Shown here piece after piece: positions 1 to 64,000 of a DNA stretch of 64,000 nucleotides; positions within the stretch are counted from its first letter, which is position 1, and every line of letters starts with the position of its first letter. The stretch spans positions 1,302-65,301 of the forward strand of contig CAVJKX010000008.1 in the NCBI GenBank assembly GCA_963650165.1. Direction: 5' to 3'. This DNA comes from a bacterium. Its GTDB lineage: Bacteria; Bacillota; Clostridia; Oscillospirales; Oscillospiraceae. Below the pieces are notes generated by a model. The model ran no database searches, was not told the DNA's origin, and worked only from the letters and a program-made list of their open reading frames with translations. The position numbers and the translations under genes are program-made.

Positions 1-1546
<1,546 letters not shown>

Positions 1547-1652
1547 GGTCTCTTCCCCCCGTACACATATTAATACATCGGCCGCGCCGATACTGTCGTA
1601 TACCGGATTATTGCCAAATTGCAAAAATTATATTATAAACGCAATTTTACAT

Positions 1653-1680
1653 TTGCATTTTTTCGATTATGTGTTACAAT
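1653..1680 (+). promoter_or_regulatory. candidate sigma-A promoter for the ferredoxin gene
   Basis: TTGCAT (1653-1658), 16-nt spacer, TACAAT (1675-1680), ~65 nt upstream of the ATG at 1745. Confidence 0.4.
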
Positions 1681-1744
1681 GCACTTGCAAGACATAGGTA
1701 AAGACCTGAATCCTATTGAGCAAACTACATATGGAGGTTACATC

Positions 1745-1912
1745 ATGGCTTTTGTAATTACCGACGAGTGCCTGTCCTGCGGCGCATGCGCAGCACAGTG
1801 CCCTGCCGAAGCTATCTCTATGGGCGAGCTTCACTATGAGATCGATCCCGACAAGTGCCTTGAGTGCGGTGCGTGCGCAGCACAGTGCCCCGCAGAGGCA
1901 ATCGAGGGCTGA
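1745..1912 (+). CDS. 2x[4Fe-4S] clostridial-type ferredoxin (55 aa)
   Basis: MAFVITDECLSCGACAAQCPAEAI...CLECGACAAQCPAEAIEG carries two CxxCxxCxxxCP motifs. GGAGG RBS at 1733-1737. The track ORF start at 1619 is an upstream extension. Confidence 0.9.
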   Translation: MAFVITDECLSCGACAAQCPAEAISMGELHYEIDPDKCLECGACAAQCPAEAIEG

Positions 1913-1928
1913 GTTTCCCACGAGACCG

Positions 1929-1964
1929 AAAAACGCGGTATGGTTTTTTCCATACCGCGTTTTT
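1929..1964. terminator. bidirectional rho-independent terminator
   Basis: Hairpin ACGCGGTATGG / CCATACCGCGT flanked by an A-run and a T-run, between convergent genes. Confidence 0.75.
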
Positions 1965-1983
1965 ACATTGTCTGCACCGGAGC

Positions 1984-2616
1984 TCAGAGCTCTTCGATGA
2001 CGAGGGTGTCCATGATGGCGAGCATCTCGGGGTTCGAGCGGAGCTTTACGCGCTCGTCCTCGTTGTCGTCACCCATGAGCACGACCGTTGCCAGCACATA
2101 GTCGGCGCTCGAGCCTGCCGCGGGGAAGGCCATGCAGTAGCTGCCGCCGTTGGTGAAGCATATGCCGCTTGCGTTTTTGAAGCTGACTCTGCCGAAGTTC
2201 TTGTAGTTTGCCTCGACCGATTTCTCGAGTGCGGCAAAGTCCTCGCCGTGGTAGTAGGCCGCGTACTCGATCTGGATGGCAAAATCGTCGGCGCTCACGA
2301 TGGCAACATGCGAGTCGCCGGAGTCTGCAATGTAGCCCTCGGAGACGATCGCAAAGTCGTGCTTGCCTTCGTCGTAGGTGACGGTGACGCCGATCTCCTT
2401 TGCATCCTTATAGCCGCTTGCGAAGCTGTAAACGCCGGACTTGGGGTTTTTAATGGAAAACTCCGCGGTTTTCTTGCCGCCGGACTTGGCTGCGGGCTTT
2501 GCCGCGGATTTTTCCGCCGCGGGCTTTTTGGCTGCACCGGCCTTGCCCTTGAGCGCAAACGCGGCGCCTGCCGCCGCCGCTGCCGCGACGGGTGCTATGA
2601 CGAGCCATTTTTTCAT
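1984..2616 (-). CDS. hypothetical membrane-anchored/exported protein (210 aa)
   Basis: N-terminal hydrophobic MKKWLVIAPVAAAAAAGAAFAL followed by an Ala/Lys/Pro-rich linker and a globular C-terminal part. No family recognised. Confidence 0.65.
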   Translation of the reverse strand: MKKWLVIAPVAAAAAAGAAFALKGKAGAAKKPAAEKSAAKPAAKSGGKKTAEFSIKNPKSGVYSFASGYKDAKEIGVTVTYDEGKHDFAIVSEGYIADSGDSHVAIVSADDFAIQIEYAAYYHGEDFAALEKSVEANYKNFGRVSFKNASGICFTNGGSYCMAFPAAGSSADYVLATVVLMGDDNEDERVKLRSNPEMLAIMDTLVIEEL

Positions 2617-2713
2617 TGTTATGACCTCCCTTTTATCGAATGATATTATTTTAACCCAAAACCCGCCGTGCCGTCAAGCGCATTGACGCAAAGCACAACA
2701 TTTGCTACAATAT

Positions 2714-2815
2714 TTCAGAGGCGCATTGAGGCTGTGCCTATACGGTGACTGCGGGCGCCCGGTATCGTTACCGCCGCCGAAGCAAGAGCACTGCCGCACA
2801 GCGCGAGTGCAGGCG
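2714..2815. repeat. solo copy of the mosaic intergenic repeat (terminal T-module plus adjacent module), cluster R1
   Basis: TTCAGAGGCGCATTGAGGCTGTGCCTATACGGTGACTGCGGGCGCCCGGTATCGTTACCGCC... closely matches the ends of the clusters at 50326, 53726, 58295 and 61256. Confidence 0.7.
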
Positions 2816-2868
2816 GCCGGGCGTCTGTAATAAATGTATGGGAGAGGCGTTGATTCGCCGCTGAAAAA

Positions 2869-3588
2869 ATGGAGCTATGGGAAAACGGGCCGCAGTTTGA
2901 GCAGTCGGAGCATTTCCGGCTGGGCACGGACTCCGTGCTGCTTGCGGACTTTGTAAATATCGGTGTACGGCGCTGCGGCATAGACCTCGGCTGCGGCTCG
3001 GGCATACTGCCGCTGCTGCTGCTGAGCAGGAGCACGGCGCTGCACATGACCGGGCTGGAGATAAACCCCGAGGCGGCGCAGATCGCACGCGGGAACATGG
3101 CGGCCAACGCGCTGGACGGGCGCAGCCGCATCATGACCGGCGATATCCGCCGCTGCCGCGAGCTGTTCGGGACCGGGCAGTTTGACCTCGTCGTTTCGAA
3201 CCCGCCGTACTTTGCATCGGGAAGCGGCAAGCAGAGCCCTGATGCCGTCAAGGCCGCCGCGCGCGGCGAAACGCTGTGCACGCTGGAGGATATCTGCCGC
3301 GCGGCCTCGTATCTGTGCCGCACGGGCGGCGCGTTCTGCCTCGTGCACAGGGCCGAGCGTCTGGCGGACGTTTTTTGCCTGCTGCGCGAAACGGGCTTTG
3401 AGGCAAAGCGCCTGCGCACGGTGTCGCACTCGGCACGGAAGGAGCCGTCGCTCGTGCTCATCGAGGCACGGCGGGGCGCGGCTGCGGGCCTGAAAATAAT
3501 GCCGCCGCTGTTTATCTGCGGCGACGACGGGCGCGAGAGCGCCGAGATAAAACGCATCTATCACAGGGAGGACGGGCATGAGCGGTAA
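2869..3588 (+). CDS. SAM-dependent methyltransferase, tRNA1(Val) m6A37 (YfiC/TrmN6)-like
   Basis: IDLGCGSGILPL (SAM motif I) and VVSNPPYF (NPPY N6-adenine motif). Sits upstream of rsmI, as yabB-yabC does in Bacillus. Confidence 0.75.
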   Translation: MELWENGPQFEQSEHFRLGTDSVLLADFVNIGVRRCGIDLGCGSGILPLLLLSRSTALHMTGLEINPEAAQIARGNMAANALDGRSRIMTGDIRRCRELFGTGQFDLVVSNPPYFASGSGKQSPDAVKAAARGETLCTLEDICRAASYLCRTGGAFCLVHRAERLADVFCLLRETGFEAKRLRTVSHSARKEPSLVLIEARRGAAAGLKIMPPLFICGDDGRESAEIKRIYHREDGHER

Positions 3589-4408
3589 ATTATATCTGGT
3601 GGGAACGCCGATCGGCAACCTCGGCGACCTTTCGCCGCGCGGAGCGCAGGCTCTGCGCGACGCCGACTTCATCGCGGCCGAGGATACGCGCGTGACGATG
3701 AAGCTGTTAAATCACTTTGACATACGCAGGCCGCTCGTGAGCTATTTTGAGCACAACAAATACGCCTCCGGCGCAAAGATCCTCGAGCGCATCCTCGCAG
3801 GCGAAAGCTGTGCGCTCGTGACCGACGCCGGCATGCCCGCGATATCCGATCCCGGCGAGGAGCTCGTGCGCATGTGCGCGGAAAGCGGCGTCGAGGTGCT
3901 GGTCGTGCCGGGCCCCGCCGCGCTCGTGTCGGCAATTGCGCTGTCGGCGCTGCCATCGGGCAGATTCTGCTTCGAGGGCTTCCTGTCCACATCCAACAAA
4001 AGCCGCCGCGAGCACCTTGAAAGCCTGCGCGGCGAAAAGCGCACCATGATATTTTACGAAGCGCCGCACAAGCTCATGCGCACGCTTGAGGACATGAAGA
4101 ACACCTTCGGCGCCGACCGGCGCATCGCGCTGTGCAGGGAGCTTACGAAGATCCATGAGCAGACGATACGCACGACGCTCGGCGAGGCGATCGAATATTT
4201 CACCGCGACGCCGCCCAAGGGCGAGTTCGTGCTCGTGATAGACGGTGCTCCGGAGCAGGAGCTCGAGCTCACGCTCGACGACGCGCTCAGGCTCGTTGAG
4301 CGCTACCGCGCCGAGGGTCTGCCGCGCAAGGCAGCCTGCAAGAAGGCCGCCGCCGAGACCGGCCGCTCCTCCAAGGAGCTCTACGACAGCTCATTGCTTG
4401 AGCCCTGA
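3578..4408 (+). CDS. rsmI: 16S rRNA (cytidine1402-2'-O)-methyltransferase RsmI
   Basis: MSGKLYLVGTPIGNLGDLSPRGAQALRDADFIAAEDTR is the tetrapyrrole-methylase-fold RsmI N-terminus. Overlaps the upstream gene by 11 nt. Confidence 0.85.
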   Translation: MSGKLYLVGTPIGNLGDLSPRGAQALRDADFIAAEDTRVTMKLLNHFDIRRPLVSYFEHNKYASGAKILERILAGESCALVTDAGMPAISDPGEELVRMCAESGVEVLVVPGPAALVSAIALSALPSGRFCFEGFLSTSNKSRREHLESLRGEKRTMIFYEAPHKLMRTLEDMKNTFGADRRIALCRELTKIHEQTIRTTLGEAIEYFTATPPKGEFVLVIDGAPEQELELTLDDALRLVERYRAEGLPRKAACKKAAAETGRSSKELYDSSLLEP

Positions 4409-4436
4409 CGCCGCAGGCATAATATTGCAGAAAAAA

Positions 4437-4461
4437 CACCCGCATCGTAGTGATGCGGGTG
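4437..4461. terminator. bidirectional terminator hairpin
   Basis: CACCCGCATC-gtagt-GATGCGGGTG with an A6 run before and a T-run after, between convergent rsmI and the carbonic anhydrase gene. Confidence 0.7.
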
Positions 4462-4476
4462 GTCATTTTTATGTGC

Positions 4477-5034
4477 TCAGATCAGCTCGACGCGGCCGCT
4501 TTCCAGGCGGTAGAGCGCACCGACGACCCTGAGGCCGTGGCTCTCCTCCTCTCTGCGTATGCCGATGCTGCTTTCGATCACTTCAATGCTGTGCTTTACG
4601 TTCAGGCAGCAGGCGGCGTAGTCCCCGCGCTCCCCGCCGACGGCAAGGCGTATCTCGTCGGTGATGAACTTGATGTATCCGTCCGGATCGTGGTTTATCG
4701 CCGCATCGACCGCGCCGCAGTGATCGTGCCCGAGCACCATGATGAGCTTGCAGCCCAGATGCCCGGCGGCGTATTCTATGCTGCCGAGCTGGTGATTGTC
4801 TATCACGTTGCCCGCGACCCTTATAACGAAAAGCTCGCCTATACCCGCGGAGAAAACGCTCTCGGGTATAACGCGCGAGTCGGAGCATGCGACGATTATC
4901 GCATAGGGGCTCTGCCCCTCGCGGCAGGTCCTGAGCCTGCTTGCCGGCGAGATATCGCCGCCGGGCGTTTCCGAGTCAAGATAAATTTTATTGCCCTCCA
5001 TGAGCCTTTCAAGGGCTTCCTGCGCCGTCAACAT
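4477..5034 (-). CDS. beta-class carbonic anhydrase
   Basis: CSDSR ... HDHCGAV zinc-ligand motifs (IIVACSDSRVIPE, VLGHDHCGAVDAA). Confidence 0.85.
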   Translation of the reverse strand: MLTAQEALERLMEGNKIYLDSETPGGDISPASRLRTCREGQSPYAIIVACSDSRVIPESVFSAGIGELFVIRVAGNVIDNHQLGSIEYAAGHLGCKLIMVLGHDHCGAVDAAINHDPDGYIKFITDEIRLAVGGERGDYAACCLNVKHSIEVIESSIGIRREEESHGLRVVGALYRLESGRVELI

Positions 5035-5047
5035 AGTCTTCCCCTCC

Positions 5048-5701
5048 TCACGGCTGCGCCTGCTCGGCAGCCTTTATGCGCCGGTACATATCCTGCATCT
5101 GCCGGTCGATCTCGGCGATCTTATCCGCGCAGGCGAACATTTCCTCGTTGATGCCGCAGGGCAGCGTCGTCTTGTCCACCTTGTAGCGGATATCGTGCTC
5201 GAGGCTTGCCCAAAAGTCCATGGCGATGGTGCGCAGCTGGATCTCGGCCGTTATGTGATCGGTGCGGTCGGACAGATAGACCGGCACGCGAATATCCAGA
5301 TGCAGCGAGCGGTAGCCGTTGTAGTTCGGCGTTTCGATGTAGTCCTGGCGCTTCACGATCTCGATATCGGCCTGCCTCTCGAGCATTTCCGCCACGCGGT
5401 ACACGTCGTCTATGTAGCTGCACACGACGCGCACGCCGGCTATGTCGTTGATACCCCTGCGTGCGGCGCTTATCGTGAGCGGCAGTCCTTTTTTCATGAG
5501 CTTTGCCGCGATGCTCTCGGGGCTTTTTACGCGCCCTTCGATATGGTGTATGGGGTTGCGCGCGTAAAGCGTCTCAAACTCGTGGTTGAGTATCTCAAAC
5601 TTGAGCGACAGCTGTTTTACCGCCGCATTGTAGAGATTCTGCATCAGCAGCACCTCGTGCGGATCGTCCATGAGCGGCGCTGCGTTTTTCGCTTCTACCA
5701 T
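5048..5701 (-). CDS. small alarmone synthetase (GTP pyrophosphokinase, RelQ/RelP-type)
   Basis: 217 aa, single RelA/SpoT synthetase domain: IEGRVKSPESIAAKL, DIAGVRVVC, GYRSLHL, EIQLRTIAMDFWASLEHD. Confidence 0.85.
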   Translation of the reverse strand: MVEAKNAAPLMDDPHEVLLMQNLYNAAVKQLSLKFEILNHEFETLYARNPIHHIEGRVKSPESIAAKLMKKGLPLTISAARRGINDIAGVRVVCSYIDDVYRVAEMLERQADIEIVKRQDYIETPNYNGYRSLHLDIRVPVYLSDRTDHITAEIQLRTIAMDFWASLEHDIRYKVDKTTLPCGINEEMFACADKIAEIDRQMQDMYRRIKAAEQAQP

Positions 5702-6126
5702 CTGCTGTTTCCCCCTGTTTCATTATTTTCGCGCTTCCGGCTCTGCTCCGCCGTGCATTCGGGGCAGAGCCCCTCGAAAAGCAGCCTGTGGCGGATGATA
5801 CTGCAGCCGGACAGCTCGGCCGTTTCCCCGTCGAGAAAAGGCTTGTACGGCGTCGGCACGTCAATAACGCTGCCGCATTTTACGCAGAGCATATGATAGT
5901 GCGGCTCCGTGCGCAGGTCGTATCGGTCGGCGCCGGGGACGCGCACATGATTTATGGCCCCGTCCTCCGACAGGCAGCTGAGGTTGCGGTACACCGTGCC
6001 GTGGCTGATCCTCGGGTCTGATGCGCGGACATCCTCATATATCTGCTCCGCCGTGGGGTGATCGCGCCGGGACTGCACCGCCCGCAGGATCAGACGGCGC
6101 TGCCTTGTATCTCTTCTGACAGTCAT
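5695..6126 (-). CDS. Fur-family transcriptional regulator (PerR-like by context)
   Basis: RQRRLILRAVQS...HPTAEQIYEDV...ISHGTVYRNL winged helix; HYHMLCVKCG ... CPEC metal sites. Adjacent to rubrerythrin. Confidence 0.8.
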   Translation of the reverse strand: MTVRRDTRQRRLILRAVQSRRDHPTAEQIYEDVRASDPRISHGTVYRNLSCLSEDGAINHVRVPGADRYDLRTEPHYHMLCVKCGSVIDVPTPYKPFLDGETAELSGCSIIRHRLLFEGLCPECTAEQSRKRENNETGGNSRW

Positions 6127-6202
6127 CAGTTTTCTCTCCGTTTTTACCGATGCCCGCCCCGTCTGTATGATACGGGGCGGGCGTTTTTACATTGCCTGTA
6201 TT

Positions 6203-6748
6203 TCAGTAGTTGTCCGCGTGGACCTCGAAGTAGCTCTGCGGATGCTTGCAGGCCGGGCACAGCTCCGGTGCGCTCGTTCCGACGACGATGTGGCCGCAGT
6301 TGCGGCACTCCCAGACCTTGACCTCGCTCTTTTCAAAGACCTGCGCCGTCTCGACATTGCGCAGCAGCGCGCGGTAGCGCTCCTCGTGATGCTTCTCGAC
6401 CGCCGCTATGAGGCGGAAGCGCTCGGCAAGCTCCGGGAAGCCCTCCTCGTCGGCGGTTTTTGCAAAGCCCTCGTACATGTCCGTCCACTCGTAGTTCTCG
6501 CCCTCGGCCGCCGCGGCGAGGTTCTGCGCCGTGTCGCCTATGCCGCTGAGCTCCTTGAACCAGAGCTTTGCGTGCTCCTTCTCGTTTTCCGCCGTTTTCA
6601 GGAACAGCGCGGCTATCTGCTCGAAGCCCTGCTTCTTGGCAACGGAAGCAAAGTAGGTGTATTTGTTTCTCGCCTGCGACTCGCCCGCGAAAGCCTCCCA
6701 GAGGTTTTTCTCGGTCTGTGTGCCTGCGTATTTGTTTTCGGTATTCAT
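6203..6748 (-). CDS. rbr: rubrerythrin
   Basis: Ferritin-like diiron motifs ([23 protein letters not shown]) plus a C-terminal rubredoxin CRNCG...CPAC. ATG at 6748 follows a GGGAG RBS; the track start at 6826 is an extension. Confidence 0.9.
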
Positions 6749-6775
6749 AATATAAAACTCCCTTCTTAAATCACT

Positions 6776-6806
6776 ATCAGGATTAAATCCTGATAAGATT
6801 TTATCA
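6776..6806. promoter_or_regulatory. overlapping palindromic operator candidates at the rbr promoter
   Basis: Perfect 9-1-9 palindrome ATCAGGATT-A-AATCCTGAT (6776-6794), overlapped by TGATAA-N4-TTATCA (6791-6806). A third related 10-3-10 palindrome, ATATCAGGAG-aag-CTCCTGATAT, lies at 6839-6861. Confidence 0.45.
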
Positions 6807-6826
6807 GAAAATCCCCGTCCTGTCAA
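6798..6826 (-). promoter_or_regulatory. candidate sigma-A promoter of rbr
   Basis: On the minus strand: TTGACA (6826-6821), 17-nt spacer, TAAAAT (6803-6798). The -10 lies inside the TGATAA/TTATCA palindrome. Confidence 0.5.
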
Positions 6827-6851
6827 GCCTTTGCCGACATATCAGGAGAAG

Positions 6852-6933
6852 CTCCTGATATGCCGAGAAGGCTCCGCATTTTCATGCGGAAGCTACTGAT
6901 ATGCTGAGAAGGCTCCGCATTTTCATGCGGAGC
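6852..6933. repeat. 41-bp tandem duplication, each copy carrying a hairpin (TCCGCAT-tttc-ATGCGGA)
   Basis: Units 6852-6892 and 6893-6933 differ at 3 positions. They lie just downstream of the minus-strand gene ending at 6973. Weak T tails, so the terminator role is uncertain. Confidence 0.6.
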
Positions 6934-6972
6934 CTCCTGCTATATAGGAAGGAAGGGGGGATTGGCAGCGTG

Positions 6973-8901
6973 TTATATTGCCAGAGCGGCGTTGAGAGCA
7001 TCGCCCGTTGCGATCATGGAGTTACCGGGTGCCTGACGCGCCTCGCCGATGACTATGACCTGCGGTACGAGCTTTTCGAGCTCTGCGGAAAGCGTGTTGT
7101 TGGAGCGGTAGCCCATTGCCAGCACGACGTTGTCGTAGCCGCGCAGCTCGTGAGTGCTGCCGTCGAGCGTGCTCGTGTAGGAGACGCCGTCGGTGAAGAA
7201 CTCGCTGACGCGTGCGTTGGTGAACTGGCCGACCTTGTGGTGCTCGAGGCTTGCCATGATGTACTTGCGCGGCTCGGGCATGATGTCCTCGCCCACCACG
7301 GGCTTCATCTCTACGATGTCGCAGTCGTGGCCGCGCTCGGCAAGATGCTCGGCAGCCTCTGCGCCGACCATGCCGCCGCCGACGATGAGTACCTTTTTGC
7401 CGACGTTGTATTTGCCCGTGAGCATATCCTCGGCGTTTACATAGCCGCAGTCGGCAAGGCCGGGGATGGGCAGGATCAGCGGCGTGGAGCCGGTAGCGAC
7501 GATCACCGCGTCGGGCTTGAGCTCGCCGACGAGTTCGGGCGTAACGGTGACGCCGAGACGGATATCTACGCCCGCCTCACGGCATCTGACGATGAGGCTG
7601 CGGATGGCGGGAGCGATCTCGCCCTTTGCGGGAGGATAGGAAGCGACGAGGAAGTGGCCGCCGAGCTCCGTGCCCTTCTCGAGGAGAATGACATCGTGGC
7701 CGCGCTTTGCGCACATCATTGCGGCGTACATTCCGCCGGGGCCGCCGCCGATGACGAGCACCTTCTTCTGCTCCTCGGCGGGGACTATTTCCGCCTCGCG
7801 GCCTACGCAGGGGTTCATCGCGCAGGTGATGGGGCGGCCTGCGAGCATGTTCGGCACGCAGCCGAGCAGGCAGGCGATGCAGGGGGCGAGAGTCTCAAGA
7901 TGGCCGGTGCGCGCCTTGACGGGCAGCTCGGGATCGGCTATCGACTGACGGCCGAAGGCAACGAGGTCTGCTCTGCCCTGGCGGACCAGGAGCTCGGCGT
8001 ACTGCGGCTCGGTGTAGCGGCCGACGGTGATGACGGGAATGGAGACGGCCTTCTTGATCTCGGTAACGAGGTCGGCGTTGAAGCCGCCGTGGGTGTTATT
8101 GGGCGCCCACATGAACTCGTCGTGCAGGTGTATCGAGCGGGAGACGTGGAGAGCGTCGATGCCGCACTCCTGCTCAAGATAGGCGGCGACTGCCGACGCA
8201 TCCTGAACGGTCAGGCCGCCCTCGCCCTCGTCTCTTGCGTTTATGCGGCAGAGGATGGGCATATTGCCGGTCTTGCGGCGGATATTTTCGATTATCAGGC
8301 GCGGCAGGCGCATGCGGTTTTCAAAGCAGCCGCCGAACTCGTCGGTGCGCTTGTTGGTGCGCGCGGAAATGAAGGTGCTGACAAGGTAGCCGTGTGCGCA
8401 GTGCACCTCGACCATGTCTATGCCGGCTTTCTGAGCGCGGGCCGCGGCATCGCCGTAGGCCTCGATGAGGCGGTAGACCTCCTCGGTCGGCATGGCGACG
8501 GGGATCTCGCCGCCGCAGTGGGACGCCATGGCGCTTGCGGCCTTGAGGGGATAGCCGGTGAGCTTGGAGTTGCCCTCGGGACCGGCGTGCTGGAGCTGGA
8601 TGCTGACCTTCGCGCCGTAGCGGTGGCAGCGCTCGGCTACCTTGCGGAAGCTGTCAACGACATCGTCGGAAAACAGGCAGGGCTTTCTCGGGCCGCCCTT
8701 GGCCTCGGAGTAAACGACGGTCGATTCGATGGTTATCAGGCCGAAGCCGCCCTTGGCGCGGGCCTCGTAGTAGGCCGCCGAGCGATCGGACAGCGAGCCG
8801 TCGGTGTTTGCAAAGTTGTTGCCCATCGGCGGAACGACGAAACGGTTCGGAACGGTGACGGTGCCGATATTAATGGGGCTGAACATCGTGGGAAATTTCA
8901 T
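6973..8901 (-). CDS. OYE-family NADH:flavin oxidoreductase fused to an FAD/NAD(P) domain (2-enoate reductase / 2,4-dienoyl-CoA reductase family)
   Basis: 642 aa. N-terminal TIM barrel (HCAHGYL, RINARD), Cys cluster CIACLLGC, then VLVIGGGPGGMYAA and a second Rossmann motif VLIVGGGMVGAE. Confidence 0.85.
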   Translation of the reverse strand: MKFPTMFSPINIGTVTVPNRFVVPPMGNNFANTDGSLSDRSAAYYEARAKGGFGLITIESTVVYSEAKGGPRKPCLFSDDVVDSFRKVAERCHRYGAKVSIQLQHAGPEGNSKLTGYPLKAASAMASHCGGEIPVAMPTEEVYRLIEAYGDAAARAQKAGIDMVEVHCAHGYLVSTFISARTNKRTDEFGGCFENRMRLPRLIIENIRRKTGNMPILCRINARDEGEGGLTVQDASAVAAYLEQECGIDALHVSRSIHLHDEFMWAPNNTHGGFNADLVTEIKKAVSIPVITVGRYTEPQYAELLVRQGRADLVAFGRQSIADPELPVKARTGHLETLAPCIACLLGCVPNMLAGRPITCAMNPCVGREAEIVPAEEQKKVLVIGGGPGGMYAAMMCAKRGHDVILLEKGTELGGHFLVASYPPAKGEIAPAIRSLIVRCREAGVDIRLGVTVTPELVGELKPDAVIVATGSTPLILPIPGLADCGYVNAEDMLTGKYNVGKKVLIVGGGMVGAEAAEHLAERGHDCDIVEMKPVVGEDIMPEPRKYIMASLEHHKVGQFTNARVSEFFTDGVSYTSTLDGSTHELRGYDNVVLAMGYRSNNTLSAELEKLVPQVIVIGEARQAPGNSMIATGDALNAALAI

Positions 8902-8930
8902 CTTATATGTACCTCTCTTCCGCGTTCGCT

Positions 8931-9803
8931 TCAGCTGAAGAATTTTGCGGCTACCTCGTCCTCCGGCATTTCCTTGCCGGTGAACAGACGGAAGGCCTCA
9001 ACGCCCTGCTGCAGCAGCATTCCGATGCCGCCGACGGTGACGCAGCCGGCAGCCGCGGCTTCCCTGATCATGCGCGTCTCGCGGGGATTGTAGACGGTGT
9101 CCGCAACGACGAGCTCGGGGCGGTAGAGCGAAGGATCGATGAGCGTCTCGCCGTCGAGCGGAGCCATGCCGACCTTGGTCGCATTGACCAGAATGTCGCA
9201 GGCGCTGACGGCCCTGGCGACGGCTTCCGCATCACCGAGATCGTCGGCCTCGGCCTCGCAGCCGGGGATGCTGGTGACGATCTTTTCGACCGTCTGCTCT
9301 GCATTTGCAAAGCTCTTGGAGCTCTTGCGGTTGAGAATGACGAGCTTCTTTGCGCCGTCGAGTGCGCACTGGATGCTCAGGGCGGTCGCAGCACCGCCCG
9401 CACCCAGGACGACTATGCTCTTGCCCTTGACGGAAACGCCGTGCTTTTCGAGGTTGCGCACGAAGCCTACGCCGTCGGTGTTGTGACCGGTGAGCTTGCC
9501 GGTCTCGTCGGCGGTGACGGTGTTGCATGCGCCGATGAGCTTTACCGCGGGGGACAGCTCGTCGAGGTAATCGCACACGGCGGTCTTGCCGGGCATGGTG
9601 ATATTGAAGCCGCCGACGTTCATGAGTCTGAGCGCCTTTACGGCCTCTCCGACCTTCTCGAGAGGAATGTCGAAGGCGAGATATGCGTTATTGAGACCCA
9701 GCTTGTCGAAGCTGTAGTTGTACATTGCCGGAGATCCGGAGTGGCCTACGGGAGAGCCGATCAGGCAGAAAAGCCTGGTGTGTCCGTCGATTCTGTGTTC
9801 CAT
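8931..9803 (-). CDS. shikimate/quinate 5-dehydrogenase (AroE/YdiB family)
   Basis: LIGSPVGHSGSPAMYN, NITMPGK, HNTDGVGF, VVLGAGGAA motifs. ATG at 9803 with an AGGAGG RBS; the track start at 9935 is an extension into the upstream gene. Confidence 0.85.
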   Translation of the reverse strand: MEHRIDGHTRLFCLIGSPVGHSGSPAMYNYSFDKLGLNNAYLAFDIPLEKVGEAVKALRLMNVGGFNITMPGKTAVCDYLDELSPAVKLIGACNTVTADETGKLTGHNTDGVGFVRNLEKHGVSVKGKSIVVLGAGGAATALSIQCALDGAKKLVILNRKSSKSFANAEQTVEKIVTSIPGCEAEADDLGDAEAVARAVSACDILVNATKVGMAPLDGETLIDPSLYRPELVVADTVYNPRETRMIREAAAAGCVTVGGIGMLLQQGVEAFRLFTGKEMPEDEVAAKFFS

Positions 9804-9822
9804 GTTAATTCCTCCTGTCTGA

Positions 9823-10665
9823 TCAGCCGCACATCTCGGGCCAGGTATCTGCAAGCAGCTCGGATACGGCGCTGAAGTTTGCCTTTGCCGCCTCGGCGAC
9901 GCCGGTGGCCAGTATCGCGTCGTTGATGACCTCAACGCCTACGACTGCGGGCGAAACGCCCTTGGCCTTTATCATATCGACAAAGCCTGCGGAGTTGCCG
10001 TAGCCCTTGCCGGGGAGTGCGCGGTCGTGCATGGATTCGTCGCGGAGTATCGCCGCGGCGTAGGCACGGGCCTGCACGTCGTTGAGCTGGATGGAAACGA
10101 TCTTCTCTGCGGGGATATCGGCCATGAGCTCGGGATCGTAGCTCTGTCCGGCTCTGATCCAGTGCCAGGAGTCGAGAATGAGCTTTGCGTTGTCGCAGCC
10201 GGAGGCCTTCACGACCTCCCATGCCTTGCGCACACCGGGAAGACCGCTGTAGGGCATGGGCTCGACGCCGATGGTGTACTTGCCTGCGCGGCCGCACAGC
10301 TCCTTGAGCTTCTGCGCGGTCCACTCGACGGAGTAGTTCTCCATCAGGCCGCAGTTTATATGGTTAACGCCGAACAGCTCGCACATGTGGAAGCACATCT
10401 GCTCCTTGTACTTTTCCTCATACGAGCGCTTTTCCTCCGCCCACTGGACGATGTACTCGACCTCGGTGACCTTCATATCGTACTTCTCGAGGATGGCGAG
10501 GATGTCGCTGTCGAAAAGTCCTTCGTTGAGGGCATCCACATAGGTCTCTGCACGCAGGCCTATTCCCTCGAAGCCCGCAGCCTTCGCCGCGCTCACGCGC
10601 TCTTCAAAGCTGCACTGATCGCCGAGTGTCCAAGAACTGACTGTGATGGGATGCTGTTTGCTCAT
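9823..10665 (-). CDS. xylose-isomerase-like TIM-barrel protein (sugar phosphate isomerase/epimerase; possible dehydroshikimate dehydratase by context)
   Basis: 280 aa with the pattern typical of AP-endonuclease-2/xylose-isomerase-like barrels (GFEGIGL, E..MP, D.WHW). The specific activity is inferred only from neighbours. Confidence 0.6.
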   Translation of the reverse strand: MSKQHPITVSSWTLGDQCSFEERVSAAKAAGFEGIGLRAETYVDALNEGLFDSDILAILEKYDMKVTEVEYIVQWAEEKRSYEEKYKEQMCFHMCELFGVNHINCGLMENYSVEWTAQKLKELCGRAGKYTIGVEPMPYSGLPGVRKAWEVVKASGCDNAKLILDSWHWIRAGQSYDPELMADIPAEKIVSIQLNDVQARAYAAAILRDESMHDRALPGKGYGNSAGFVDMIKAKGVSPAVVGVEVINDAILATGVAEAAKANFSAVSELLADTWPEMCG

Positions 10666-10681
10666 TTTAATTTTCCTCCTT

Positions 10682-11902
10682 TTATTCTGCGGCCGGCTGT
10701 GCCTGCGCCGCCGTGTCGGTTTCTATACGTCTGTTTAAAACTACTGCGAGGATTATGCCTATAAGGGTCACCGCCATATTGAACAGCAGCACATACCGCG
10801 GGCCGTCCGTGCCGGAGACTCGGGTGATGAGGCTTGCCGCGTTAAGTACGGCGTAGTTTGCAACGGATGAGGATATCATGACTATCGAGGTGATGACGCC
10901 GCGGTTTTTGGGGAACATTTCGTTTGCGACCGAGGTGACGAGCTGGAGAACGCCGCCGGCTGCGAAGAAGCCCACGAAGAAGCCGCCGACCAGGCACACC
11001 GCCGGTACCTGAACGAGGAATACGACGCCGAGAGTGATGAACGCGCAGGTCGGATACACTATGAGTATCTTTGCCGGCTTGACTCCCCTGCCGAGCAGCG
11101 CCGCGTTTATGAACAGGGCGGCGACGATGCCGAGGGAGTACCAGGTCTGGATCATGCTGGGGTTCGTCAGACCGTAGAGCGTGCCGAGCTCCTGATTGCA
11201 GTTCATCCAGAGCATGAAGGTCGTGGAGGTGGTAAAGCCGAGAGCTATGAGGATGACCGCCGACGGGGTGAAGCGCATCTTTTCCTTTTCGCCCGTCTCC
11301 GTCTTTGCCGCCTGCTCGCGCGGCGGGAAGGGCAGGAACGCGAGCGCGATGCCGTCTATTATGATTATTGCCGCTCCGGCGAGGAACACGGTGTTGAAGG
11401 GAAGGCCGTTTGCGTCAACGGCGAGTATCGCAAAGGGCAGAAGGAACTGCGACAGGGATACGGCAAGCTTCGTGAAGATGTTTGCTATCGTTCCCTTCTC
11501 CTTGAATATCTCCATGCAGGAGGGGGTGATGCTCGTATCGAGGAAGGAGTTTGCCATGCCGCTTACTATCGCAAAGGCGTAGCCCCAATACATGTTCGTC
11601 GTAAAGGTGATGCCGGTGAAGAACACGGCGTACAGCGCACAGCCTATCAGCGCCGAGAGCCTTCTGCCGAACTTATCCGAGAGCGGGCCTGCGACGGGGA
11701 AGGCTATCAGACGGCCCAGGCCGATGGCGGCGATGACGGCGACGACGGCGGATATGTCGTAAACTCCGTCCGCGCCGGGAGCCGAGCCCCAGAGTGCCGC
11801 GAACTCCTGCTTGTAGTGTCCCATGACCGATGAGGATATGCCGAGCACGAAGTACGTTATATACAGCGCAAGGGCTGTCGGGTAGTAGCGTTTCTGGCTC
11901 AT
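10682..11902 (-). CDS. MFS transporter
   Basis: 406 aa, ~12 hydrophobic segments, GPLSDKFGRR loop 2-3 signature. Confidence 0.85.
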   Translation of the reverse strand: MSQKRYYPTALALYITYFVLGISSSVMGHYKQEFAALWGSAPGADGVYDISAVVAVIAAIGLGRLIAFPVAGPLSDKFGRRLSALIGCALYAVFFTGITFTTNMYWGYAFAIVSGMANSFLDTSITPSCMEIFKEKGTIANIFTKLAVSLSQFLLPFAILAVDANGLPFNTVFLAGAAIIIIDGIALAFLPFPPREQAAKTETGEKEKMRFTPSAVILIALGFTTSTTFMLWMNCNQELGTLYGLTNPSMIQTWYSLGIVAALFINAALLGRGVKPAKILIVYPTCAFITLGVVFLVQVPAVCLVGGFFVGFFAAGGVLQLVTSVANEMFPKNRGVITSIVMISSSVANYAVLNAASLITRVSGTDGPRYVLLFNMAVTLIGIILAVVLNRRIETDTAAQAQPAAE

Positions 11903-12037
11903 ATCGTTTCTCCCGTCCTTTCAGAATTTTTGTTTTCCGGTCTGTACCGCTCCGGGCGGCTGCCCCGCCCTGCGGTTCGATGGTCAAAGCATAGCATGTT
12001 GTGCTTTTTTTAACAAATCGTTAAAATGAATAAAGCT

Positions 12038-12052
12038 ATAGATTTTTTCTAT
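12038..12052. promoter_or_regulatory. LysR-type T-N11-A box candidate
   Basis: ATAGA-TTTTT-TCTAT inverted repeat in the divergent MFS/LysR intergenic region, ~46 nt upstream of the LysR ATG. Confidence 0.4.
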
Positions 12053-12097
12053 CGTTTATGTAATAATAGATGCTGTCGGAAGAGGAGGAGCAGAACG

Positions 12098-12982
12098 ATG
12101 AACCTGTCACACCTGAGATACTTTGTCCGCCTGGCGGAGACGAAGCACTACACCAAGGCCGCCGAGCAGATGTACATATCGCAGCCGAGCCTGAGCCACG
12201 CGATAGCGCAGCTTGAGCAGGAGCTCGGCGTGCCGCTGTTTGAAAAGAACGGACGCAGCGTTGAGCTCACGCGCTTCGGCGAGGAGTTTTTAAAGCAGGT
12301 GCGCCAGTCGCTGGAGATACTCGACGACAGCATCGATTACCTGCACCGTATCGCCGCCGGAAACGGCATCGTGCGGCTCGGTCTGCTGCGCACGCTGGGC
12401 ATAGAATACGTCCCTGCCCTCGCGGCGCAGTTCAAGCGCCTGAACGCGGACAAGGACGTTGATTTCACCTTTTTCACCGGCGTAACTTCGGATATTATGC
12501 ACAAATTGCAGCGGCACGAATTGGATATTGTGCTCAGCTCCAAGGCCCCTGAGGTGTATAAATTCGACTCCGTTCCCGTCAAGAAGCAGGACCTTGTGCT
12601 CATAGTTCCGCCGCATCACCGCCTCGCCGCGCAGCACACGGCGGAGCTTTCCGAGGTGCTGGACGATCCCTTTATCCAGTACACGCCCGGCTCGGGCCTG
12701 CGGCACGTCATAAACGACATGTTCGAGCAGATCTCCGCCCGCCCGAACATCGCGTATGAGATACAGGAGGATCAGGTCATCGCCGGTCTCGTCGCGCAGG
12801 GCTTCGGCGTGGCTGTCGTACCGTATATGGAAATGCTGCTGCGGCTGAACGTGAAGATCCTTCAGATATCGCGTCCGGTGCCGAACCGCATGTTCTATCT
12901 CGTGACCGATCCGACGATGACCCTCTCCCCCGCCGCGGAGGAATTCAGGCGCTTTGTCCTGTCGCAGAGTGAGGCGCAGTGA
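12098..12982 (+). CDS. LysR-family transcriptional regulator
   Basis: MNLSHLRYFVRLAETKHYTKAAEQMYISQPSLSHAIAQLEQELGVPLFEK is the canonical LysR HTH. GGAGGAG RBS; the track start at 12026 is an extension. Confidence 0.9.
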   Translation: MNLSHLRYFVRLAETKHYTKAAEQMYISQPSLSHAIAQLEQELGVPLFEKNGRSVELTRFGEEFLKQVRQSLEILDDSIDYLHRIAAGNGIVRLGLLRTLGIEYVPALAAQFKRLNADKDVDFTFFTGVTSDIMHKLQRHELDIVLSSKAPEVYKFDSVPVKKQDLVLIVPPHHRLAAQHTAELSEVLDDPFIQYTPGSGLRHVINDMFEQISARPNIAYEIQEDQVIAGLVAQGFGVAVVPYMEMLLRLNVKILQISRPVPNRMFYLVTDPTMTLSPAAEEFRRFVLSQSEAQ

Positions 12983-13053
12983 GAGGCAGATATAGTAAAC
13001 GCTCATGATTTGATAGTTTTTTTGCATCGTTTTCGGACGATCAGATACGAAAA

Positions 13054-13080
13054 ACCCGCTGCTTTCAAAAAGCAGCGGGT
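13054..13080. terminator. terminator closing the 16.8-kb minus-strand operon (and the LysR gene)
   Basis: ACCCGCTGCTTT-caaaa-AGCAGCGGGT; on the minus strand it is followed by TTTTCG. Confidence 0.7.
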
Positions 13081-13101
13081 CAAATTTTGCCGTTTTTCGG
13101 T

Positions 13102-14406
13102 TTATTGGTGGTACAGATATCTCTGCGGAGCTTCCTTTGCCTTTTCGTACAGGGTCTCGGAGACGATGGCGCCGTACTGATCGCGCAGCTGCGTGCCGTA
13201 GCTTTCGGGCAGGCTGCCGCCGGCGAGGGCGATCTGCGATGCCGGAACGCTGCACTTTATCGTCGCGTCGGAATCGTTATACACTGAGGAGACATAGTCC
13301 CTTTCGGTATTGACCGCGATCGAGCCGAGCGTTATCCTGTCGAAGTTTACCGTCAGCTTTTCGCCGCTCATATTGAGCCTGCACTTCACCTCGGTGATGA
13401 TGCCCGGCACCCAGACGGAAAACTGCGTCTTGTATCCGTCGTCGCCGTAGCTTTCAAAGCAGCTGAGATACTTCTGGTTCAGGTTCCGGTTGAGCGAGGA
13501 GCTGTAGGCCATGTCGAGCCTGTAGGTCTTTTTGCTGCCGTAACCGTTTTTGTCGATGTAGCTCATATCGATATAAAAGGTCTGCACCTCGTCGTTGTCG
13601 GCATAGCTGAGATCGATGGGGTTTTCCACATTGAAATAGAAGGTGTATTTATACATGCTCTCCTCGTCGCTGTGGGCATAGGCCTGATTTATATCGCCGT
13701 CGGAGTCCGCGACGCATTTTTTGAGCACGGCAGTGTCGATCACCGCGTTGTACTGGTCTCTGAACTGGCCGGCATATTCCGTGCCGCTGCCGGCGGCTAT
13801 GCTGCTCATTTCCTTTTCGGTGAGCCCCTCTCCGCCGTGCTCGGCAAAGTAGGGCGAATTGCTCTCGTCGATGACCGAGCTCTCCATCGAGCAGTATATT
13901 CTCGCCGAGGAATCGTTGTAGGCCGAGGAGACATAGTCGGTGTTGCTGTTTATCCGTTTGCCGTTGCAGTAGATGCTCTGCACCTCGAACGACAGGCGCT
14001 CGCCGCCGTCCATGTTGAGCAGTATGTCTATCCTGCTGAGCTTGCCGGGGAGCGTAACATCGTAGCTCGTGTAGCATTCATCGTCGTTCGGCCTTATGAA
14101 ATGCTCCTTGAGAAAGTCGGCGTTTTTATTTGAGCTGCCGTTCCACGACATGTCAAAGCGCTCGCTTTTTTCGCTCTGATAACCGTTCTGACCCTTGTAA
14201 TAATAGTCAAAGTACAGGACGTTCACGGCGTCCCTGTCCATGCTCGTTGAGTCGCAGGGATTGCTGACCTTGATGTTCACCGTGTAGACGTATTCGCTCA
14301 CGCCGTCGGCCGCGCCGTTTGCCGCGAGCGCCGAGGGCGCTGCGGCAAGGGACAGGGCAAGGCACACGGCGCACAGGAGCGCAGTCGTTTTTCTGATCCT
14401 TTTCAC
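13102..14406 (-). CDS. secreted protein with two internal ~200-aa repeats, unknown family (434 aa)
   Basis: GTG start 3 nt after the giant gene's stop. Signal peptide MKRIRKTTALLCAVCLALSLAAAPSALA. Repeat 1 (YVYTVNIKVSNP...LYFDYYYKGQNGYQSEKSERFDMSW...DYVSSAYNDSSARIYCS) parallels repeat 2 (YKYTFYFNVENP...FYIDMSYIDKNGYGSKKTYRLDMAY...DYVSSVYNDSDATIKCS). Each repeat is followed by a (Q)FRDQYNAVI / LRDQYGAIV segment. Confidence 0.8.
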   Translation of the reverse strand: MKRIRKTTALLCAVCLALSLAAAPSALAANGAADGVSEYVYTVNIKVSNPCDSTSMDRDAVNVLYFDYYYKGQNGYQSEKSERFDMSWNGSSNKNADFLKEHFIRPNDDECYTSYDVTLPGKLSRIDILLNMDGGERLSFEVQSIYCNGKRINSNTDYVSSAYNDSSARIYCSMESSVIDESNSPYFAEHGGEGLTEKEMSSIAAGSGTEYAGQFRDQYNAVIDTAVLKKCVADSDGDINQAYAHSDEESMYKYTFYFNVENPIDLSYADNDEVQTFYIDMSYIDKNGYGSKKTYRLDMAYSSSLNRNLNQKYLSCFESYGDDGYKTQFSVWVPGIITEVKCRLNMSGEKLTVNFDRITLGSIAVNTERDYVSSVYNDSDATIKCSVPASQIALAGGSLPESYGTQLRDQYGAIVSETLYEKAKEAPQRYLYHQ

Positions 14407-14409
14407 GGC

Positions 14410-17400
14410 TCACGCCCCCTTCATATAAACGTCGTAGGCCACAAACTCACGGTTGAGCGCGTTCATGTCGACCTGGCGGTCCTCCCGGACGGCATTGTCG
14501 GTGCGGCTCGCGTAGAGATACACCCTGTTGTCCGTTATGTGGTCGCCGCCGTCGATGACCGCGACCGTGCCCTCGTTGAGGTTCACGCGGTTTCCGTTGA
14601 CGTCGAATACATGCTCCCATGTATTGTAGTCGTCGTTTATCATGCCGTAGTCCTTGCAGGCAAGACCCAGCTTTGCGATCGGATAGGCGGTGTCCTTGGT
14701 CATGGTCGTGGTGTAATACAGATATATCTGCTTTCCGCCGCTGCCCGAATTGAGGGACACGGCCTTTGATCCGTCCGCATCCGCGGCCGAGGTGTATTCG
14801 TCTCGCGCGCTTTCGTAAACGACGCCGTTTACGGTGATCGTTTTCTGATGCGGCTGGCCGACGGTCAGAACGATATCCCTGACGGCCTTTCTCGCAACGC
14901 CCTTGGTGACCTCGGATCTGGTCAGGGTGTATCTCGAGTAGCCGATGTAGATGTATTCGCCGCCCGTGCCGCGGTTTATATCCAGATTAACGCAGATATT
15001 GCAGCCGAGGCTCAGCAGGTTTGCCTGCGCCTCCTTTGCGGTCTTGCCGTGGCCGACGTAGATGGCGCCCATCATCGTCGCCGTATCCTCATAGCTCATG
15101 TGGATAAAGCTCGACACCTCGGTGTCGCCGTAGAGCTTGATATTTGTTCCGCTGCTGTCGGCCTTTGTCGACATTGCCGTCGCGCAGTCGGCCTCATAGA
15201 CGTTCGAGCTCACGCTTATATCCGTTATCGGCATGCCGGGGCTCGCGCCGCCCGAGGTCGTGTAGTAGAGATAATACGAGCCCTTCGGATCGGGTATCAT
15301 GTCTCCGGCCTTGGTGTAGGTCACGGTGCCGACCTGGATAGTCGGCGGGGCTGTCGTCTTGTCGGTGACGTATCTTATTATGCCCGTGATGGCATCCGAC
15401 TGCACGTTCGTTCTCGACACGCCTATGTACGAGACCGTTTCCGGCTTCGCATCGGCGTTCGAGTAAAAGCTCTGCGAGCTGTCGAGCGCGATATTGGCCG
15501 GAATGATCTCGTCGGTGCACTGCGACAGGAGGCTCTGGATACAGTAGTCGCTGCCGGAGGCCTTGAGCAGGGTCTTCATCTCGTCGGTGTAGTCGGAAAG
15601 CGAGCTTCCGGCCGCCTTGCTCATGGTGAAGGTCGAAACGCAGATCGAGGAGATGTATTTTTTCTGCACGGGCGTGGCCTTGCGCTGGTAGATATACACC
15701 GGCGTGAGGCTGTCTCCGCTGGAGATGTACTTGGAATTGGTCGTATTATAGCCGAGGTTGTGCGCCTGCGTGCGGTTCGGGGTCTTGAAATCCTGAACGC
15801 TCACGAAGCCGTCGGGCACCGTGCTGTCGGACGATACGACTATGTCGTCAACGGTCAGGGGCGTTCCGCCCTCCATGGGGCCGAGCACATATATGCCCTT
15901 GCCGCGCACGCCGCTGCTCGACCACGAGACGTTCTCATAGTCCTCGGGCGCAAGCTCCGTCGTCATTTCCTTCTGCTCTATGCCCGTCGACGTGCCGCTG
16001 CCGCTGGCGAACTGATAGGAGTGCGTTGCGTAAATGCCGCGCATGTAATACTCCGCCGCGCTTCCGCCGCTGACCAGATACGGCAGCTCGAACATGACGT
16101 CGCACACTGCATACGCGCCGCTCGAGACCGTTCCGAGATATACGGGAACGTACAGGTTCCCTGGTGCCGAGGTGTACGATGCTATGCCGTATATGGCCCT
16201 GTAGGGATTATGCGTCGTGGTATAGCATATATAGGTCTCCACGTTCTGCGCCCAGCGCTCCTCGGATACCATGCCGTGCACGTCCGAGGGGAGCTTTATT
16301 TTTGCCCCGCAGGTCAGGCTCAGATCGAATTTTTTAAGCTTCAGAGCCTTTATATAATCGTCTGCCGAATTGTTGAGCTTTCCGCTTCCGTTTCCGGCCA
16401 CGAGAACGATGCCGGAGATGTATTCCTCGCCGTCGGTGTATGCAACGGAGGGTCTGAAGTACAGATACACGCCCTGATCGTTCCAGTGCTCGTGGGTCTG
16501 CGAGCTGTGATCCCTTTCAACGGTATTGTCCACCTCGCTGCCGACGTTGAGATTGAAGGCGTTGCCGCCGCAGAAGAGGTTTATGGGCTCGTAGCCCTCG
16601 GGGATATCGTCGAGCGAATACTTCACCAGCAGGTCGGCAAGTATGGGCGAGCCGGCCGACTTATACGAGGTATAGTAGAGCGTATCGCCCGCAGGGGTCG
16701 TTCCGCAGGAGGTGTATGAGGCGCTGCCGTAGAGGAAGGCCGACGAGCTGTTTCTCGCCGATATTCTTATATCCGTCACGGCGTCGGCTGCGTTCGTCGT
16801 CGTCGTATAGCCCAGATAGGTGTATTTCTTCAGCGAGGCGGTGACGGGCGTAAGGTTCACGTCCAGAACATTATAGCCGCCCTTGGTGAGCGCCGCCTTG
16901 GCCGCAGTCTCCGTGCTCTCGACGGAAAGCTTGAGCTTTGAGATATACTGTCCGTCGTTTTTGACCTCCGCGCCGTCGGTATCGGTCTCCTCGCCCTCGT
17001 TTATGACCTTGTCCGTCGTGCGGCAGAACATATAGACCGCGCAGGAATTCGAGCGCGTGTTCGCGTTGAGGTTTGCCGCGGCGACCTCGCCGAAGCACTT
17101 GACGGCCTTATAGCCGAGGGGCGTTGAGTTGTCGTTGTACTGCACCGTTATAAGATCGTCTATCTGCGAGGATTGGATCGGATCGCCCGCGTAGCTGCTC
17201 GTGCTCGTATAAAGGGCGTTCCACCTCTTCGCGTTGCCGCCGTTTATATTGGCCGGGCTTCCGTTCAGATCGACGGCGGTATATTTGACGTATCTGTTGT
17301 TTGCAACGTCGAATATGACCGTCGGTATCGGCGTGAAGTCCTCCGCGTCATCCTCGGTGAAGGTGTCCCATATGTACTTTACAAGCAGCGCGATGAGTAT

Positions 17401-18996
17401 GACGATCATGGCCGCGGCCGCGATATAGCTGAGCACTATGATCGCGCAGCCGAGAACGCCGAGTATCGTGCCCAGCGCGCCCAAGCCCGTGCCGGCGCAG
17501 CAGATCGCCCACATGCTCACCGAACCCGTGAAGGCCGCTGTAAAGACGAACGCGCCTATGGCCGAGGTCACCACGTCAACCAGAACGACCGCGAGACCCA
17601 GAACCAGCGAGGCTATGCCGACCATTGACTTTGCCGTCGAGAGGAAGTTGTCCACATCGTCGGGCGTGGTCAGGGTATTGTATATCTGTCCGGCGGTGTT
17701 CGTCCTGTAGGCGTCCTGCGTGACGGCGACCTTCTGCTCAAAGGCCGTCTGATCGGTGCCTATCCAGACGGACATGCTGTCCTTGCCGCTCTGCGAGGAT
17801 ATCTCCTGCCGTATCGCCTCGGCCTGCTTTTCGGCCTCGGCTATAAGATCCTCGTTGTTCGTCAGATAGACGACGGAGAAGGCTACGCCGCACAGGCGCA
17901 TCATTGCAAGCTGACCGTCGGTGAGGCTGTCCACAAGGGGGTATATCTTCCTCAGATTTGCCGTCTCGTCATAGGATGAGTTGCCGAGCGCAACGATGTA
18001 GTCGGCAAGGCTTGTCGTCTCGTCGTAGGAATACTGACTGAGTATGTTGTAGGCCGCCAGGAAGAGCGCGTCGCCGTCGTTGGTCTCGATCTCGCCGCCG
18101 GTGGCCACATCCTCCGCGAGCTGCTCGTTCATTTCGGTATCGCTCTCGTCGGTGACGCTCGTCTGTGCGATCTTGCCGCCGTTTGCCGCATAGCGCGCGG
18201 CCGCTTCGTTGTAGCTCTGCGAGAAGGACTGGAGGCCGGAGGCGAGCTCCTTTGCAAGGACCTTGTACTGCGCGTCGAGCTTATTGTTGTTATCGCCGCT
18301 TGCAAGCTCCGCCTGCACGGTCGAGGAGGATATCCTCGACGCCCAGTTATCGTCGCCGTAATCGGCGACGCCGGGTACGAGCGCATTGCAGAAGGCAGAC
18401 ACGACCGGAGTGCTCGCGCGGGAGAGTATCTTCTTGACGAAGTCGATGCCGCAGCTGCCGCTGACCATGTAGTCGCCGAGCTTCGTACCGCCGAGCTCAT
18501 CGATGTAGTAGCTGTTGAGTATCTTGACCGCCGCTATGGCCGCGGGGCTTCCGGCACTGTAATTGTCGGCAAACTCGCTGACGGCATAGCTTATCTCCAT
18601 GGGGATGTTCCCGAGCTTTTCCATCGCCTTTTCGGCGACCTCGCTGTAGGAGCAGTCCTGATAGCCGCTGTTCATCTGCAGGAGCGATATATCTGTTATC
18701 GCCTCGTCTGGGTCGGTCGTCGTCTTATAGCCGACGATGTATATCCCGTCGTCGGCGCTGTCGCTGTCATTGCTGCGGTTTATGTTCTTTTTGACGGCGG
18801 TATAGCCTGCCGACTCGCAGCTTTTTATCGCTTCGGCAAGGCTGCCGCCGCTGAACACCTGCACCTCGGAGATGTATTTGGAATCGTTCTCCGCCGTGAC
18901 CGCGACCGCGTTCCCCACGTCCGTGAACAGGAGCGCGAACACCAGCAGCAGGCAGAGCGAGGCTGTGATGAAATGAAGCTTTCTGTTTTCTGTCAT
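14410..18996 (-). CDS. giant (1528 aa) exported membrane protein with a central TM cluster and many copies of the operon's repeat motif
   Basis: ATG at 18996 overlaps the upstream stop (ATGA) and follows a GGAGGCGGGGAG purine run. Signal/anchor LHFITASLCLLLVFALLFT. The N-terminal ~600 aa align by eye with the 744-aa paralogs (YISEVQV...GYKTTTDPDEAITDISLL; RKIYPLVDSLTDGQ vs RYMLYPLVSVLSEGQ; DFTPIP after the TMs). The C-terminal ~880 aa carry repeated YLGYTTT../..YLYYTT..PITDI blades. The track ORF start at 19254 is an extension. Confidence 0.85.
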   Translation of the reverse strand: MTENRKLHFITASLCLLLVFALLFTDVGNAVAVTAENDSKYISEVQVFSGGSLAEAIKSCESAGYTAVKKNINRSNDSDSADDGIYIVGYKTTTDPDEAITDISLLQMNSGYQDCSYSEVAEKAMEKLGNIPMEISYAVSEFADNYSAGSPAAIAAVKILNSYYIDELGGTKLGDYMVSGSCGIDFVKKILSRASTPVVSAFCNALVPGVADYGDDNWASRISSSTVQAELASGDNNNKLDAQYKVLAKELASGLQSFSQSYNEAAARYAANGGKIAQTSVTDESDTEMNEQLAEDVATGGEIETNDGDALFLAAYNILSQYSYDETTSLADYIVALGNSSYDETANLRKIYPLVDSLTDGQLAMMRLCGVAFSVVYLTNNEDLIAEAEKQAEAIRQEISSQSGKDSMSVWIGTDQTAFEQKVAVTQDAYRTNTAGQIYNTLTTPDDVDNFLSTAKSMVGIASLVLGLAVVLVDVVTSAIGAFVFTAAFTGSVSMWAICCAGTGLGALGTILGVLGCAIIVLSYIAAAAMIVILIALLVKYIWDTFTEDDAEDFTPIPTVIFDVANNRYVKYTAVDLNGSPANINGGNAKRWNALYTSTSSYAGDPIQSSQIDDLITVQYNDNSTPLGYKAVKCFGEVAAANLNANTRSNSCAVYMFCRTTDKVINEGEETDTDGAEVKNDGQYISKLKLSVESTETAAKAALTKGGYNVLDVNLTPVTASLKKYTYLGYTTTTNAADAVTDIRISARNSSSAFLYGSASYTSCGTTPAGDTLYYTSYKSAGSPILADLLVKYSLDDIPEGYEPINLFCGGNAFNLNVGSEVDNTVERDHSSQTHEHWNDQGVYLYFRPSVAYTDGEEYISGIVLVAGNGSGKLNNSADDYIKALKLKKFDLSLTCGAKIKLPSDVHGMVSEERWAQNVETYICYTTTHNPYRAIYGIASYTSAPGNLYVPVYLGTVSSGAYAVCDVMFELPYLVSGGSAAEYYMRGIYATHSYQFASGSGTSTGIEQKEMTTELAPEDYENVSWSSSGVRGKGIYVLGPMEGGTPLTVDDIVVSSDSTVPDGFVSVQDFKTPNRTQAHNLGYNTTNSKYISSGDSLTPVYIYQRKATPVQKKYISSICVSTFTMSKAAGSSLSDYTDEMKTLLKASGSDYCIQSLLSQCTDEIIPANIALDSSQSFYSNADAKPETVSYIGVSRTNVQSDAITGIIRYVTDKTTAPPTIQVGTVTYTKAGDMIPDPKGSYYLYYTTSGGASPGMPITDISVSSNVYEADCATAMSTKADSSGTNIKLYGDTEVSSFIHMSYEDTATMMGAIYVGHGKTAKEAQANLLSLGCNICVNLDINRGTGGEYIYIGYSRYTLTRSEVTKGVARKAVRDIVLTVGQPHQKTITVNGVVYESARDEYTSAADADGSKAVSLNSGSGGKQIYLYYTTTMTKDTAYPIAKLGLACKDYGMINDDYNTWEHVFDVNGNRVNLNEGTVAVIDGGDHITDNRVYLYASRTDNAVREDRQVDMNALNREFVAYDVYMKGA

Positions 18997-20462
18997 GCTC
19001 TCCCCGCCTCCTTTTTCTTCTTTCCGCGCCTTACGGCAAACACCGTGAACAGGGTGATCGCCGCCGCACAGGCGCAGATGTAAGCGATATCTCCGCGGCC
19101 GATGGCGGAGGCCACCGCGCGGATGTTGTCCTGACTGAGCGCCGACGATTCGACCTTGTCCTGAGCGTAGCCGTCGTCGAAGCCGATGTAATTCGTATAC
19201 TGGAACTTGTCTATGCCCTTTACGGCAAGGCGTGAGCTCGTGCTCGTCGAGCAAAGCAGGACCGACGAGCCCTCGTAAAAGCCGCCGCAGTACAGATAGG
19301 CCGTAGACGCCGTGCCGTCCTGGAGGCAGAGGTCGTTTGCCTTGCCGTTCACGCTGTTGTCCGTCACGATGAGCTTTCCGGAGGCGTTTATGTCGTTCAT
19401 GCTGTCGACATATATGCCGCCGCCGTTTTTCGACGCGCTGTTGTAGCGGTACTCGCCGCCGATGACGAAGACCCTGTCGGCGTTTATGTACAGCGCGCCG
19501 CCGTTTTTCGCGGCGCTGTTGTAGTACATCCTGCAGCTTTTGAGATATGTGCCCTTGCCGGAGTCGCAGTACACGGCGCCGCCGTGGTCCTCCGTCGTTT
19601 TATTGAACGAGAACACGCACTCGGATATCTCGGCCGTGGCAGAGCCGGCAAGGCACACCGCCCCACCCAGCTCATCGCAGCTGTTCGAGTAAAACTCGGA
19701 CGAGGAGAGCTTCAGGCTCCCGCCGTAGGTATAGATCGCGCCGCCGTCGTCCTCCGCGTAGTTGCCCTCGAAGGTCGCGCTGCTCACGGTAACGGCTGCC
19801 GCGTTTGAGTATATCGCGCCGCCGCAGCACTCGCCGGAGGCGTCGTAGGTACGGTTGCCGTAGAACGAGCCGCCGTTTACGTTGAGCTTGATGGTCGAGC
19901 CGAAGGCGCTTATCGCGCCGCCGTCGTCGGTGGATACGCAGTTGAGTATCGTACCGCCGTTGAAGTTGAGCTCGGAGTTATCCAGGAGGACTATGCCGCC
20001 GCCGCGCGCCTTGTTCGCGCCGTTGCAGATGGCGCCGCCCCTGAAGAGCTTGGACACGGTGTACTCGCCGCTTCTCGAGTCGATAATGGTCATGAGCGAG
20101 CCGACGTAGATGACCGCTCCGCCGGAGACCGGTGACGAGAGGTTCCTGTCGATGCTGTATCCGTTGAGGTCGAGCGTCAGCATTTTCGCGCTCGAGTAGC
20201 ACAGCGCACCGTCTCTGTATCCGTCGCCGCTGCCGAAGGAGCCGGAGTCCGACGCCTTCCAGTTCTGACGGAGCGTGAAGGTGACCTCGCCGCTCTTTCC
20301 GAACTCGATCGCTCTTTTCCATGCATCCTCGAAGGAGGTGCAGTCGATCGTCGTGCCGTTTGAGCTGACCGTGGCGCAGATGCCGTCGGCACAGACCGGG
20401 ACGCACAGCAGCGCGCACATGACGAGCGCCAGCGCAAAAGATATGGTTTTTCTAAATTTCAT
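18993..20462 (-). CDS. Pmp-repeat (GGAI/FxxN) right-handed beta-helix protein with signal peptide and C-terminal TM anchor
   Basis: MKFRKTISFALALVMCALLCVPVCA signal. At least 8 GGA(I/V/L) repeats (GGAVIY, GGAICN, GGAISAF, GGAIYSN, GGAIYTY, GGAVCL, GGAVYC, GGALYI, GGGIYV), interleaved with F.GN/F.SN/F.FN. C-terminus IAYICACAAAITLFTVFAV-RRGKKKKE. Start 20462 is preferred (AAGGA RBS 9 nt upstream) over 20471. Confidence 0.8.
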   Translation of the reverse strand: MKFRKTISFALALVMCALLCVPVCADGICATVSSNGTTIDCTSFEDAWKRAIEFGKSGEVTFTLRQNWKASDSGSFGSGDGYRDGALCYSSAKMLTLDLNGYSIDRNLSSPVSGGAVIYVGSLMTIIDSRSGEYTVSKLFRGGAICNGANKARGGGIVLLDNSELNFNGGTILNCVSTDDGGAISAFGSTIKLNVNGGSFYGNRTYDASGECCGGAIYSNAAAVTVSSATFEGNYAEDDGGAIYTYGGSLKLSSSEFYSNSCDELGGAVCLAGSATAEISECVFSFNKTTEDHGGAVYCDSGKGTYLKSCRMYYNSAAKNGGALYINADRVFVIGGEYRYNSASKNGGGIYVDSMNDINASGKLIVTDNSVNGKANDLCLQDGTASTAYLYCGGFYEGSSVLLCSTSTSSRLAVKGIDKFQYTNYIGFDDGYAQDKVESSALSQDNIRAVASAIGRGDIAYICACAAAITLFTVFAVRRGKKKKEAGRA

Positions 20463-20499
20463 CAGAATCATTCCTTATGCGGATTCTGTGCCGGGAGTT

Positions 20500-22734
20500 T
20501 CAGGTCTCTTCGCCCTGAAGCTTTTTCTTTTTGACCTCGACTCCGGCGAAGAAGGCCGCGATGCCGATAACGGCAGCCGCCGCGACACTTATGAGTATGT
20601 GGCTGCTGTTGGAGAACACGCTGCCGGCAAAGGCGTTCTCGTCTACGTTGTAGAACAGATAGATGCCGCTCCTGCCGTCGGCAAAGGTGTAGCCGAGCTG
20701 CTTATTGGTGAGGTTCTGCGCAACGTTTTCGCCGAACATGGAAAGTGCCGCGCTGCTTTCCTTGGGTATGCTGCTGCTTTCGTACTGCACGTTGAGCCCC
20801 TGCGTTACGATGGGGTCGCCGGCGGCCTTGTCCTTTGTGGTGTACAGCGCCACCCACTGGCGGCCGACGTCGCCGTTGAGATCGCCGTAGTCGCCGAGTA
20901 TCTTCGTCGCGTCGGTGACCATTCCGGCGTCGGCGCGGTTGCATTTGACCGCATCGTAATAGGTGTACACCTTTTCGTCATTGTCGTTTGTCGCCTCGTT
21001 CACCATGTGCGAGGGTATCGGCGTAAACTCGGTGTTGTAGTACTCCTGCAGATCCTGCCAGGTGTTCCAGAGGGAGTAGATTATCAGCGCAACGGTGACG
21101 CAGGTCATTATGGCGCCTGCGATGCGGAAGTACCTCGACCAGTCCTTCGCGTTTCCGAGGCTGCGTCCGACTTCGCAATATTTTTCATCGATCGCCTCGA
21201 CCGCACTCGACGTCTGCTGCATTGTCTCGTACTCCGCGGCGTTCATATCCATCTCAATGGCGGTACCGAGGGCCTTGAAGAGGCCGTCGTGCTCCATCTG
21301 CAGAGGGACTGCCGCATTGCTGAAATGAATGCTCGTTCCCCATGCGGCGGCCATGCCGATGATGGAAAGGCCGACGGCGCCGTACAGGATGAGGCTCGTT
21401 ACGGAGATGTAATCGGCTGCGCTCTTAACGGCGCTGCTGCCGGTGGATGCCTGGAGGCGCAGTGCCTCGTTGGTCAGGGCGACGTCGCCGTCGAAGATCG
21501 AGCGGTCAACGCCGTCGTAGACGGAGTTCTTCTTGCCCTCGTAGTAGCTGAAGTCCATTTCGTCCATGGCCTTCTGCATCGCCTCGTCGCCGTTTATGCC
21601 CAGCGACACGATGAAGTACATGGACAGGAAGTCCAGGCAGGCTCTCTGACCCTCGCTGAGGACGGAGACCAGCGGATAGAGCATGTAGCGGTCGGCGTTC
21701 TGGACGTCGTAGTCCTCGCCCGTTATGAGATCGTAGAGGGATACGCCGTCGTTAGTGAGCTTTGAGAGCAGCTCGTACTGTGTGCCGGCAGCGAACCAGT
21801 TGGTGTATTCAAAATCCTCGTGCGCGGTCTGATATGCCTCGACCTCAGCCTCTGTCGAGGAGAAGCTCACGTCCGCGTTCGTATAGGTCTCAAGGAAGCT
21901 TACATAGCCCGCAAGCTTCGAGGCGATGGCCTTTGCGTCCTCGTCGTACTCCGCGGCAAGCTGCTTTTCGGCCTCGTTGACGGTGAGGTTTTTGCTCTCC
22001 ATCAGCTCGTCGAGCATATCGTCGTAGCTTCCGGCGTTTACATACCTGTCCGTCCAGAGCTCATCGCCACTGTCGGCCGCCATGGCTATGGCCTGCTCGA
22101 TAACGAGGATCGCGTCGGCGTTTGCCTGCATGAGTATGGTGGTCATGTCGGCGGTCTTTGCCTGCTCGTCGGCAGACAGGGCGCTCCACTCCTCGTCGCT
22201 GTACTCTTCCTTTATCTTTTTGAGCAGTGCATCGCCCATGAACTGCTCGCTGTCGTCATCATACAGGAGGTTGAGCAGCTCAAAGGCCGCCTCGGCGCGG
22301 GCCTGACCGGCCTTGTAGTTTGCTCTGAACTCGTTGATGGCGACGACGAAGTCGTCTATAAACAGCTTGATGTTTGCTTTCTGCTCGTCGAGCAGCATCT
22401 GGTAGTCCTGAACGCTGTAGCCGCCCTTCATGTTCATAAGACGCATGTCGGTTATGGCTTCCTCGGGATCGCTTGTCGTCGTGTAGCCGAGATACACGGC
22501 GCGGGCCGTCGAGTGCCAGTCGTCCGCGTCCTCGTTGAGGTCGTAGTCGAGTACCTCGTAGCCGTTTTCCGTGAGCCAGGCCTTAGCCTCGTCGGCCGTT
22601 TTGCCGTAGCTTATGACAACGTCCTTTATATACGTTTGCTTTGACGACGCCGCAAGGACGTCGCTGCAGGTGCTGAAGGTGAGTACCACGGCCAGCATAA
22701 GGCTGAGGACCGCTTTAAATGATCTTTTGAGCAT
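20500..22734 (-). CDS. paralog 3 of the tandem 744-aa exported three-TM protein family
   Basis: MLKRSFKAVLSLMLAVVLTFSTCSDVLA signal; KQTYIKDVVISYGKTADEAKAWLTENGYEVLDYDLNEDADDW..AVYLGYTTTSDPEEAITDMRL. Two internal TMs and a C-terminal TM plus KKKK tail. The track ORF 20500..23175 (891 aa) reads into the previous gene; the true ATG at 22734 lies 2 nt after the upstream stop. Confidence 0.85.
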   Translation of the reverse strand: MLKRSFKAVLSLMLAVVLTFSTCSDVLAASSKQTYIKDVVISYGKTADEAKAWLTENGYEVLDYDLNEDADDWHSTARAVYLGYTTTSDPEEAITDMRLMNMKGGYSVQDYQMLLDEQKANIKLFIDDFVVAINEFRANYKAGQARAEAAFELLNLLYDDDSEQFMGDALLKKIKEEYSDEEWSALSADEQAKTADMTTILMQANADAILVIEQAIAMAADSGDELWTDRYVNAGSYDDMLDELMESKNLTVNEAEKQLAAEYDEDAKAIASKLAGYVSFLETYTNADVSFSSTEAEVEAYQTAHEDFEYTNWFAAGTQYELLSKLTNDGVSLYDLITGEDYDVQNADRYMLYPLVSVLSEGQRACLDFLSMYFIVSLGINGDEAMQKAMDEMDFSYYEGKKNSVYDGVDRSIFDGDVALTNEALRLQASTGSSAVKSAADYISVTSLILYGAVGLSIIGMAAAWGTSIHFSNAAVPLQMEHDGLFKALGTAIEMDMNAAEYETMQQTSSAVEAIDEKYCEVGRSLGNAKDWSRYFRIAGAIMTCVTVALIIYSLWNTWQDLQEYYNTEFTPIPSHMVNEATNDNDEKVYTYYDAVKCNRADAGMVTDATKILGDYGDLNGDVGRQWVALYTTKDKAAGDPIVTQGLNVQYESSSIPKESSAALSMFGENVAQNLTNKQLGYTFADGRSGIYLFYNVDENAFAGSVFSNSSHILISVAAAAVIGIAAFFAGVEVKKKKLQGEET

Positions 22735-22736
22735 TT

Positions 22737-24971
22737 TTACGCCTCCCGTATTTTTTTCTTCTGTACGCTTTCGCCGGCGAAGAAGGCTGCGGCACCGACG
22801 ACGATCGCCGCCGCAACGCTTACAAGGATATAGCTGCTGTCGGAAAATACGCTGCCTGCAAAGGCGCTCTCGTCCACGTTGTAGAACAGGTAAATTCCGC
22901 TCTTGCCGTCGGCATAGGTGTAGCCGAGCTGCTTGTTGGTGAGGTTCTGTGCGACGTTTTCGCCGAACATGGAAAGCGCGGTGCTGCTTTCCTTGGGGAT
23001 GCTGCTGCTTTCGTACTGGACCTGCAGGCCGCCCGTTACGATGGGATCGCCCGCCGCCTTGTCCTTGGTGGTATACAGCGCCACCCACTGGCGGCCGACG
23101 TCGCCGTTTATATCGCCGTAGTCGCCGAGAAGCTTGGTCGCATCGGTCACCATTCCGGCATCGACGCGGTTGCACTTGACGGCATCGTAATATGTGTATA
23201 CCTTTTCGTCGTTATCGTTTGTCGCCTCGTTTACCATGTGCATCGGTATCGGCGTAAACTCCGCGTTGTAGTATTCATTCATATCCTGCCAGGTGTGCCA
23301 GAGCGAATATGCCAGCAGCGCGACGGTGACGCAGGTCATTATGACGCTGGCGGCCGTCATGAGCCTCGAGAGCGTGACCTTGCTCGATGCCTGACGCATC
23401 AGATCATTGCCCTTGGCCATGTTCGTGTCGATCTTGCTCTGGAGCGCCGTCTTTTCGGCGTCGGTCACGGCCTTGGCCATTTTCTCGCCTGCCATCTTGG
23501 CAACATCGTAGTTGCCTTCGCCCTCCCAGTACAGCTCCTGTGCCACATCGAGCAGGGTGGAGTTACACTTATATATCCACATTGCCGTCGTGCACACCAT
23601 GGAGAAGCCGAAAACGCCGTACAGGATGAACGAGGTCGTGGAAACGTGATCCCACTCGGAATCGACGGCGTTCTTGCCGGAGGCCGCCTGGAGACGCAGC
23701 GCCTCGTTTGTCATGGCAACGTCGCCGCCGAAGATCGTGCGGTCTACTCCGTCGTAAACGGAGACCTTGTCGCTGTCGCCGGTGAGGAGCTCATAGGACT
23801 CGGCTGCCTTCTTTGCGGCCTCGTCGCTGTTGATGCCTATCGCAACGAGCTGGTACATGGACAGGAAGTCGATGCAGGCTCTCTGACCCTCGGTCAGGAC
23901 GGAGACCAGCGGATAGAGCATGTAGCGGTCGGCGTTCTGGACGTCGTAGTCATCGCCCGTTATGAGATCATAGAGGGATACGCCGTCGTTAGTGAGCTTT
24001 GAGAGCAGCTCGTACTGCGTGCCGGCCGCGAACCAGCTTGTGTAGTCAAAGTCCTCGTGCGCGGTCTGATATGCCTCGACATCCTCTGCGGACGTCGAGA
24101 AGCTTATCTCGGCCTCGGTGTAGCCTTCAAGGAAGGTCTTGTAGTCGGTAAATTTCGAGGCTATGGCCTTTGCCGTCGTGTCGTACTGCGCGGCAAGCTG
24201 CTTTTCGGCCTCGTTGACGGTGATGTTTTTCTCCGCCATCACGGCGTCGAGCATATCGTCGTAGCTTCCGGCGCTCTTATAGCGCTCGGTCCAGGTGCTG
24301 TCGTTCGTATCGGCCGCCATTGCGATGACGTTCTCGATGGTCAGCACCGCGTCGGCGTTTGCCTGCATGAGGATGGTGGTCATGTCGGCGGTCTTTGCCT
24401 GCTCGTCGGCGGACAGGGCCGCAAACTCCTCGTCGGTATACTCCTCTTTTATCTTGCCGAGCAGCAGATCGCCGAGCAGCATGTCCGTATCGTCGTCATA
24501 CAGGAGGTTGAGCAGATCGTGAGCCGCCTTTGCGCGCTCCTGACCGGCTGCGTAGTTTGCCCTGTACTCGTTTACCGCAACGATGAAGTTATTTATGAAG
24601 AGCTTTATGTTTTCCTTCTGCTCGTCGAGCAGCATCTGGTAGTCCTGAACGCTGTAGCCGCCCTTCATGTTCATAAGGCGCATATCGGTTATGGCTTCCT
24701 CGGGGTCATTGGTCGTCGTGTAGCCGAGGTACACGGCGCGCTCCGTCGAGCGCCAGTCGTCCGCGTCCTCGTTGAGGTCGTAGTCGAGTATCTCGTAGCC
24801 GTTTTCGGTGAGCCATGCCTTGGCCTCGTCTGCCGTTTTGCCGTAGCTTATGACGACGTCCTTTATGTACGTCTGCTTTGACGACGCCGCAAAGGCGTTC
24901 GCGCAGGTGCTGAAGGTGAGCACCACCGCCAGCACGAGACTCAGGATCGCTTTAAAGGATTTGTTGAACAT
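22737..24971 (-). CDS. paralog 2 of the tandem 744-aa exported three-TM protein family
   Basis: Same architecture. N-terminal ~125 aa and C-terminal ~200 aa are nearly identical to the neighbours by eye; the segment between TM1 and TM2 is unrelated. GGGAGG RBS. Confidence 0.85.
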   Translation of the reverse strand: MFNKSFKAILSLVLAVVLTFSTCANAFAASSKQTYIKDVVISYGKTADEAKAWLTENGYEILDYDLNEDADDWRSTERAVYLGYTTTNDPEEAITDMRLMNMKGGYSVQDYQMLLDEQKENIKLFINNFIVAVNEYRANYAAGQERAKAAHDLLNLLYDDDTDMLLGDLLLGKIKEEYTDEEFAALSADEQAKTADMTTILMQANADAVLTIENVIAMAADTNDSTWTERYKSAGSYDDMLDAVMAEKNITVNEAEKQLAAQYDTTAKAIASKFTDYKTFLEGYTEAEISFSTSAEDVEAYQTAHEDFDYTSWFAAGTQYELLSKLTNDGVSLYDLITGDDYDVQNADRYMLYPLVSVLTEGQRACIDFLSMYQLVAIGINSDEAAKKAAESYELLTGDSDKVSVYDGVDRTIFGGDVAMTNEALRLQAASGKNAVDSEWDHVSTTSFILYGVFGFSMVCTTAMWIYKCNSTLLDVAQELYWEGEGNYDVAKMAGEKMAKAVTDAEKTALQSKIDTNMAKGNDLMRQASSKVTLSRLMTAASVIMTCVTVALLAYSLWHTWQDMNEYYNAEFTPIPMHMVNEATNDNDEKVYTYYDAVKCNRVDAGMVTDATKLLGDYGDINGDVGRQWVALYTTKDKAAGDPIVTGGLQVQYESSSIPKESSTALSMFGENVAQNLTNKQLGYTYADGKSGIYLFYNVDESAFAGSVFSDSSYILVSVAAAIVVGAAAFFAGESVQKKKIREA

Positions 24972-24973
24972 CG

Positions 24974-27211
24974 TTATGCCTCCCTGACCTTTTTCTTCTG
25001 CACGCTCTCGCCTGCGAAGAAGGCCGCAACGCCGACGACGATCGCCGCCGCAACGCTTATAAGAATGTAGCTGTTATCGGAGAATACGCTGCCTGCAAAG
25101 GCGCTTTCGTCCACGTTGTAGAACAGGTAGATGCCGCTCTTGCCGTCTGCATAGGTGTAGCCGAGCTGCTTGTTGGTGAGGTTCTGTGCGGAGTCCTCGC
25201 CAAACATGGAAAGCGCGGTGCTGCTCTCCTTGGGGATGCTGCTGCTTTCGTACTGGACATTGAGGCCGTTTGTTACGATGGGATCGCCCGCCGCCTTGTC
25301 CTTGGTGGTGTACAGCGCTACCCACTGGCGGCCGACGTCGCCGTTTATATCGCCGAAGTCGCCGAGTATCTTCGATGCGTCGGTCACCATTCCGGCATCG
25401 ACGCGGTTGCACTTTACTGCGTCGTAATAGGTATATACCTTTTCGTCGCTGTCGTTTGTCGCCTCGTTTACCATGTGCGAGGGGATGGGCGTAAACTCCG
25501 CGTTATAGTATTCATTCATATCCTGCCAGGTGTGCCAGAGGGAGTAGACCATCAGCGCGACGGTGACGCAGGTCATTACGATGCTTGCATAGCGGAGGAC
25601 GCTCGCCCAGGTCTCCGCACGCGAGCCGGCCCGTATCGCGGCATCCGCCTGATCTCTGGCCTCGTTGTATTCGGCAGCCTTTGCGCGCAGATCCAAGCCC
25701 TCTGTCTGCTTGTTGACATCATTGAGTATCTCCGCGGCCTGAGCCTTGACTGAAGTAAGTCTCACAACCTCATTCTCGTATTTATTGGCAAGACTGGCCA
25801 TACGGGCGTACTTGATCCACGATGCCGTCGTTGCCGCGAGCGAAACGGCAAAGGATGCATACAGCGCTATCGAGCCGCCGGAGATCTGATCCCACTCGGT
25901 CTCGACGGCGTTCTTGCCGCTGGCTGCCTGGAGGCGCAGCGCCTCGTTGGTCATGGCGACATCGCCGTCGAAGATGGTGCGGTCAATGCCGTCGTAAACG
26001 GAGGTCTTGAGCTTTTCCATCAGCGCATCGTCCATGCTGTCTATCGCGTCCTTGGCGGAGGCGTCGTTGTTTATGCCCAGCGCCACGATCTGATACATGG
26101 GCAGGAACTCGAGGCAGGCTCTCTGACCCTCGGTCAGGCAGGACAGGAGAGGATAGAGCATGTAGCGGTCGGCTCCCTTGACGTCGTAGTCCTCGCCCGT
26201 TATGAGATCATAGAGGGATATGCCGTCGTTAGTGAGCTGCGTCACGACCGCATACTGGGTGCCGGCGGCGAACCAGTTTATGTAGTCGAAGTCCTCGTGC
26301 GCTGCCTTGTACGCCTCTATCTCCTCCTGCGTGTTTTCAAAGGAGATGTCCGAGTTCGTGTATTTTTCAAGGTAGGTCTTGTAGTTTTCTATCTGTGCCG
26401 CGACGGTCTTTGCGTCCTCGTCGTACTCGGCTGCAAGCTGCTTTTCCGCCTCGTTGACGGTGAGGTTTTTCTCCGCCATCAGCGCGTCGAGCATATCGTC
26501 GTAGCTTCCGGCGCTCTCGTATCTGTCGGTCCAGAGCTTATCGCCGGTGTCGGTCGCCGTTGCTATGGTCTGCTCGATGGTGAGCACGGCGTCTGCGTTT
26601 GCCTGCATGAGAATTGTAGTCATGTCGGCGGTCTTTGCCTGCTCGTCGGCGGACAGGGCGTTCCACTCCTCGTCGGTATACTCTTCCTTTATCTTGTTCA
26701 GAAGCGCATCGCCCATGTACTGCTGGCTGTCGTCGTCGTACAGGAGGTTGAGCACCTCGTAGGCTGCCTTCGCACGCTCCTGACCGGCCGCGTAGTTGGT
26801 CCGGTACTCGTTTATTGCGACGATGAAGTTATTCAGGAAGGTCTTTATATTCTCCTTCTGCTCGTCGAGCAGCATCTGGTAGTCCTGAACACTGTAGCCG
26901 CCCTTCATATTCATAAGGCGCATATCGGTTATGGCTTCCTCGGGGTCGCTCGTCGTCGTATAGCCGAGGTACACGGCACGGGCCGTCGAGCGCCAGTCGT
27001 CCGCGTCCTCGTTGAGGTCGTAGTCGAGTATCTCGTAGCCGTTCTCGGTGAGCCAGGCCTTGGCCTCGGCCGCCGTCTTGCCGTAGCTTATGACAACGTC
27101 CTTTATGTACGTCTGCTTTGACGACGCCGCAAAGACGTTTGCACAGGTGCCGAAGGTGAGCACCACGGCAAGCATAAGGCTTATGACTGTTTTAAATGGT
27201 TTTTTCAGCAT
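24974..27211 (-). CDS. paralog 1 (745 aa) of the tandem exported three-TM protein family
   Basis: Same architecture. AAGGAGG RBS overlapping the stop of the upstream gene. Confidence 0.85.
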   Translation of the reverse strand: MLKKPFKTVISLMLAVVLTFGTCANVFAASSKQTYIKDVVISYGKTAAEAKAWLTENGYEILDYDLNEDADDWRSTARAVYLGYTTTSDPEEAITDMRLMNMKGGYSVQDYQMLLDEQKENIKTFLNNFIVAINEYRTNYAAGQERAKAAYEVLNLLYDDDSQQYMGDALLNKIKEEYTDEEWNALSADEQAKTADMTTILMQANADAVLTIEQTIATATDTGDKLWTDRYESAGSYDDMLDALMAEKNLTVNEAEKQLAAEYDEDAKTVAAQIENYKTYLEKYTNSDISFENTQEEIEAYKAAHEDFDYINWFAAGTQYAVVTQLTNDGISLYDLITGEDYDVKGADRYMLYPLLSCLTEGQRACLEFLPMYQIVALGINNDASAKDAIDSMDDALMEKLKTSVYDGIDRTIFDGDVAMTNEALRLQAASGKNAVETEWDQISGGSIALYASFAVSLAATTASWIKYARMASLANKYENEVVRLTSVKAQAAEILNDVNKQTEGLDLRAKAAEYNEARDQADAAIRAGSRAETWASVLRYASIVMTCVTVALMVYSLWHTWQDMNEYYNAEFTPIPSHMVNEATNDSDEKVYTYYDAVKCNRVDAGMVTDASKILGDFGDINGDVGRQWVALYTTKDKAAGDPIVTNGLNVQYESSSIPKESSTALSMFGEDSAQNLTNKQLGYTYADGKSGIYLFYNVDESAFAGSVFSDNSYILISVAAAIVVGVAAFFAGESVQKKKVREA

Positions 27212-27223
27212 AGCTATGCCTCC

Positions 27224-28543
27224 TTAATTTCCTTTCTTTTTCCCACTGGTGTTTTTTCTGCCTTTTATATAAATCCACGTTCCGATGATCGCCAGGATGA
27301 TAATTATCGAAACGCAGGAAACAGCTATTATGTTTCCGCTGTTTATGACCGACGCGATAAGGCCGGTCTCGCCGTCCTCGTCCCCGGTCCCGTCGTCCGT
27401 GGTCTCCGCCTCGTCCTCCGACTTGTCGATATCGTAAAACTCGTCTACGGCGTCGGCAGCGGGCTCTTCGCTGACCTCGGGCTCCTCCGTTGCCTCGGGT
27501 TCCTCCGTCGCCTCGGGCTCGGCATCGGTGAAAACGCCCTCGTAAAGAGCATAGATATCGCTGTCTCCGGCGGATACGCAGCTGCACGCCTGGGTGCTCG
27601 CGCTCAGCGACTTATACTGGCTCGAGTGTCTTGAAAGGGTTCTGTCATAGGAGGCGTAAACGCCCGCCCAGTCGCCGAGCTCGAAGCTGTCGCCGAAAAA
27701 TCTTCCGGCGGTGACGTCTATGAGCCGCGTGCCCGACTGCCCGTCCCGCTCAAGCTGCACCTCGCCGGAGCTGAGGCCGAAGCCCGTCAGCGCAGCGTCC
27801 GCGTCGGCTGTTCTGCGGTAGGCAAGGTACGCGACCTCGCCGCTGCCGCCGATATCCTTATCTACATAATGATCGCAGCCGAGCGAGGCGGCGCGGTTCA
27901 CGGCCTCGGCCTTCGTGCCGCCGCTGACAAGGCACACGTCGGCGATATAGCGCTGTATGTCCGGGCTCCGGTACATCAGCAGATATATCTCGCTGTTATA
28001 CACGCCCTTGTCGAGGTTGGCAAGCGTTCCGTCGCTCATGCGCACGGGGGTCGAGCCGTCGTTTCGCAGCGACAGCACCTCGTCGGTATCGGAAAAGCCG
28101 GACGCCGTGTCCAGCGACGTGATCCTGCCGCCCGCCGCACCGTCGCGCGTATAGTAAAGGTACAGCGCCGTGCCGCCGTTTCCGTAGTTGAGGCTGTTTT
28201 CCGAGGCAAGGCTGTAGCTGCATCCGTCATAGCTGAGCGTCTGGCTACACTGCGTTGAAACGACGAGACCGGTTATCGCGTTCGAGCCCTTTTTATAGCC
28301 CAGATACACGGCGCTTCCGTCACTTGAGACAAGATTCAGTCCCTGAAACAGGACCGAGTAGCCCCGGCTTTCGAGGTTCGATCTCCCCTCCGTTCCGACC
28401 GCAATGCTGATCTCGGATATATAGCTCGTCTTTGCGTAGGCGCAGACGCTCAGGCTGCCCGCCGCCGTCAGCACGAGCAGCAGCACGCTCAGCGACCTGA
28501 GCGCATTAGCGAATAGTTTTTTCTTTTTGATCAAGGTCTTCAC
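27224..28543 (-). CDS. exported protein (439 aa) with repeat-motif domains, acidic EPEATEEPEATEEPEVSEEP linker and C-terminal TM anchor
   Basis: GTG start. Signal MKTLIKKKKLFANALRSLSVLLLVLTAAGSLSVCAYA. TSYISEISIAVG...GYSVL...AVYLGYKKGSNAITGLVV; ALYLYYTRDGAAGGRITSLD; RYIADVCLVSGGTKAEAVNRAASLGC...VAYLAYRRTADADAALTGFGL. C-terminus IIAVSCVSIIIILAIIGTWIYI-KGRKNTSGKKKGN. Confidence 0.8.
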   Translation of the reverse strand: MKTLIKKKKLFANALRSLSVLLLVLTAAGSLSVCAYAKTSYISEISIAVGTEGRSNLESRGYSVLFQGLNLVSSDGSAVYLGYKKGSNAITGLVVSTQCSQTLSYDGCSYSLASENSLNYGNGGTALYLYYTRDGAAGGRITSLDTASGFSDTDEVLSLRNDGSTPVRMSDGTLANLDKGVYNSEIYLLMYRSPDIQRYIADVCLVSGGTKAEAVNRAASLGCDHYVDKDIGGSGEVAYLAYRRTADADAALTGFGLSSGEVQLERDGQSGTRLIDVTAGRFFGDSFELGDWAGVYASYDRTLSRHSSQYKSLSASTQACSCVSAGDSDIYALYEGVFTDAEPEATEEPEATEEPEVSEEPAADAVDEFYDIDKSEDEAETTDDGTGDEDGETGLIASVINSGNIIAVSCVSIIIILAIIGTWIYIKGRKNTSGKKKGN

Positions 28544-28553
28544 CGCCCTGTCT

Positions 28554-29207
28554 TCAGCCGTTTGCTTTGGCTTTCTTAACGAATTTTTTCAGTACGAACA
28601 CATTTATGACCATATATATCGACACCGGCAGGAAATAGCCGATGTAATTGGCCACGGCCGACTCCGCCTCGACGAGCAGATTGAACACCGAGTGGAACAC
28701 GACGGCCAGATTGAAGCTGCACAGCACGCCGCAGAGGAAAAGCTTTTTCTTCTTATGTATATAAGGTACGAAGTTTGCAACGAGCATCGTCGTGATGCTG
28801 TGCATCAGGCCCGTGCTGAAGCCGCGTATCATGGCAAAGAGGAAATTTGCCGACGCCAGATGCTGCATGAGGATGATTATATTCTCCAGCATTGCAAAGC
28901 CCACGCCTGTGGCAAATGCTACGGTGGTGATGGACTTTTCGTCGTCGGAAAAAACGTAGGCGTAGTATATCACCGGCAGCACCTTGACAAACTCCTCGGT
29001 GATCGGCGTGACGTTCGTCGTCAGGTACAGCATCGTGCTCTTCGTCATGCGCAGCAGCAGGCCGTTGACCTCGCTGACAAACAGACACAGGAACATTCCC
29101 ATCAGGAGCGCCACGACTATCTTCCGCGACTGCTTCTCTATCGGTATCAGCATCATGCCCAGCGGGACGGCGATGCAGATAAACAGAATGTAGCTCATTG
29201 AATCCAT
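28554..29207 (-). CDS. PrsW-family intramembrane protease-like protein (217 aa, polytopic)
   Basis: Motifs in hydrophobic context: PITEEFVKVLP (EExxK), GFAMLEN (FxxxE), HSITT and HSVFN (HxxxN). These match what I recall of PrsW/CPBP-superfamily catalytic motifs. Confidence 0.6.
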   Translation of the reverse strand: MDSMSYILFICIAVPLGMMLIPIEKQSRKIVVALLMGMFLCLFVSEVNGLLLRMTKSTMLYLTTNVTPITEEFVKVLPVIYYAYVFSDDEKSITTVAFATGVGFAMLENIIILMQHLASANFLFAMIRGFSTGLMHSITTMLVANFVPYIHKKKKLFLCGVLCSFNLAVVFHSVFNLLVEAESAVANYIGYFLPVSIYMVINVFVLKKFVKKAKANG

Positions 29208-29857
29208 TTTTTCGTCTCCTTATTAAGAAGCGGAAGAAATACGACGTACAGGACGCCCAGCAGCGCCTGAATGACAACGGGACTGCTGAACGAGACGCAG
29301 TAAAGCCCGACCTCGGCGAGCGTGAGCAGCTCCAGCGCCAGGCACATGGCATTGAAGCTCCGCAGCGCCCTTATTATGCCGCCCTCGACGTCCGGTATGA
29401 TCAGATGCTTGAGGTTGAAGTATCCGGCAAGGCCCGCGAGCAGCAGCAGGACCGCGAAGGAAATGCGCACATCGAGCGCGGCCCCGTCATAGCAGAGCGC
29501 AAGCACCGCAAGCGCAAGCTCCGCCGCCGGAAGTATCAGCGCGAGCAGCCTGTATTTTGCGTATCCCCTATCCTCCTCGTCGAGCAGGTGGTCGATCGCG
29601 CCGACGTTCGGCAGATACAGGAACAGGAAGAACGCGGCAAAGCCCAGAAAGCCGATATTGAAGCCGTCCGGCAGCTCGCCGTAGCACAGGAGCGTCACGA
29701 TATAAAAGGCGCGCAGAAAGACCTGGCAGGCGATCGGGAAGATCATCAGCCGGAAATACAGCGGCTGCTTCCTCCTGTATGTGGCCGTCAGGCCGTAGAT
29801 CAGACCCGCACAGGCACAGATAAACAGATATATGTTTGTCACGGCGGCAAGTTTCAT
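29195..29857 (-). CDS. polytopic membrane protein, unknown family (220 aa)
   Basis: About 6-7 hydrophobic helices. ATG at 29857 is preferred (GAGGAGAG RBS) over 29878. Overlaps the PrsW-like gene by 13 nt. Confidence 0.7.
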   Translation of the reverse strand: MKLAAVTNIYLFICACAGLIYGLTATYRRKQPLYFRLMIFPIACQVFLRAFYIVTLLCYGELPDGFNIGFLGFAAFFLFLYLPNVGAIDHLLDEEDRGYAKYRLLALILPAAELALAVLALCYDGAALDVRISFAVLLLLAGLAGYFNLKHLIIPDVEGGIIRALRSFNAMCLALELLTLAEVGLYCVSFSSPVVIQALLGVLYVVFLPLLNKETKKWIQ

Positions 29858-29917
29858 CCGGCGCTCTCCTCTCACCATAAACGCAGCTCAATGCGCATGA
29901 TATAACTTTGACATAGT

Positions 29918-29946
29918 ATTGTACCATCGTGATTATTCAACGTCAA
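29918..29946 (-). promoter_or_regulatory. strong sigma-A-type promoter of the nine-gene operon
   Basis: Minus strand: TTGACG (29946-29941), 17-nt spacer, TACAAT (29923-29918), ~60 nt upstream of the first ATG. Confidence 0.55.
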
Positions 29947-30016
29947 GCGGTACGCTGCATTTTTTGCCGAATTTTCAGCTTTTCCAACGCTTTGCGCCCC
30001 GTCTGTCCCCGATATG

Positions 30017-30051
30017 AAAAGCCCGGACCTGACATTGCATCAGATCCGGGC
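30017..30051 (-). terminator. rho-independent terminator of the AIM24-like gene
   Basis: GCCCGGATCTGA-tgcaatg-TCAGGTCCGGGC (1 mismatch) followed by TTTT on the minus strand. It insulates the operon promoter from upstream transcription. Confidence 0.65.
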
Positions 30052-30089
30052 CGTGATAGGTTGTAAGCGGTAATTTTTGGCGTCGAATA

Positions 30090-30767
30090 TCAGCCGTTGC
30101 CCGTGGGGATATAGGGCAGGAGCGCCGAGGCGACGCCGCTGATGGGCATGGTCTGGAGCCAGACCTTACCGGGGCCGGTCAGCACCGTGTTGAACAGACC
30201 CTCGCCGCCGAGGAGCTTGTTTTTAAGTCCCGGCACCTCGCGGATCTCCATCTTCACGCCGTCGGTAAAGCCTGCGACATTGCCCGTATCCACGACAAGC
30301 TGCTCGCCGCCGGACAGCTCATACTCGACCAGCTCGCCGTCGATCTCGGCAAAAGCCGTTCCGCTGCCGCTCAGGCGCTGCATGATGAAGCCCTCGCCGC
30401 CGAAAAGTCCCGCGCTGAGCTTCTTGTTGAAATGAATGGACAGCTCAACGCCGGCCTCCGACGCGAGAAACGCGCTTTTTTGCAGGATCATGTCCTGCCC
30501 CGGCCTGATGTCCAGCGCAAGTATTTTGCCGGGGAAGCTCGATCCGAAGGTGATCATGCCGCTGCCCTTCGCCGTGTAGATATTCTGAAACATGCTCTCG
30601 CCGGAAAACATCTTGGAAAACATTTTTCCGAGGCCGCCGCCCTTGGTCTCCATGCTCATGTTCGGGGTCATCCAAACCATGGAGCCGCGCTCGGTGATCA
30701 TCCGCTCGCCGTCGCTGAGCTCGCACGTCACGACGGGAAACGCCCCGCCCTTGATCTCATAACGCAT
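30090..30767 (-). CDS. AIM24/TIGR00266-family protein (DUF124)
   Basis: MRYEIKGGAFPVVTCELSDGERMITERGSMVWM...GEGLFNTVLTGPGKVWLQTMP is the typical AIM24 beta-rich family signature. AGGAGG RBS. Confidence 0.75.
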   Translation of the reverse strand: MRYEIKGGAFPVVTCELSDGERMITERGSMVWMTPNMSMETKGGGLGKMFSKMFSGESMFQNIYTAKGSGMITFGSSFPGKILALDIRPGQDMILQKSAFLASEAGVELSIHFNKKLSAGLFGGEGFIMQRLSGSGTAFAEIDGELVEYELSGGEQLVVDTGNVAGFTDGVKMEIREVPGLKNKLLGGEGLFNTVLTGPGKVWLQTMPISGVASALLPYIPTGNG

Positions 30768-30925
30768 GTTGATTTTCCTCCTTAAGTTTTGTGTATGCTA
30801 TTGTATACTGTTTTTGCCCGTGCGGCAAGGGAAAAGCCGCGTTTGACAGCATAAATCGTCCGACGCTGCCCGGGACGTTCGGGAATTTGACCTTTCCTCC
30901 GTCTGCACATAGCTTTGCAATTTGC

Positions 30926-32008
30926 TTATATATCTCCGCGGAGCTGATCTGAGTCTGCCTTGATAATCCTGCGCTTGAGCTCGATGAACTTCAGCATCTG
31001 CTCGTGTGTGGGGATCGGAGAGGATTCGCGGTATATTATCTCGGGCTCGATGAGTATCGAATCCGGCTCGTTCAGCCTTCCGGTCGCCAGTCCTACGGCT
31101 ACCTTGATCGCCCGCTGCGAGGCCTCGGCGATTTTCATGTCAACAACGGTTATCGACGGACTGCACTTTGCAAAAAAGGGAGCATAGCTCGTACCTGTCG
31201 TTATGATGTCGATGTCCTTGCCGACCACCGCACCCGCCTCGTTAAAGGCTCTGACCATTCCGAATGCCGCCGTGTCGTAAACGCTCATTATGACACGGGG
31301 CAATTTTTTTGTGCTCATGAGCTTGTGCCCTATCTCGTAGCCGTCGTCGGCGCCGTTATTGCAGTAAAGCACCTTCGTTTCGATGTTTATGCCGTAGCTG
31401 CGGCAGACGTCATATATTGCCTGGCTCCGCCGGTTCATGCCGAGGTGCGGGATCACGTTGCGCACGAGGACGATATCGTCTCCACCGCGGGCAATGGCCT
31501 GCTCCGCGACGAGACGGCCGACCCTGACATAGTCCACTCCGACGCAGCAGTAGCTTTCCAGCTGCCGGTTAACGATGACTGCCGGTACTCGCGGACGGCT
31601 CTTTTCGAGAGCCTGTATATCCGCCGTGTTGGGCGAGTAAATGACCGCAACATCGAAGTTTTTGCCGCTCCAGAGAATATCAGAGTTGCCGAGGGCGTTG
31701 TATTCGTAGGGATAAATGCTTATATCCACGGGCTCGGTCTCAAACTGCAGGGCAAGATTTATGCCTTCGACGATGTTTGGGATCATCGTTTCAAGATTTC
31801 TGGCCGGCCAGAAGCAGCCGATACGGATATTTTTCGGCTTATGATCGGACTTGCGGGCCTTGTATTCAAGCTCCGCTGCCGCCGCCCTGATCTCCTCCTG
31901 GACCTCGCGCGATATCCTGCGCCTGTCGCCCTGCCCGTTGAGAACATAGGAAACCGCAGCCGTTGAAACACCGCATTTTTTTGCTATGTCGGATAATGTG
32001 GCCATCAT
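30926..32008 (-). CDS. LacI-family transcriptional regulator
   Basis: ATLSDIAKKCGVSTAAVSYVLNG HTH plus a periplasmic-binding-protein-like core. Divergent from the lyase operon. Confidence 0.85.
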   Translation of the reverse strand: MMATLSDIAKKCGVSTAAVSYVLNGQGDRRRISREVQEEIRAAAAELEYKARKSDHKPKNIRIGCFWPARNLETMIPNIVEGINLALQFETEPVDISIYPYEYNALGNSDILWSGKNFDVAVIYSPNTADIQALEKSRPRVPAVIVNRQLESYCCVGVDYVRVGRLVAEQAIARGGDDIVLVRNVIPHLGMNRRSQAIYDVCRSYGINIETKVLYCNNGADDGYEIGHKLMSTKKLPRVIMSVYDTAAFGMVRAFNEAGAVVGKDIDIITTGTSYAPFFAKCSPSITVVDMKIAEASQRAIKVAVGLATGRLNEPDSILIEPEIIYRESSPIPTHEQMLKFIELKRRIIKADSDQLRGDI

Positions 32009-32275
32009 TTTCTCTCCTTAAGTTATCACACTGCAATATTCATATTACTATTTAACCGCTTATTAAGTCAAGAATAAAAGCAAATTTAAGCACGAAAAGC
32101 AGAATATATTTGCTTAAAAGTTGAATATTAAGCAGCTGTTTGTGAGATATGTCAAATTCGACGGTAATGCATTTAACACACTTAACAAAGATGAAATAAA
32201 ATATTGACATTAATTTTGCTTAAAATTACATTAAAAACAGTTAAGAAATGTATATTAAGCAAGAGGAGGACAACT

Positions 32276-33178
32276 ATGGCAAGAAAGATAAGCGTGCTTG
32301 AATGCGGTCCGCGTGACGGCTGGCAGAATCTGAAGGAGATCATTCCTACGGGAACGAAGCTCGAGCTTATTGACGACATGCTGGCCTGCGGCATTTCCAC
32401 CATGGAGGTGACCTCGTTTGTGAGCCCGAAGGCGATACCGCAGATGGCGGACGCCGCGGCCGTCGCCGAATACTGCGTCGGCAAATATCCGGACAGGACG
32501 CTTTACGCGCTGGTACCGAACTACAGAGGCGCACAGAATGCGGCAGCGGCAGGAATAAAGCACATAACATATGTCATCTCGCTCAGTCAGACCCACAACA
32601 AGGCCAACATAAACCGTACACACGAACAGTCGTTTGAGGAGCTTGCAAGGATAATCGAGGACTTCCCCGACATGAAGATAAGCATCGGAATGGCGACGAG
32701 CTTCGGCTGCCCCTTTGAGGGAATACCGAAGATAAGCGAGGCGGCGGCTTTTGCAAAGCGCATATGCGACGCCGGAGTCAGCTCCATCTACCTCGCTGAC
32801 ACTATAGGTATAGCCGACCCGCGTCAGGTGCGCGAGACAATAGCCGCCGTGCGCAGCGCAGTTCCCGACTGTCAGCTGCAGGTGCACATCCACGATACCC
32901 GCGGCATGGGCATGGTAAACACGCTGGCGGCGATCGAGAGCGGCGTTGATATCGTGCAGTCCACTCTCGGCGGCCTCGGAGGCTGCCCGTTTGCACCGGG
33001 AGCATCCGGAAACCTTGCGACGGAGGATCTTGTGTACATGCTCGACCGCATGGGTTACGAAACCGGCATTGATTTTGAAAAGCTGCTGGAGATCTCCAAA
33101 AAGCAGAAAGAGCTTATAAAGGACGGCGTCTACAGCGGCCATCAGATGAATATAGCAGCAAAAAGTAAGTGTTATTGA
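32276..33178 (+). CDS. HMGL-like lyase (hydroxymethylglutaryl-CoA lyase family)
   Basis: ISVLECGPRDGWQN ... EVTSFVSPKAIPQMAD ... HIHDTRGMG ... GGLGGCPFAPGASGNLATEDL. GAGGAGGA RBS; the track start at 32204 is an extension. Confidence 0.85.
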   Translation: MARKISVLECGPRDGWQNLKEIIPTGTKLELIDDMLACGISTMEVTSFVSPKAIPQMADAAAVAEYCVGKYPDRTLYALVPNYRGAQNAAAAGIKHITYVISLSQTHNKANINRTHEQSFEELARIIEDFPDMKISIGMATSFGCPFEGIPKISEAAAFAKRICDAGVSSIYLADTIGIADPRQVRETIAAVRSAVPDCQLQVHIHDTRGMGMVNTLAAIESGVDIVQSTLGGLGGCPFAPGASGNLATEDLVYMLDRMGYETGIDFEKLLEISKKQKELIKDGVYSGHQMNIAAKSKCY

Positions 33179-33197
33179 TGATAAGGAGTTGATTTGT

Positions 33198-34385
33198 ATG
33201 GATGCACTTGAAGACCTTGTGGTCCTCGATCTTACGCGAGTTCTGGCCGGCCCGTACAGCACTATGATGCTGGCGGACTTCGGAGCAAAGGTCATAAAGA
33301 TCGAGGTGCCCGTCAAGGGCGACGACACGCGCTCTATGGGACCGTTCAAAAACGGCTCGAGCCTCTACTACGCGAATGTCAACCGCAACAAGAAGGGAAT
33401 AACGCTCAACCTCAAATCCGACGAGGGAAAGAAAATGTTCCTTGAGATGGTGAAGAAGGCTGACATAGTCGTCGAAAACTACCGTCCTGGCGTTATGGAC
33501 AGGCTCGGCCTCGGATATGATGTACTCAAGCAGGAAAACGAGCGCATAATCTACGCTGCGGTCTCCGGCTTCGGCAGCTACGGCCGCTTCCGCAGCCGTC
33601 CCGGCTACGACATAATCGCCCAGTCATACGGCGGCCTGATGAGCATAACCGGTGAAGCGGGCGGACACCCGCTGCGCGTCGGCAACGCCATGGGCGATGT
33701 TCTCGGCGGAATGAACCTCACGATCGGCATACTAGCTGCTGTGCATGCAAGGCAGCTCAGCGGCAAGGGGCAGAGAGTGGACGTTTCCCTCGTTGACAGC
33801 GTAGTTTCCTCCCTTGAAACCGGAACACAGCGCTATTTCGCATCCGGCGAGGAGCCTGAGCTCATAGGCAACCGCTATGCCGCGGCCTATCCCTACGATT
33901 CCTTCGCCGCTTCCGACGGACATTTTGTCATCGGCTGCGCGAACGACAAGCTCTTCAAGCTCCTGTGCGAGGCCATCGGCAGAGAGGATCTGCTGGCCGA
34001 CGAACGCTTTTCGACCAATGTTCTGAGATGCGAAAACTACGCCGCGCTCAAGCCCGAGATAGAGAAATGGAGCTCCGTGCGTACTATAGACGAGTGCTTC
34101 GGAATAATAAACAAGGCCGGCGTGCCCGTCTCCCCGATAAACGGGCTCAGCCGCGTAACGACCGACCCTCATATTGTCAATGACCGCGAGATGTTTGTCA
34201 GCATAAAGCACCCGGAGATAGGCGAGATGAAGGTAAACGGCAATCCTGTCAAGCTTCTGGATACCATGCCGAAGATCAAAACTCCGGCGCCGACGCTCGG
34301 TCAGGATAACGAGCAGATCTACGCTGAGCTTCTCGGTCTCGGCCCGGATGAGCTTGAAAAGCTCAGAAGTGCGGGAACGATATAA
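33198..34385 (+). CDS. family III CoA-transferase (CaiB/BaiF/Frc family)
   Basis: LEDLVVLDLTRVLAGPYSTMMLADFGAKVIKIE ... ADIVVENYRPGVMDRLGLGYD ... GGxGD-type loop. Confidence 0.85.
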   Translation: MDALEDLVVLDLTRVLAGPYSTMMLADFGAKVIKIEVPVKGDDTRSMGPFKNGSSLYYANVNRNKKGITLNLKSDEGKKMFLEMVKKADIVVENYRPGVMDRLGLGYDVLKQENERIIYAAVSGFGSYGRFRSRPGYDIIAQSYGGLMSITGEAGGHPLRVGNAMGDVLGGMNLTIGILAAVHARQLSGKGQRVDVSLVDSVVSSLETGTQRYFASGEEPELIGNRYAAAYPYDSFAASDGHFVIGCANDKLFKLLCEAIGREDLLADERFSTNVLRCENYAALKPEIEKWSSVRTIDECFGIINKAGVPVSPINGLSRVTTDPHIVNDREMFVSIKHPEIGEMKVNGNPVKLLDTMPKIKTPAPTLGQDNEQIYAELLGLGPDELEKLRSAGTI

Positions 34386-34456
34386 GAAACCGTACTTAAA
34401 TGACGGAAGTACAGCACATAAACGCAAAATAAAATATTGTACAAGGAGAAATATGT

Positions 34457-35926
34457 ATGAACAAGAAAGAAACATCTAAAAACATACAGATCATAATTGC
34501 TCTCTTTATTATGTTCGCAGCGGGGTATATAATACCGCCTTGGGGACCCGTAACAAGAATGGGCGTACAGTATCTGTGCATCATGATCGGCTGGATCTAT
34601 CTGAGTATTATCACCGGCGGTCTGCTCCTGTCCTCGGTCCTGAGCCTCACGGCATGCGTCATACCCGGATACTATACGGCAGGCTCGATAGTTCAGGCGA
34701 CCCTCGGCAACAGCATCACCATTCTGATCATCTTCATCTTCATAATGGTGTACATTTTCCAGAAGACAGATACCGGCGAATTTCTCGTGAGGTGGTTCCT
34801 CTCGCGCAAGATTGTCAACGGCCGTCCCTACCTGTTTACGGCGTTTTACTTCCTCGCGGTTATCGTCATAGGCGCGGTCATCGGCTCCTTCGGCATAATA
34901 TTGCTCGCAATCGCAATACTTACCGCAATATCGGAAGTTACCGGCATGGACAAGAAAGATGATTACTTCCGTTTTCTTCTGCTTTCAACGGTTGCCCTGT
35001 CGGGAACGACCGAGGTGTTCTTCCCCTTCAAACCGTATGCGGCTCTGTATATGAGCATATTCGACAACACGCTCAGCAGCATCGGCACGGCGTGCGACGG
35101 AAACACATGGCTCATCACCTCGATAATCATTGCCGTGTTCTCCTTCCTGATTCTTATGCTGCTGGCCCGCTTTGTGTTCAAGTTCGATATGACCAAAATG
35201 AAGGCTCTTGACGTATCGGTCCTGCAGACTGAAAAATTCAGAAAGATGAATGCGAAGCAGGTAATTGTTCTGATCGCCGTTATTCTCACCTTCTTCTACC
35301 CGTTCTTCCTCATGCTGATCCCCGAGACAAGCGGAGTCTACGCCTTCTTCAACGGCATCGGTCAGTATCTGTTTATGGGCTTTGTCGTATGCATTCTCTG
35401 CCTTATCAAGATTAAGGGTGAAAACATAGCCGAGATCAATGACGTTTTCAAGAACGGTACCAACTGGCAGATAATCTTTGCCGTCGGCGCGGTGATTGCC
35501 ATAGGCGGCGCAATGTCGGCAGAGGACAGCGGCGTTGCCTCTTGGCTGCTGAGCATCTTCCAGGGACTGTTCGGAGACATGAGCATTGTTTCGATGGTAA
35601 TAATCGTCAGCATCCTCAGCTGCGTGATCACGCAGTTCTTCTCCAACTCCGCCACGGCGATACTGTTCCTGTCCGCATTGGCGCCTATGGCGGTGGTCCT
35701 GTATCAGCAGGGCGTAAACGTTTCCGTTTTCCCGTGCATCATCGGTATCGGCACGCTGACGGCCTGCCTGCTGCCCTCAGGTTCCGGTCAGTCGGCCATC
35801 ATGCTCGGCACCGATATATTCGCCGAAGACGGTCAGACCTGGGCGCTTTCAAAGGGCCTGATAGTTTTCGCAGGCATTGCGGTTGCAGTGACCGCTGCCG
35901 GTATTGTCAGCATTCTTGTCCTCTAA
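34457..35926 (+). CDS. anion/carboxylate permease of the ArsB/NhaD-DASS superfamily
   Basis: 489 aa, highly hydrophobic. ITQFFSNSATAILF resembles the SNT motif of DASS/citrate-type carriers. Substrate unknown. Confidence 0.6.
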   Translation: MNKKETSKNIQIIIALFIMFAAGYIIPPWGPVTRMGVQYLCIMIGWIYLSIITGGLLLSSVLSLTACVIPGYYTAGSIVQATLGNSITILIIFIFIMVYIFQKTDTGEFLVRWFLSRKIVNGRPYLFTAFYFLAVIVIGAVIGSFGIILLAIAILTAISEVTGMDKKDDYFRFLLLSTVALSGTTEVFFPFKPYAALYMSIFDNTLSSIGTACDGNTWLITSIIIAVFSFLILMLLARFVFKFDMTKMKALDVSVLQTEKFRKMNAKQVIVLIAVILTFFYPFFLMLIPETSGVYAFFNGIGQYLFMGFVVCILCLIKIKGENIAEINDVFKNGTNWQIIFAVGAVIAIGGAMSAEDSGVASWLLSIFQGLFGDMSIVSMVIIVSILSCVITQFFSNSATAILFLSALAPMAVVLYQQGVNVSVFPCIIGIGTLTACLLPSGSGQSAIMLGTDIFAEDGQTWALSKGLIVFAGIAVAVTAAGIVSILVL

Positions 35927-35947
35927 AAATGAAAGGCATATGCAGCA

Positions 35948-36919
35948 ATGAACAATGATATTATAAAAATAAAAAGCAGAGGCAGCTTCCACGTCGGCGG
36001 CGAGAAGGTGGAGCTCAAAAACGTCCCCGTTGAAGACTTCCCGTATATGGGCGGCAAGTTCACCTTCCATTCCGATCCCAACGGCACACACTGGGTAAAG
36101 CAGATGTATGTTCAATACACCGAGCTTGCCGAACCGGTCTCGCCCTATCCCGTTCTCATGTGGCACGGCGGCGGTCTGACCGGCGTTACCTACGAAACCA
36201 CGCCCGACGGACGCGAGGGCTGGGATACGCTGTTCCTTCGCAGCGGCTACAGCGTCTATGTTTCCGACGCCGTCGAGCGCGGCCGTGCAAGCTGGGCAAA
36301 GTTCCCCGAGATAAATCCGACGCCGCCCATATTCCATACCTATGAGGCCAGATGGCTGAACCTCAAAATGGGCGAAACATACCCCGTGCCGTATGAGGGT
36401 CAGAGATTTCCCGTCGACTGCTATGATCAGCTCATGATGCAGAGCGTGCCGAGATGGCTGACATCGGACGAATGGACGACGGATGCCTATATGAAGTATC
36501 TGGAGCGGCTTCAAAAAACCGTCCCCGGAGTTGTAATAGTGGTTCACAGTCAGGGCAGCCTGTATGCCCTCAGAGCGGCACAGCGTTTTCCTGATTTCGT
36601 AAAGGGCATTGTTTTTGTCGAAAATATCGGCCTGCCGAATGCCGATGACGACATAAGCTGCTTTAAGAAAATACCCGCTATGTATCTCTACGGCGACTTT
36701 ATGAGTGAGGAATACAAGGTCGTCCATCCCTGGGTGAATGCCGTAAGAGCCAACGAGGAGCGCTACATGCGCCAGCTTGATGAGATAGGTGCCGATTACA
36801 CATGGCTTCGTCTGCCCGATATCGGCATCAAGGGCAATTCACACATGCTGATGATGGATAACAACAACGATCAGATCGCGGATATTATCTGCGGCTGGAT
36901 AAAAGATCATGTGAAATAA
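35948..36919 (+). CDS. alpha/beta-hydrolase (esterase-like)
   Basis: VVIVVHSQGSLYAL nucleophile-elbow-like motif and a late GNSHMLMMD His motif. No signal peptide. Confidence 0.6.
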   Translation: MNNDIIKIKSRGSFHVGGEKVELKNVPVEDFPYMGGKFTFHSDPNGTHWVKQMYVQYTELAEPVSPYPVLMWHGGGLTGVTYETTPDGREGWDTLFLRSGYSVYVSDAVERGRASWAKFPEINPTPPIFHTYEARWLNLKMGETYPVPYEGQRFPVDCYDQLMMQSVPRWLTSDEWTTDAYMKYLERLQKTVPGVVIVVHSQGSLYALRAAQRFPDFVKGIVFVENIGLPNADDDISCFKKIPAMYLYGDFMSEEYKVVHPWVNAVRANEERYMRQLDEIGADYTWLRLPDIGIKGNSHMLMMDNNNDQIADIICGWIKDHVK

Positions 36920-37002
36920 TCAGAAAAGCGGCCTCCGGTCCGAGATATCAGCGCCGGACGCAATTCGAGGCGGCTTAGAGCAAAATCATTAAATAATATT
37001 CA

Positions 37003-37035
37003 AACAGGCCGAAGGAGCAGCTCCTTCGGCCTGTT
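37003..37035 (+). terminator. terminator hairpin after the hydrolase gene
   Basis: AACAGGCCGAAGGAG-cag-CTCCTTCGGCCTGTT; weak T tail. Confidence 0.55.
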
Positions 37036-37318
37036 CTGTATTCCCTTGCGGCAAGTGCGGATTTTTGCTTATGGATTATTATGCTGTAATCTGGTTAAGA
37101 GCTGTTATGAACCGATAAAAAAGCAGCTTCAAAGCAGGCGGAAAGCTGCACAGGATACATTGCTGACCGTTGCGCAAGCGGGATTATTGCAGATACCCCT
37201 CCCTGGCCTTCACTCCGAAATGGGCTTCCAACGGCGCTGTCCCTGCCGATTCCGGAAGTGTCCGTAAATACAAGAAAAGGCGTAGTCGTCAACTACGTCC
37301 CCTGTGAACTCGCTGTAT

Positions 37319-37366
37319 AAAAAAGCGAGTGTTCTTACAGCCTTTCAAATGCTATAAGAACACTCG
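37319..37366 (-). terminator. terminator downstream of tRNA-Leu
   Basis: 12-bp stem CGAGTGTTCTTA / TAAGAACACTCG followed by T6 on the minus strand. Confidence 0.65.
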
Positions 37367-37369
37367 ATA

Positions 37370-37457
37370 TGGTGCGCGAGGCGGGACTTGAACCCGCACG
37401 CCCGGAGTGAGCACTAGAACCTGAATCTAGCGAGTCTGCCAATTCCACCACTCGCGC
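37370..37457 (-). tRNA. tRNA-Leu (anticodon CAG), type II with long variable arm, CCA encoded
   Basis: Minus strand GCGCGAGTGGTGGAATTGGCAGAC...CTAGA-TTCAGGT-TCTAG...GGTTCAAGTCCCGCCTCGCGCACCA. 7-bp acceptor stem, anticodon loop TTCAGGT, T-loop GGTTCAAGTCC. Confidence 0.9.
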
Positions 37458-37579
37458 ATTTGCCTGATAATAATAGCATTCCTCATCGGCCTTGTCAAGA
37501 AAATTATTTTTTCAACTACTATGTTATTTCCTGCGCAAAGATGATATAATCACGGTATAAATATCAGGAGGTCTGACCT

Positions 37580-38443
37580 ATGGACGGAAAACAGCTTAAG
37601 GAGCAGTCAAAAAACCTTATCAGAACTGCCGATCCCAAACCCGTCGTCACCGCGATCATATACATCCTCATTCTCGCGGTGCTCAGCTTCCTTTCGTACA
37701 AGATCGCCGGCGACTCTGCCTTCAGGCTTCAGAAGGTCTTTGAGGACTTCGGCTTCAACTACGACGTGAGCATAAACGACGATACCTACGATTATGATTA
37801 CGACCTCAGCGACGAGGATGCCGAGCAGCTTATCTACGCCATACAGGAGGCCATGCCTACGCCGACCGCGGTGCTGCTCGATCTTGCCATCCAGATAGTG
37901 ACGATCGTCCTCGGCGGCGGCTTTGCGATATTCTGCCTGCGGACGGTCCGCGGCATGGAGGCCAGCTACTGGAACATTTTCGATGCCTTCGGCATGTTCT
38001 TCCGCGTACTGTGGCTGTACATTCTCGAGAGCATATTCATCTTCCTGTGGTCCCTGCTGCTCATATTCCCGGGCTTCATCGCGTTCTACCGCTACCGTCA
38101 GGCGCTGTACCTGCTGCTTGAGCACCCGGAGATGAGCGCACTGCAATGCATAACGGAGAGCAAGCGCATCATGAAGGGACACAAGGGCGAGCTCTTCGTC
38201 ATGGACCTGAGCTTCATCGGCTGGGGCGTGCTCGTCGGCCTTGCATCCTACCTCGGCTACACTCTCGCCGACGCGATGTCACCCTCTGTAATTGCGGACA
38301 TACTCAACACCGTCGGTCTGGGCATCCTCGTCCAGTTCTACGTCATGCCGTACATGGATCTGACCTACGCAGGCTACTATATCGAGCTCACCAAGCCCGC
38401 TCCCGACGAAGCCTTTGCCGACGGCTGGACACCGGAGCTGTAA
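37580..38443 (+). CDS. DUF975-family membrane protein
   Basis: 287 aa with a topology and N-terminus (QLKEQSKNLIR...) typical of DUF975 as I recall it. AGGAGG RBS. Confidence 0.65.
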   Translation: MDGKQLKEQSKNLIRTADPKPVVTAIIYILILAVLSFLSYKIAGDSAFRLQKVFEDFGFNYDVSINDDTYDYDYDLSDEDAEQLIYAIQEAMPTPTAVLLDLAIQIVTIVLGGGFAIFCLRTVRGMEASYWNIFDAFGMFFRVLWLYILESIFIFLWSLLLIFPGFIAFYRYRQALYLLLEHPEMSALQCITESKRIMKGHKGELFVMDLSFIGWGVLVGLASYLGYTLADAMSPSVIADILNTVGLGILVQFYVMPYMDLTYAGYYIELTKPAPDEAFADGWTPEL

Positions 38444-38452
38444 GGAGAAAAC

Positions 38453-40063
38453 ATGAAGATCACATTCCTGGGCGCTGCCCACGAGGTCACGGGAAGCTGC
38501 ACGCTTCTCGAGGTCGGAGACAAGAGAGGTCTTATCGACTGCGGCATGGAACAGGGCAAGGATCTTTTTGAAAATCAGAAGCTGCCGGTCGCGGCTGCGG
38601 CGCTCGACTTCGTGCTGGTTACGCATGCGCACATAGACCACTCGGGACTTCTGCCGCTGCTGTACAAAAGCGGCTTCCGCGGCGCGGTGTACGCGACGGG
38701 CGCGACCTGCTCGCTGCTGGATATCATGCTGCGCGACTGTGCGCACATCCAGATGTCCGAGGCCGAGTGGAAATCGCGCAAGGCGATGCGCCGCGGCGAG
38801 GGGCCGGTCGAGCCCCTGTACGACCTTGAGGACGTTGCGGGGCTCCTGAAGCTGCTGCGCCCCTGCGATTACGGCAGCATGATACAGGTAAACGAGGCCG
38901 TGACCGTTCGCTTTACCGACGTCGGGCACCTGCTGGGCTCGGCGGCAATCGAGATATGGCTCAAGGAGGCCGGACACGAGAAAAAGATCGTCTTTTCCGG
39001 CGATATCGGCAACCTCGATCAGCCCATACTCTGCGACCCGAAGCACATCGATAAGACCGATTACCTCGTCATCGAATCCACCTACGGCGACCGGAACCAC
39101 TCCGACGGACGGCCGGACTATATCGCCGCGCTTTCCGACTGCATCCAGCGCACGCTCGACCGCGGCGGCAACGTCATAATCCCCGCCTTTGCCGTCGGCA
39201 GAACGCAGGAGATGCTGTATTTCATCCGCGAGATCAAAAACCGCGGCCTCGTAAAGGGGCACGACAACTTCCCCGTTTACGTTGACAGCCCTCTCGCCGT
39301 CGAGGCAACGGGTATCTTCTTGCAATGCGACACGAGCTATGTCGACGAGGAGATGCGCGCCATCATCCGCTCGGGCGAAAATCCCCTGCTGTTCCCCGGA
39401 CTGCACACGGCCGTCAGCCAGGCCGAGTCCAAGGCGATAAACGAGGATAAGGAGCCCAAGGTCATCATCTCCGCGTCCGGCATGTGCGACGCGGGCCGCG
39501 TGCGCCACCACCTCAAGCACAATCTATGGCGGCCCGAGTGCCTTGTGCTGTTCGTCGGCTACCAGGCGGCCGGAACGCTCGGCCGTGCGCTGCACGACGG
39601 TGCGAAGGAGGTAAAGCTCTTTAACGAGCAGATCGAGGTCAGGGCCGAGATCGCCGCCCTGCCGGGGGTCAGCGGGCACGCCGACAAGCGCGGGCTCATC
39701 GCGTGGCTCGAGGGCTTTTCCGAAAAGCCGGAGCTCGTGTTCGTAAACCACGGCGACCCCGAGAGCGCCGACAGCTTCACCGCCTGCCTCAACAACGAGC
39801 TGGGCTACCGCGCCTTCGCGCCGTACAGCGGCACGGAGTTCGACCTCGCAGAGGGGCGCTTTACCGTCATAACCGAGGGCAAGCCTGTCGTCCGTGCGCA
39901 GAAGGCTCCTGCCGAGCGCAGGACAAACCCCGTGTTCACCGAGCTCGTGCAGGCGGCGGAAGCGCTCTTGCAGGCCGCACGCGGCTGCGAGGGACGCCCG
40001 AACCGCGAGCTGCGCGCCTTCACTGCCCTGATCCGCACGCTGTCGGAGAAAATGAAACGATAA
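38453..40063 (+). CDS. MBL-fold beta-CASP hydrolase (RNA-metabolising metallo-beta-lactamase family)
   Basis: VLVTHAHIDHSGLLP (HxHxDH), ESTYGDR, HADKRGL-type beta-CASP motifs. 536 aa. Confidence 0.8.
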   Translation: MKITFLGAAHEVTGSCTLLEVGDKRGLIDCGMEQGKDLFENQKLPVAAAALDFVLVTHAHIDHSGLLPLLYKSGFRGAVYATGATCSLLDIMLRDCAHIQMSEAEWKSRKAMRRGEGPVEPLYDLEDVAGLLKLLRPCDYGSMIQVNEAVTVRFTDVGHLLGSAAIEIWLKEAGHEKKIVFSGDIGNLDQPILCDPKHIDKTDYLVIESTYGDRNHSDGRPDYIAALSDCIQRTLDRGGNVIIPAFAVGRTQEMLYFIREIKNRGLVKGHDNFPVYVDSPLAVEATGIFLQCDTSYVDEEMRAIIRSGENPLLFPGLHTAVSQAESKAINEDKEPKVIISASGMCDAGRVRHHLKHNLWRPECLVLFVGYQAAGTLGRALHDGAKEVKLFNEQIEVRAEIAALPGVSGHADKRGLIAWLEGFSEKPELVFVNHGDPESADSFTACLNNELGYRAFAPYSGTEFDLAEGRFTVITEGKPVVRAQKAPAERRTNPVFTELVQAAEALLQAARGCEGRPNRELRAFTALIRTLSEKMKR

Positions 40064-40085
40064 AGAACGTCAAGGGAGAAGCCGC

Positions 40086-40550
40086 ATGAGCATATGCACA
40101 TTTATTGCGTCCGACCTTCCTTTAAAGGAGGCAGCGCCGGTCTGCGATTATCCGCTTGAGATAAGCATTGAAAGAGGCGCAGCTACAGTGCTTGACGGCG
40201 GCGCGGACGACAACTATTTCCTGCTCCCGTTTACGGAGGTGTGGGAATACAGCGGCAAAAGGAATGCCGTCAGGCTGGAGTGGAACTGCTATACTGAGGG
40301 CAGGGCATGGCGGATTATCGAATATATAAAAAACGCCCTTAGAAACACGGACTTAGTGGAGCTTTGGCATGTTTGGCTGGGGGCGGGCGATGAATTTGAG
40401 GACCGGCCCGTAATTCATAGGTATGCAGTCTCCGCCGGAGAGCTTACTCCGAAGCACATCAGAAAAATTGACGAGGCGGAGATCTGGAACACTCCCGATA
40501 AAAGATACCCGAACAGACCGTCGTTCTACTGCATGGAAATAAGACGATAA
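40086..40550 (+). CDS. hypothetical cytoplasmic protein (154 aa)
   Basis: ORF with a GGGAGAAG RBS; no family recognised. Confidence 0.55.
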   Translation: MSICTFIASDLPLKEAAPVCDYPLEISIERGAATVLDGGADDNYFLLPFTEVWEYSGKRNAVRLEWNCYTEGRAWRIIEYIKNALRNTDLVELWHVWLGAGDEFEDRPVIHRYAVSAGELTPKHIRKIDEAEIWNTPDKRYPNRPSFYCMEIRR

Positions 40551-40602
40551 GTTCAAAAGCACTGCTTTTCTTGCATGACAGGGTAAAATCATGCAATTAT
40601 TC

Positions 40603-40631
40603 TTGCGCACTTTTATGCAAATGCCTATAAT
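40603..40631 (+). promoter_or_regulatory. candidate sigma-A promoter
   Basis: TTGCGC (40603-40608), 17-nt spacer, TATAAT (40626-40631), upstream of the 40737 gene. Confidence 0.45.
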
Positions 40632-40736
40632 CTTGTCATTCGAGGCGCTATTGTAGGTTGAATTCTATAAAATGCGGCACTATGATGTGGTCAATAAAAA
40701 GACAGTCCCACCCTGCGGGACGGAAAGGATCACATC

Positions 40737-41255
40737 ATGAAAACAAAGACTTCAAACAACACCGTTTATGTTATAACCGCAATTCTTTCGGTTATCGTGC
40801 TGCTCCTCGCGGCAGTCGGCTTCACGAGCGTTGAGACGCAGAAGGTCGAGCGCATAACCGCCGACACGAACCTCTTAAAGCACGCCGACAGCGCCGGCAG
40901 CCTTGCGACCTCCATGGGTCTTGCAAACACCGTTTACCCCGTGAGCGTACAGACCGCCGACGACAGCGACGACGATCTCGTCCGCATGGCCGAAAGCCTC
41001 AGGCCCGTCGCCGAGTTCAACTCCGACGCATCCGTCCTTGACCGCGACGTGGCCTACCTTCTCAATAACGGCACCGCCGCTTACGGCGCGACCTACGGCG
41101 AGATATGCACCGCCGCAAGCGTCTCGAGCCAGGCGGACATAGACTCGGCAAACCACGACGCAGCCGTCTGGACGGCAGTGTGCGCGGTCCTCGCCCTCGC
41201 AGCCGTCGCGGGACTGGTCGTCTCGGTCACGAAGATCGAGTACAAGGCCCGCTGA
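40737..41255 (+). CDS. hypothetical bitopic membrane protein (172 aa)
   Basis: N-terminal TM (VYVITAILSVIVLLLAAVGF) and C-terminal TM (AVWTAVCAVLALAAVAGLVV). No family recognised. Confidence 0.6.
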   Translation: MKTKTSNNTVYVITAILSVIVLLLAAVGFTSVETQKVERITADTNLLKHADSAGSLATSMGLANTVYPVSVQTADDSDDDLVRMAESLRPVAEFNSDASVLDRDVAYLLNNGTAAYGATYGEICTAASVSSQADIDSANHDAAVWTAVCAVLALAAVAGLVVSVTKIEYKAR

Positions 41256-41462
41256 TAACAAGCTTCTCCTTCTAATTTTTACTCCATATTTACTCCCTAA
41301 GAAAAAGGCGCGGCCGTCGGCCGCGTCTTTTTCAGTCTGAAAAAGACTGATTTGTACACATTAAAAAAAGCAGTTGCGTTTTGAGGGCTTATAATGTAGA
41401 ATGACCATGTACTTTGCGTTCAATTTATCAAAGTTTTGTATCAAACACGAAAGGATGACCCT

Positions 41463-42320
41463 ATGAACGGATTTGTAAGCAGGCTGTGCGACCTCGACGG
41501 CGTTTCGGTCCCTGCCGAAATGCTGGAGCTCAAGGTCGATGCACGGCATATCGAAAGTGAGATAGAGGCTCTTTCCCTGCGCTGCGCGAAGGAGAGCGCC
41601 GTGGACCTGGCCGAGGCCGGCGACATTGTCCGCTGCTCGGCGGATAAGGAGCGCTATCCCGACGGACGGACGATACTTATATTTACCGGCACCGAGCTGC
41701 CCGGCGCACAGGAGGCCGCGGCGGCCGCGATCGGAAAGCGCAAGGGCGATGTTTTCACGGCGGAGCTTGCCGGAAGGGCGGTTCATCTGCGCGTTCAGAC
41801 CGTTACACGCCGCACACCCGTCAAGGTGAACGACGCGCTCATAGCGTCGCTGGGCATAGAGGGCGTCGACAGCGTCGAGAGCTACCGCGCCTATCTGACC
41901 GCGAAGGCAGAGGGCGAGCAGAAGCTCGAGCGCAGCAAGGCGATCATGCGCTATCTCATGGATGCGCTCGTAAACGGAAGCGAGTACAGCTACGACGAGG
42001 GCGAGATGCAGGCCTATGTCGAAAAGACCAAGGCCGAGCGGCCGCAGCCCGAGGGCATCAGCGAGGAGACGGTGGTCGAGTCGATCGTATATCAGTGCAA
42101 ACAGATGTGGGTCGCCGAGGCGTTCTGCCGCAAGCAGGGTATCGAGACCGGTCAGGCCGAGGTCGAGCAGATGGCCGACCAGTTTGCCGAGATGATGCAG
42201 CTCATGGGCGAGCCCGTTCCCGAGCGCGGCGAGCTTCTGGAGATGGCGCGCGGCGAGCTGTGCCTCACGCCGCTGTTCGAGCACATAAGCCGTCTGATCG
42301 AGCAGAAGTTTGGAGGTTAA
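41463..42320 (+). CDS. hypothetical protein (possibly trigger-factor C-terminal-domain-like)
   Basis: ATG at 41463 with an AAAGGA RBS. Helical, acidic C-terminal half. The family assignment is a weak impression only. Confidence 0.5.
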   Translation: MNGFVSRLCDLDGVSVPAEMLELKVDARHIESEIEALSLRCAKESAVDLAEAGDIVRCSADKERYPDGRTILIFTGTELPGAQEAAAAAIGKRKGDVFTAELAGRAVHLRVQTVTRRTPVKVNDALIASLGIEGVDSVESYRAYLTAKAEGEQKLERSKAIMRYLMDALVNGSEYSYDEGEMQAYVEKTKAERPQPEGISEETVVESIVYQCKQMWVAEAFCRKQGIETGQAEVEQMADQFAEMMQLMGEPVPERGELLEMARGELCLTPLFEHISRLIEQKFGG

Positions 42321-42322
42321 AC

Positions 42323-42637
42323 ATGGTTAAAGAGCTCATAGAACAACAGTGGAAGGAATTTTCACAGGCCGAATACGCGGTCATCGACTGCTACGGCGAA
42401 AACTGCTTTGCCTGCGTCATGCTCGCACCGGTGTACGACGCCGTCGCCGACGAGCTGTCGGGCATTTCCTTCGGCAGAGTCAATATAACGTTCAACCCCG
42501 ATATAGCCGACACGCACGGCATCGACGCGATGCCGACGCTGCTGTATTTCCGCCGCGGCGAGCTTATCGACCGCACGGTCGGCAGCATTGACCGCGCCGA
42601 GCTGCTTGAGCATATATCAAAGCTGCTGTACGAATAA
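42323..42637 (+). CDS. thioredoxin-fold protein (CFAC active site)
   Basis: 104 aa: VIDCYGENCFACVMLAPVYD ... AMPTLLYFRRGE (cis-Pro loop). GGAGG RBS. It is the downstream part of track ORF 42095..42637. Confidence 0.8.
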   Translation: MVKELIEQQWKEFSQAEYAVIDCYGENCFACVMLAPVYDAVADELSGISFGRVNITFNPDIADTHGIDAMPTLLYFRRGELIDRTVGSIDRAELLEHISKLLYE

Positions 42638-42653
42638 GGAAAGCGTGATACAT

Positions 42654-42854
42654 ATGGGAAAGATAAGACTCAACGACGACCCCGCGGTCGTTGCGAAGAT
42701 AAAGGCCGGGCTGAAGGAAACCGGCGGCTACTGTCCCTGCCGCAGGGAGATAAAGCCCGAATACAAATGCATTTGCGAGGAATTCCGGCAGCAGATGCAG
42801 GACCCCGATTTTGAGGGCTACTGCCACTGCCTGCTGTATTACAAAGAAAAATAA
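42654..42854 (+). CDS. ferredoxin-thioredoxin reductase catalytic-subunit-like protein (66 aa)
   Basis: GGYCPCRRE...YKCICEEF...GYCHCLLY reproduces the CPC / CxC / CHC cysteine pattern of FTR catalytic chains. Confidence 0.7.
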   Translation: MGKIRLNDDPAVVAKIKAGLKETGGYCPCRREIKPEYKCICEEFRQQMQDPDFEGYCHCLLYYKEK

Positions 42855-42869
42855 AGGAGACGACCAAAG

Positions 42870-43925
42870 ATGAAAAAACTCGTATCCGTGCTGCTGGCGG
42901 CTGTTCTTGTGTTCAGCCTTGCCGGATGCAGCCTCTTCAGCAAGGCCGACGTGGTCAAGCTCGGCGACTATTCGCACACAGACCCGAGCGGTCTGACCTT
43001 TGATACCCGCACGGTTCTTAAAAACGACAGCTTCGGCGACACGCTTTCGGAGTACGCAAGCAGCGACGCCTATCCCGACACCGTGATGTACGACGAAAGC
43101 GGCAGCCCCATCGGCATGTACGACTATGACGCATCGACCGGCCTTGCAAAGGGCTGGATAAACGTCAGCACCGGCGAATACACCGCATACGCCGAGGGCG
43201 AGGAGGTCGATCTCGGTCTGCCCGACGAGTCGAAGCTGGTCACCATCCCCGGAACCGTCACCCTCTACTTCGTCGTTTACTCCAATGAGGGCACCGCTGT
43301 CGAGTGCGACGCATACCTCATGCTCAGCGACGCGAGCGCAAAGGACACCGTTCTCAACACCATGTCCTCAACCTTCGGCATGCCGTACACCGCCGAGAGC
43401 GACACCGTTCTCAAATACACCGCCGAGGCCGACCAGATAGCCGCCGAGTGCGAGAGCATGGGCCTTTCCGGCGACTCGGGCTATATCACCTATCTCCAGC
43501 AGAGCTACGGCGTGCGCGCCGACTCCGGCGAGAACCCCTACAAGCCCTACGCCGAGCACAAGGATCCCACCGACATCGAGTATGACGAGAAGGTCGTCCT
43601 CACCGGCAGCGGCCAGGCGGCAGTGGACGCCGACGAGAGCGACTGCATCTCCTCGCTGAGCACCTTCCTCTACGGCAAGGACGGCGACATGGTCGCGGCC
43701 TACACCTATTACGAGTGCCCCTCCAAGGAGGCGGCCGACAAGCTCGCCGAGAGCACCAGCGGCGAGGTCCGCGTTTCCGACACCGTGCTCATGGTGTCCT
43801 ACACGGGCGATGCGCTCAGCGCATCGATCGACAGCTACATCTCCATGAGCCTGCTGAAGGATCACTCCGTGGCGGAATACACCCGTCTGATCGAGGAGAC
43901 CTTCCTCTCGACCGTTTACGAATAA
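42870..43925 (+). CDS. lipoprotein, unknown function (351 aa)
   Basis: MKKLVSVLLAAVLVFSLAGCS contains a lipobox (LAGC). AAAGGAG RBS. Confidence 0.75.
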   Translation: MKKLVSVLLAAVLVFSLAGCSLFSKADVVKLGDYSHTDPSGLTFDTRTVLKNDSFGDTLSEYASSDAYPDTVMYDESGSPIGMYDYDASTGLAKGWINVSTGEYTAYAEGEEVDLGLPDESKLVTIPGTVTLYFVVYSNEGTAVECDAYLMLSDASAKDTVLNTMSSTFGMPYTAESDTVLKYTAEADQIAAECESMGLSGDSGYITYLQQSYGVRADSGENPYKPYAEHKDPTDIEYDEKVVLTGSGQAAVDADESDCISSLSTFLYGKDGDMVAAYTYYECPSKEAADKLAESTSGEVRVSDTVLMVSYTGDALSASIDSYISMSLLKDHSVAEYTRLIEETFLSTVYE

Positions 43926-43991
43926 TTGCAATAACGAACGGCGGATGCCATAAAACGTGGCATCCGCTTTTTCAATTAACAGGAGTTCAGT

Positions 43992-45728
43992 ATGGGACCA
44001 AACGAAAAAAATACGAGCGGAACGTGGAAAAGCCTGTTCGTCACGCTCAGGAAGCTCCGGCTTCCGTGGCTTTGGGTGCTCATTGCTCTGGCGCTGAACC
44101 TCGCCTTCAACCGTATGCTGCTCGACCTTCCGAACACGACGGCGAGCCTGCTCGGCGGTGATCTGTCGGGCAAGGCGATAAGGGACGCCGTTATCTACTA
44201 TGTCGCACTCGGCGTGCTGTCGTTCGTTGTCGTGGCCGCTCAGGTGCAGGCGCAGTCGCTCGGCGTGCGCAGGGCAAGGGAGAGCGTCTGGAGCAAGATG
44301 CTCGGCATGCGCATGGAGCACTTTGACCTCAACGACCCCTCGGACCTCATGAGCGCGATCATAAACGACACCGGCTCCGCGGTCAACAGCATGGTCAACG
44401 TCATCATCTACCTCATTCCCGATATCTATTACATCGTCGCGGCGCTGCTGCGGATAAACGAATATCACTGGGTGCTGGCGCTGTCCTGCTTTGCGATGCT
44501 GCCGCTGAAATACCTGTATGCGCTGATCATGGGCAAAAAGGTGCAGACGGCATCGACGAAGGTCTACGGCCGCATCGGCCTGCTCACGAGCTTCCTGGCC
44601 GACAGGATAAGCCACCTGCCGCTGGTCAAGACCTGCACCAACGAGAGCTTCGAGAGCGAAAACGGCCGCGAGGCCGCGGGCGAGATCATGAAGGCCAACA
44701 TGAAGCTGGTCGATCTGACGAACATCTCCTCCGGCATCGTCGCGGTCATCGACATATTGCAGAAATTCATTGTCGTCGTCATTGCGGTCATCCTGCTTCA
44801 GCGGGGCGAGATCGACGTGACGATGTGGCTTGCCTTTTTCCTCTTCGCGCAGAACCTGTTCCCGATAATGGACGGCGTTTTCACGCGCTGGGTAACGATC
44901 AAGGGCATCAAGGGCACCTTCGAGCGCAGCGTCGGCATAATGAACGGCAGCGACGAGTGCGGCGGCGCACTCTCCTTCCCCGACAGCGGCGAGGTGCGCT
45001 TTGAAAACGTCAGCTTCACCTATCCCGGCGCAGACGAGCCCGCTTTGAGGAACGTATCGTTCACCGTGCCCGACGGCGGCAGCGTCGCCATAGTCGGAAT
45101 GTGCGGCAGCGGCAAGACCACCACCGTGAGCATGCTCGAGCGCTTCTACCTGCCCGACGAGGGCCGGGTGCTCGTCGGCGGAACGGACATTGCGGATATA
45201 TCTCTTTCCGAGTTCAGAAAAAAGCTTGCCTATGTCCAGCAGGGCGCGGGCATATTCAGCGGCAGCCTGCGCGAGGCGCTCACCTACGGCATAGACCGCG
45301 AGGTCGGCGACGCGGAGATCCTCGAAGCCGCAAGGCGCACGGGCTTTACCGAGTACCTTGAGCTGTGCCCCGACGGGCTCGACACGGCGATAGCCGCCGG
45401 AGGCGAGTCGATGTCCGGCGGTCAGAAGCAGCGGCTCGTGCTCACCCGCGAGGTGCTGCGCGGCGGCAGCATAATACTTATGGACGAGCCGACGAGTGCG
45501 CTTGACGTGCGCGTTTCGGCAAGGATACAGGAGACGATGGACGCCGTTTTCGAGGGTAAAACGCGCATACTGATAACGCACGATCTCGATTACGCAAGGC
45601 GCTGCGGGCGTATAATCGTCCTGTCCGGCGGCACGCTCGTCGGCGACGGCGACCACGAGCAGCTCATGCGCAGCTGCCCGACGTACCGCGGCATGGTACA
45701 GAACACGCTCGGGGAGGAGGAAACATGA
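43992..45728 (+). CDS. ABC exporter, fused permease/ATPase (half-transporter A)
   Basis: N-terminal 6-TM domain; GMCGSGKTT Walker A, MSGGQKQRL signature, IILMDEPTSALD Walker B. Confidence 0.9.
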   Translation: MGPNEKNTSGTWKSLFVTLRKLRLPWLWVLIALALNLAFNRMLLDLPNTTASLLGGDLSGKAIRDAVIYYVALGVLSFVVVAAQVQAQSLGVRRARESVWSKMLGMRMEHFDLNDPSDLMSAIINDTGSAVNSMVNVIIYLIPDIYYIVAALLRINEYHWVLALSCFAMLPLKYLYALIMGKKVQTASTKVYGRIGLLTSFLADRISHLPLVKTCTNESFESENGREAAGEIMKANMKLVDLTNISSGIVAVIDILQKFIVVVIAVILLQRGEIDVTMWLAFFLFAQNLFPIMDGVFTRWVTIKGIKGTFERSVGIMNGSDECGGALSFPDSGEVRFENVSFTYPGADEPALRNVSFTVPDGGSVAIVGMCGSGKTTTVSMLERFYLPDEGRVLVGGTDIADISLSEFRKKLAYVQQGAGIFSGSLREALTYGIDREVGDAEILEAARRTGFTEYLELCPDGLDTAIAAGGESMSGGQKQRLVLTREVLRGGSIILMDEPTSALDVRVSARIQETMDAVFEGKTRILITHDLDYARRCGRIIVLSGGTLVGDGDHEQLMRSCPTYRGMVQNTLGEEET

Positions 45729-47425
45729 AAAAGCTTTCCGGATATTTCAGCGTCCTCAGGGGCGTTAAGCTGCCCTGGCTGCTCATCATCCTGTGCTTTA
45801 TCTTCTCGGCCGCGACAATGAGCGCGGAGCTTCAGAGCGCAACGCTCACGGCGAGCGTCATCGACACGAGCCAGAAGGCGATCGACGGCAAGGCGCTTTT
45901 CAGCTACATGGGCGTGACAGCCGCGGCGGCGGTGCTGTCCATCGTGTCCTACTACTTCACGCGGAAAATGGAGGAGACTATAAACCTCCGCGTAAGGTGC
46001 AGGCTCTGGGAGAAGATAATGCACCTGCCGATGAAGTACTACGACGAGGATAACGGCAACGAGCTCGTCAGCCGTGTCACCTCCGATGCGAGCGCACCCT
46101 CGACGCTGTTTTCAATGGCGGTGTCGTTCGTGGTCTGCATCGTGACGTCGGTCCAGGCGTTCATAAAGCTCTACGATTACAATACGATGCTTGCAAACTA
46201 CTCGCTGCTTATAATTCCGCTGACGCTCATCGTGTGCGTCATCTACGGAAAGCTCATGTACAGGCTCGGCGTTTACAGCACCGTGACCATGGCGAGCAGC
46301 CTCGGCTACCTGGCAGAGCGCGTGCGCAATCTCCGCCTGATAAAGAGCGCGGCTGCCGAAATGCTCGAAAGCCGCAGGGGCAGCGCCACCTTCAGGCGCA
46401 TGTACATTGCCGATTTCCTCAACTGGATACTCGTTGCCGGCTATCAGCTTGCCTCGAGCCTGTTTTCGATCATGTTCATCTTCATCGTCTTTGTCATCGG
46501 CGGCAGGCTCGTGCCCGCGGGCGTGCTCAGCATCGGCGATCTGACCGCGTTTTACATGATAACAGGCATCGTCGGGCTCCAGCTCATGCAGTTTTTCATG
46601 AACGTCGGCTCGGTGTCCGGCATCTTCGGCACGATGCAGAAGATAAACCGCGTCTCCTCGGCAGAGCCTGAGCACGCGGACGGCGCAGACGTTCCCGGCG
46701 TTTGCTCGGATATACTCTTTGAAAACGTGAGCTTTGCCTATTCCGAGGAGCGCGAGGTCCTCAAAAACGTATCCCTGACGATACCCATGGGCAAGGTCAC
46801 CGCCGTCATCGGCGGCAACGGCGCGGGCAAGAGCACGCTCTTCAAGCTGCTCGTGCGCCTGTACGAGCCCTCGGAGGGCAGGATACTCTTCGGCGGCGAG
46901 GATATCTCGGAGCTCGATCTTGCGCAGTGGCGGAAGCGCTTTGCCTATGTGTTCCAGCGCGAGGCGCTCATCGGCGGCACGGTGCGCGAGAACATGCTCT
47001 ACGGCCTCGAGCGCGAGGTCAGCGAGGAGGAGCTCATCGAAACGGCGAAGAGAGCCAACTGCTACGACTTCATCATGGAAAAGCCTCTGGGCTTTGACGA
47101 GGATGTGGGTCTGGGCGGCTCGAACTTCTCCGGCGGCCAGGCGCAGTGCATTTCCATCGCCCGCGCGATGCTTCGCGGCTCGGATTTCCTGCTGCTCGAC
47201 GAGGCCACGAGCAATCTCGACGTGATGAGCGAGGCGCTCGTCACCGACGCTCTCGACAGGCTCATGCAGGGGCGCACGACGATAATGATAGCGCACAGCT
47301 TCGCCGCAACGAAGAACGCCGACAACATCATCGTCATGAAGGACGGCTCTCCCGAGGCCGCCGGCTCGCCTGCCGAGCTTGAAAAAACAAACGATTACTA
47401 CAGACTTTTCAGCAAAACGCTGTAA
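45725..47425 (+). CDS. ABC exporter, fused permease/ATPase (half-transporter B)
   Basis: ATGA overlap with the upstream gene. GGNGAGKST, FSGGQAQCISIARA, LLLDEATSNLD. Confidence 0.9.
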   Translation: MKKLSGYFSVLRGVKLPWLLIILCFIFSAATMSAELQSATLTASVIDTSQKAIDGKALFSYMGVTAAAAVLSIVSYYFTRKMEETINLRVRCRLWEKIMHLPMKYYDEDNGNELVSRVTSDASAPSTLFSMAVSFVVCIVTSVQAFIKLYDYNTMLANYSLLIIPLTLIVCVIYGKLMYRLGVYSTVTMASSLGYLAERVRNLRLIKSAAAEMLESRRGSATFRRMYIADFLNWILVAGYQLASSLFSIMFIFIVFVIGGRLVPAGVLSIGDLTAFYMITGIVGLQLMQFFMNVGSVSGIFGTMQKINRVSSAEPEHADGADVPGVCSDILFENVSFAYSEEREVLKNVSLTIPMGKVTAVIGGNGAGKSTLFKLLVRLYEPSEGRILFGGEDISELDLAQWRKRFAYVFQREALIGGTVRENMLYGLEREVSEEELIETAKRANCYDFIMEKPLGFDEDVGLGGSNFSGGQAQCISIARAMLRGSDFLLLDEATSNLDVMSEALVTDALDRLMQGRTTIMIAHSFAATKNADNIIVMKDGSPEAAGSPAELEKTNDYYRLFSKTL

Positions 47426-47442
47426 AGCGGATGCGAGGAAAA

Positions 47443-50331
47443 ATGATAAAGGAAAAAATAAAACTCAGCGAGGTTGAGCCGGGCGGCTGCGCAGCCGGCT
47501 TCGAGCTTGAAAAAAAGGAATACATCGAAGCAAAAAAAGCGCAGCTTTACACCCTGCGGCACAAAAAAAGCGGCGCGGAGCTCCTGTACTTCGACAGAGC
47601 CGACAGGAACATGACCTTCGCCGTCACCTTCAAGACCCTGCCGGAGGACGACACCGGCGTTTTCCACATTCTTGAGCACAGCGTCCTCAACGGCTCGAAG
47701 AAATACCCCGTCAAGGAGCCCTTCGTTTCGCTGCTGCAAAGCTCGATGCAGACGTTTTTAAACGCCTACACCTTCGGCGACAAGACCATGTTCCCCGTTT
47801 CGAGCCGAAACGAACAGGATCTATATAACCTCATGAGCGTGTATCTCGACGCGGTGTTCTGCCCCGCCATTTACGAAAAGCCCGAGATATTCATGCAGGA
47901 GGGCTGGCATTACGAATTTGACGAGGCAACCGGCGAGGCAAGCTATAACGGCGTCGTTTTCAGCGAGATGAAGGGCGCATATGCCGACGTTGAGCGGCTC
48001 ATGGGCGACGCTGCCGACAGGCTCCTGTATCCCGACACCTGCTACGGCTTTTCCTCCGGCGGCCTGCCGGAGAAGATAACCGAGCTCAGCTACGAGCAGT
48101 TCATAGCGGCGCACAGACGCTTCTACCACCCCTCGAACGCACGCTTCTTCCTCGACGGGCACATGGACATAGAAAGCGTTCTCGAATACATAGACGGCGA
48201 ATACCTCTGCAAATACGACCGCCGCGAGCCCGACTTCGGCTTTGCCGAGCAGAAGCCCGTCACCGGCGAGGCTACGGTCTTCTTCGAGCCCGCCGAGGGC
48301 GAGGACGGGCATGCGCACATGGTCATATCAAAGCTGCTGTGCCGCTTTGACGATATTGAAAAGCTCTATGCCGCCAAGATCCTTGCCGACTATTTCACCG
48401 GCTCGAACGAAGCGCCGCTCAAGCGCGCGTTTCTCGAAAAGGGTCTTGCGCAGGACGTCGGCCTCGAGATAAGCGACGGCATATATCAGCCCTCGCTGTC
48501 CCTTGTCGTGCTCAATTCCGCCGCCGACCGCTTCGGGACGATACGCGGCTTTGTTCCGGAAACGGTCAGGGCGCTGACCGCGGCGGGGCTTGACCGCAGT
48601 GCGCTGCGCGCGTGCATCGAGCGCTTTGCCTTCAACTGCCGCGAGGTCACCGAGCCCTACGGCGTGGAGCTTGCAATAAAGGCGCTCGACGGCTGGCTCT
48701 ACGGCGGCGATCCGATGATGCATATAGACAACGCGCGGGTGTTCGATTCCCTGCGTGAAAAGCTCGGCACCGATTATTTCGAGGCTCTCGCGCTCGAAAT
48801 GCTCGCGGATGCCGACGATAAGTGCTATGTATACGCTCTGCCGTCGAAAACGAAGGTCGCCGACGATGCGGCGAAGGAAAAGGCGCGTATCGCGGCGCAG
48901 ACGTCCGCCTGGGACGGGCAGCGGCTCCGGCGCGAAAAGCTTGCCGTTGAGAAAATGCAGCAGTGGCAGCAGAGCCGCGACAGCGAGGAGGCTCTTGCGA
49001 CGCTGCCCGTGCTCGAGCTTGCCGACGTGCCGCGCGAGGTCGAGCCCATCGGCGCCGAGCCCTGCGATATCGCGTCCCGCCCGGCACTGCGCGTCAGCAC
49101 CGGCGCGGACGGGATAGTCTACCTCAACCTGTATTTCGACATCTCCGATTTCGGCACGCAGGAGCTGCGGCAGGCCGGCATCATCGCCTCCTGCCTCGGC
49201 GAGCTGCGCACGAAAAATCTCGGCGCATCGGAGCTTCAGAACAAAATAAAAGCCACCCTCGGCGGTCTCGGCGCAAGGGTGGAGCTCATCTCGCACGAGG
49301 GCGAGCTGGATAAATGCACGCCGTACCTGCTGGTTTCGGCGAGTATGCTGCGCGAAAACACGGCTTCCGCGGCCGAGCTTCTGACCGAGATACTCAAGAA
49401 CACCTGCTGGGACGAGTGCGGCAGGATCGGCGAGCTGCTCGTGCAGACCGATTACTTCCTCAAACAGTCGCTGATCGGAAACGGGCATAATTTTGCCGTG
49501 ACCAAGGCGCTGTCGGGCTTTTCGGCCGAGGGTGCTCTGCGCGAGGCGCTTGAGGGCGAGAGCTTTGCCGGCTGGCTGTCGGAGCTTACCGCCGGCTTTG
49601 ACGAAAACGGCGCTGAGTTCTGCGCGGAGCTCAATGCGCTTGCCGGCCGGGCCTTTGCCGCGAACAGGCTGTTTATCGGCTTCGGCGGCGATCCCGACAC
49701 GGCCGCGATAGAGAGCCTTGTCCGCGCGCTTCCCGAAACGGTGCGCGGTGAGCCCGCCGCGGCGCCCGCCGGAGCGGAGAAAAGCTGCACGGTCGAGATA
49801 CCTGCGGACGTCGGCTTCAGCGCGCTCGGCGGGAACCTCTTTGCCTTCGGCGGAGCGTACTCCGGCGCGTGGCCCGTGCTGGCCTCGCTGATGACCTTCG
49901 GCTATCTCTGGGGCGCCGTGCGCGTTCAGGGCGGAGCCTACGGCACGGGCATGAATGTGCGCGCGAACGGCGATATCTTCTGCTACTCCTACCGCGACCC
50001 GAATCTGCCGGCCTCGGCCGAGGCGTTTGCGGCGCTGCCGGATGTGCTCGGACAGATGCTCGCGGAGGATATGCCGCTTGACGATATCATCATCGGCACG
50101 GTCAACACGACCGATCCCCTGCTCGACCCTGCGGGCATGTGCGAGCTCAGCTGCCGCCGCTGCCTCAAGGGCACGAGCGCACAGAGCATCGCGCAGCTGC
50201 GCCGCGAGATCCTCGACACGAACGCGCAGGAGCTCCGTTCGCTCATCCCGACGCTGCGCAGCTTTGTCGAAAACGGCGTGCTCTGCGCCGTCGGCAACCG
50301 CAGTGCATCCGCCTTCGTAAAGGATTTTTAG
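47443..50331 (+). CDS. M16-family (insulinase, PreP/M16C-like) zinc peptidase
   Basis: GVFHILEHSVLNGSKKYP contains the inverted HxxEH zinc motif. ~960 aa. ATG 47443 (after GAGGAAAA) is preferred over 47431. The stop TAG lies at the edge of repeat cluster R2. Confidence 0.85.
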   Translation: MIKEKIKLSEVEPGGCAAGFELEKKEYIEAKKAQLYTLRHKKSGAELLYFDRADRNMTFAVTFKTLPEDDTGVFHILEHSVLNGSKKYPVKEPFVSLLQSSMQTFLNAYTFGDKTMFPVSSRNEQDLYNLMSVYLDAVFCPAIYEKPEIFMQEGWHYEFDEATGEASYNGVVFSEMKGAYADVERLMGDAADRLLYPDTCYGFSSGGLPEKITELSYEQFIAAHRRFYHPSNARFFLDGHMDIESVLEYIDGEYLCKYDRREPDFGFAEQKPVTGEATVFFEPAEGEDGHAHMVISKLLCRFDDIEKLYAAKILADYFTGSNEAPLKRAFLEKGLAQDVGLEISDGIYQPSLSLVVLNSAADRFGTIRGFVPETVRALTAAGLDRSALRACIERFAFNCREVTEPYGVELAIKALDGWLYGGDPMMHIDNARVFDSLREKLGTDYFEALALEMLADADDKCYVYALPSKTKVADDAAKEKARIAAQTSAWDGQRLRREKLAVEKMQQWQQSRDSEEALATLPVLELADVPREVEPIGAEPCDIASRPALRVSTGADGIVYLNLYFDISDFGTQELRQAGIIASCLGELRTKNLGASELQNKIKATLGGLGARVELISHEGELDKCTPYLLVSASMLRENTASAAELLTEILKNTCWDECGRIGELLVQTDYFLKQSLIGNGHNFAVTKALSGFSAEGALREALEGESFAGWLSELTAGFDENGAEFCAELNALAGRAFAANRLFIGFGGDPDTAAIESLVRALPETVRGEPAAAPAGAEKSCTVEIPADVGFSALGGNLFAFGGAYSGAWPVLASLMTFGYLWGAVRVQGGAYGTGMNVRANGDIFCYSYRDPNLPASAEAFAALPDVLGQMLAEDMPLDDIIIGTVNTTDPLLDPAGMCELSCRRCLKGTSAQSIAQLRREILDTNAQELRSLIPTLRSFVENGVLCAVGNRSASAFVKDF

Positions 50332-51060
50332 TGGCGAATTTTCAGAGGCGAATTTAGGCTGTACTTATACGCATATTGCGGGTGCCCGGTTCGAAACGAT
50401 GGAGGAAACTACGGCGTTTCGCTGCCCGTAAGTGCGGGAAAAAGATTTGTTTATCCTCTTGTATCGGTTTCCGCGCGGCCGCCGGTCGGGCTGATGCGAA
50501 AATCAGCACGATCTCACGGGATACGAAACGTATTTATTTTCTCCATTGTTTCCGGTCGTGCTGACGCAATAAATGTATCGGCACAATGTGAAAACGCCTA
50601 TGAAAATCCGTGCGCAGAGCGCACACCGCAATTATTCACTATTCATTATTCACTCTTCATTCGCAGAAGCGGAGCTTCTGCGCTGCCTTCCCCTTGCGGA
50701 GCCTGAGGGGAAGGTGTCAGCCGCAAGGCTGACGGATGAGGTGTAACCAAATCCTTTGCTGTCAGGCAAACACAAATTCCCAGTAAGGAACTTAATCCAA
50801 TATTAAACGAGAAAAAGACAGTGCAGACTAAAAATCTGCACTGTCTTTTATCAACATTGTTGCGGCTTGCGCCGCAATTTTATTACACCTCTTCAGTCAC
50901 CTTCGGTGACAGCTTCCCCTCAAGCTCCGCAAGTGGAAGCCAAGGGTGCAAAACATTACTCCGCACTCGCGTTACGCGGCAGTGATCTTATTTCGTCGGC
51001 AGTAACGATACCGGGCGCCCGCAATAAACGTATAGGTACAGCCTAAATGCGCCTCTAAAA
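50326..51060. repeat. mosaic intergenic repeat cluster R2 (~735 bp), bounded by inverted terminal modules
   Basis: Left end TTCAGAGGCGAATTTAGGCTGTACTTATACGCATATTGCGGGTGCCCGGT; right end is its inverted counterpart ACCGGGCGCCCGCAATAAACGTATAGGTACAGCCTAAATGCGCCTCT. The interior is a chain of short hairpins (CTTCCCCT..AGGGGAAG, GTCAGCC-gcaa-GGCTGAC, GTCACC-gaa-GGTGAC, AAGACAGTGCAGA..TCTGCACTGTCTT). No ORF is conserved between copies. Confidence 0.8.
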
Positions 51061-51336
51061 AACAGGGCAGATGCCGCAGACCTCCATGGTGTCGGTATCG
51101 ACGATGCAGCACAGCTTCATGCCGCAGGCGCAGTCGTAGCTGCCGGGGAGGGTGACCTCGGCGTAGCTGCCGGTGCAGTCGGTGAAGAGCTCCACGGCCG
51201 CGCTGGCCGCACTGAAGCCGCTGCCTGCTTCACGCACGGCGGCCTCCGCCGCATCGCGGCACAGAGCTTCCTCGCTGCGGAACAGTGCTCCGAGGATGTT
51301 GGTGATTATATTTACGTTGGTCATAGTGTTTTTCAT
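51055..51336 (-). CDS. small Cys-rich protein (93 aa), unknown function
   Basis: Strong AGGAGG RBS 8 nt upstream of the ATG. 8 Cys, concentrated in the C-terminus (YDCACGMKLCCIVDTDTMEVCGICPVF). The stop codon lies inside the terminal module of R2. Confidence 0.6.
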   Translation of the reverse strand: MKNTMTNVNIITNILGALFRSEEALCRDAAEAAVREAGSGFSAASAAVELFTDCTGSYAEVTLPGSYDCACGMKLCCIVDTDTMEVCGICPVF

Positions 51337-51814
51337 TTCATTTACCTCCTGAAAATTTGTCCGTTCTTCTCTGAAGTCGTTTGATTCTTATCTTCTGTTC
51401 ACAACTGTCATACTAATTATGACTGTTAAAAATCAGATTACAATAGCCATTCGGCAATATTTACATCAAATTAACATGTTTACCGGTTCTCTTTGCATTT
51501 AAACAGCACATTTTTCTTGAATTTTCAAAAACTGTTCTGCTTTCTTAGGCGGCAGTGCATGAAGTATTTGTTCGCGCGCCGCAAACTGTTAAAGTTTTAT
51601 TGAAAACTGTATCATTCATTATATCGCCTCCCGTGATTTTCGTTTGCGGGCTTCTTTCCTGTCCACGCATATAAGTTTAAACGGCGGATTTTAAGCGGGT
51701 ATAACGAAAAATGAAACAAAGCTTTAAAATTTCCCGACACGTTTTAAATTTTGTTTAACTAAAGGGCGAAAAGTGCTGATATAATGAACCCACCATTAAC
51801 AAAGGCGTGATCAT

Positions 51815-52957
51815 ATGACCATAAAAAAGCGGCTGAACAGATCAAACCTGCACATGTTCCTCATCCCGATGCTCACGGCGGCGGCGCTGCTCATGCTCGG
51901 TGCGGGCATTGCGCTGTACATCCTTGAGACAAACTATCTGCCGAAGCTGGGGCTCAGCCTGCGCGAGATGCATCTGCTGCTCGAGCAGTACGAGGGGCCG
52001 CTGCAAAGCTTTGAGGTGTTTGTGTGGATATACGCCGGGGCCGTCGGCATGGCGCTGATACTTACCATATTATTTACGAACGTCTACCTCACGCGCGAGC
52101 TGTTTTCGCACATATCGCGGCCGCTGGATATACTCGTCGAGGGCGTAGAGCGCATACGCTCCGGCGATCTTGAGCATCCCATAGCCTACACCGAGCCCGA
52201 CGAGTTCAAGGCCGCCTGCGACGCGGTCGACATGATGGCGGCCAGACTCAAAGCCTCGCTCGAGGCAGAGCAGCGCCGCCGGCAGAGCAGCAAGGAGCTC
52301 ATCGCCGGCATGAGCCACGATCTGAAAAGTCCCCTGACTTCGATACGCGCCTACACCGAAGCTCTGCTCGAGGGCGTCGCCGCCGCGCCGGAGACTCAGG
52401 AAAAATACCTCGGCACGATACACGACAAGGAGCTTGAGATGGAGCACATGGTCGCCTGCCTGCTGGAGTTTTCAAAGCTCGAGCTGAGCGAATACCCCGC
52501 AAAGACCGAGTGCCTTGAGCTCAGGCCGGAGCTTGAGAGCATAGTCTCCGACATGGCGCAGGAGGCCGATATCGACCTGAGCGGCGTTTCGGGCACGCAG
52601 GTGCGTGCCGACCGCGGGCAGCTGCGGCGCATCGTTGAAAACATCGTCGGCAACAGCATAAAATACTGCCCCGAACGGCCGCGGGTCGAGATATCCTCGC
52701 AGCGTCTGGGCAGCTTTGTGCGCATCAAATTCTCCGACAACGGCCCCGGCGTCCCCGCAGAGGCGCTGCCGAAGCTGTTTGACCTGTTCTACCGCACGGA
52801 CCCCGCGCGCGCAAAGCCGGGTTCCGGCTCCGGGCTGGGGCTTGCTATCGTAAGGCGCTCGGTCGGGCAGATGGGCGGGCGCGCCTTTGCCGAGAATGCC
52901 GAGGGCGGCGGACTGTGCATAGTTATCGATCTTCCGGGAGGCTGCGAAAATGGCTAA
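51815..52957 (+). CDS. sensor histidine kinase (two TMs with short extracytoplasmic loop, HAMP, HisKA, HATPase)
   Basis: H-box AGMSHDLKSPLTSI; N-box VGNSIKYC; G-boxes DNGPGV and GSGLGLAIV. Confidence 0.9.
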   Translation: MTIKKRLNRSNLHMFLIPMLTAAALLMLGAGIALYILETNYLPKLGLSLREMHLLLEQYEGPLQSFEVFVWIYAGAVGMALILTILFTNVYLTRELFSHISRPLDILVEGVERIRSGDLEHPIAYTEPDEFKAACDAVDMMAARLKASLEAEQRRRQSSKELIAGMSHDLKSPLTSIRAYTEALLEGVAAAPETQEKYLGTIHDKELEMEHMVACLLEFSKLELSEYPAKTECLELRPELESIVSDMAQEADIDLSGVSGTQVRADRGQLRRIVENIVGNSIKYCPERPRVEISSQRLGSFVRIKFSDNGPGVPAEALPKLFDLFYRTDPARAKPGSGSGLGLAIVRRSVGQMGGRAFAENAEGGGLCIVIDLPGGCENG

Positions 52958-53639
52958 GATACTTATAATAGAAGACGACCGCGCGATATCCGATATAGAG
53001 CGCGACTATCTCGAGCTCTCGGGCTTTGAGACGGACACGGCCTTCGACGGCGTGGAGGGGCTCAATAAGGCTCTCGCCGGCGGGCACGATCTTATCCTGC
53101 TCGACCTCATGCTGCCGGGGCTCGACGGCTTTTCCGTCTGCAAAAAGCTGCGGGACAGGACCGACGTTCCCATACTCATGGTCACGGCGCGCACGCAGGA
53201 TATCGATAAGATACGCGGCCTCGGCTTCGGCGCGGACGATTACATCGAAAAGCCCTTCTCGCCGGGCGTGCTCGTCGCGCGCGTCAAGGCGCATCTCGCG
53301 CAGTACGAGCGCTTAAAGCCCCGGCCGCAGGCAGAGAGCAGCCTCGTCGAGGCGGGGCCCTTCGTCATGGACACCGACGCGCACAGCGCAAGCGTCGGCG
53401 GGCGCGAGCTGTGCCTCAAGAACAAGGAATTCGAGCTGCTGCTGTTTCTGCTGCGGCACCCGAACCAGGTGTTCAGCCGCGAGGATCTGTACGAGCTGAT
53501 CTGGGGACTTGAGAGCATGGGCGACAACATCACCGTCGCCGTGCACATAAACCGTCTGCGCGAGAAGATCGAGGCCGACCCCTCCAGGCCCGAGTATATC
53601 CAGACCGTCTGGGGCGTGGGCTACCGTTTGAAAATTTAA
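52950..53639 (+). CDS. OmpR-family response regulator
   Basis: ILIIEDD...LILLDLMLPGLDG receiver domain; C-terminal winged helix ...YIQTVWGVGYRL. Overlaps the HK gene by 8 nt. Confidence 0.9.
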   Translation: MAKILIIEDDRAISDIERDYLELSGFETDTAFDGVEGLNKALAGGHDLILLDLMLPGLDGFSVCKKLRDRTDVPILMVTARTQDIDKIRGLGFGADDYIEKPFSPGVLVARVKAHLAQYERLKPRPQAESSLVEAGPFVMDTDAHSASVGGRELCLKNKEFELLLFLLRHPNQVFSREDLYELIWGLESMGDNITVAVHINRLREKIEADPSRPEYIQTVWGVGYRLKI

Positions 53640-53725
53640 ATATCCGTTTTTAATATCCGTTTAAATTTAATTTATCGCAGGTTTAAACCGCCCTCCTATA
53701 CTGGCATTGTTCAGTAAGGAGGGTT

Positions 53726-54176
53726 TTTTTAGAGGCGCATTGAGGCACCTACGGATACGGATATCTCTGGTAGCCCGGTATCGAGACTGCGGAGGAAATA
53801 AGAACGCTGCCGCGTAACGCAAGCGTACAGTAATGGGGCGCACCCATGCCTTCCCCTTGCGGAGCTTGAGGGGAAGCCAAGGGCCTCGCCGATTTCAGTG
53901 CGCAGACAGACACTTCGAGCGGAACGGGCAAGATAAGTTCCCTGCAAAGACCGGCGCAGCTTTTTAGATACTGCAAAAAACACAGCGCAAGCTCATGGGA
54001 CGCGAGATATATTTATTTATTCCAATGTTTCGATACCGGGCACCTGCAATATGCGTATCCGTAGATGCCTCAATACGCCACTGAAAAAGCGCGAAACGTA
54101 TTTATTTACACCATCGTTTCGATACCGGGCTGACGCAATAACCGTATAGGCAGGGCGTTAAAGCGCCGCTAAAAAA
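53726..54176. repeat. mosaic intergenic repeat cluster R3
   Basis: One forward T-module (TTTAGAGGCGCATTGAGGCACCTACGGATACGG...CCCGGTATCGAGAC) and two reverse T-modules (ending ...GCCTCAATACGCCACTG at ~54080 and ...AAAGCGCCGCTAAA at ~54176), plus the CTTCCCCTTGCGGAGCTTGAGGGGAAG hairpin. Confidence 0.75.
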
Positions 54177-54183
54177 GGAGGAT

Positions 54184-54630
54184 ATGAAAATGAAAGAACG
54201 TATTATGAAAAAGGATTTTGCAAAGGCATTCAGGCTCATTCTTGTGCTGTTTATCGTGCTGGCCGTGTTCACGGCGGCGGCGATACCGCTGAGCCTGTCG
54301 CGGCAGATAAGCGACGCGGCCGCCTACCGGCAGCAGCTTCAGGCATCCGACACCGTGCAGAGCGATAAGCACCACGACTCCGAGCGCGAATACAAAAGCC
54401 ACATCACCCCGCTCAACGCGACAAACTACGCCATCATCGGCGGCCTCGGCGTACTGTGGGCGGTGCTTGCGCTGTTTTATTGGTTCGACGTCGTCGCATG
54501 GCTGTACAAAAGCTCCGTCACTCAGGGCATGAACCGCTCGCTCTGGCCCATCCTCGGCCTGTTCTTCAACTTCCTCGCGGTGTTCGCGTTCATGATCGTG
54601 CGCGACCGTCCCGCGCGGCGCACAGCATAA
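54184..54630 (+). CDS. small membrane protein (148 aa), unknown function
   Basis: 3 hydrophobic segments. AAGGAGG RBS. First gene of the ABC-2 string. Confidence 0.6.
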   Translation: MKMKERIMKKDFAKAFRLILVLFIVLAVFTAAAIPLSLSRQISDAAAYRQQLQASDTVQSDKHHDSEREYKSHITPLNATNYAIIGGLGVLWAVLALFYWFDVVAWLYKSSVTQGMNRSLWPILGLFFNFLAVFAFMIVRDRPARRTA

Positions 54631-54650
54631 AGCTCGGGAGGCAGACGGCA

Positions 54651-55610
54651 ATGATTCGTACAGAAGGGCTTACCAAAGTATACAAAAACGGCTTCAAGGC
54701 CGTCGACGGGCTCGATCTTCAGATCGACGAGGGCGATATCTTCGGTTTCCTCGGCCCGAACGGTGCCGGCAAAACGACGACGATCCGTATGCTCGATGGG
54801 CTTTTGCAGCCCACGAGCGGTACGGCGTTCATAAACGGCATGGACATAACCAAGCAGCCCGTGGATATCCGCCGCGTTATCGGCGTAGTTCCCGAATCGC
54901 ACGGCTACTACTACTCGATGACGGCGCAGCAGTATCTTAAATACTTCGCCGCGCTGTTTGACCCGAAGTATGACGAGACGGCGTATGTCGAGTATCTTCT
55001 GCGCCGCGTCGGTCTGTATGAAAAGAAGGACGTTGCCATCGGCCGCTTCTCGCGCGGCATGAAGCAGCGCCTGGGCGTTGCCAAAGCGCTCATAAACCGC
55101 CCCAAGGTCATATTCCTCGATGAGCCGACCCTCGGCCTCGATCCCCGCGGCCAGCACGAGATCCAGCAGCTGCTGCTCGAGGCGAACAAAACCGACGGCG
55201 TTACGGTATTCATAACCTCCCATCTTCTCAAGGATATCGAGGTGCTGTGCAGCAAGGTCTGCATAGTCAAAGACGGCAAGCTCATCGAGCAGGGCAGCAT
55301 AGACCGGCTGCGCGAAAAGTTCATGCCCAACTACACCATGATGCTCAACACCAGCGATAATCTGCGCGCCGTTGCCGAGCTCATGAGCGTCGGAGAGATA
55401 CTCTGCGTCAAGGTAACGGACGACAACAAGCTTCTGCTCAAGCTCCGCAGCGAATGCACCGCCGACGATATAGCGCGGTCAAAGCACGAGATCATGACGA
55501 CCATGTTCTCCGCCGGTATCGATGTCGGCGAATTCTCACGCCGGACGCTGAGCATGGAGGATATCTTCTTCCTCGCAACGGGAACGGAAAAGGAGGCGGC
55601 AGCGCAATGA
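54651..55610 (+). CDS. ABC transporter ATP-binding protein (ABC-2 type) with C-terminal extension
   Basis: GFLGPNGAGKTTT, FSRGMKQRLGVA, IFLDEPTLGLD. GGGAGG RBS; the track start at 54456 is an extension. Confidence 0.9.
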   Translation: MIRTEGLTKVYKNGFKAVDGLDLQIDEGDIFGFLGPNGAGKTTTIRMLDGLLQPTSGTAFINGMDITKQPVDIRRVIGVVPESHGYYYSMTAQQYLKYFAALFDPKYDETAYVEYLLRRVGLYEKKDVAIGRFSRGMKQRLGVAKALINRPKVIFLDEPTLGLDPRGQHEIQQLLLEANKTDGVTVFITSHLLKDIEVLCSKVCIVKDGKLIEQGSIDRLREKFMPNYTMMLNTSDNLRAVAELMSVGEILCVKVTDDNKLLLKLRSECTADDIARSKHEIMTTMFSAGIDVGEFSRRTLSMEDIFFLATGTEKEAAAQ

Positions 55611-56365
55611 ACAAGACCATCATCAAAAAGGAATTTCACGAAAGCCTCTTCGACTGCAAGGGCCTGTGGCTGATCGTGGCCTGCGCATGCGTCCTGAGCG
55701 GCCTGTGCGTTCTGGTCATCAGCATAAAAGAGGGCTCGGTGCTTGCGCAGAACGATGTTCTGCAATATGCGATGAAGGCGGCGATGTTCCTGACCGTGAC
55801 CATTTCCATGGTGCTCGGCTCGGCATGCTTTGCGACCGAGCGCGAGGAAAACACGATGGAGAGCCTGCTGCTCACTCCCGTGCGCAAGCGTGACCTCGTC
55901 GTTGCAAAATATCTCGGCGTGATGCTCATCGGCGTTGCGCTTTACATTGTGTGCATCCCCTACCTCGCCGCCATCGGCCTGGGCTCGGGTCTTACATGGC
56001 GCGCCATCGCCATGACTTTCTTCGGCGGACTTCTGCTGCTGACGGCGTTCACCGCGCTGTCGGTCGTGTTCTCCATCAAAATGAAGAGCTCGAGAGCCGC
56101 TATCCTGACCTCCATCCTCGGCATGACCGTTCTGACCGTTCCGGCGCTCATCAAGGGGCTTTTCAAGCTCTCGCCGCTCGGCCTTACGATACTCAAGGTC
56201 GACCCGATCGCCTGCTGCTTTGATATGATGGACGCGGTTCTGGTCGAAAAGCAGCCGTTTTTCAGTCAGTGGGGCTACATTCTGCCGCTCGTCGGCTTTG
56301 CCGTTATAACGATCGCGCTCATGCTCTGTTGCGGCAGAAGCATCGCGCTCAAGGGAGAAAAGTAA
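55607..56365 (+). CDS. ABC-2 family permease
   Basis: ATGA overlap with the ATPase gene. 252 aa, ~6 TMs. EREENTMESLLLTPV is the typical ABC-2 motif. Confidence 0.8.
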   Translation: MNKTIIKKEFHESLFDCKGLWLIVACACVLSGLCVLVISIKEGSVLAQNDVLQYAMKAAMFLTVTISMVLGSACFATEREENTMESLLLTPVRKRDLVVAKYLGVMLIGVALYIVCIPYLAAIGLGSGLTWRAIAMTFFGGLLLLTAFTALSVVFSIKMKSSRAAILTSILGMTVLTVPALIKGLFKLSPLGLTILKVDPIACCFDMMDAVLVEKQPFFSQWGYILPLVGFAVITIALMLCCGRSIALKGEK

Positions 56366-56366
56366 A

Positions 56367-56894
56367 ATGAAAAAATTTCTTTGTCTGACCGCCATACTTC
56401 TTCTGCTGCTGAGCTGCGCATTCCCCGTCCTTGCCGCCGGCACAGAGCCCATCAGCGTCGAGATAATCTCGCCCGAAAGCATAAGCGCAACCCCCGTGCA
56501 CCACGACAACATCGTCATCCGCGTTACCAATAACAGCGACAAAGCCTGCAACGATTTGCACTGCTTCCTGACGGTGCTCGACGTCGGCAGGACACAGACG
56601 CTCCCCGTCGACGAGTTCGGCTCGGACGCCTTCCAATCACGCATCATCGAAAGCCTTGAGCCGGGGCAGAGCGTGGATATAACCATCCCCGTGCGCATCA
56701 TGTATGTCGGCGATTTCCGCTTCACCGCAACCGTTGCCGACTGCGAGTCGAATCAGCTTTACACCTGCCCGGCGATAAACGTCAGCATGCTCGCCGTCAG
56801 CACGATGAATAAGTTCCTCGTCATAGGCGCGGCAGCCGGAGTCCCCATTCTGCTGGCCGTCGCCGCGTTCATCCTGACACGCGCGCAAAAGTAA
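56367..56894 (+). CDS. exported protein with C-terminal TM anchor (175 aa), unknown function
   Basis: Signal MKKFLCLTAILLLLLSCAFPVLA, a beta-rich middle and C-terminal FLVIGAAAGVPILLAVAAFIL-TRAQK. Confidence 0.65.
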   Translation: MKKFLCLTAILLLLLSCAFPVLAAGTEPISVEIISPESISATPVHHDNIVIRVTNNSDKACNDLHCFLTVLDVGRTQTLPVDEFGSDAFQSRIIESLEPGQSVDITIPVRIMYVGDFRFTATVADCESNQLYTCPAINVSMLAVSTMNKFLVIGAAAGVPILLAVAAFILTRAQK

Positions 56895-57058
56895 GTCGCG
56901 CACAAACGGGACCCGTCAGCACTTTTGGAAATTTCAAAAAAGGTATTGACAAAAGTTTTGCGATTGTGTATTTTAAGTGTATTAGGACACACCACACAGT
57001 TAAGAAAATTAACGTGCCGCTTCGGCGGCGGAGCCATCAAAGAATTTGAGGTGATCGT

Positions 57059-58294
57059 ATGAGCACTGTCGAAAAGATCAATTTCGTCATTATGTGCGTG
57101 TTTTTCCTGTGCTACTCGTATCAGTTTATTTACATCCCCATCGGACTTCTGATGCACAGGCGCGGCTCGCACCTGGAAAGCCGCGGCAAGCGCGTTGCGG
57201 TACTCATCGCCGCACGCAACGAGCAGGCCGTTATCGGTCAGCTCATTGACAGCATCCGCGCGCAGAACTATCCGCAGCAGCTTATCGACATCATCGTCGG
57301 CGCGGACAACTGCACCGACGACACCGCCGGGATCGCACGCAGCCGCGGCGCAAGGGTGTTCGAGCGGCAGGATACTGAGCATGTCGGCAAGGGCTATGTC
57401 CTCAATTTCCTGCTGTACAGGCTCAAGGAGCTCGGCCTGAGCTACGATGCGTACATCGTCATCGACGCGGACAACATCCTCGATCCCAACTACATCGCCT
57501 CGATGTGCGGCTGCATGGAGCGCGGCTATGATATCATCACCTGCTACCGCAACTCGAAAAACTACGGCGACAACTGGATCTCCGCCGGGATCGGCCTGTG
57601 GTTCCTGCGCGAGTCGCGCTATCTCAACGGTGCGCGCGCCGCGGTCGGCAGCAGCTGCGCGGTCTCGGGCACGGGCTTTCTGTTCACGCGCGAGATACTC
57701 GAGCGCTGCGGCGGCTGGCACTTCTTCCTGCTGACCGAGGACATCGAGTTCACCATCGACAACGTGACCGACGGCGTGAAGATCGGCTACTGCCCGGACG
57801 CGGTCGTCTATGACGAGCAGCCCGTGACATTTTCGCAGTCGTGGCGGCAGCGCATGCGCTGGTCGCGCGGCTATATGCAGGTGTTTGCACGCTACGGCGG
57901 ACGCCTCATGCGCGGCATGCTGCACGGCAGCTTCTCGTGCTACGACATGGCAATGTCCATCATGCCGGCGGCAGTCCTCACTGGGCTGAGCATCGTCGTG
58001 AATGTCGGTGCCGCGGTCATGAACCTCCTCGGCGGCGGCGACTGGGCGACTCTCGGCATATCGGTCGGGCAAACGCTCGTGAGCCTGTATATGACGCTGT
58101 TCGTCATCGGCGCGATCACGACGCTCAGCGAGTGGAAGAATATCCGCTGCACTCCGGCCAAGAAGCTGCTTTACGCGCTCACCTTCCCGCTGTTCATGCT
58201 GACCTTCGTGCCCATCTGCATCGCGGCAATATTCAAGGACCCCGGCTGGAAGCCCATCGTCCACACCCGCAGCCTCGACTCCGTCCCCTCGTGA
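57059..58294 (+). CDS. family-2 glycosyltransferase, membrane-integrated processive type
   Basis: VAVLIAARNE, DADN, TEDIEF and the QRMRWSRG (QxxRW) motif. N- and C-terminal TMs. Confidence 0.85.
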   Translation: MSTVEKINFVIMCVFFLCYSYQFIYIPIGLLMHRRGSHLESRGKRVAVLIAARNEQAVIGQLIDSIRAQNYPQQLIDIIVGADNCTDDTAGIARSRGARVFERQDTEHVGKGYVLNFLLYRLKELGLSYDAYIVIDADNILDPNYIASMCGCMERGYDIITCYRNSKNYGDNWISAGIGLWFLRESRYLNGARAAVGSSCAVSGTGFLFTREILERCGGWHFFLLTEDIEFTIDNVTDGVKIGYCPDAVVYDEQPVTFSQSWRQRMRWSRGYMQVFARYGGRLMRGMLHGSFSCYDMAMSIMPAAVLTGLSIVVNVGAAVMNLLGGGDWATLGISVGQTLVSLYMTLFVIGAITTLSEWKNIRCTPAKKLLYALTFPLFMLTFVPICIAAIFKDPGWKPIVHTRSLDSVPS

Positions 58295-58656
58295 TTTCAG
58301 TGGCGCATTGAGGCTGCACCTATACGGAAACTGCGGGTGCCCGGTATCGTTACAATGGCATAAGCAAAAACGTTTCGCGCCCCATTAGTGCGCAATAATG
58401 TTTCGCACCCTTGGCTTCCCCTTCGAGGGGAAGCTGTCACCGAAGGTGACTGAAGAGGTGTAATCAAATCCTTTGCCGTCAGGCAAACACAAATTTTCTG
58501 TAAGGAACTTATTTTGCCCGTTCCACCTGCCACGGTTTCCTGCGCGGCTTCCGGTCGGGCTGACGCAAACAGCGTATCGGTACGGTGTGAAAACGCCTCT
58601 GAAAAAGCCTTCCCCTTGCGGAGCCTGAGGGGAAGGCTTTTTCAGAGGCGTTTTCA
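58295..58656. repeat. mosaic intergenic repeat cluster R4, ending in a perfect 29-bp-stem palindrome
   Basis: Starts 1 nt after the GT2 stop with TTCAGTGGCGCATTGAGGCTGCACCTATACGG. Nt 58588-58656 read TGAAAACGCCTCTGAAAAAGCCTTCCCCT-tgcggagcctg-AGGGGAAGGCTTTTTCAGAGGCGTTTTCA. Confidence 0.8.
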
Positions 58657-58674
58657 AGCGCTTTTCGGGCATAG

Positions 58675-58708
58675 AAAAAGTCCGCCGTAATTATTACGGC
58701 GGACTTTT
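58675..58708. terminator. bidirectional terminator next to tRNA-Ala
   Basis: A5-GTCCGCCGTAA-tta-TTACGGCGGAC-T5. Confidence 0.75.
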
Positions 58709-58784
58709 TGGTGGACCCGAAGGGATTCGAACCCTCGACCTCTCGGATGCGAACCGAACGCGCTCCCAGCTGCGCTACGGGCCC
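58709..58784 (-). tRNA. tRNA-Ala (anticodon CGC), CCA encoded
   Basis: Minus strand GGGCCCGTAGCGCAGCTGGGAGCGCGTTCGGTTCGCATCCGAGAGGTCGAGGGTTCGAATCCCTTCGGGTCCACCA. G3:U70 Ala identity pair; anticodon loop TTCGCAT. Confidence 0.9.
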
Positions 58785-58842
58785 AAGTGCTATCAGCTTT
58801 AGTATTATAACACACTTTTCAGAAAAGTAAAGAAAATATTTG

Positions 58843-58871
58843 TTGATTATATCGATTATTTGAGTTATAAT
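58843..58871 (+). promoter_or_regulatory. promoter of the SRP RNA
   Basis: TTGATT (58843-58848), 17-nt spacer, TATAAT (58866-58871). Confidence 0.55.
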
Positions 58872-58877
58872 ACGCTT

Positions 58878-59175
58878 GCGGCTTTTGACAAGGCTGCACT
58901 AGTTGGGGAGCCAGCGGTGCCCTGTAACCTGCAATCCGCTACAGCAGGAATGAATTCCCAACATAGGATCTGTCATGTGTCGTCTGACCCCGGTAAGCAG
59001 CGTTGACGAGCCGGTCTCGCGCAACGGAAACCCGTGAACCATGTCAGGCGGGGAACCGAGCAGCATTAAGCGGTGTTTTTCGTGTGCCGCGAGGGTGCCG
59101 GTTCTGAGCCGGCTGCCGGCGTAACGGGCATATGTCAGTTTTCAAAGTTGGGTGTGCAGTCTTGTCAAGGGCCGC
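58878..59175 (+). ncRNA. ffs: signal recognition particle RNA, long Bacillus/Clostridium type (scRNA)
   Basis: GGGGAGCCAGCGGTGCCCTGTAACCTGCAATCCGCTACAGCAGG and GTGAACCATGTCAGGCGGGGAACCGAGCAGCATTAAG match the Alu-domain and domain-IV sequences I recall from B. subtilis scRNA. The 5' GCGGCTTTTGACAAGGCTGCAC pairs with the 3' GTGCAGTCTTGTCAAGGGCCGC. Position upstream of dnaX is canonical. Ends are approximate. Confidence 0.85.
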
Positions 59176-59200
59176 ATTCTATTTATTGCAGGTAACGATC

Positions 59201-60907
59201 ATGTATCAGGCTTTATATCGAAAATGGCGTCCGAAGACCTTTGACGAGGTCGTCGGGCAAAAGCACATTACGGAAACGCTGAAAAATCAGATAGTCACGG
59301 GGCGCACCTCGCACGCGTATCTGTTCATCGGAACGCGCGGCACGGGCAAGACCACCTGCGCGAAGATCCTCGCCAAGGCGCTCAACTGCGAGCACCCGGA
59401 AAACGGCAATCCCTGCGGCAAATGCCCCGCCTGCCTCGGCATAGAGGACGGCAGCGTAATGGATGTCGTGGAGATCGACGCCGCGTCAAACAACGGCGTG
59501 GACAACGTCCGCCAGCTGCGCGAGGAGGCGGTATTCTCACCCGTCTCGGTCAAAAAGCGCGTGTACATCATCGACGAGGTGCACATGCTCTCGACCGCGG
59601 CGTTCAACGCGCTGCTGAAGATCCTCGAGGAGCCGCCGGAGCATCTGGTGTTCATCCTTGCGACGACGGAGCTCAACAAGGTACCGGCGACGATACTCTC
59701 GCGCTGCCAGCGGCACAGCTTCAAGCGCCTTGACGCGCAGCTGATCGCAGGGCACCTCGAGCATGTCGCGCAGTGCGAGGGCTTAAAGCTCGATCGCAGC
59801 GCAGCCGAGCTCATCGCGGGGCTTGCCGAGGGCGGCATGCGCGACGCTCTGTCGCTGCTCGACCAGTGCTCGGGCGAGAGCGATATCGACACGGACGCGG
59901 TGTATTCGGCGATGGGGCTGACCGGCAACAGGCGCACGGCGCAGCTGCTCGACTTCACCGTCAGGCGCAGCACCGACGAGGCGCTGAGACTGTTTGACAG
60001 TCTCTGGCGCGACGGTAAGGACCCCGCGACGCTGCTGTATGAGCTCAACACGCTCCTGCGCGACTGTCTCATGCTTTCGGTCGCGCCGAAGGCCGGTGCG
60101 GATCTCATATCCGGCCGCTTCAGCCGCGACATTCTGAATGTTTTTTGCAGAAAGCTCACCGGCGCGGAGCTGATAAACCGCATAAACACCGTCTCGGACA
60201 GTCTGCTGAAGATCCGCGACTCGAAAAGCGCAAAGCTCACGGCGGAGCTGTGCATAATATCTCTGTGCGACCCGCGCCTGAGCGAGGGGATAGACGGGCT
60301 GCGCGCAAGGGTATCGCGCATCGAGGAGGACCTGAAGCATGCGCCCGTGCGGGAGCCCGCGGCGGAGGACGATGACGGCGAGGCGGAGGAGGAGTTTCAC
60401 TCCACGCTCGACGAGGCGCCCTTTGAGCTTGACGAACCGCCGCAGCCGCGGCCGCAGTACGAGCCCGATCCGGCAGACGAGCTTGACCCGGCGGCCTTCG
60501 CCGAGTATCAGCCCGAGGACGATCTGCTCGACAAGGCGTCTCCCGTGGAGCTCAACCCCGACGCTCCGGCAAGCGCCGCAGATGCGCCGCAGGACAATGC
60601 CGCGCTGTGGACGGCGATAGTCGAGAGAGCCGAGGACACGCTGCCGCGCGGCGTGATCCCGATACTTTCAAACCCCGCGCAGACGCGCTGCACCGTGAGC
60701 TATGATACGCTCGCGCTCGAGGTGCTGCCCGGCTTTTTCTTCAACGCGGTGAACAACCAGGCGGTGCTCATGCGCCTGCGCGAGGCGGCGGCCGCCGTCA
60801 CGGGACGCAGCCTGAAGCTCACGATAGCCGAGCTGCACGAGGATAACAGCAAACCCAGAAGAGACATCGAAGAACTGAAAAAATTCAAGGAAACTCGTTT
60901 CGTATAA
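59201..60907 (+). CDS. dnaX: DNA polymerase III subunits gamma/tau
   Basis: MYQALYRKWRPKTFDEVVGQKHI...GTRGTGKTTCAKILAKALNCE...CGKCPAC...IIDEVHMLS. The track start at 59132 lies inside the SRP RNA. Confidence 0.95.
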   Translation: MYQALYRKWRPKTFDEVVGQKHITETLKNQIVTGRTSHAYLFIGTRGTGKTTCAKILAKALNCEHPENGNPCGKCPACLGIEDGSVMDVVEIDAASNNGVDNVRQLREEAVFSPVSVKKRVYIIDEVHMLSTAAFNALLKILEEPPEHLVFILATTELNKVPATILSRCQRHSFKRLDAQLIAGHLEHVAQCEGLKLDRSAAELIAGLAEGGMRDALSLLDQCSGESDIDTDAVYSAMGLTGNRRTAQLLDFTVRRSTDEALRLFDSLWRDGKDPATLLYELNTLLRDCLMLSVAPKAGADLISGRFSRDILNVFCRKLTGAELINRINTVSDSLLKIRDSKSAKLTAELCIISLCDPRLSEGIDGLRARVSRIEEDLKHAPVREPAAEDDDGEAEEEFHSTLDEAPFELDEPPQPRPQYEPDPADELDPAAFAEYQPEDDLLDKASPVELNPDAPASAADAPQDNAALWTAIVERAEDTLPRGVIPILSNPAQTRCTVSYDTLALEVLPGFFFNAVNNQAVLMRLREAAAAVTGRSLKLTIAELHEDNSKPRRDIEELKKFKETRFV

Positions 60908-60928
60908 TTATTTAGGAGGAATTTTAAT

Positions 60929-61255
60929 ATGGCAAAAGGCGGATTTCGCGGCGCTATGGGCGGCGGCAACATGATGAAGCAGGCTCAGAAGATGCAGGAA
61001 GAGTTCATGAAAATGCAGCAGGAGCTCGAGAACAGGGAGTTTGTCTCCACCGTCGGCGGCGGCGCCGTTAAGGCGACCATGATCGGCACCCGCGCGCTCA
61101 AGAGCATAGAGATCGACCCCTCGGCGGTCGATCCCGACGATCTCGAAATGCTTCAGGACATGATCGTCGCCGCGGTCAACGAGGCGATCACCCAGAGCGA
61201 GAACGCGACCAACGAGGCAATGAGCAAGCTCACCCCCATGGGCTTTCCTTTCTAA
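60929..61255 (+). CDS. ybaB: YbaB/EbfC-family nucleoid-associated protein
   Basis: NMMKQAQKMQEEFMKMQQELENREFVSTVGGGAVKATMIG...AVNEAI. Canonical position after dnaX. Confidence 0.9.
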   Translation: MAKGGFRGAMGGGNMMKQAQKMQEEFMKMQQELENREFVSTVGGGAVKATMIGTRALKSIEIDPSAVDPDDLEMLQDMIVAAVNEAITQSENATNEAMSKLTPMGFPF

Positions 61256-62018
61256 AGGCGTTTTTTCAGAGGCGCACGGACGCACCTACAGATACGCTTA
61301 TTGCCGGTGCCCGGTTCGGTACATTGGTGGAAACTACGGCGTTTCGCGCCCCATTAGTACGCAGTAATGGTTTTGCGCCCTTGGCTTCCCCTTGCGCAGC
61401 CTGAGGGGAAGCTGTCACCGAAGGTGACTGAAGAGGTGTAATTAAATCGCGGCGCAAGCCGCAACAATGCTGATAAAAGACAGTGCAGATCATAGTCTGC
61501 ACTGTCTTTTTCACGCTTAATATTAAATTCAACTTCCGATTTGTAGTGAATTTGTGTTTGCCTGACGGTAAAGGATTTAATTACACCTCATCCGGCTCGC
61601 TTACGCGACCCACCTTCCCCTCAAGCTCCGCAAGGGGAAGGCAGGGCGCAGGCTGCGCCTGCAAATGAAGATTGAAGATTGAATATCGAATAATGAATAA
61701 TTGCGGTGTGCGCAGAGCGCACGGATTTTCAGAGGCGTTGCTGCGCCGTGCCGATACGCTATTTGCGTCAGCCCGACCGGAAGCCGCGCAGGAAACCATC
61801 ACAAACAAATCTTTCTCCGCACTCGCGTTGCGCGGCAGTGTTCTTATTTTGTCGGCGGTAACGATACCGGGCCACCAGAGATACCCGTATCCGAGGCTGC
61901 GTCAATGCGCCTCTGAAAAAGCGCGAAACGTTCTTATTTATACCATTGTCTCGATACCGGGCACCGGCAGTCTCTGTATAGGTACAGCCTTAATGCGCCT
62001 CTGAAAAAGCGCCTCTAA
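61256..62018. repeat. mosaic intergenic repeat cluster R5 (~760 bp)
   Basis: Uses the same module set as R2. 61266-61800 matches the reverse complement of ~50400-51057 module by module, for example GATAAAAGACAGTGCAGATCATAGTCTGCACTGTCTTTTT and AATAATGAATAATTGCGGTGTGCGCAGAGCGCACGGATTTT. One forward T-module lies at the left end and two reverse T-modules at the right. It overlaps the stop of the YeiH-family gene. Confidence 0.8.
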
Positions 62019-63037
62019 ATAAGTGAGAGGGCGTGCTGCATTGCGATGGCGACGCCGGTGATGCCGAGCCAGCAGCAGAAGCCGAGCAGCAGCGGCTTGC
62101 CGCCGGTTTTTATGAGCTTGACGGGATTTGTGTTCAGGCCGATGGCCGCCATGGCGAGGACTATCATGAACTTGCTCAGCTCCTTGAGCGGATTGAACAC
62201 GCTTGCATCGACGCCCAGCGCCTGCGCAACGGTCGTGACGACCGAGGCGAGGATGAAGTAGAGGATGAACATCGGGAAAACGCTCTTCAGGCTGACCTTC
62301 TTACCCGACTCGCCGGCAGATTTTTTCGAGCGTATGAGCGCGAGGACGAGGGTGATGGGTATGATCGCGAGTGTACGCGTGAGCTTGACGGTGACGGCCT
62401 TATCGAGCGTCTGCGAACCGAGCCCCCACATGCTGTCCCAGGTCGAGGCGGCGGCGGTGACGGAGGAGGTATCGTTGACGGCAGTACCGGCAAAGATGCC
62501 GAAGGCCTCGCCGGAGGTAGTCGAAAAGCCGATGAGCGTGCCCATGAGCGGGAAGATGAGCGCCGCGATGACGTTGTAGAAGAAAATGACGGATATCGCC
62601 TGCGCGACCTCCTCGTCGCTCGCGTCGATGACCGGCGCGGTGGCGGCGATGGCCGAGCCGCCGCAGATCGACGAGCCCACGCCGATGAGGGTGGATATCT
62701 TCGCGGGGATCTTCAGCGCCCTGCACATGATAAACGCGACCAGCAGCGAGGTGCTTATCGTGCTGAGGATGATCGGCAGCGACTGCACGCCCGTGCGGCC
62801 GATGACCGCGAGGTTCATACCGAAGCCGAGCAGTATGACCGCCCACTGGAGTATCTTCTTCGATGTGAATTTGATACCCGCCTCGAAGGGGGCGCGGTTT
62901 GTGAGGAACATGCCGACGATCATGCCGAGCAGGATGGAGATAACGGGTCCGCCGACGACTGCGAATTTGCGGCCGAGCAGCCACGCCGGGACCGCGATAA
63001 CAAGACACAGCAGCAGTCCCTTCAGCTTTTCTTTCAT
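62015..63037 (-). CDS. YeiH/UPF0324-family membrane protein (putative sulfate exporter family)
   Basis: 340 aa polytopic. [17 protein letters not shown] motif typical of the family. Confidence 0.75.
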
Positions 63038-63053
63038 TGGGTGATTCTTCTTT

Positions 63054-63326
63054 CTATGCGAATTTTATAATAAGGTACGCGGCAGCGGCGATCTGCAGGA
63101 GCGTCAGCAGCGGAAAGCCGACGACGAAGGCCTTGTGCAGCGTTTTGTGGCGGAACGAATACATGCCGACCGTACCGCCGAGCGCGCCGCCCAGAAACGC
63201 CAGCAGAAACAGCGTTCTTTCGGGGATGCGGCGCTTGCGGAGCTTTGCAAGCAGCTTGTCTATGCCCATGAGAGCGCACAGCAGCACGTTGACCGCCGCG
63301 AGGTAATAGGCAAGATACTCCATCAC
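63054..63326 (-). CDS. DUF1294-family small membrane protein
   Basis: [42 protein letters not shown] is the signature DUF1294 core. Confidence 0.75.
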
Positions 63327-63742
63327 AGCTTGAACAGATTAAGACCTACGTCGGCATCGGGATATCTGTCGATCTCGCCGTCGATGACGGTCACGATCAT
63401 CTCGCAGGTGGCGGAGACGACCGCGCGGTTTAAGTGACCGCCGAACACCTCGCCCTTCTCGTTGCCCGCGGACATGTGTATATGCGTATAGAACTTGCCG
63501 TCCATGGTGTTGATGCTGCCCGTGAGAGAGACTATCTCGAACGCGCCCTTGAACTCGTTGGAGTAGTATTTCTTCTCCGAGGTGTTGAAAACGCCGACGG
63601 TGAAGTCGTTCGTTGCGCCCAGAGCCGAGACGGAAGCGAGCTTTATGTTCTCCTTTTCGGCCAGCTCGCGTATCTTGTCGAGTATCTCCTCGCCGCGGTC
63701 GATGCGTGCAACTATGGTCTTGTCAAATCTTTTGTACTTCAT
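63323..63742 (-). CDS. PPC (DUF296) domain protein
   Basis: 139 aa. SALGATNDFTVGVF...IVSLTGSI...HIHMSAGNEKGEVFGGHL is the typical PPC/DUF296 pattern. Confidence 0.7.
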   Translation of the reverse strand: MKYKRFDKTIVARIDRGEEILDKIRELAEKENIKLASVSALGATNDFTVGVFNTSEKKYYSNEFKGAFEIVSLTGSINTMDGKFYTHIHMSAGNEKGEVFGGHLNRAVVSATCEMIVTVIDGEIDRYPDADVGLNLFKL

Positions 63743-63745
63743 GAC

Positions 63746-64000
63746 TCATTTTCCTTTCTTTTTTGAACCCGGCTTCGCCGTCTTTTTGGACTTGGGCTTT
63801 GCCCAGCCCTTGGCGTAGCCGGCTTTTTTCGTTATCTGCGGCTTTTCCGGCTCCTTCGGCTTTGCCGGAGCCTTCGCCCGCGGCGGGCGGTCGGGGCGCA
63901 CAAGGCACTCCGGCCCGCAGCCGATGAGATCCTCCCTGCCGGCCTCCCTGAGCGCTTCGATGACGAGCTTTCGCTTGTCCGGACGCTTCCACTGCAAAAG
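63746..64000 (-). CDS. C-terminal end of a YgiQ-family radical SAM protein (5' part outside the window)
   Basis: ...WKRPDKRKLVIEALREAGREDLIGCGPECLVRP followed by a Lys/Pro/Ala-rich tail resembles YgiQ/UPF0313 C-termini as I recall them. The frame stays open to the window edge. Confidence 0.5.
   Translation of the reverse strand, partial: LLQWKRPDKRKLVIEALREAGREDLIGCGPECLVRPDRPPRAKAPAKPKEPEKPQITKKAGYAKGWAKPKSKKTAKPGSKKKGK

Follow-up and report, generated by a model that had tools for sequence, protein, structure and literature searches.

The window, a 64,000-nt stretch of DNA, carries at positions 13102-29946, on the minus strand, an operon of nine co-directional genes (G1-G9) that run from 29857 down to 13102. 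Recalculation of the open reading frames reproduced both the gene set and the junctions given in an earlier sequence-only reading (from G1 to G9: -13, 10, 12, 2, 2, 37, -4 and 3 nt; the G6/G7 junction is 28 nt if the first ATG is taken as the G7 start). The start of G1 at 29857 has GAGAGGAGAG just 5' of it, and the G1 orthologue in a related locus (L001) uses the same start Met. The promoter and flanking terminators of that reading were found as sequence matches (Table 1); although the promoter-like site ranks best among only 10 in 17.5 kb, it is considered a consensus match only, because the number of sites is not in excess of that in shuffled sequences (7.8 +/- 2.7). The GC content of the operon resembles that of the surrounding DNA. 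Searches of the nine proteins with Pfam, NCBIfam and PADLOC gave no matches beyond the PrsW family (G2) and PMP repeats (G7), both already recognized by the earlier reading, and bear out its statement that LPXTG, SLH, LysM, sortase, secretion ATPase and regulator are absent. A hydropathy scan places signal-peptide-like N-terminal segments on G3-G9, the seven of nine previously claimed. It also shows G3-G7 finishing in a TM helix with a Lys tail and TM hairpins lying within G4-6 and G8.

Table 1. Features of the nine-gene operon and its flanks (window coordinates; domain assignments are predictions).
Feature	Position	Strand	Basis
Terminator-like hairpin flanking the operon on the upstream side	30052-30020		Hairpin scan
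Promoter-like site, sigma-70-type, TTGACG-17-TACAAT with TG extension, 5' of G1	29918..29946	-	10/12 consensus matches
G1, 220 aa, polytopic (~7 TM), undescribed family	29195..29857	-	Hydropathy
G2, 217 aa, PrsW-family intramembrane protease	28554..29207	-	Pfam PF13367
G3, 439 aa, putative cargo: signal peptide, prism, second domain, acidic EPEATEEP stalk, C-terminal tail	27224..28543	-	AF2 and family alignment
G3 MABP-type beta-prism, complete, residues 37-196	27956..28435	-	Profile and Foldseek
G3 tail: IASVINSGN, TM helix, KGRKNTSGKKKGN	27227..27370	-	Tail alignment
G4, 745 aa: signal peptide, prism unit 1, ~300-aa helical domain, TM hairpin with hypervariable loop, rest of prism, tail	24974..27211	-	BLASTP, hydropathy, hhalign
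G4 tail	24977-25108	-	Tail alignment
G5, 744 aa, paralogue, 73% identical to G4	22737..24971	-	BLASTP, hhalign, AF2
G5 prism part 1	24642-24881	-	hhalign
G5 helical domain	23652-24629	-	AF2
G5 variable TM1 and loop	23352-23639	-	Paralogue divergence
G5 prism part 2	22857-23264	-	hhalign
G5 tail	22740-22871	-	Tail alignment
G6, 744 aa, paralogue, 71-72% identical to G4 and G5	20500..22734	-	BLASTP
G6 tail	20503-20640	-	Tail alignment
G7, 492 aa: signal peptide, PMP-repeat (beta-helix type) ectodomain, C-terminal tail	18993..20471 (or 20462)	-	Pfam, NCBIfam
G7 tail: AVASAIGRGD, TM, RRGKKKK	18996-19127	-	Tail alignment
G8, giant, 1528 aa	14410..18996	-	BLASTP, hhalign, hydropathy
G8 split prism	18403-18885 and 17011-17370	-	hhalign
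G8 TM block	17377-17634	-	Hydropathy
G8 further prism, residues 681-826	16519-16956	-	hhalign
G8 further prism region, residues 1110-1502	14491-15669	-	hhalign
G9, 434 aa, secreted, two internal repeats	13102..14406	-	ORF and homologue search
Terminator-like hairpin, intrinsic type, 13 bp stem and T run, 3' of G9	13053..13081	-	Hairpin scan

G2 matches PF13367 with an E-value of 1.9e-14 and 54 bits (cut-off 23.5) over profile positions 6-185 of 196. Its predicted active-site motif set is intact and invariant: E71-E72-x-x-K75, E108-N109, H136 and H172-x3-N176 are kept in orthologues down to 48% identity. Within the operon, conservation is highest for this gene, with 96-99% identity where the cargo shows 70-80%. 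G1, whose gene overlaps that of G2 by 13 nt, is an obligate partner of PrsW and is encoded upstream of it. Residues R49, D89, D93, K150-H151, R166 and N169 of G1 are invariant; searches with 10 diverse members gave no Pfam or PDB-sequence match, and no relationship between G1 and G2 was detected by hhalign.

The sequence-only reading assigned the other proteins to no known family. This stands only in part, and does not hold for G3, G4-6 and G8, five proteins that appear to have in common one described domain, the MABP-type beta-prism. The AF2 model of G3 (pLDDT 87.4, pTM 0.84) has 8b6u, 8b6v and 2qp2 as its top Foldseek matches, and the C-terminal prisms of Mpf2Ba1 and Plu-MACPF are its sole significant ones (probability 1.00, E 2.4e-4 to 6.5e-3, ~170 aligned columns; next match E 0.7). 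Among PDB sequences the G3 prism profile has a single match, the Mpf2Ba1 prism, at E 0.073, and the MABP link thus depends on a single good model together with a sequence E-value that is marginal. Three repeats make up the prism. Every repeat has a YLxY strand and an invariant x-L/A-N motif (GLN34, SLN83 and LAN140, numbered within the domain); these motifs may be compared with the threefold DLN metal site of the Mpf2Ba1 prism (PMC10344926). The second domain of G3 (residues 197-335) weakly resembles the prism (E 0.008).

Positions 1-101 of the G3 prism profile align with residues 31-164 of G5 (3.3e-7) and positions 65-157 with residues 596-699 (1.6e-4), which suggests that the helical domain and TM hairpin split the prism in the 744-aa family. 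The split is judged from hhalign scores because the AF2 model of this family is poor outside the helical domain (in G5, pLDDT 80-94 within it and low in other parts). A fold search with the helical domain gave nothing significant, AhlB and HblL1 appearing only at E ~6 and a TM-score of <=0.11. Hydropathy and paralogue divergence predict that the hypervariable loop lies on the cytoplasmic side of the producer. The family also reaches into the giant protein, residues 12-643 of G8 forming a fourth paralogue (BLASTP, 1e-36 to 1e-42 versus G4-6); beyond this module G8 is predicted to carry at least three more prisms (hhalign prism matches 2.4e-9, 4.4e-8, 2.4e-5, 4e-5 and 1e-3). G7 matches Chlam_PMP at 1.4e-11 (Pfam) and TIGR01376 at 1.3e-11 and has no autotransporter barrel. 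G9 has neither a TM helix nor a tail, is unrelated to the prism by hhalign and gave no Pfam or PDB-sequence match, profile search included; none of its 71 homologues is named. It is the final gene at every cluster examined, and its family is restricted to this cluster. The paralogue at the N-terminus of G8, the shared domain and the C-terminal motif described below, each of the latter two found in five proteins, were absent from the earlier reading.

G3, G4-6 and G7 end in [AG]-S-[VA]-[IF]-x-x-G-[NSD], behind which come a TM helix and a cluster of Lys residues. The tails of the three families align without gaps, and the most divergent clusters retain them; the motif is short, Ser is its one strictly invariant residue, and the basic cluster is rich in Lys, not in Arg. 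The tail is absent from G8, G9 and all other open reading frames of the window and of >1 Mb of related loci. A search of 1.84 billion proteins returned only 31 representatives at E<=1e-3, nearly all with the match at the extreme C-terminus. Among them, ~16 proteins have a signal peptide but no relationship to the cluster families, and combine ASVF/GSVF..G[NS] with a TM helix and KKK. The curated CTERM sorting-signal models do not match the tail, which fits the attribute list for tripartite sorting signals. Judged by its sequence, it is a conserved modular tripartite signal on otherwise unrelated ectodomains. Its description in the sequence-only reading, as anchoring by a C-terminal TM helix with a Lys-rich tail, was an understatement, and the tail shared by five proteins is a new point of the present analysis.

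The nine genes are a real conserved unit of uncultured gut Oscillospiraceae, and the earlier guess of Oscillospiraceae proved right. The order G1-PrsW-G3-[744-aa family, one to at least eight tandem copies]-PMP protein-giant-G9 was found in ~40 species-level Oscillospirales MAGs; L001-L034 keep it (L034 was also checked with called genes), as do distant clusters in which G9 is only 35-41% identical, and over loci with conserved order and content protein identities fall to 35-48%. A search with PrsW only gave 41 loci. Cargo genes adjoin PrsW in 37 of these, on the same strand as G1-PrsW or convergent with it; G1 lies directly upstream of PrsW wherever upstream DNA exists, and PrsW identity falls to as little as 43%, the MAGs bearing the titles Acutalibacteraceae, Ruminococcaceae and Ca. 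Colimorpha. In 1-3 genomes (L145, L149) G1-G2 are separated from the cargo by >8 kb. The neighbouring genes differ between the window and L001, where the operon is 91-96% identical, and again between the window and L034; the operon therefore occupies different genomic contexts. As in the sequence-only reading, no integrase, transposase or phage gene is in view around the operon, and IMG/VR viral contigs contain no relatives of its proteins. Only two loci have a STAS (anti-sigma-antagonist-type) gene as a neighbour: in L116 it separates G9 from G1-PrsW, and in L119 it adjoins an unrelated tail-bearing gene.

We tentatively propose, with confidence that stops slightly short of an even balance, that this chromosomal, Oscillospirales-restricted operon encodes a membrane-anchored extracytoplasmic assemblage together with its own cargo-processing machinery, a dedicated C-terminal sorting or shedding system in which G2 with G1 processes the tails of G3, G4-6 and G7. 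After Sec-dependent export of the seven cargo proteins G3-G9, G2, which probably recognizes the shared tail, and its 7-TM partner G1 would act on the tail at the outer face of the membrane and cleave it. A cut before the invariant Ser is plausible, since Bacillus subtilis PrsW cleaves RsiW at Ala168/Ser169, outside the membrane. Cleavage would free or re-anchor the ectodomains, which may then join G8 and G9 in an assembly on the cell surface. There the prisms would bind membranes or ligands, as those of MACPF toxins and MVB12 do. The biological role might be adhesion or an envelope structure. The sequence-only reading had likewise inferred a Sec-dependent envelope assemblage, possibly matured by the co-encoded protease, and those of its predictions that could be checked are borne out.

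The tails could instead be ordinary permanent anchors and G2 a conditional sheddase or sensor, not a constitutive sorting enzyme. As with RsiW, it would cut one cluster protein, for example a 744-family member in its hairpin or juxtamembrane region, only under envelope stress, for remodelling or for signalling. This would suit the stress-triggered site-1 activity of characterized PrsW, the STAS genes in L116 and L119 and the cytoplasmic loop of the 744 family, which could carry a signal; moreover, the contigs that encode tail-bearing proteins outside the cluster families are short and show no PrsW gene, and the tails could be served by an enzyme other than G2. We nevertheless regard it as unlikely. 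Across ~60 loci the operon includes neither a sigma or anti-sigma factor nor any other regulator, the STAS neighbour is limited to two loci, and conservation of the motif over three unrelated ectodomain families and beyond argues that the tail itself is recognized.

Still less probable is a membrane-active antagonistic or toxin complex, in which the prisms direct the complex to a foreign membrane or receptor and the helical domain and hairpin of the 744 family and G8 insert into that membrane. G1 and G2 would then either confer immunity, as CPBP/Abi proteins do in bacteriocin loci, or be releasing peptidases. In its favour, the prism has structural relatives only among the domains with which MACPF pore formers bind receptors or membranes, and paralogue arrays that vary in copy number and have a hypervariable segment are typical of conflict systems. 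In polymorphic toxins, a toxin-releasing role has been proposed for PrsW domains, and CPBP relatives have been suggested to confer bacteriocin self-immunity. However, neither MACPF nor any other pore-forming or enzymatic toxin domain occurs in the nine proteins, and the fold search with the helical domain was without a significant match. The hypervariable loop is predicted to face the cytoplasm of the producer, the C-terminal TM helices anchor the proteins in the producer itself, and both small immunity-like ORFs and viral-contig relatives are absent. That there is no functional system here, the genes being unrelated but adjacent or part of a mobile or prophage island, as the differing flanks might suggest, is contradicted by the synteny, the tight or overlapping junctions, the shared domains and tail, the matching GC content and the absence of mobile-element genes and viral relatives, and can be dismissed.

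No profile or fold match assigns the core proteins to a characterized system, and none had been named from the sequence. If the tail-processing proposal is true, the operon represents a new kind of surface-protein sorting system, with the protease encoded together with its cargo. The beta-prism, a receptor- or membrane-binding domain in MACPF pore-forming toxins, would here be borne by membrane-anchored proteins. Characterized PrsW is a regulatory protease acting on an anti-sigma factor and not a sorting enzyme, whereas CPBP-type intramembrane proteases do serve as sorting enzymes; the proposed pairing of G2 with the tail would resemble myxosortase and rhombosortase.

Nine minus-strand open reading frames (ORFs) make up the operon. 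In order of transcription they encode a protein of about seven transmembrane (TM) helices (G1, 220 residues), a PrsW-family protease (G2, 217 residues), a 439-residue cargo protein (G3), three paralogues of 744-745 residues (G4-6, the 744 family), a PMP-repeat protein (G7, 492 residues), a giant of 1528 residues (G8) and a secreted protein of 434 residues (G9). ORF calls place all nine where a sequence-only reading had put them, and the recomputed junctions (-13, 10, 12, 2, 2, 37, -4 and 3 nt) agree with it; the sixth becomes 28 nt if the first ATG of G7 is used as the start. A ribosome-binding site, GAGAGGAGAG, precedes the G1 start at 29857, and the orthologue in L001, a closely related locus, has the same start. 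The promoter proposed earlier, TTGACG-17-TACAAT, is present with a TG extension; the word 'strong' attached to it reduces to a consensus match, and promoter-like sites in the operon region are no more numerous than in shuffled sequence. Terminator-like hairpins, likewise consensus matches, lie on both sides of the operon, as had been described. Several long ORFs run antisense to the genes (see the table), one of 274 aa recurring in each 744-family gene; these are not taken as genes but as by-products of GC-rich coding sequence, since their GC3 is 0.5-0.56 vs 0.74-0.78 in the sense genes.

Coordinates of the operon and of the features discussed (window positions unless protein residues or another locus are named)
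Feature	Position	Strand	Remark
Operon G1-G9	29857-13102	-	
Promoter	29946-29918		
Terminator-like hairpin	30052-30020		
Terminator-like hairpin	13081-13053		
Antisense ORF	14848-16719	+	
Antisense ORF	21820-22644	+	
Antisense ORF	24057-24881	+	
Antisense ORF	26297-27121	+	
G3 acidic repeat	27371-27538		residues 336-391
G5 Thr-Cys of signal peptide	24903-24908		T22-C23
G5 variable region	23352-23639		residues 445-540
G8 whole-prism match	residues 38-198		hhalign 2.4e-5
G8 whole-prism match	residues 681-826		hhalign 4.4e-8
G8 whole-prism match	residues 1110-1305		hhalign 4e-5
G8 whole-prism match	residues 1305-1502		hhalign 2.4e-9
Operon neighbours	9823-12982 and 30090-32008		
tRNA-Leu(cag)	37370-37457	-	
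tRNA-Ala(cgc)	58709-58784	-	
Large bacterial SRP RNA	58894-59159	+	198 bits
dnaX-like gene	59132-60907	+	longest-ORF call
STAS-domain gene, distant cluster L116	11448-11750		
STAS-domain gene, contig L119	5104-5400		
PMP-repeat gene, related locus L118	2727-4847		706 aa
Upstream region of the operon with AddB-like gene, L001	1-5100		presumed

Scans of all nine proteins with Pfam, NCBIfam and PADLOC recovered the PrsW protease (PF13367) and the PMP repeats, both recognised in the sequence-only reading, and nothing further; in particular, they support its statement that LPXTG, SLH, LysM, sortase, ATPase and regulator are all lacking from the nine proteins. A phmmer search of PDB sequences with G5, G8 and G9 as queries gave no match. 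Signal peptides and topology were taken from sequence and hydropathy rather than from a dedicated predictor. On that basis G3-G9 have signal-peptide-like N-termini, the seven of nine previously counted, and anchoring follows the outline already given, in that G3-G7 each have a C-terminal TM helix and a Lys tail, while G4-6 and G8 have internal hydrophobic hairpins.

Of the nine genes, that of the protease is the most conserved. G2 matches PF13367 with 54.1 bits (threshold 23.5) over profile positions 6-185 of 196. The PrsW family has four conserved motifs, with the forms EExxK/R, xxxE/H and HxxxN/D, and among 8-17 orthologues (identity down to 48%) G2 shows no variation at E71, E72, K75, E108, N109, H136, H172 and N176. 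By its profile match and these residues, G2 is a PrsW-family member with intact motifs. G1, a 7-TM protein, has invariant polar residues; Pfam and PDB profile searches with 10 members gave no match, and the idea that it is a PrsW paralogue was dropped at an hhalign E of 0.68.

The putative substrates of this protease have a common C-terminus. The ends of G3, G4-6 and G7 fall into one register, comprising a small residue, [AG], an invariant Ser, [VAI], [IFV], two variable positions, G/S and [NSD], after which come some 22 hydrophobic residues and a cluster of Lys/Arg; G7, with its PMP ectodomain, has no relation to G3 or the 744 family outside this tail. The tail is retained in the most divergent clusters (e.g. 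GSAIGSGS, ASVIGNGN and ASVFSDGI) and is absent from G8, from G9 and from the remaining ORFs both of the window and of over 1 Mb of related loci. When a 47-position profile of the tail was searched against 1.84 billion representative proteins, only 31 matches were obtained at E <= 1e-3, nearly all of them ending no more than a few residues from the C-terminus. The G3, 744 and G7 families account for twelve, and about 16 are otherwise unrelated signal-peptide proteins with Flg_new or beta-helix-like ectodomains, which end in ASVF/GSVF-x-x-G-[NS], a TM helix and KKK. At +5, G3, G7 and these outside proteins have Gly, but members of the 744 family have S, G or N; for the hydrophobic pair (+1 and +2), conservation extends to the residue class and no further. 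Four tail-bearing proteins of other families have no PrsW gene beside them on contigs of 2-7 kb, too short to tell.

Judged by the attributes that Haft has listed for tripartite sorting signals, the tail has a C-terminal location and the order motif, TM helix, basic cluster; its carriers have signal peptides, number five in the operon and include unrelated proteins; a homologue lacking the signal exists in G8 residues 12-643, which are 744-like and have no tail; and the candidate cognate enzyme co-occurs with its targets, since G1-G2 adjoin tail genes in 37 of the 41 loci retrieved with G2. Three nearly invariant residues can be recognised only loosely, as an invariant Ser with [AG] at -1. Curated NCBIfam sorting-signal models gave chance TM matches only against the five isolated tails at E <= 10, and Pfam and NCBIfam detected no sortase, exosortase or rhombosortase among the nine proteins. 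A literature search linking PrsW to sorting signals returned nothing relevant.

An intact, highly conserved PrsW protease and a 7-TM partner are inherited together with five proteins that carry one motif, and the simplest account is that G2 recognises this motif. The PrsW of Bacillus subtilis cuts its substrate outside the membrane between Ala and Ser, and the [AG]-Ser of the tail is located at the outer end of the TM helix. Proteases of the CPBP family, distant relatives of PrsW, were proposed and then experimentally supported as the sorting enzymes for MYXO-CTERM (bioRxiv 10.1101/2023.06.07.544157; PMC11980579). Drawing on the co-inheritance of G2 with one-motif cargo, the Ala-Ser cut and the CPBP precedent, we propose a sequence of events in which the cargo would be exported by Sec, the tail would act as a transient membrane anchor, cleavage or transfer at the tail would depend on G2 (with G1), and the processed proteins would assemble with the hairpin-anchored G8 and the soluble G9; the prisms described below could serve in membrane or ligand binding and the PMP helix in adhesion. 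We tentatively suggest, with somewhat less than even confidence, that the operon is a hitherto undescribed sorting system of gut Oscillospirales in which a PrsW-family protease and a novel 7-TM partner act as the 'sortase' for a new Ser-containing C-terminal signal ([AG]-S-[VA]-[IF]-x-x-G-[NS], TM helix, Lys cluster). The cargo would have a new architecture, in which MABP beta-prisms split by a helical/TM insertion form a cell-surface structure together with the PMP protein, the multi-prism giant and the soluble protein.

The tails could instead be permanent anchors, PrsW serving as a conditional sheddase or sensor. The presence of a STAS gene beside two clusters hints at signalling of this kind, but no sigma factor, anti-sigma factor or other regulator occurs in about 60 loci, and we consider this reading unlikely, if still worth keeping in mind. 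One of the STAS-domain genes, small and of the anti-sigma-antagonist type, is situated between G9 and G1-PrsW in the distant cluster L116; the other directly follows the gene for an unrelated tail-bearing Flg_new protein (P0276) in L119. Even if the tails are uncleaved, the operon is a well-delimited, conserved and lineage-specific envelope gene cluster.

The sorting proposal implies a structure built from the cargo, most of which has one domain in common. All-against-all BLASTP identified G8 residues 12-643 as a fourth 744-family paralogue (1e-36 to 1e-42) and a unit of about 65 aa common to G3, G4-6 and G8. An AlphaFold2 model of the G3 ectodomain (52 homologues; pLDDT 87.4, pTM 0.84) gave three significant Foldseek matches, 8b6u (2.4e-4) and 8b6v_A (1.1e-3), both Mpf2Ba1, and 2qp2 (6.5e-3), Plu-MACPF, each with probability 1.00 and 163-178 aligned columns; all others had E >= 0.7, and 3TOW (MVB12B) was not among the PDB matches. 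The three structures have in common a C-terminal beta-prism, named MABP by de Souza & Aravind (2010, PMC2881412) and carried by ESCRT-I MVB12 and bacterial MACPF toxins. A profile of G3 residues 37-196 matched a single entry among PDB sequences, Mpf2Ba1 residues 304-352, inside the prism, at a marginal E of 0.073; a Pfam scan gave no match for the G3 prism. These residues form three units, each with a YLxY-type end strand and an x-L/A-N motif (GLN34, SLN83 and LAN140) in invariant columns, with which the strand pattern in the model agrees. By its predicted fold, the domain common to G3, G4-6 and G8 is an MABP-type prism. In profile-profile comparison the prism profile matched G8 four times over its whole length (see the table) and G5 in two parts, positions 1-101 corresponding to residues 31-164 (3.3e-7) and positions 65-157 to residues 596-699 (1.6e-4). 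These two separate matches point, for the 744 family and likewise for the start of G8, to a beta-prism split by an insert of about 470 residues, a reading that draws on hhalign because the G5 model is poor in the prism parts. Membership among the MACPF pore-forming toxins was rejected, no MACPF match being found by Pfam in the nine proteins.

In the 744-family insert, two hydrophobic helices come after a helical domain. That domain (residues 115-410) is the one confident part of the G5 model by AlphaFold2, whose mean pLDDT is 60.7. An alpha-pore-former of the ClyA/Hbl/Nhe type was tried for G4-6 and is not supported: the best Foldseek match in the PDB had E 0.39, nothing was significant, and AhlB and HblL1 gave E 5.8-6.6 and TM-scores of at most 0.11 against a query of which only residues 115-410 are confident. 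Among the three paralogues, identity is 83-97% in the prism parts vs 3-17% in residues 450-540, which hold the first hydrophobic helix and a loop of about 70 aa predicted to be cytoplasmic. Residues 445-540 of G5 and their equivalents in G4 and G6 could reflect concerted evolution of the ends around a free-running or diversifying middle. Positions 22-23 of the 744-family signal peptides, at the same place in G4, G5 and G6, are a nearly invariant Thr-Cys, which may be an atypical lipobox that would make these proteins lipoproteins as well.

A second alternative is that the operon encodes a membrane-active toxin, with G1-G2 providing immunity or release. The relatives of the prism are toxin receptor-binding domains and the paralogue arrays differ in copy number, as is usual in conflict systems; against it, Pfam detects no pore-forming or toxin domain in the nine proteins, the Foldseek search of the 744-family model was negative and the variable region is predicted on the cytoplasmic side of the producer. 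We regard this as improbable.

The remaining cargo is more diverse. The PMP repeats of G7 are matched by PF02415 (1.4e-11) and TIGR01376 (1.3e-11), and its C-terminus is a single TM helix with KKKK, Pfam finding no autotransporter beta-barrel; the likeness to chlamydial Pmp-type autotransporters is confined to the repeats, and that assignment was rejected. The PMP-repeat member varies three-fold in length by lineage (1467 aa in the related locus L159, 720 aa in L155 and 706 aa in L118), and the tail is kept in the proteins of L155 and L159. The G9 family has 71 proteins; no Pfam or PDB-sequence match was found, and hhalign indicates no relation to the prism. A pair of PLAT-like domains, suggested by its sequence pattern, was abandoned after a PDB-sequence profile search and a Pfam scan of 43 members found nothing. 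Between the ectodomain and tail of G3 lies an acidic Pro/Glu/Thr-rich repeat, EPEATEEPEATEEPEVSEEP, which ranges from about 20 to more than 90 residues across orthologues and causes a spurious Pfam match to Trypan_PARP. This EPEATEEP stalk, we assume, resembles the wall-spanning linkers that precede other sorting signals.

The sequence-only reading had treated the nine genes as one system, and gene neighbourhoods agree with it. A genome search with G5 gave at least 33 loci, in which tblastn with the nine proteins showed the order G1-G2-G3-[744 family x 1 to at least 8]-G7-G8-G9, and a search with PrsW alone gave at least 41, with cargo genes adjoining PrsW in 37 of the 41; both counts are lower bounds because back-translated peptide patterns were used. 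G1 is directly upstream of PrsW wherever DNA exists in the 41 loci, and the cargo cluster is on the same strand as G1-G2 or convergent with it (G1-G2, then inverted G9-G8-G7-744). PrsW identity goes as low as 43%, in MAGs that bear the titles Acutalibacteraceae, Ruminococcaceae UBA1767 and Ca. Colimorpha. On one metagenome contig for which genes have been called, all nine recur between flanks unrelated to those of the window (dTDP-sugar genes / recA). Clusters in which G9 is merely 35-41% identical keep the order [744-like xN]-PMP-giant-G9; two of these four distant clusters also have a G1-like gene, and one has PrsW beside it. The 744-family genes number from 1 to at least 8 per species (L008, L018, L030, L012, L013, L019, L024 and L025), and a strongly divergent paralogue (27-29% identical) occurs just before the PMP gene in six loci.

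Flanking genes differ even between the window and L001, whose operon is 91-96% identical. The neighbours in the window, read from their N-termini, are presumably an MFS-type transporter, a LysR-type regulator, an AIM24-like protein and a LacI-type regulator, none of which adjoins the operon in any other locus found; L001 instead has upstream what we take to be an AddB-like helicase-nuclease gene. A prophage or mobile origin is unsupported, with no IMG/VR match and no mobile-element genes in view. Given the conserved order across loci and the lack of IMG/VR relatives, the nine genes are one inherited unit and no mobile element in any obvious sense, and the view that they are chance neighbours or a mobile island is contradicted by this synteny.

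The RNase J-like gene of the window has its closest relatives (94-60% identity) in MAGs of uncultured Oscillospiraceae/Clostridiales, e.g. CAG:555, UBA7273 and Ca. Limivicinus, and the large SRP RNA directly before, and slightly overlapping, the dnaX-like gene fits Firmicutes. MAGs from one study (CAV... accessions; L001-L033, L035-L037 and L123-L161) are titled Collinsella aerofaciens, Escherichia coli, Bacteroides faecis, Hallerella etc. They bear the Oscillospiraceae operon, and in the two checked (L035 and L036) RNase J is 90-94% identical to that of the window; these organism labels are therefore unreliable.

Oscillospiraceae are abundant, mostly uncultured gut bacteria, and to our knowledge almost nothing is known of their cell surfaces. 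If the sorting proposal is correct, PrsW-type proteases, so far associated with stress signalling, would be added to the few enzymes that use a C-terminal tag in surface-protein sorting; they would be the fifth enzyme class known to act on tripartite signals of this kind and, besides sortase, the first in Clostridia. The 47-position profile would provide a searchable tag for predicting surface-exposed proteins in Oscillospiraceae, and a bacterial envelope structure would be built mainly from the MABP beta-prism, familiar from ESCRT-I and MACPF toxins, including a previously undescribed split-domain form of it. Our searches of the literature and curated models gave no description of G1, G8, G9 or the 744 family, of the split prism or of the tail; we rate the principle of a C-terminal tag read by a membrane protease as already known and the cargo families as new.

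With the MABP prisms of Plu-MACPF/Mpf1Aa1 (2QP2), Mpf2Ba1 (8B6U) and MVB12, the predicted prisms have in common the three-fold repeated three-stranded units and an extracytoplasmic, membrane-proximal position; the Foldseek match of G3 is specific to Plu-MACPF and Mpf2Ba1, and its repeats carry x-L-N where Mpf2Ba1 has three metal-binding DLN motifs. They differ in lacking a MACPF domain, in reaching up to five copies per protein and, in the 744 family and G8, in the insertion of about 470 aa with a helical domain and TM hairpin. Clostridial cell-wall proteins such as CLOL250_02048 (PMC2881412), compared by description, are predicted surface proteins that unite an N-terminal MABP domain and beta-helix repeats in one polypeptide, whereas here prism and PMP beta-helix are on separate polypeptides and are accompanied by a protease and a common tail. 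Release of co-encoded extracytoplasmic proteins by a PrsW peptidase has been proposed for polymorphic toxin export (Zhang et al. 2012, PMC3482391); G2, however, is free-standing, and neither a toxin domain nor an immunity gene can be recognised in its cargo. The B. subtilis PrsW-RsiW pair provides a protease of the same family and similar size (217 aa), with the same conserved acidic and His motifs as G2, and a single-pass substrate cut extracytoplasmically at Ala-Ser, for which the tail has [AG]-S. In contrast to that pair, the operon lacks sigma and anti-sigma factors, its protease gene sits within a structural operon and is inherited with it, and its five co-encoded putative substrates have the opposite topology (N-out, C-in).

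The closest parallels are myxosortase (MrtX/MrtC/MrtP; MYXO-CTERM) and rhombosortase (GlyGly-CTERM). In these, as here, a tripartite signal is found on signal-peptide proteins with unrelated ectodomains, the processing enzyme, proposed or shown, is a polytopic intramembrane protease and no sortase-type transpeptidase, and, as in dedicated sorting systems generally (Haft), enzyme and targets are neighbours. The operon lies outside both classes because the enzyme family (PrsW, PF13367, vs CPBP, PF02517, and rhomboid), the motif (an invariant Ser and no Cys, vs the Cys of MYXO-CTERM and related signals) and the host lineage (monoderm Clostridia) all differ; it differs further in its Lys-rich basic cluster, a tail matched by no curated model and a second obligate membrane protein, G1, beside the enzyme. 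By analogy, the operon would work most like the tag-reading proteases of the myxosortase/rhombosortase class.

Follow-up and report, generated by a model that had tools for sequence, protein, structure and literature searches.

The window, that is the whole 64-kb stretch of DNA analyzed here, contains an operon of nine minus-strand genes (Table 1). From first to last, these encode a polytopic membrane protein, a PrsW-family protease, a 439-aa protein (p439), three paralogs (parA, parB, and parC), a beta-helix protein with polymorphic-membrane-protein (PMP) repeats (p492), a giant protein, and g434. The host is an uncultured gut Clostridia bacterium. Intergenic gaps range from -13 to +28 nt, terminator-like hairpins flank the operon, and a promoter-like match lies 40 nt upstream of the first gene. 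The operon genes co-occur in at least 20 related loci, with 1 to 8 paralog matches per locus, amplified in tandem. Encoded between the paralogs and the giant, p492 is exported and carries a C-terminal transmembrane (TM) anchor in addition to its repeats. The last product, g434, is also exported and contains two homologous ~190-aa domains (34% identity, E 5e-29) that have no match in Pfam, NCBIfam, or PDB.

Five of these products (the giant, the three paralogs, and p439) share a recurring motif, and their genes all lie on the minus strand where the initial annotation had placed them. Hydropathy makes signal peptides and TM segments evident in all five. The giant starts with a signal peptide, followed by a split prism (D0), a helical ectodomain, a ~95-aa hydrophobic block, and four tandem prisms (D1 to D4). 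According to tblastn, its first 680 aa resemble paralog genes in related loci. Each paralog consists of a signal peptide, a prism N-half, a ~460-aa insertion (a helical ectodomain and a TM1-loop-TM2 hairpin), a prism C-half, and a C-terminal TM anchor (TM3) with a lysine-rich tail. For parC, MLKRSF was retained as the true start and a longer ORF was discarded. p439 has a signal peptide, one complete prism, a second blade-A unit, an acidic linker, and a C-terminal TM anchor.

Table 1. Coordinates of the operon genes, prism domains, and putative signals in the window
Feature	Coordinates	Strand	Evidence
Sigma-70-like promoter match (TTGACG, 17 nt, TACAAT, with TG)	29918..29946	-	Best of the region; consensus match only
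Polytopic membrane protein, 227 aa, gene 1	29195..29878	-	No known family; without Pfam match; co-located in 22 related loci
PrsW-family intramembrane metalloprotease, gene 2	28554..29207	-	Pfam PF13367, E 1.9e-14; co-located in 23 related loci
p439, 439 aa	27224..28543	-	hhalign, hydropathy
p439 complete prism (D1), aa 36-192	27968-28438	-	hhalign
parA, 745 aa	24974..27211	-	hhalign, hydropathy
parA prism N-half	26876-27127	-	
parA insertion	25496-26875	-	
parA prism C-half	25115-25495	-	
parB, 744 aa, layout as parA	22737..24971	-	Unit HMM, hydropathy
parB prism N-half	24636-24887	-	
parB prism C-half	22878-23258	-	
parC, 744 aa, layout as parA	20500..22734	-	Unit HMM, hydropathy
parC prism N-half	22399-22650	-	
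parC prism C-half	20647-21027	-	
p492	18993..20471	-	Pfam Chlam_PMP, E 1.4e-11; NCBIfam POMP_repeat; position kept in related loci
Giant, 1528 aa	14410..18996	-	ORF, start at MTENRK, hydropathy, model, unit HMM
D0 N-half, aa 34-117 (strand 1, blade A, GY strand of blade B)	18646..18897	-	Unit HMM, conditional E-value 8.4e-28
D0 insertion: helical ectodomain (aa 118-451) and hydrophobic TM block (aa 452-547)	17356..18645	-	Hydropathy; tblastn
D0 C-half, aa 556-662 (remaining blade B and blade C, ends in AVYMFCR strand)	17011..17331	-	Homology to paralog C-half
Prism D1, aa 678-856	16429..16965	-	Model, hhalign, PDB profile
Prism D2, aa 857-1108, enlarged by insertions	15673..16428	-	hhalign to D1, unit HMM
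Prism D3, aa 1109-1302, three-helix insertion in blade A	15091..15672	-	hhalign, model DSSP
Prism D4, aa 1303-1504	14485..15090	-	hhalign to outside prisms, outside-blade HMM, conservation
g434, last operon gene	13102..14406	-	Internal duplication; present in 14 related loci
Intrinsic-terminator-like hairpin (13 pairs and T run)	13053..13081	-	21 nt past g434 stop codon

The motif was searched with an iterated HMM seeded with the N-terminal unit of one paralog, against the six-frame ORFs of the entire window (488 segments, each at least 60 aa long). The resulting ~85-residue profile gave 10 matches, all in the five proteins: five in the giant (residues 34-117, 679-751, 852-943, 1111-1209, and 1300-1382, that at 1111-1209 being weak, 0.0036), one in each paralog (residues 27-112), and two in p439 (36-100 and 197-256). 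A full unit reads as a YIxDVxV strand, a helix, a GY strand, a YLGYTTT strand, and an AITDI strand. With the shorter "YLxYT...PIxDI" hairpins, assigned manually from the DSSP string of the model and from profile alignments, we counted ~30 blades (15 in the giant, 9 in the paralogs, 5-6 in p439), in agreement with the earlier claim of more than 20 uses in five proteins. One point needs correcting: the unit is neither a free-standing blade-like repeat of 80-100 aa nor a stand-alone domain. It corresponds to strand 1 and blade A, and so to the first third of a larger beta-prism with three blades (150-250 residues). Nine complete prisms and one partial one are present across the five proteins.

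The short hairpin motif is degenerate (only 8 instances in the five proteins by strict regular expression), and many blades were assigned by eye. The recurrence could be an effect of chance or of composition, in beta-strand sequence rich in Tyr and Thr, with no homologous module behind it. This explanation is refuted and we leave it virtually no probability. Conditional E-values of the unit go as low as 1e-36, and no match was found in the window beyond the five proteins. A blade HMM trained exclusively on unrelated outside proteins detected 13 positive-scoring blades in the five proteins, compared to a mean of 0.22 and a maximum of 2 in 100 shuffles. Furthermore, hhalign probabilities between domains range from 88 to 99%, and the pattern is kept across 74 homologues.

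Each prism comprises three blades. Along a blade, the order is GY strand, D/N-L-N loop, aromatic YLxY strand, and IxDIxV strand, and the YIxxIxV strand at the N-terminus closes onto the YLYF strand at the C-terminus. Blade A of this family has a short helix (consensus TETAAKAxLTK) where canonical prisms have a loop before PxGY. The PxGY/F signature occurs as PLGY, PEGY, and PDGF, and the DLN, NLN, or xLN loops are kept in at least 70-90% of the 74 homologues. In Mpf2Ba1 and its relatives, DLN coordinates Mg2+ or Ca2+ on the three-fold axis (PMC10344926). D4 has three xLN loops (LDIN, SLNSG, and NLNEG), and in it the outside-blade HMM scores 19.5 and 14.1 bits, and the D0 C-half has conserved PLGY and ANLNAN loops. 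Comparison of the giant prisms by hhalign gave 98.7% for D1-D4 (156 columns), 98.4% for D1-D2 (163 columns), 99.0% for D3-D4, and 97.8% for D1-D3. The complete prism of p439 aligned with D4 of the giant at 99.2% over 154 columns. The second domain of p439 (D2, aa 193-340), which begins with the second blade-A unit and is otherwise divergent, aligned over its first ~60 residues only (98.0%).

The paralog N-half matched D1 columns 3-78 (99.1%) and the C-half D1 columns 96-171 (95.7%). The paralog model is poor (pLDDT 61.8; 55-77 in the C-half), so it is the hhalign register alone that suggests that the two halves co-fold. In the paralogs and in D0 of the giant, the prism is split inside blade B by ~440-460 residues comprising an acidic helical ectodomain and a TM hairpin.

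What kind of prism this is was addressed with an AlphaFold2 model of giant residues 615-1528 (mean pLDDT 88.7, pTM 0.83). The initial annotation had guessed an MABP-type prism, which three independent tests (structure, sequence profile, and profile-profile comparison) support, and had proposed structure prediction followed by Foldseek. The three top PDB matches of the model were 8b6v (E 1.7e-5) and 8b6u (E 2.4e-5), both Mpf2Ba1, and 2qp2 (Plu-MACPF, E 0.019), which all bear a C-terminal MABP-type prism (PMC10344926, PMC2881412). The Foldseek output is silent on which part of the MACPF chains is aligned, and the prism is deduced from the PDB sequence-profile alignment. Lower in the list came 3tow, the MABP domain of MVB12B (TM-score 0.44 normalized to the target), and, weakly, 6sb4 (E 7.6), the perforin-2 P2 domain, which we take to contain an MABP prism.

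At the sequence level, the domain profile found only three PDB matches with E <= 10, namely Mpf2Ba1 twice (E 0.013 and 0.051) and MVB12B (E 1.1), the latter on the AIxDIRI strand. In Mpf2Ba1, the alignment begins at the start of the prism: D1 position 6 pairs with chain residue 309, which by our conversion is full-length residue 338, the first prism residue as defined previously (PMC10344926). By hhalign against an outside set of solo prisms homologous to that of Mpf2Ba1, D1 reached 90.9% probability (E 1.2e-6, 116 columns) and D4 96.7% (E 3.7e-10, 111 columns). D2, D3, and the split D0 had no direct match with outside prisms and are tied to the MABP family solely through D1 and D4. In Pfam, no window domain reached a gathering threshold. 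The best score, and the sole family listed for D1, was PF10240 (E 0.061, 13.3 bits for a cut-off of 22), while nothing was listed for PF22356.

Other prism classes, such as jacalin-like lectins, domain II of Cry delta-endotoxins, and the Vibrio cholerae cytolysin prism, are three-fold beta-prisms as well, and the Foldseek list does contain, close to its end, Cry1A.2 (6wpc, E 7.6) and V. cholerae cytolysin (7yl9, E 9.4). These matches, however, trail those to Mpf2Ba1 by five to six orders of magnitude; the sequence-profile and profile-profile searches select MABP-type prisms only, in register from the first strand, and PxGY and DLN are signatures of MABP/MACPF prisms (PMC2881412, PMC10344926). 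We thus consider it highly improbable that the domains belong to another class with a convergent likeness to MABP. The recurring motif marks the blades of beta-prism domains of the MABP type (MVB12-associated, MACPF-type).

The closest known system, by structure and by sequence profile, is the C-terminal beta-prism of bacterial MACPF proteins (PF22356 MACPF_b-prism; Mpf2Ba1, 8b6u/8b6v; Plu-MACPF/plu1415, 2qp2). Its three blades likewise run from a GY strand through a DLN-type loop and a YLCY-type strand to an IxDIxV strand, and its start and end strands are identical in kind to those of the window prisms. In contrast, the window proteins lack any MACPF domain, and their prisms are predicted to be anchored in the membrane of the producing cell rather than carried by a soluble toxin. 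Apart from the blade A helix, the split of one prism per protein, and the failure to reach the PF22356 threshold, they also differ in that the GAGG turn after DLN is mostly lost. The fold family is shared with the MABP domains of ESCRT-I MVB12A/B and DENND4/Crag (PF10240 in part, IPR023341, PDB 3tow) (PMC2881412), and 3tow superposes on the Mpf2Ba1 prism (PMC10344926). The MVB12/DENND4 proteins are eukaryotic and cytosolic and bind acidic lipids via a basic loop (as cited in PMC6753088), whereas the window domains are acidic and predicted to be extracellular, with sequence similarity under every curated threshold.

In MPEG1/perforin-2, the MABP prism adjoins the TM anchor of its own polypeptide, as in the split prisms of the window, which are flanked directly by TM2 and TM3 according to hydropathy. 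The MPEG1 prism, which has a long basic beta-hairpin and <5% sequence similarity to other MABP domains, is proposed to bind the membrane that anchors MPEG1 (PMC6753088); unlike the window prisms, it is part of a pore-forming MACPF protein. Finally, clostridial "cell-wall" proteins combining MABP and beta-helix, e.g., CLOL250_02048, were described in 2010 (de Souza and Aravind 2010, PMC2881412). The 2010 example is described as a fusion of one N-terminal MABP with the beta-helix, whereas here prisms and beta-helix (p492) are encoded by separate genes of one operon. Relatives of the giant include one matching Pfam Beta_helix and another matching Chlam_PMP. The 2010 description (PMC2881412) does not include the split-prism architecture, the tandem arrays, or the operon with PrsW. 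The new features are the prism interrupted by ~440-460 residues, the tandem run of four prisms, and the conserved operon of nine genes that includes a PrsW-family protease.

The display of the module on the cell surface, also put forward by the initial annotation, follows from the signal peptides and TM anchors. Since Sec signal peptides export the proteins and TM segments hold them in the cytoplasmic membrane, we infer that the prisms of all five lie outside the monoderm gut Clostridia cell. Through the insertion, the reassembled prism would be pinned directly to the membrane of its own cell, on the outer side, and D1-D4 of the giant would project outward. The domain family counts at least 774 clusters (50% identity, E <= 1e-3). 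Among 30 relatives scanned, one each carries a BspA-type LRR, DUF285, LRR_8, right-handed beta-helix, SpoIIE, or PMP repeats, all of which except SpoIIE are typical of bacterial surface proteins.

Every ectodomain is acidic (pI 4.1-5.8, net charge -3 to -40), which argues against binding of acidic lipids through a basic loop as in MVB12B and MPEG1 (PMC6753088). The acidity, usual among surface-layer proteins, would also suit a passive role, where the prism serves only as a rigid, protease-resistant building block and the proteins form a stalk or lattice, S-layer-like or wall-spanning, that organizes the envelope. The confidently modeled four-prism array, the tandem amplification of the paralogs, and the failure to identify a basic lipid-binding loop point the same way. 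However, the prism halves are the best-conserved parts of the paralogs (94% and 87% identity across all three, versus 62% in the helical domain and 9% in the loop between TM1 and TM2), and hardly any variation is seen in the xLN loops, which lie at one end of the prism; this resembles a conserved functional site more than a spacer. Moreover, all characterized MABP prisms bind membranes or help targeting (PMC6753088, PMC10344926, PMC2881412), and a purely structural role seems unlikely to us.

The paralogs may alternatively be toxin-like, membrane-active effectors targeted to a membrane by their prism as in MACPF-MABP toxins. The acidic helical bundle and the hydrophobic hairpin would then make up an alpha-helical module that forms pores, like ClyA, Hbl, or AhlB, and PrsW cleavage might precede release from the cell. 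Among solved structures, the prism does have its closest relatives in pore-forming toxins, a long helical domain does precede a hydrophobic helical hairpin, the operon encodes an intramembrane protease, and the paralogs have diversified in tandem. AhlB even appears in the Foldseek list of the paralog model, but at rank 46 (E 4.1), which is noise level in a search with no significant match (best E 0.57). A cleavable signal peptide, three more hydrophobic segments, and the lysine-rich tail predict stable membrane integration instead. No immunity-like gene was identified, and the anti-phage defence (PADLOC) and phage (PHROGs) libraries returned nothing for the prism proteins. Overall, a toxin role appears quite improbable.

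Taken together, the data are probably best explained by MABP prisms working as surface binding or scaffold modules of a conserved operon. Most likely, the prisms would be metal-stabilized, and their putative ligand may be of the envelope or the environment, either a glycan or a cation-bridged lipid head group. The prism proteins would act together with the remaining products of the nine-gene operon, possibly including the PrsW-family protease.

The initial annotation had described a recurring blade-like motif that would be reused more than 20 times across five proteins. The full unit has ~85 residues and corresponds to strand 1 plus blade A, a blade being one third of a prism. The interval 14410-28543 contains five minus-strand genes carrying this motif, namely p439, the three tandem paralogs parA, parB and parC, and a giant gene, together with one gene lacking it (p492). 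An HMM seeded with residues 26-112 of one paralog and iterated over the local proteins and 220 homologues found the full unit at 27-112 in each paralog, at 36-100 and 197-256 in p439, and at 34-117, 679-751, 852-943 and 1300-1382 in the giant, with conditional E-values of 1e-6 to 1e-36. Scanning every six-frame ORF segment of 60 aa or longer in the whole window (488 segments) revealed a weaker fifth giant copy (1111-1209) and no match outside the five proteins. Strict regular expressions for the hairpin under-counted the repeats; HMMs were used instead. A blade HMM built from unrelated outside proteins only gave 13 positive blade matches in the five proteins, compared to a mean of 0.22 and a maximum of 2 in 100 residue shuffles. 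The recurrence is far beyond chance, and the claimed reuse holds: we count nine complete domains and one partial domain, or about 30 blades.

Genes of the operon and tandem prisms of the giant protein (gene positions are those of the window; domain positions are residues of the giant)
Feature	Position	Strand	Description
PrsW-family protease and 227-aa polytopic membrane protein	28554-29878	-	opening genes of the operon; protease at 28554-29207, membrane protein unannotated
p439	27224-28543	-	motif-bearing
parA	24974-27211	-	745 aa, tandem paralog
parB	22737-24971	-	744 aa, tandem paralog
parC	20500-22734	-	744 aa counted from MLKRSF, which is preceded by a GGAGG-like site
p492	18993-20471	-	PMP-repeat protein (predicted beta-helix), signal peptide, C-terminal TM anchor; no motif
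giant	14410-18996	-	1528 aa from MTENRK; AGGAGG precedes the start
g434	13102-14406	-	exported, two homologous halves of ~190 aa; last operon gene
giant D1	residues 678-856		profile-profile comparison
giant D2	residues 857-1108		profile-profile comparison
giant D3	residues 1109-1302		profile-profile comparison
giant D4	residues 1303-1504		profile-profile comparison

These genes lie in an operon of nine head-to-tail minus-strand genes, in the order 227-aa membrane protein, PrsW, p439, parA, parB, parC, p492, giant and g434. Intergenic gaps range from -13 to +28 nt, the 13-nt overlap being that between the PrsW-family protease and membrane protein genes. The best promoter-like site of the region is found 40 nt upstream of the first gene, and strong terminator-like hairpins are present just upstream of this site and 21 nt after the last gene. 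The longer ORF listed for parC is an upstream extension of the MLKRSF start. The stop codon of p492 and the start codon of the giant overlap by 4 nt (ATGA), which suggests translational coupling. According to Pfam, the PrsW-family protease, an intramembrane metalloprotease, belongs to PF13367 (E 1.9e-14, 54.1 bits for a cut-off of 23.5), while p492 matches Chlamydia polymorphic-membrane-protein repeats (Pfam/NCBIfam, E 1.4e-11). The two halves of g434 share 34% identity (E 5e-29), and this protein has no match in Pfam, NCBIfam or PDB sequences. The operon is flanked on one side by a divergently placed LysR-family regulator (12026-12982, plus strand) and on the other by an AIM24-family protein and a LacI-family regulator (30090-32008, minus strand). 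PADLOC returned no match for the operon proteins, and PHROGs only two weak families without known function (E 0.0013), both for the PrsW-like protein; on these results, readings of the locus as a defence system or a prophage were dropped.

We then modelled residues 615-1528 of the giant with AlphaFold2, using a 74-sequence alignment. The model (mean pLDDT 88.7, pTM 0.83) is nearly all beta structure, and blade A of every domain contains short helices. With the whole 914-residue model as query, a Foldseek search that does not report aligned ranges gave only two PDB matches at E <= 0.001, both to Mpf2Ba1 (8b6v, 1.7e-5, and 8b6u, 2.4e-5; ~203 columns, 20% identity). The third rank was taken by Plu-MACPF (2qp2, E 0.019), and the MABP prism of MVB12B (3tow, TM-score 0.44 normalised to the target) and the P2 domain of perforin-2 (6sb4) appeared further down the list. 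The Mpf2Ba1 prism is known to superpose on those of 2qp2 and 3tow (PMC10344926), and the MABP (MVB12-associated beta-prism) domain was itself defined on the 2qp2 prism structure (PMC2881412). As modelled, the giant is thus structurally similar to the solved MABP prisms 2qp2, 8b6u and 3tow. The same search against viral structures gave nothing at E <= 0.001.

Profile searches pointed to the same proteins. An HMM of D1, the first of four tandem prisms in the giant (D1-D4), was built from an alignment of 21 sequences and run against all PDB sequences; only three were returned, two of Mpf2Ba1 (E 0.013 and 0.051) and one of MVB12B (E 1.1). The Mpf2Ba1 match starts at chain residue 309, by our conversion residue 338 of the full-length protein, which is the first residue of the prism. 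A homology search with the Mpf2Ba1 prism fragment retrieved eight small proteins; several consist of a solo three-blade prism, and one has a PF10240 annotation. When compared by hhalign to a five-sequence alignment of Mpf2Ba1-prism homologues, D1 matched at 90.9% (E 1.2e-6) over 116 columns, in register from strand 1, and D4 at 96.7% (E 3.7e-10). D2, D3 and D0, the split first prism of the giant, had no direct match to this alignment and are linked to it through D1 and D4 only. At the level of sequence profiles, the domains are therefore related to recognised MABP members. Both the Foldseek ranking and the profile comparisons bear out the MABP-type beta-prism that had been guessed from the spacing of the motif.

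Domain boundaries were obtained by profile-profile comparison (hhalign) of slices of the 74-sequence alignment of giant homologues. D1-D4 are mutually homologous over 105-163 columns, most pairs with 88-99% probability, the D2-D4 pair being weak (24.9% probability). The N-terminal unit of the paralogs aligns with columns 3-78 of D1 (99.1%) and their C-terminal ectodomain (residues 572-712) with columns 96-171 (95.7%). Since the two halves match successive ranges of D1, we conclude that each paralog contains a single domain of this kind, cut in two by an insertion of ~460 residues, and that residues 1-662 of the giant likewise contain one, with an insertion of ~440 residues. In p439, a complete domain aligns with D4 (99.2%, 154 columns), and a second unit aligns in blade A only. 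A MABP domain is expected to contain three homologous beta-sheet subdomains within ~150 residues (PMC2881412). In D1-D4 and the first p439 prism, we observed three successive GY...xLN...YLxY...IxDI segments, both in the sequence and in the DSSP assignment of the model. The outside-blade HMM recognised two D4 blades; in p439 it scored two in the first prism and blade A of the second unit. Secondary hhalign alignments were shifted by one blade. These domains have the three-fold internal repeat of a MABP prism.

The family signature, PxGY on the second strand of a blade (PMC2881412), is present in the giant as PLGY (626-629), PEGY (799-802) and PDGF (1061-1064), and its G and Y are kept in at least 90% of the 74 homologues. 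In blade A, a helix replaces the proline and GY alone remains; in hhalign comparisons with outside prisms, this helix (TETAAKAALTKG) aligned where the canonical prism has the loop GGSSDISPDDP. MACPF prisms also carry in each sheet a DLN loop, through which Mg2+ or Ca2+ is coordinated on the three-fold axis (PMC10344926). Comparable loops (DLN, NLN or xLN) occur in the paralogs (DYDLN, GDINGD, QNLTN), in D1 (VNLTP, AFNLN) and in D4 (LDIN, SLNSG, NLNEG), and they rank among the best conserved sites when 74 homologues of the giant and 53 of the paralogs are compared. In D2 and D3, some blades have no clear xLN loop.

Searches of the whole giant, paralog and p439 proteins against Pfam and NCBIfam yielded no accepted family; SOR, MrpH_C and DUF families were sub-threshold noise. 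PF10240 (MVB12) and PF22356 (MACPF_b-prism) were not matched at gathering threshold, nor by whole proteins at E <= 1. In single-domain scans, D1 only matched PF10240 (E 0.061, 13.3 bits for a cut-off of 22), and nothing was listed for PF22356 with any window domain. As controls, MVB12B matched PF10240 at 2e-62, and Mpf2Ba1, entered as two fragments joined by the filler PTPP (X in the homology search), matched PF22356 at 2.3e-6 and PF10240 at 1e-4. As the Pfam models for the fold work and the scores of the window domains are nevertheless sub-threshold, we file these domains as divergent members of the MABP/MACPF-prism superfamily; by sequence, they fall outside PF10240 and PF22356 as currently defined.

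Hydropathy analysis indicated signal-peptide-like N-terminal segments in all 7 exported proteins of the cluster and C-terminal anchors in p439 and p492. The paralogs have a hydrophobic segment near 442-466 (above threshold in parB and parC, and a helix at 445-467 in the parA model), a second one at 534-558 and, at 708-738, a C-terminal anchor with a lysine-rich tail behind it. In the giant, ~95 residues (452-547) form one hydrophobic block. If the N-terminus is outside, the helical domain and the two prism halves would be extracellular, leaving the TM1-TM2 loop alone in the cytoplasm. Identity across the three paralogs is 94% and 87% in the prism halves, 62% in the helical ectodomain and 9% in the TM1-TM2 loop. 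This hypervariable, predicted cytoplasmic loop (aa 468-530 of parA, ~25622-25810, and its equivalents in parB and parC) is predicted to be helical. A resemblance of the TM1-charged helix-TM2 segment to WRB/Get1 (TM, coiled-coil, TM; E ~0.02), obtained with the paralog profile against PDB sequences, is probably compositional. The low-confidence paralog model had a best Foldseek E-value of 0.57 in the PDB (TTYH, transporters), and no solved relative of the helical ectodomain was recognisable in this search. The ectodomains are all acidic (pI 4.1-5.8; prisms pI 4.3-5.8), the helical domain of parA having a net charge of -40. In p439, a strongly acidic Pro/Glu-rich linker (EPEATEEPEATEEPEVSEEP..., aa 341-392, 27368-27523, net charge -24) lies between the prisms and the C-terminal membrane anchor; a weak Pfam match to trypanosome procyclin (PARP) is spurious and due to this linker.

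The operon proteins were searched by tblastn against 62 related genome loci, where the set was found again. Matches were found in 31 loci for p439, 27 for p492, 23 for PrsW, 22 each for the C-terminal part of the giant and the membrane protein, and 14 for g434, all lower bounds because many contigs are short. In 14 related loci g434 co-occurs with the giant, and in about 22 PrsW and the membrane protein co-occur with p439. Paralog matches vary from 1 to 8 per locus (7-8 in, for example, L015, L022 and L026). Several MAGs carry the family on at least 5 contigs. Together, the variable paralog number and the multi-contig carriage point to lineage-specific amplification. For taxonomy we relied only on the independent labels of gut MAGs, which are credible (Acutalibacteraceae, Oscillospiraceae, Clostridia); the assignment is tentative. 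Many "cleanbin" assemblies carry incompatible labels (Escherichia coli, Bacteroides faecis, Collinsella aerofaciens, Hallerella) and encode proteins 55-96% identical to those of the window; their labels look unreliable, or the bins contaminated.

An exhaustive D1 profile search with a cut-off of E <= 1e-3 gave 774 or more clusters (50% identity), including 145 with E <= 1e-30. Most of these proteins have 1400-2200 aa, and some reach 4711 aa. Among 30 diverse relatives, Pfam detected one each of BspA-type LRR, DUF285, LRR_8, right-handed beta-helix, SpoIIE and PMP repeats, and in none a family over the prism. A 1155-aa gene call (P0220) that looked like a PMP-prism fusion is a chimera of p492-, giant- and paralog-like segments, which probably arose through misassembly or a frameshift; we left it out of the evidence.

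The best-known MABP prisms serve in membrane targeting, in ESCRT-I, DENND4/Crag, perforin-2 and bacterial MACPF toxins. They bind membranes, MVB12B and MPEG1 contacting acidic phospholipids via a loop or hairpin that is basic, or a loop that is hydrophobic (PMC6753088); for Plu-MACPF, binding to insect cell membranes is cited in bioRxiv 10.1101/2025.01.06.631476. The Mpf2Ba1 prism is described as binding the membrane with its metal-binding DLN end (PMC10344926). The net acidic charge of the prisms studied here does not favour the electrostatic mode of MVB12B and MPEG1. We therefore consider that the prisms more likely recognise a glycan or a cation-bridged ligand than bind anionic lipids directly by electrostatics. 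The main rival to any such ligand is that the prisms serve as a rigid structural module. As for a ligand, the MPEG1 prism adjoins a transmembrane anchor, and the membrane holding that anchor is its proposed target (PMC6753088). The split prism has a similar geometry, lying between TM2 and TM3, which makes an own-membrane or envelope-proximal ligand plausible for D0. D1-D4 and the p439 prism would reach further out from the cell.

No sigma/anti-sigma pair is visible near the PrsW-family protease, so its substrate may be an anchored prism protein. That it cleaves the anchors of these proteins is a speculation based only on conserved co-location. A joint reading, which we regard as unlikely, is that gut Oscillospirales-like Clostridia possess, in the products of this operon, an envelope apparatus not described before, with a split-prism core and PrsW-regulated display or signalling. 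A helical ectodomain of ~300 aa, together with a transmembrane hairpin carrying the hypervariable cytoplasmic loop, would interrupt the MABP prism within blade B; the prism would clamp onto the outer leaflet and report to, or be controlled from, the cytoplasm, and cutting of the anchors by the PrsW-type protease would shed or activate the prism arrays. If true, this would be a regulated surface-display or signalling system, not a set of passive adhesins.

The fold and its bacterial occurrence, including Clostridium surface proteins, were reported in 2010, when de Souza and Aravind proposed that eukaryotes acquired the MABP fold from bacteria (PMC2881412). Our result is neither a new fold nor a demonstrated new mechanism. 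What is new, compared to that report and the libraries searched, is the size and coherence of this unannotated family, its helix-bearing blade A, the tandem arrays of four prisms, the split-prism membrane architecture and the conserved operon. Proteins so far called "hypothetical" gain a testable identity, with boundaries for single-prism expression and a nine-gene operon as a unit for genetics. The locus reveals a large bacterial reservoir of the MABP fold missed by curated libraries. Judging from sequence, the fold would be put to a different use here, anchored in the membrane and displayed in several copies on the surface of gut Clostridia that are abundant but uncultured, and the split-domain topology would place the prism on the cell's own membrane.

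Follow-up and report, generated by a model that had tools for sequence, protein, structure and literature searches.

An intergenic mosaic of large, modular REP/BIME-like repeats in a clade of uncultured gut Oscillospiraceae

Analysis of a 64-kb stretch of Oscillospiraceae DNA (hereafter the window) led to a non-coding region of 738 bp at 50325-51062, which occupies the gap between two convergent genes and is a mosaic of reusable modules from one large repeat family, not one element. It is probably a BIME-like intergenic mosaic, its parts belonging to a single large and modular repeat superfamily that would have spread through RAYT activity together with recombination. The family is a new, unusually large and modular group of REP/BIME-like repeats, carried at high density by a clade of uncultured gut Oscillospiraceae. 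Because the same family in sister genomes includes REP hairpins and RAYT genes, it is, judged from sequence, a Clostridial equivalent of BIME/REP as known from E. coli, and neither a single transposon nor an RNA gene.

Results

Composition of the mosaic

A preliminary description of this DNA had located the region correctly, with limits of 50326-51060 that are corrected here to 50325-51062, including a 14-nt partial end copy (50325-50338). It had also noted the lack of a transposase or a conserved ORF, and no ORF above 70 aa is present. The inverted terminal modules of ~55 bp that it described correspond to a 52-nt terminal inverted repeat with 88% complementarity (50339-50390 and 51010-51061), the end motifs giving 4 and 7 matches vs 0.00 and 0.23 expected from shuffles. 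All the hairpins it listed lie where they had been placed, and its AT-rich tract was found at 50631-50662. Inverted modules are indeed present, although they do not form the single left/right mirror that had been proposed: there is an inner palindrome of 259 bp (50684-50942, centre 50831), while the left 270 bp are a separate head-to-head doublet of ~90-nt T-modules (50339-50606). The mosaic runs from the T-doublet through an AT-rich/hairpin block and the inner palindrome to a third T-module. Each base has 7-155 copies elsewhere, a number that falls to 0 in the flanks, and the mosaic is flush with both neighboring coding sequences to the nucleotide.

The first part is a 14-nt "stutter" (50325-50338, plus strand), a partial T-module 5' end (TTTTTAGTGGCGAA); at an orthologous site (L004 vs L076) a stutter of this kind is identical to the opening 14 nt of the module that the other genome carries there. 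It is followed by a type A T-module (…GCCCGGTTCG…) at 50339-50432 on the plus strand (nhmmer E = 2.9e-22), which has a sharp 5' boundary and is both the left arm of the doublet and the left terminal inverted repeat. The doublet interior (50433-50505) consists of truncated further T-module pieces with 13-25 copies elsewhere (the core at 50552-50572, for instance, recurs at 50482-50502), and the right arm is a type B-like T-module (…GCACGACCGG…) at 50506-50606 on the minus strand. The next block contains a hairpin GTGCGC-AGA-GCGCAC (50610-50624), whose loop is inverted in the 61xxx copy, the AT-rich tract (50631-50662, plus strand) with two 14-nt tandem units of ATTATTCAC(T/C)(A/C)TTC, and a hairpin GCAGAAGC-GGA-GCTTCTGC (50663-50681). 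The inverted sister composite at 61256-62022 keeps the AT-rich tract and has a different hairpin, GGCGCAG-GC-TGCGCC, in place of the last one.

The left arm of the inner palindrome is an H-module (50685-50743, plus strand), composed of hairpin A (CTTCCCCT-N11-AGGGGAAG, 50687-50713), GTG, hairpin X (GTCAGCC-GCAA-GGCTGAC, 50716-50733) and GGATGAGGTG. Beyond a hairpin TTTGC-TGTCAG-GCAAA (TTTGCTGTCAGGCAAA) at 50755-50770 lies the palindrome center, a bidirectional intrinsic-terminator-like module (50812-50849) consisting of an A-run, GACAGTGCAGA, a loop, TCTGCACTGTC and a T-run, with a perfect 15-bp hairpin (50813-50827/50835-50849). The hairpin TTGCGGC-TTG-CGCCGCAA at 50860-50877, which is followed by TTTTATT, is terminator-like on the plus strand. 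A reversed H-module (50883-50939, minus strand) forms the right palindrome arm with TTACACCTC, GTCACC-TTC-GGTGAC (50896-50910; loop GAA on the minus strand) and CTTCCCCT…AGTGGAAG, and is 98% identical, as an inverted repeat, to 58425-58469. Finally, a type A T-module on the minus strand (50961-51062) provides the right terminal inverted repeat.

Related clusters had been reported at 2714, 53726, 58295 and 61256, and all four were recovered (starting at 2712, 53724, 58295 and 61256), for a total of 14 T-modules in 5 clusters in the window. The composite at 61256-62022 (minus strand) is a collinear inverted copy of 50325-51062 with 84% identity and one extra tandem T-module (61832-61919); it is established between convergent genes, both of whose stop codons lie in its end stutters. 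A minimal T-doublet of 158 bp separates two genes at 2712-2869; L064 retains the right arm of this doublet at the orthologous position. The cluster at 53724-54176 is preceded by a hairpin, bears three T-modules (53724+, 54087-, 54175-) and one H hairpin, and stops 7 nt short of the following gene's ribosome-binding site. The last one, at 58295-58665, contains T(A)+, an H-module, half of a REP-1 hairpin (58523-58535), T(B)-, hairpin A and a truncated T+.

The T-module family

The commonest unit of the family is the T-module, a non-palindromic sequence of ~90 nt with a razor-sharp 5' end, fixed as TTTT(C/T)AGAGGCG, and a ragged 3' end. It is not a GTAG hairpin and shows no internal covariation. 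Searches with nhmmer detected 218 T-modules in the window and about 46 loci of at least 12 related MAGs, at a density of up to 9 per 8 kb outside the window, and 0 in about 66 unrelated loci; none occurred in viral contigs or in PreP relatives of 74-77% aa identity. The modules are not unique to the window, recurring in related MAGs, and the family is not genome-specific, as previously suggested, but common to a clade of related species. T-modules are usually arranged as head-to-head doublets of 155-400 bp, of which 65 were found, and are located in any intergenic context and in both orientations. The similarity of window copies to the closest relative sampled is 80-97% (median about 87%), and arms with 96-100% identity exist at separate loci. 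Orthologous sites stay occupied across species with differing mosaic content; comparison of such sites yielded no clean filled/empty pair, and the single candidate (L043 vs L107) proved to be a replacement and not a simple insertion.

Such doublets raise the question of MITEs. It is unlikely, in our judgment, that the T-doublets and the 738-bp composite are non-autonomous TIR elements moved by a DDE transposase encoded elsewhere, with REPs and RAYTs merely co-located. The 52-nt terminal inverted repeats and the 65 head-to-head pairs would suit this explanation, as would the presence of the composite twice with the same ends, internal-deletion derivatives that keep both ends (a ~50-nt mini-element in L031 and the 158-bp element at 2712) and the occurrence of T-modules and REP-1 each without the other. 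However, no target-site duplication was found at the 37 doublets inspected (of 65), where the T-run and A-run are part of the repeat itself, arms from one doublet resemble each other no more closely than arms taken from different doublets, and T-modules are also found solo and as 88-nt direct tandems. In about 400 kb, neither a transposase with T-module ends nor a multi-copy transposase-like ORF beside any module was detected, and just two head-to-head T-module pairs were separated by more than 700 bp, both enclosing host genes (htpG in one, the ortholog of a window gene in the other). The preliminary description had left the choice between a MITE-like and a REP/BIME-like family of mobile or recombining repeats, a proposal borne out by the repetition of every base and by the REPs and RAYT of relatives. 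Between the two, the lack of target-site duplications and the solo and tandem modules support a REP/BIME-like family.

REPs and RAYT genes in sister genomes

Clusters of this family in sister genomes include canonical REPs (GTAG plus a GC-rich hairpin), which occupy fixed positions within T-doublets. REP-1 (TGTAGGGAAYGGGCTTGCCCRTTCCGC) has 27 copies and REP-2 has 14, which were found only in T-module loci; the distance between REP-1 and the type-B end is constant at 82-84 nt (architecture A> REP1 <B). A REP is missing from many doublets. The REP sequence variants follow the genome, with GGAACGGATTTATCCGTTCC in UBA7273 and CAG:24053_14 and GGAAYGGGCTTGCCCRTTCC elsewhere. A search for RAYT genes, as had been suggested, was successful in sister genomes, where a single-copy-type HUH/Y1 transposase gene is surrounded by a REP/T-module cluster in the manner of a REPtron. 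The RAYT at L087 (5461-5922) matches Pfam Y1_Tnp with 37.9 bits (cut-off 23), its best NCBIfam match is REP_Tyr_transpos (E = 2.5e-18, below the 80-bit cut-off of that model), and it has T-modules and identical REP-1 copies in inverted orientation on its flanks. Between remA and gyrB lies a second RAYT (59% identical) with REP-1/T-module blocks on both sides; besides L087, the loci L125-L129 show a RAYT with flanking REPs. The T-modules around RAYT genes are in direct, not inverted, orientation. One genome carries a 406-nt unit with T, REP-1 and REP-2 duplicated 2.9 kb apart at 98% identity, with exact inverted termini. In one RAYT lineage (L130-L133), arrays of REP-1 occur without any T-module, which indicates that REP/RAYT and T-modules are separable components.

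Within the window itself, REP-1 and REP-2 are absent at up to 3 mismatches, as are a Y1 motif and a RAYT, and no other GTAG hairpin was found in its clusters, where half of REP-1 (58523-58535) alone remains. The link of the window repeats to RAYT is consequently one of association, suggested by the sister genomes. The absence of REPs and the 80-97% similarity to nearest relatives also suggest that the window copies are probably old and no longer mobile.

Could the repeats be ancient, immobile structured sequences, spread and homogenized solely through segmental rearrangement, gene conversion and homologous recombination and retained as terminators or 3'-UTR stabilizers? The reshuffled content of occupied orthologous sites, the synteny breakpoint at the mosaic, the divergence of the window copies, the covarying hairpins and the shared terminator module are consistent with this, yet we hold it to be rather improbable: the razor-sharp invariant 5' ends, the 98% identical 406-nt duplicate, the near-identical arms at separate loci and the co-resident RAYT flanked by modules point to an enzymatic cut-and-join process. 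In the favored scenario of RAYT-driven spread, dispersal and reshuffling would take place on single-stranded DNA, with RAYT acting on REP-containing composites, and homologous recombination or gene conversion between dispersed modules would contribute too. Units would land beside or within earlier units, producing mosaics such as 50325-51062, in which the 14-nt stutters may be remnants of replaced modules. The mosaic would now be the shared 3' region of two convergent genes.

Hairpins, terminator module and gene ends

RNA folding of 50609-51063 gave z = -11.6 vs shuffles. H-modules have 27 copies in the window and loci, and the stems of hairpin X covary (5.6/6 pairs within a copy vs 4.2/6 between copies). 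The terminator module has 13 copies in the window and loci; their loops vary, and their stems have undergone compensatory changes from GAC/GTC to GAG/CTC. The module also lies between convergent genes at 61473-61510 and in L068. A terminator scan matched 50812-50849 on the minus strand (17 pairs and a T-rich tail), and the plus strand presents an 11-bp core stem followed by TTTTAT. By predicted structure and position, this is a putative intrinsic (Rho-independent) terminator, which most likely terminates both convergent transcripts, and the long hairpins flanking it would form structured 3' UTRs. The region had not been matched to a named family, and the Rfam 15 scan carried out here likewise gave no window match that reached gathering score; below that threshold, the top hits within 50200-51200 (E = 0.4-8) were unrelated miRNA or plastid models. 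That the repeats are RNA genes (structured ncRNAs, sRNAs or guide-type RNAs of an IS200/IS605-like system) is highly improbable despite the very stable folds, GNRA-type loops, covarying stems and a Y1 transposase relative beside the family, given no Rfam match even at E up to 10, modules in both orientations and every intergenic context, a dominant T-module without covariation, no promoter-like site in the region and no TnpB/IscB-type ORF nearby.

Both neighboring genes end inside the mosaic. The stop codon TAG (50329-50331) of the PreP-like gene (47431-50331) lies in the 14-nt stutter, and the last codon and stop of a 93-aa gene (51055-51336, minus strand) are the TTT-TAG (51060-51055, minus strand) of the T-module. 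Homologs of the 93-aa protein end in …CPV plus 1-4 variable residues; both proteins keep their conserved C-termini, with only the last residue and the stop coming from the element. Among ORFs abutting a T-end, 46/75 stop at +6, at +17 or in the stutter. A synteny breakpoint coincides with the mosaic. In a relative, the partner gene is a different one, and the spacer is an ordinary one of 75 nt that contains a terminator of its own. A Logan contig breaks off 104 nt past the PreP stop.

Discussion

To our knowledge, nearly all work on REP/BIME/REPIN systems has been done in Proteobacteria. REPtrons and BIMEs have been defined, and RAYT group 1 has been described in Clostridia (PMC5581495; bioRxiv 10.1101/279083). 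The family presented here shares with E. coli BIME/REP and its RAYT (TnpA_REP) high-copy extragenic mosaics of few motif types in alternating orientation, the lack of target duplication, and a position at gene 3' ends with hairpins able to terminate or stabilize transcripts; its sister genomes add 5'-GTAG plus GC-rich hairpin REPs and a small Y1/HUH transposase gene between inverted REPs. In contrast, the dominant unit is a ~90-nt non-palindromic T-module instead of a 35-nt hairpin, units measure 155-750 bp instead of 40-300 bp, modules adjoin coding sequences with nucleotide precision and supply their stop codons, and the terminator hairpin is a family member. The host is also Clostridial, and the window has no canonical REP left; the basic unit of GT[AG]G with a 20-40 nt GC-rich imperfect palindrome is absent from it.

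REPINs of Pseudomonas fluorescens also have a head-to-head doublet as mobile unit, able to fold into a long hairpin, and are tied to a vertically inherited single-copy RAYT, with REP variants tracking the genome; however, their arms are REPs (~100 nt in total), whereas here the arms are T-modules with a single REP placed asymmetrically inside (A> REP1 <B). ERIC/IRU of enterobacteria and Correia elements (CREE) of Neisseria are similarly imperfect palindromes of 100-250 bp by genes, co-transcribed, with size variants through internal insertions or deletions, and can alter mRNA ends. Our family differs from Correia elements, with their 26-bp TIRs and TA target duplications, and from ERIC, which has no linked REP/RAYT; no sequence similarity to either was seen. 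BOX of Streptococcus pneumoniae is another Firmicute intergenic repeat with distinct modules (boxA, boxB, boxC) in variable numbers, stable secondary structures and no encoded transposase, but it has a fixed A-Bn-C order and lacks inverted doublets, REPs and a RAYT association. TIRYTs also have a Y1 transposase relative amid long inverted-repeat modules, besides or instead of simple hairpins, although the RAYTs here are located between canonical inverted REPs and the adjacent T-modules are direct, not inverted.

RAYTs have already been noted in Clostridia (PMC5581495). We found no description in the literature of RAYT-linked repeats of gut Oscillospiraceae, including descriptions as MITEs. The family represents a much larger and more modular form of REP, with 90-nt end modules, embedded REPs, a portable bidirectional terminator and exact placement at gene 3' ends. 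A speculative extension, to which we give little credence, is that RAYT-driven repeats evolved into a general "gene-end cassette" that inserts or recombines exactly at coding-sequence boundaries and replaces native 3' (and some 5') flanks, T-modules being a new non-hairpin class of Y1/HUH substrate. If true, a large share of genes would take their stops, short C-terminal tails and bidirectional terminators from one mobile family, and the dispersed cassettes would also drive genome rearrangement. Apart from this, the repeats break short-read assemblies of abundant gut bacteria and lie at synteny breakpoints. Possible uses are as markers for strain typing and as a Firmicute model in which to study RAYT biology and repeat-borne terminators.

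Composition of the Intergenic Mosaic

Direct reading of the sequence sets the exact limits of the repeat region at 50325-51062, between two convergent genes: a 966-aa PreP-like M16 peptidase (47431-50331, + strand) and a gene for a 93-aa protein (51055-51336, - strand). The preliminary description had proposed two inverted terminal modules around a chain of hairpins. The inverted repeat exists (52 nt, 50339-50390/51010-51061, 88% complementary), and all of the listed small hairpins and the AT-rich tract are present. The T-module, a terminal repeat unit of about 90 nt, nevertheless occurs three times in the region and not only at its two ends. From left to right, the region consists of a head-to-head T-module pair, or doublet (50339-50606), a block of hairpin and AT-rich repeats (50610-50681), an inner palindrome of 259 bp (50684-50942) and the third T-module (50961-51062). 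The palindrome, with its nested inverted repeats (50684-50719/50907-50942 and 50730-50752/50877-50899), has as arms the H-module (hairpin A, hairpin X and GGATGAGGTG) and as centre a perfect 15-bp hairpin (50813-50827/50835-50849). The fold of 50609-51063 is far more stable than that of shuffled sequences (z = -11.6).

Each 30-nt bin of 50325-51062 has between 7 and 155 BLAST copies elsewhere, and the depth falls to zero in both flanks. The sister clusters at 2712, 53724, 58295 and 61256 were confirmed, and the end motifs recur 4 and 7 times in the window against 0.00 and 0.23 expected. The region is a mosaic, yet the entire composite has been copied as a block: the reverse complement of 61245-62025 is collinear with it (84% identity) apart from an additional tandem T-module, and several of its hairpins differ in sequence while still being formed. 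The H-module was found in 27 copies, and its hairpin X shows compensatory variants (GTCGGC/GCCGAC, GTCAGC/GCTGAC, GCCGCC/GGCGGC and GTCGCG/CGCGAC), with 5.6 of 6 positions paired within a copy compared to 4.2 of 6 across copies. The hairpin at the centre of the palindrome is part of a terminator-like module of 13 copies, AAAAAGA(S)AGTGCAGA-loop-TCTGCACT(S)TCTTTTT, in which the loops are variable and the stems carry compensatory changes; it stands between convergent genes in all three composites examined, two of them in the window and one at a locus of another genome (L068).

Other features of the window were also recorded. A tRNA-Ala(CGC) (58709-58784), which has a bidirectional terminator of its own at about 58676-58710, and a large (Bacillus-type) SRP RNA (58894-59159), followed by dnaX and ybaB, directly adjoin repeat clusters. 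Three tandem paralogous genes of about 745-890 aa (20500-27211, - strand), with direct repeats of ~2237 bp that are 76-90% identical, adjoin an ORF of 1614 aa (14410-19254) and are probably a cluster of repeat-rich surface proteins.

Sequence and Arrangement of the T-Modules

A T-module profile detected 14 copies within the window, six on the + strand (2710, 50337, 53724, 58292, 61261 and 61724) and eight on the - strand (2869, 50608, 51063, 54089, 54177, 58607, 61921 and 62009). Their 5' boundary, TTTT(C/T)AG(A/T)GGCG, is razor-sharp with zero information upstream, and the 3' end is ragged. Two types could be distinguished, A (with CCCGGTATCG) and B (with CCCGACCGG). RNAalifold on 188 copies gave no consensus fold on either strand, and the only signals in mutual information were those of the subfamilies (types A and B), with no helices; T-module conservation is one of primary sequence.

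The head-to-head arrangement predominates (65 pairs, spaced 155-400 bp), and T-modules are also found solo and in direct tandems of 88 nt. Arm identity is 69% within an element and 70% between elements, so co-evolution of the doublet arms was rejected, with no sign of hairpin maintenance or of a foldback origin. A stutter of 14 nt (TTTTTAGNGGCGNN), a partial T-module 5' end, precedes ~11% of T-module ends; at one orthologous site the L004 stutter is identical to the opening 14 nt of the L076 module, which marks the stutter as the remnant of a replaced older module. Orthologous intergenic sites are occupied across species with different mosaic content. A hairpin just upstream of a T-run was considered as target and discarded, being found at 15.5% of ends and 7.4% of random positions, only a 2-fold difference.

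Inverted ends of this kind could belong to a TIR-type MITE moved by an unseen DDE transposase. We regard this as unlikely, given that target-site duplications are absent at the 37 doublets inspected and that T-modules occur solo and in tandem. Across about 400 kb, a search for a transposase by clustering the ORFs around modules returned ABC-transporter paralogues only. Of the two widely spaced head-to-head pairs in this sample, one encloses htpG and the other the ortholog of a window gene, and neither was taken for an autonomous element.

Distribution Across Genomes

A loose T-module pattern, run once against a collection of species-representative genomes, matched at 112 loci. About half of them are chance matches in unrelated phyla, where the T-module profile finds none, while the remaining ~46 loci hold ~200 further copies, up to 9 per 8 kb. 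The carriers are gut Clostridiales/Oscillospiraceae MAGs (W0P29.010, UBA7273, UMGS815, CAG:24053_14 and two Hadza MAGs), together with the bins H07631, G02621 and SRR1747065_bin.49. They are related species, since window genes are 85-88% identical to some T-module loci. All 7 pattern matches in viral contigs were due to chance, the T-module family being absent there, and it is likewise absent from the nearest metagenomic PreP relatives, which share only 74-77% aa identity. The family is therefore clade-wide and not, as had been proposed, genome-specific. A short-read contig from Logan that belongs to the genome of the window ends 104 nt past the PreP stop, inside the first T-module.

T-module copies were also met in a few bins with apparently wrong species labels. 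T-module-rich contigs come from CAVGXR01 (L001, L088, L101), CAVGWF01 (L002, L025, L033, L055), CAVDFD01 (L007, L110) and CAVHZB01 (L021), assemblies labelled as Collinsella aerofaciens, Escherichia coli, Bacteroidaceae and Phascolarctobacterium. These contigs share 70-90% identity with contigs of Oscillospiraceae MAGs, and the bins appear to be contaminated or wrongly labelled.

REP Elements and RAYT Transposases

A search for GTAG-footed hairpins led to two abundant canonical REPs, both in T-module loci only: REP-1 (TGTAGGGAAYGGGCTTGCCCRTTCCGC, 27 copies) and REP-2 (CGTAGGGGCGAGCATTGCTCGCCC, 14 copies). REP-1 keeps a constant distance of 82-84 nt to the type-B end, and the oriented architecture A> REP1 <B is seen in 10 doublets. 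The search also had an incidental positive control: three chance pattern matches (L039 at 5196-5340, L045 and L102, in Stenotrophomonas maltophilia, a Methylococcales MAG and another MAG) proved to lie beside classical GTAG-footed REP arrays.

The suggested search for a RAYT, the Y1/HUH transposase linked to REPs, succeeded in the sister genome UBA7273 (L087, 5461-5922). It was first located by tblastn with an approximate E. coli RayT sequence, and the match was then verified independently. The ORF encodes 153 aa with an HUH motif (PNHVHAI) and a C-terminal Tyr motif, scores 37.9 bits against Pfam Y1_Tnp (gathering score 23), and has REP_Tyr_transpos as its best NCBIfam match (E = 2.5e-18, 66 bits, under the 80-bit cut-off). 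A PDB search gave only a weak match to an IS200 transposase (2f4f, E = 0.0025), with no match to E. coli RAYT at E <= 0.01. The ORF has over 700 homologues of ~150 aa, some of them annotated as RayT or transposase in Oscillospiraceae/Clostridia. The gene is flanked by identical, inverted REP-1 copies (5349-5375 and 5961-5987) and by T-modules at 5456 and 6109, both on the - strand. A second RAYT, 59% identical to the first, lies between remA and gyrB (L125-L129, 2595-3740), inserted in the dnaN-recF-remA-gyrB region near the replication origin. The same REP1(+)/T_B(-)/REP1(-)/T_A(-) block, of ~260 nt, is directly repeated on either side of it. In another lineage the RAYT is flanked by REP-1 arrays without T-modules. 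A RAYT with REP/T-module flanks in sister genomes is the REPtron arrangement, as for TnpA_REP (bioRxiv 10.1101/279083); group 1 RAYTs had already been reported from Clostridia (PMC5581495).

The most recent duplication seen is a 406-nt unit, 98% identical between its two copies (L054, 7-411 and 2894-3299). Within its exact inverted termini, CACCTCATCC and GGATGAGGTG, lie REP-1, REP-2 and a T-module; a T-module 5' end directly adjoins the left side of one copy and the right side of the other. This unit is the best candidate for a currently mobile member of the family. Such near-identical duplicates, like the exact ends, speak against the spread of immobile structured spacers through recombination only, which we consider rather improbable.

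Within the 64-kb window no REP-1 or REP-2 was detected at up to 3 mismatches, half a REP-1 (58523-58535) being the sole remnant, and no Y1 motif was seen. The RAYT link of the region is thus one of family membership and not direct evidence. The nearest sample relative of each window T-module is 80-97% identical (median about 87%), and the copies in the window may be old and immobile.

Relation to Genes and Synteny

The mosaic touches both flanking coding sequences. PreP ends in …FVKDF*, with TTT-TAG supplied by the stutter, and its relatives in …FVKN*; the 93-aa protein ends in …CPVF*, with TTT-TAG from the right T-module, and in its homologues 1-4 variable residues follow …CPV. That the 93-aa ORF is a true gene is shown by 63 homologues, in which the Cys-rich C-terminus is conserved. 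They are conserved small Cys-rich proteins with no Pfam domain and the core …TG(N/S)YAEV.L…GMKLCCIVDTDTMEV.G.CPV, and in relatives the gene also adjoins the same histidine kinase/response regulator pair.

Of 75 long ORFs abutting a T-end, 46 have their stop codon either in the stutter or at position +6 (TAG) or +17 (TGA/TAA). "Designed" stop codons were rejected: 48% of modules and about 40% of shuffles have two-frame stops in the first 30 nt, no real enrichment, and in the third frame stops are depleted. T-module stops are no commoner than in shuffles, so the supply of stops is a side effect of the flush position of the modules. Some 11 host ORFs run on into the T-module through a frame without early stops and gain C-terminal tails of roughly 12-40 residues encoded by the element. 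A census of gene orientation around clusters was unreliable, spurious ORFs being common in high-GC DNA, and was not used.

In relatives (L134-L138) a DUF5693 gene is the convergent neighbour of the small gene, in the place that PreP takes in the window. An ordinary spacer of 75 nt that carries a bidirectional terminator of its own separates the two, and the two-component system upstream is conserved. The mosaic thus marks a synteny breakpoint, and the break coincides with it exactly. It has apparently taken the place of the native 3' flank and supplied a terminator-like hairpin of its own. The inverted composites at 50325-51062 and 61256-62022, 10 kb apart, could allow inversion of the segment between them.

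Nature of the Family

Our best reading, which we consider probable, is a BIME-like mosaic from a REP/RAYT-associated superfamily. That the repeats are RNA genes is very improbable, with no Rfam match, both orientations occurring and the main module lacking covariation. No RNA run contained more than 14% of the region's words. In the BIME-like reading, REP-containing composites in single-stranded DNA would be the substrate of the RAYT, with further reshuffling through recombination between modules, and the two genes would now share the mosaic as a structured 3' region and, probably, as a bidirectional terminator. Systems of this kind, REP/BIME/REPIN with RAYT, are already known, and our literature search found no description of this repeat family or its architecture. 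What is new is the combination of 90-nt non-hairpin end modules, embedded REPs, a portable terminator and flush placement at gene ends in a Clostridial host.
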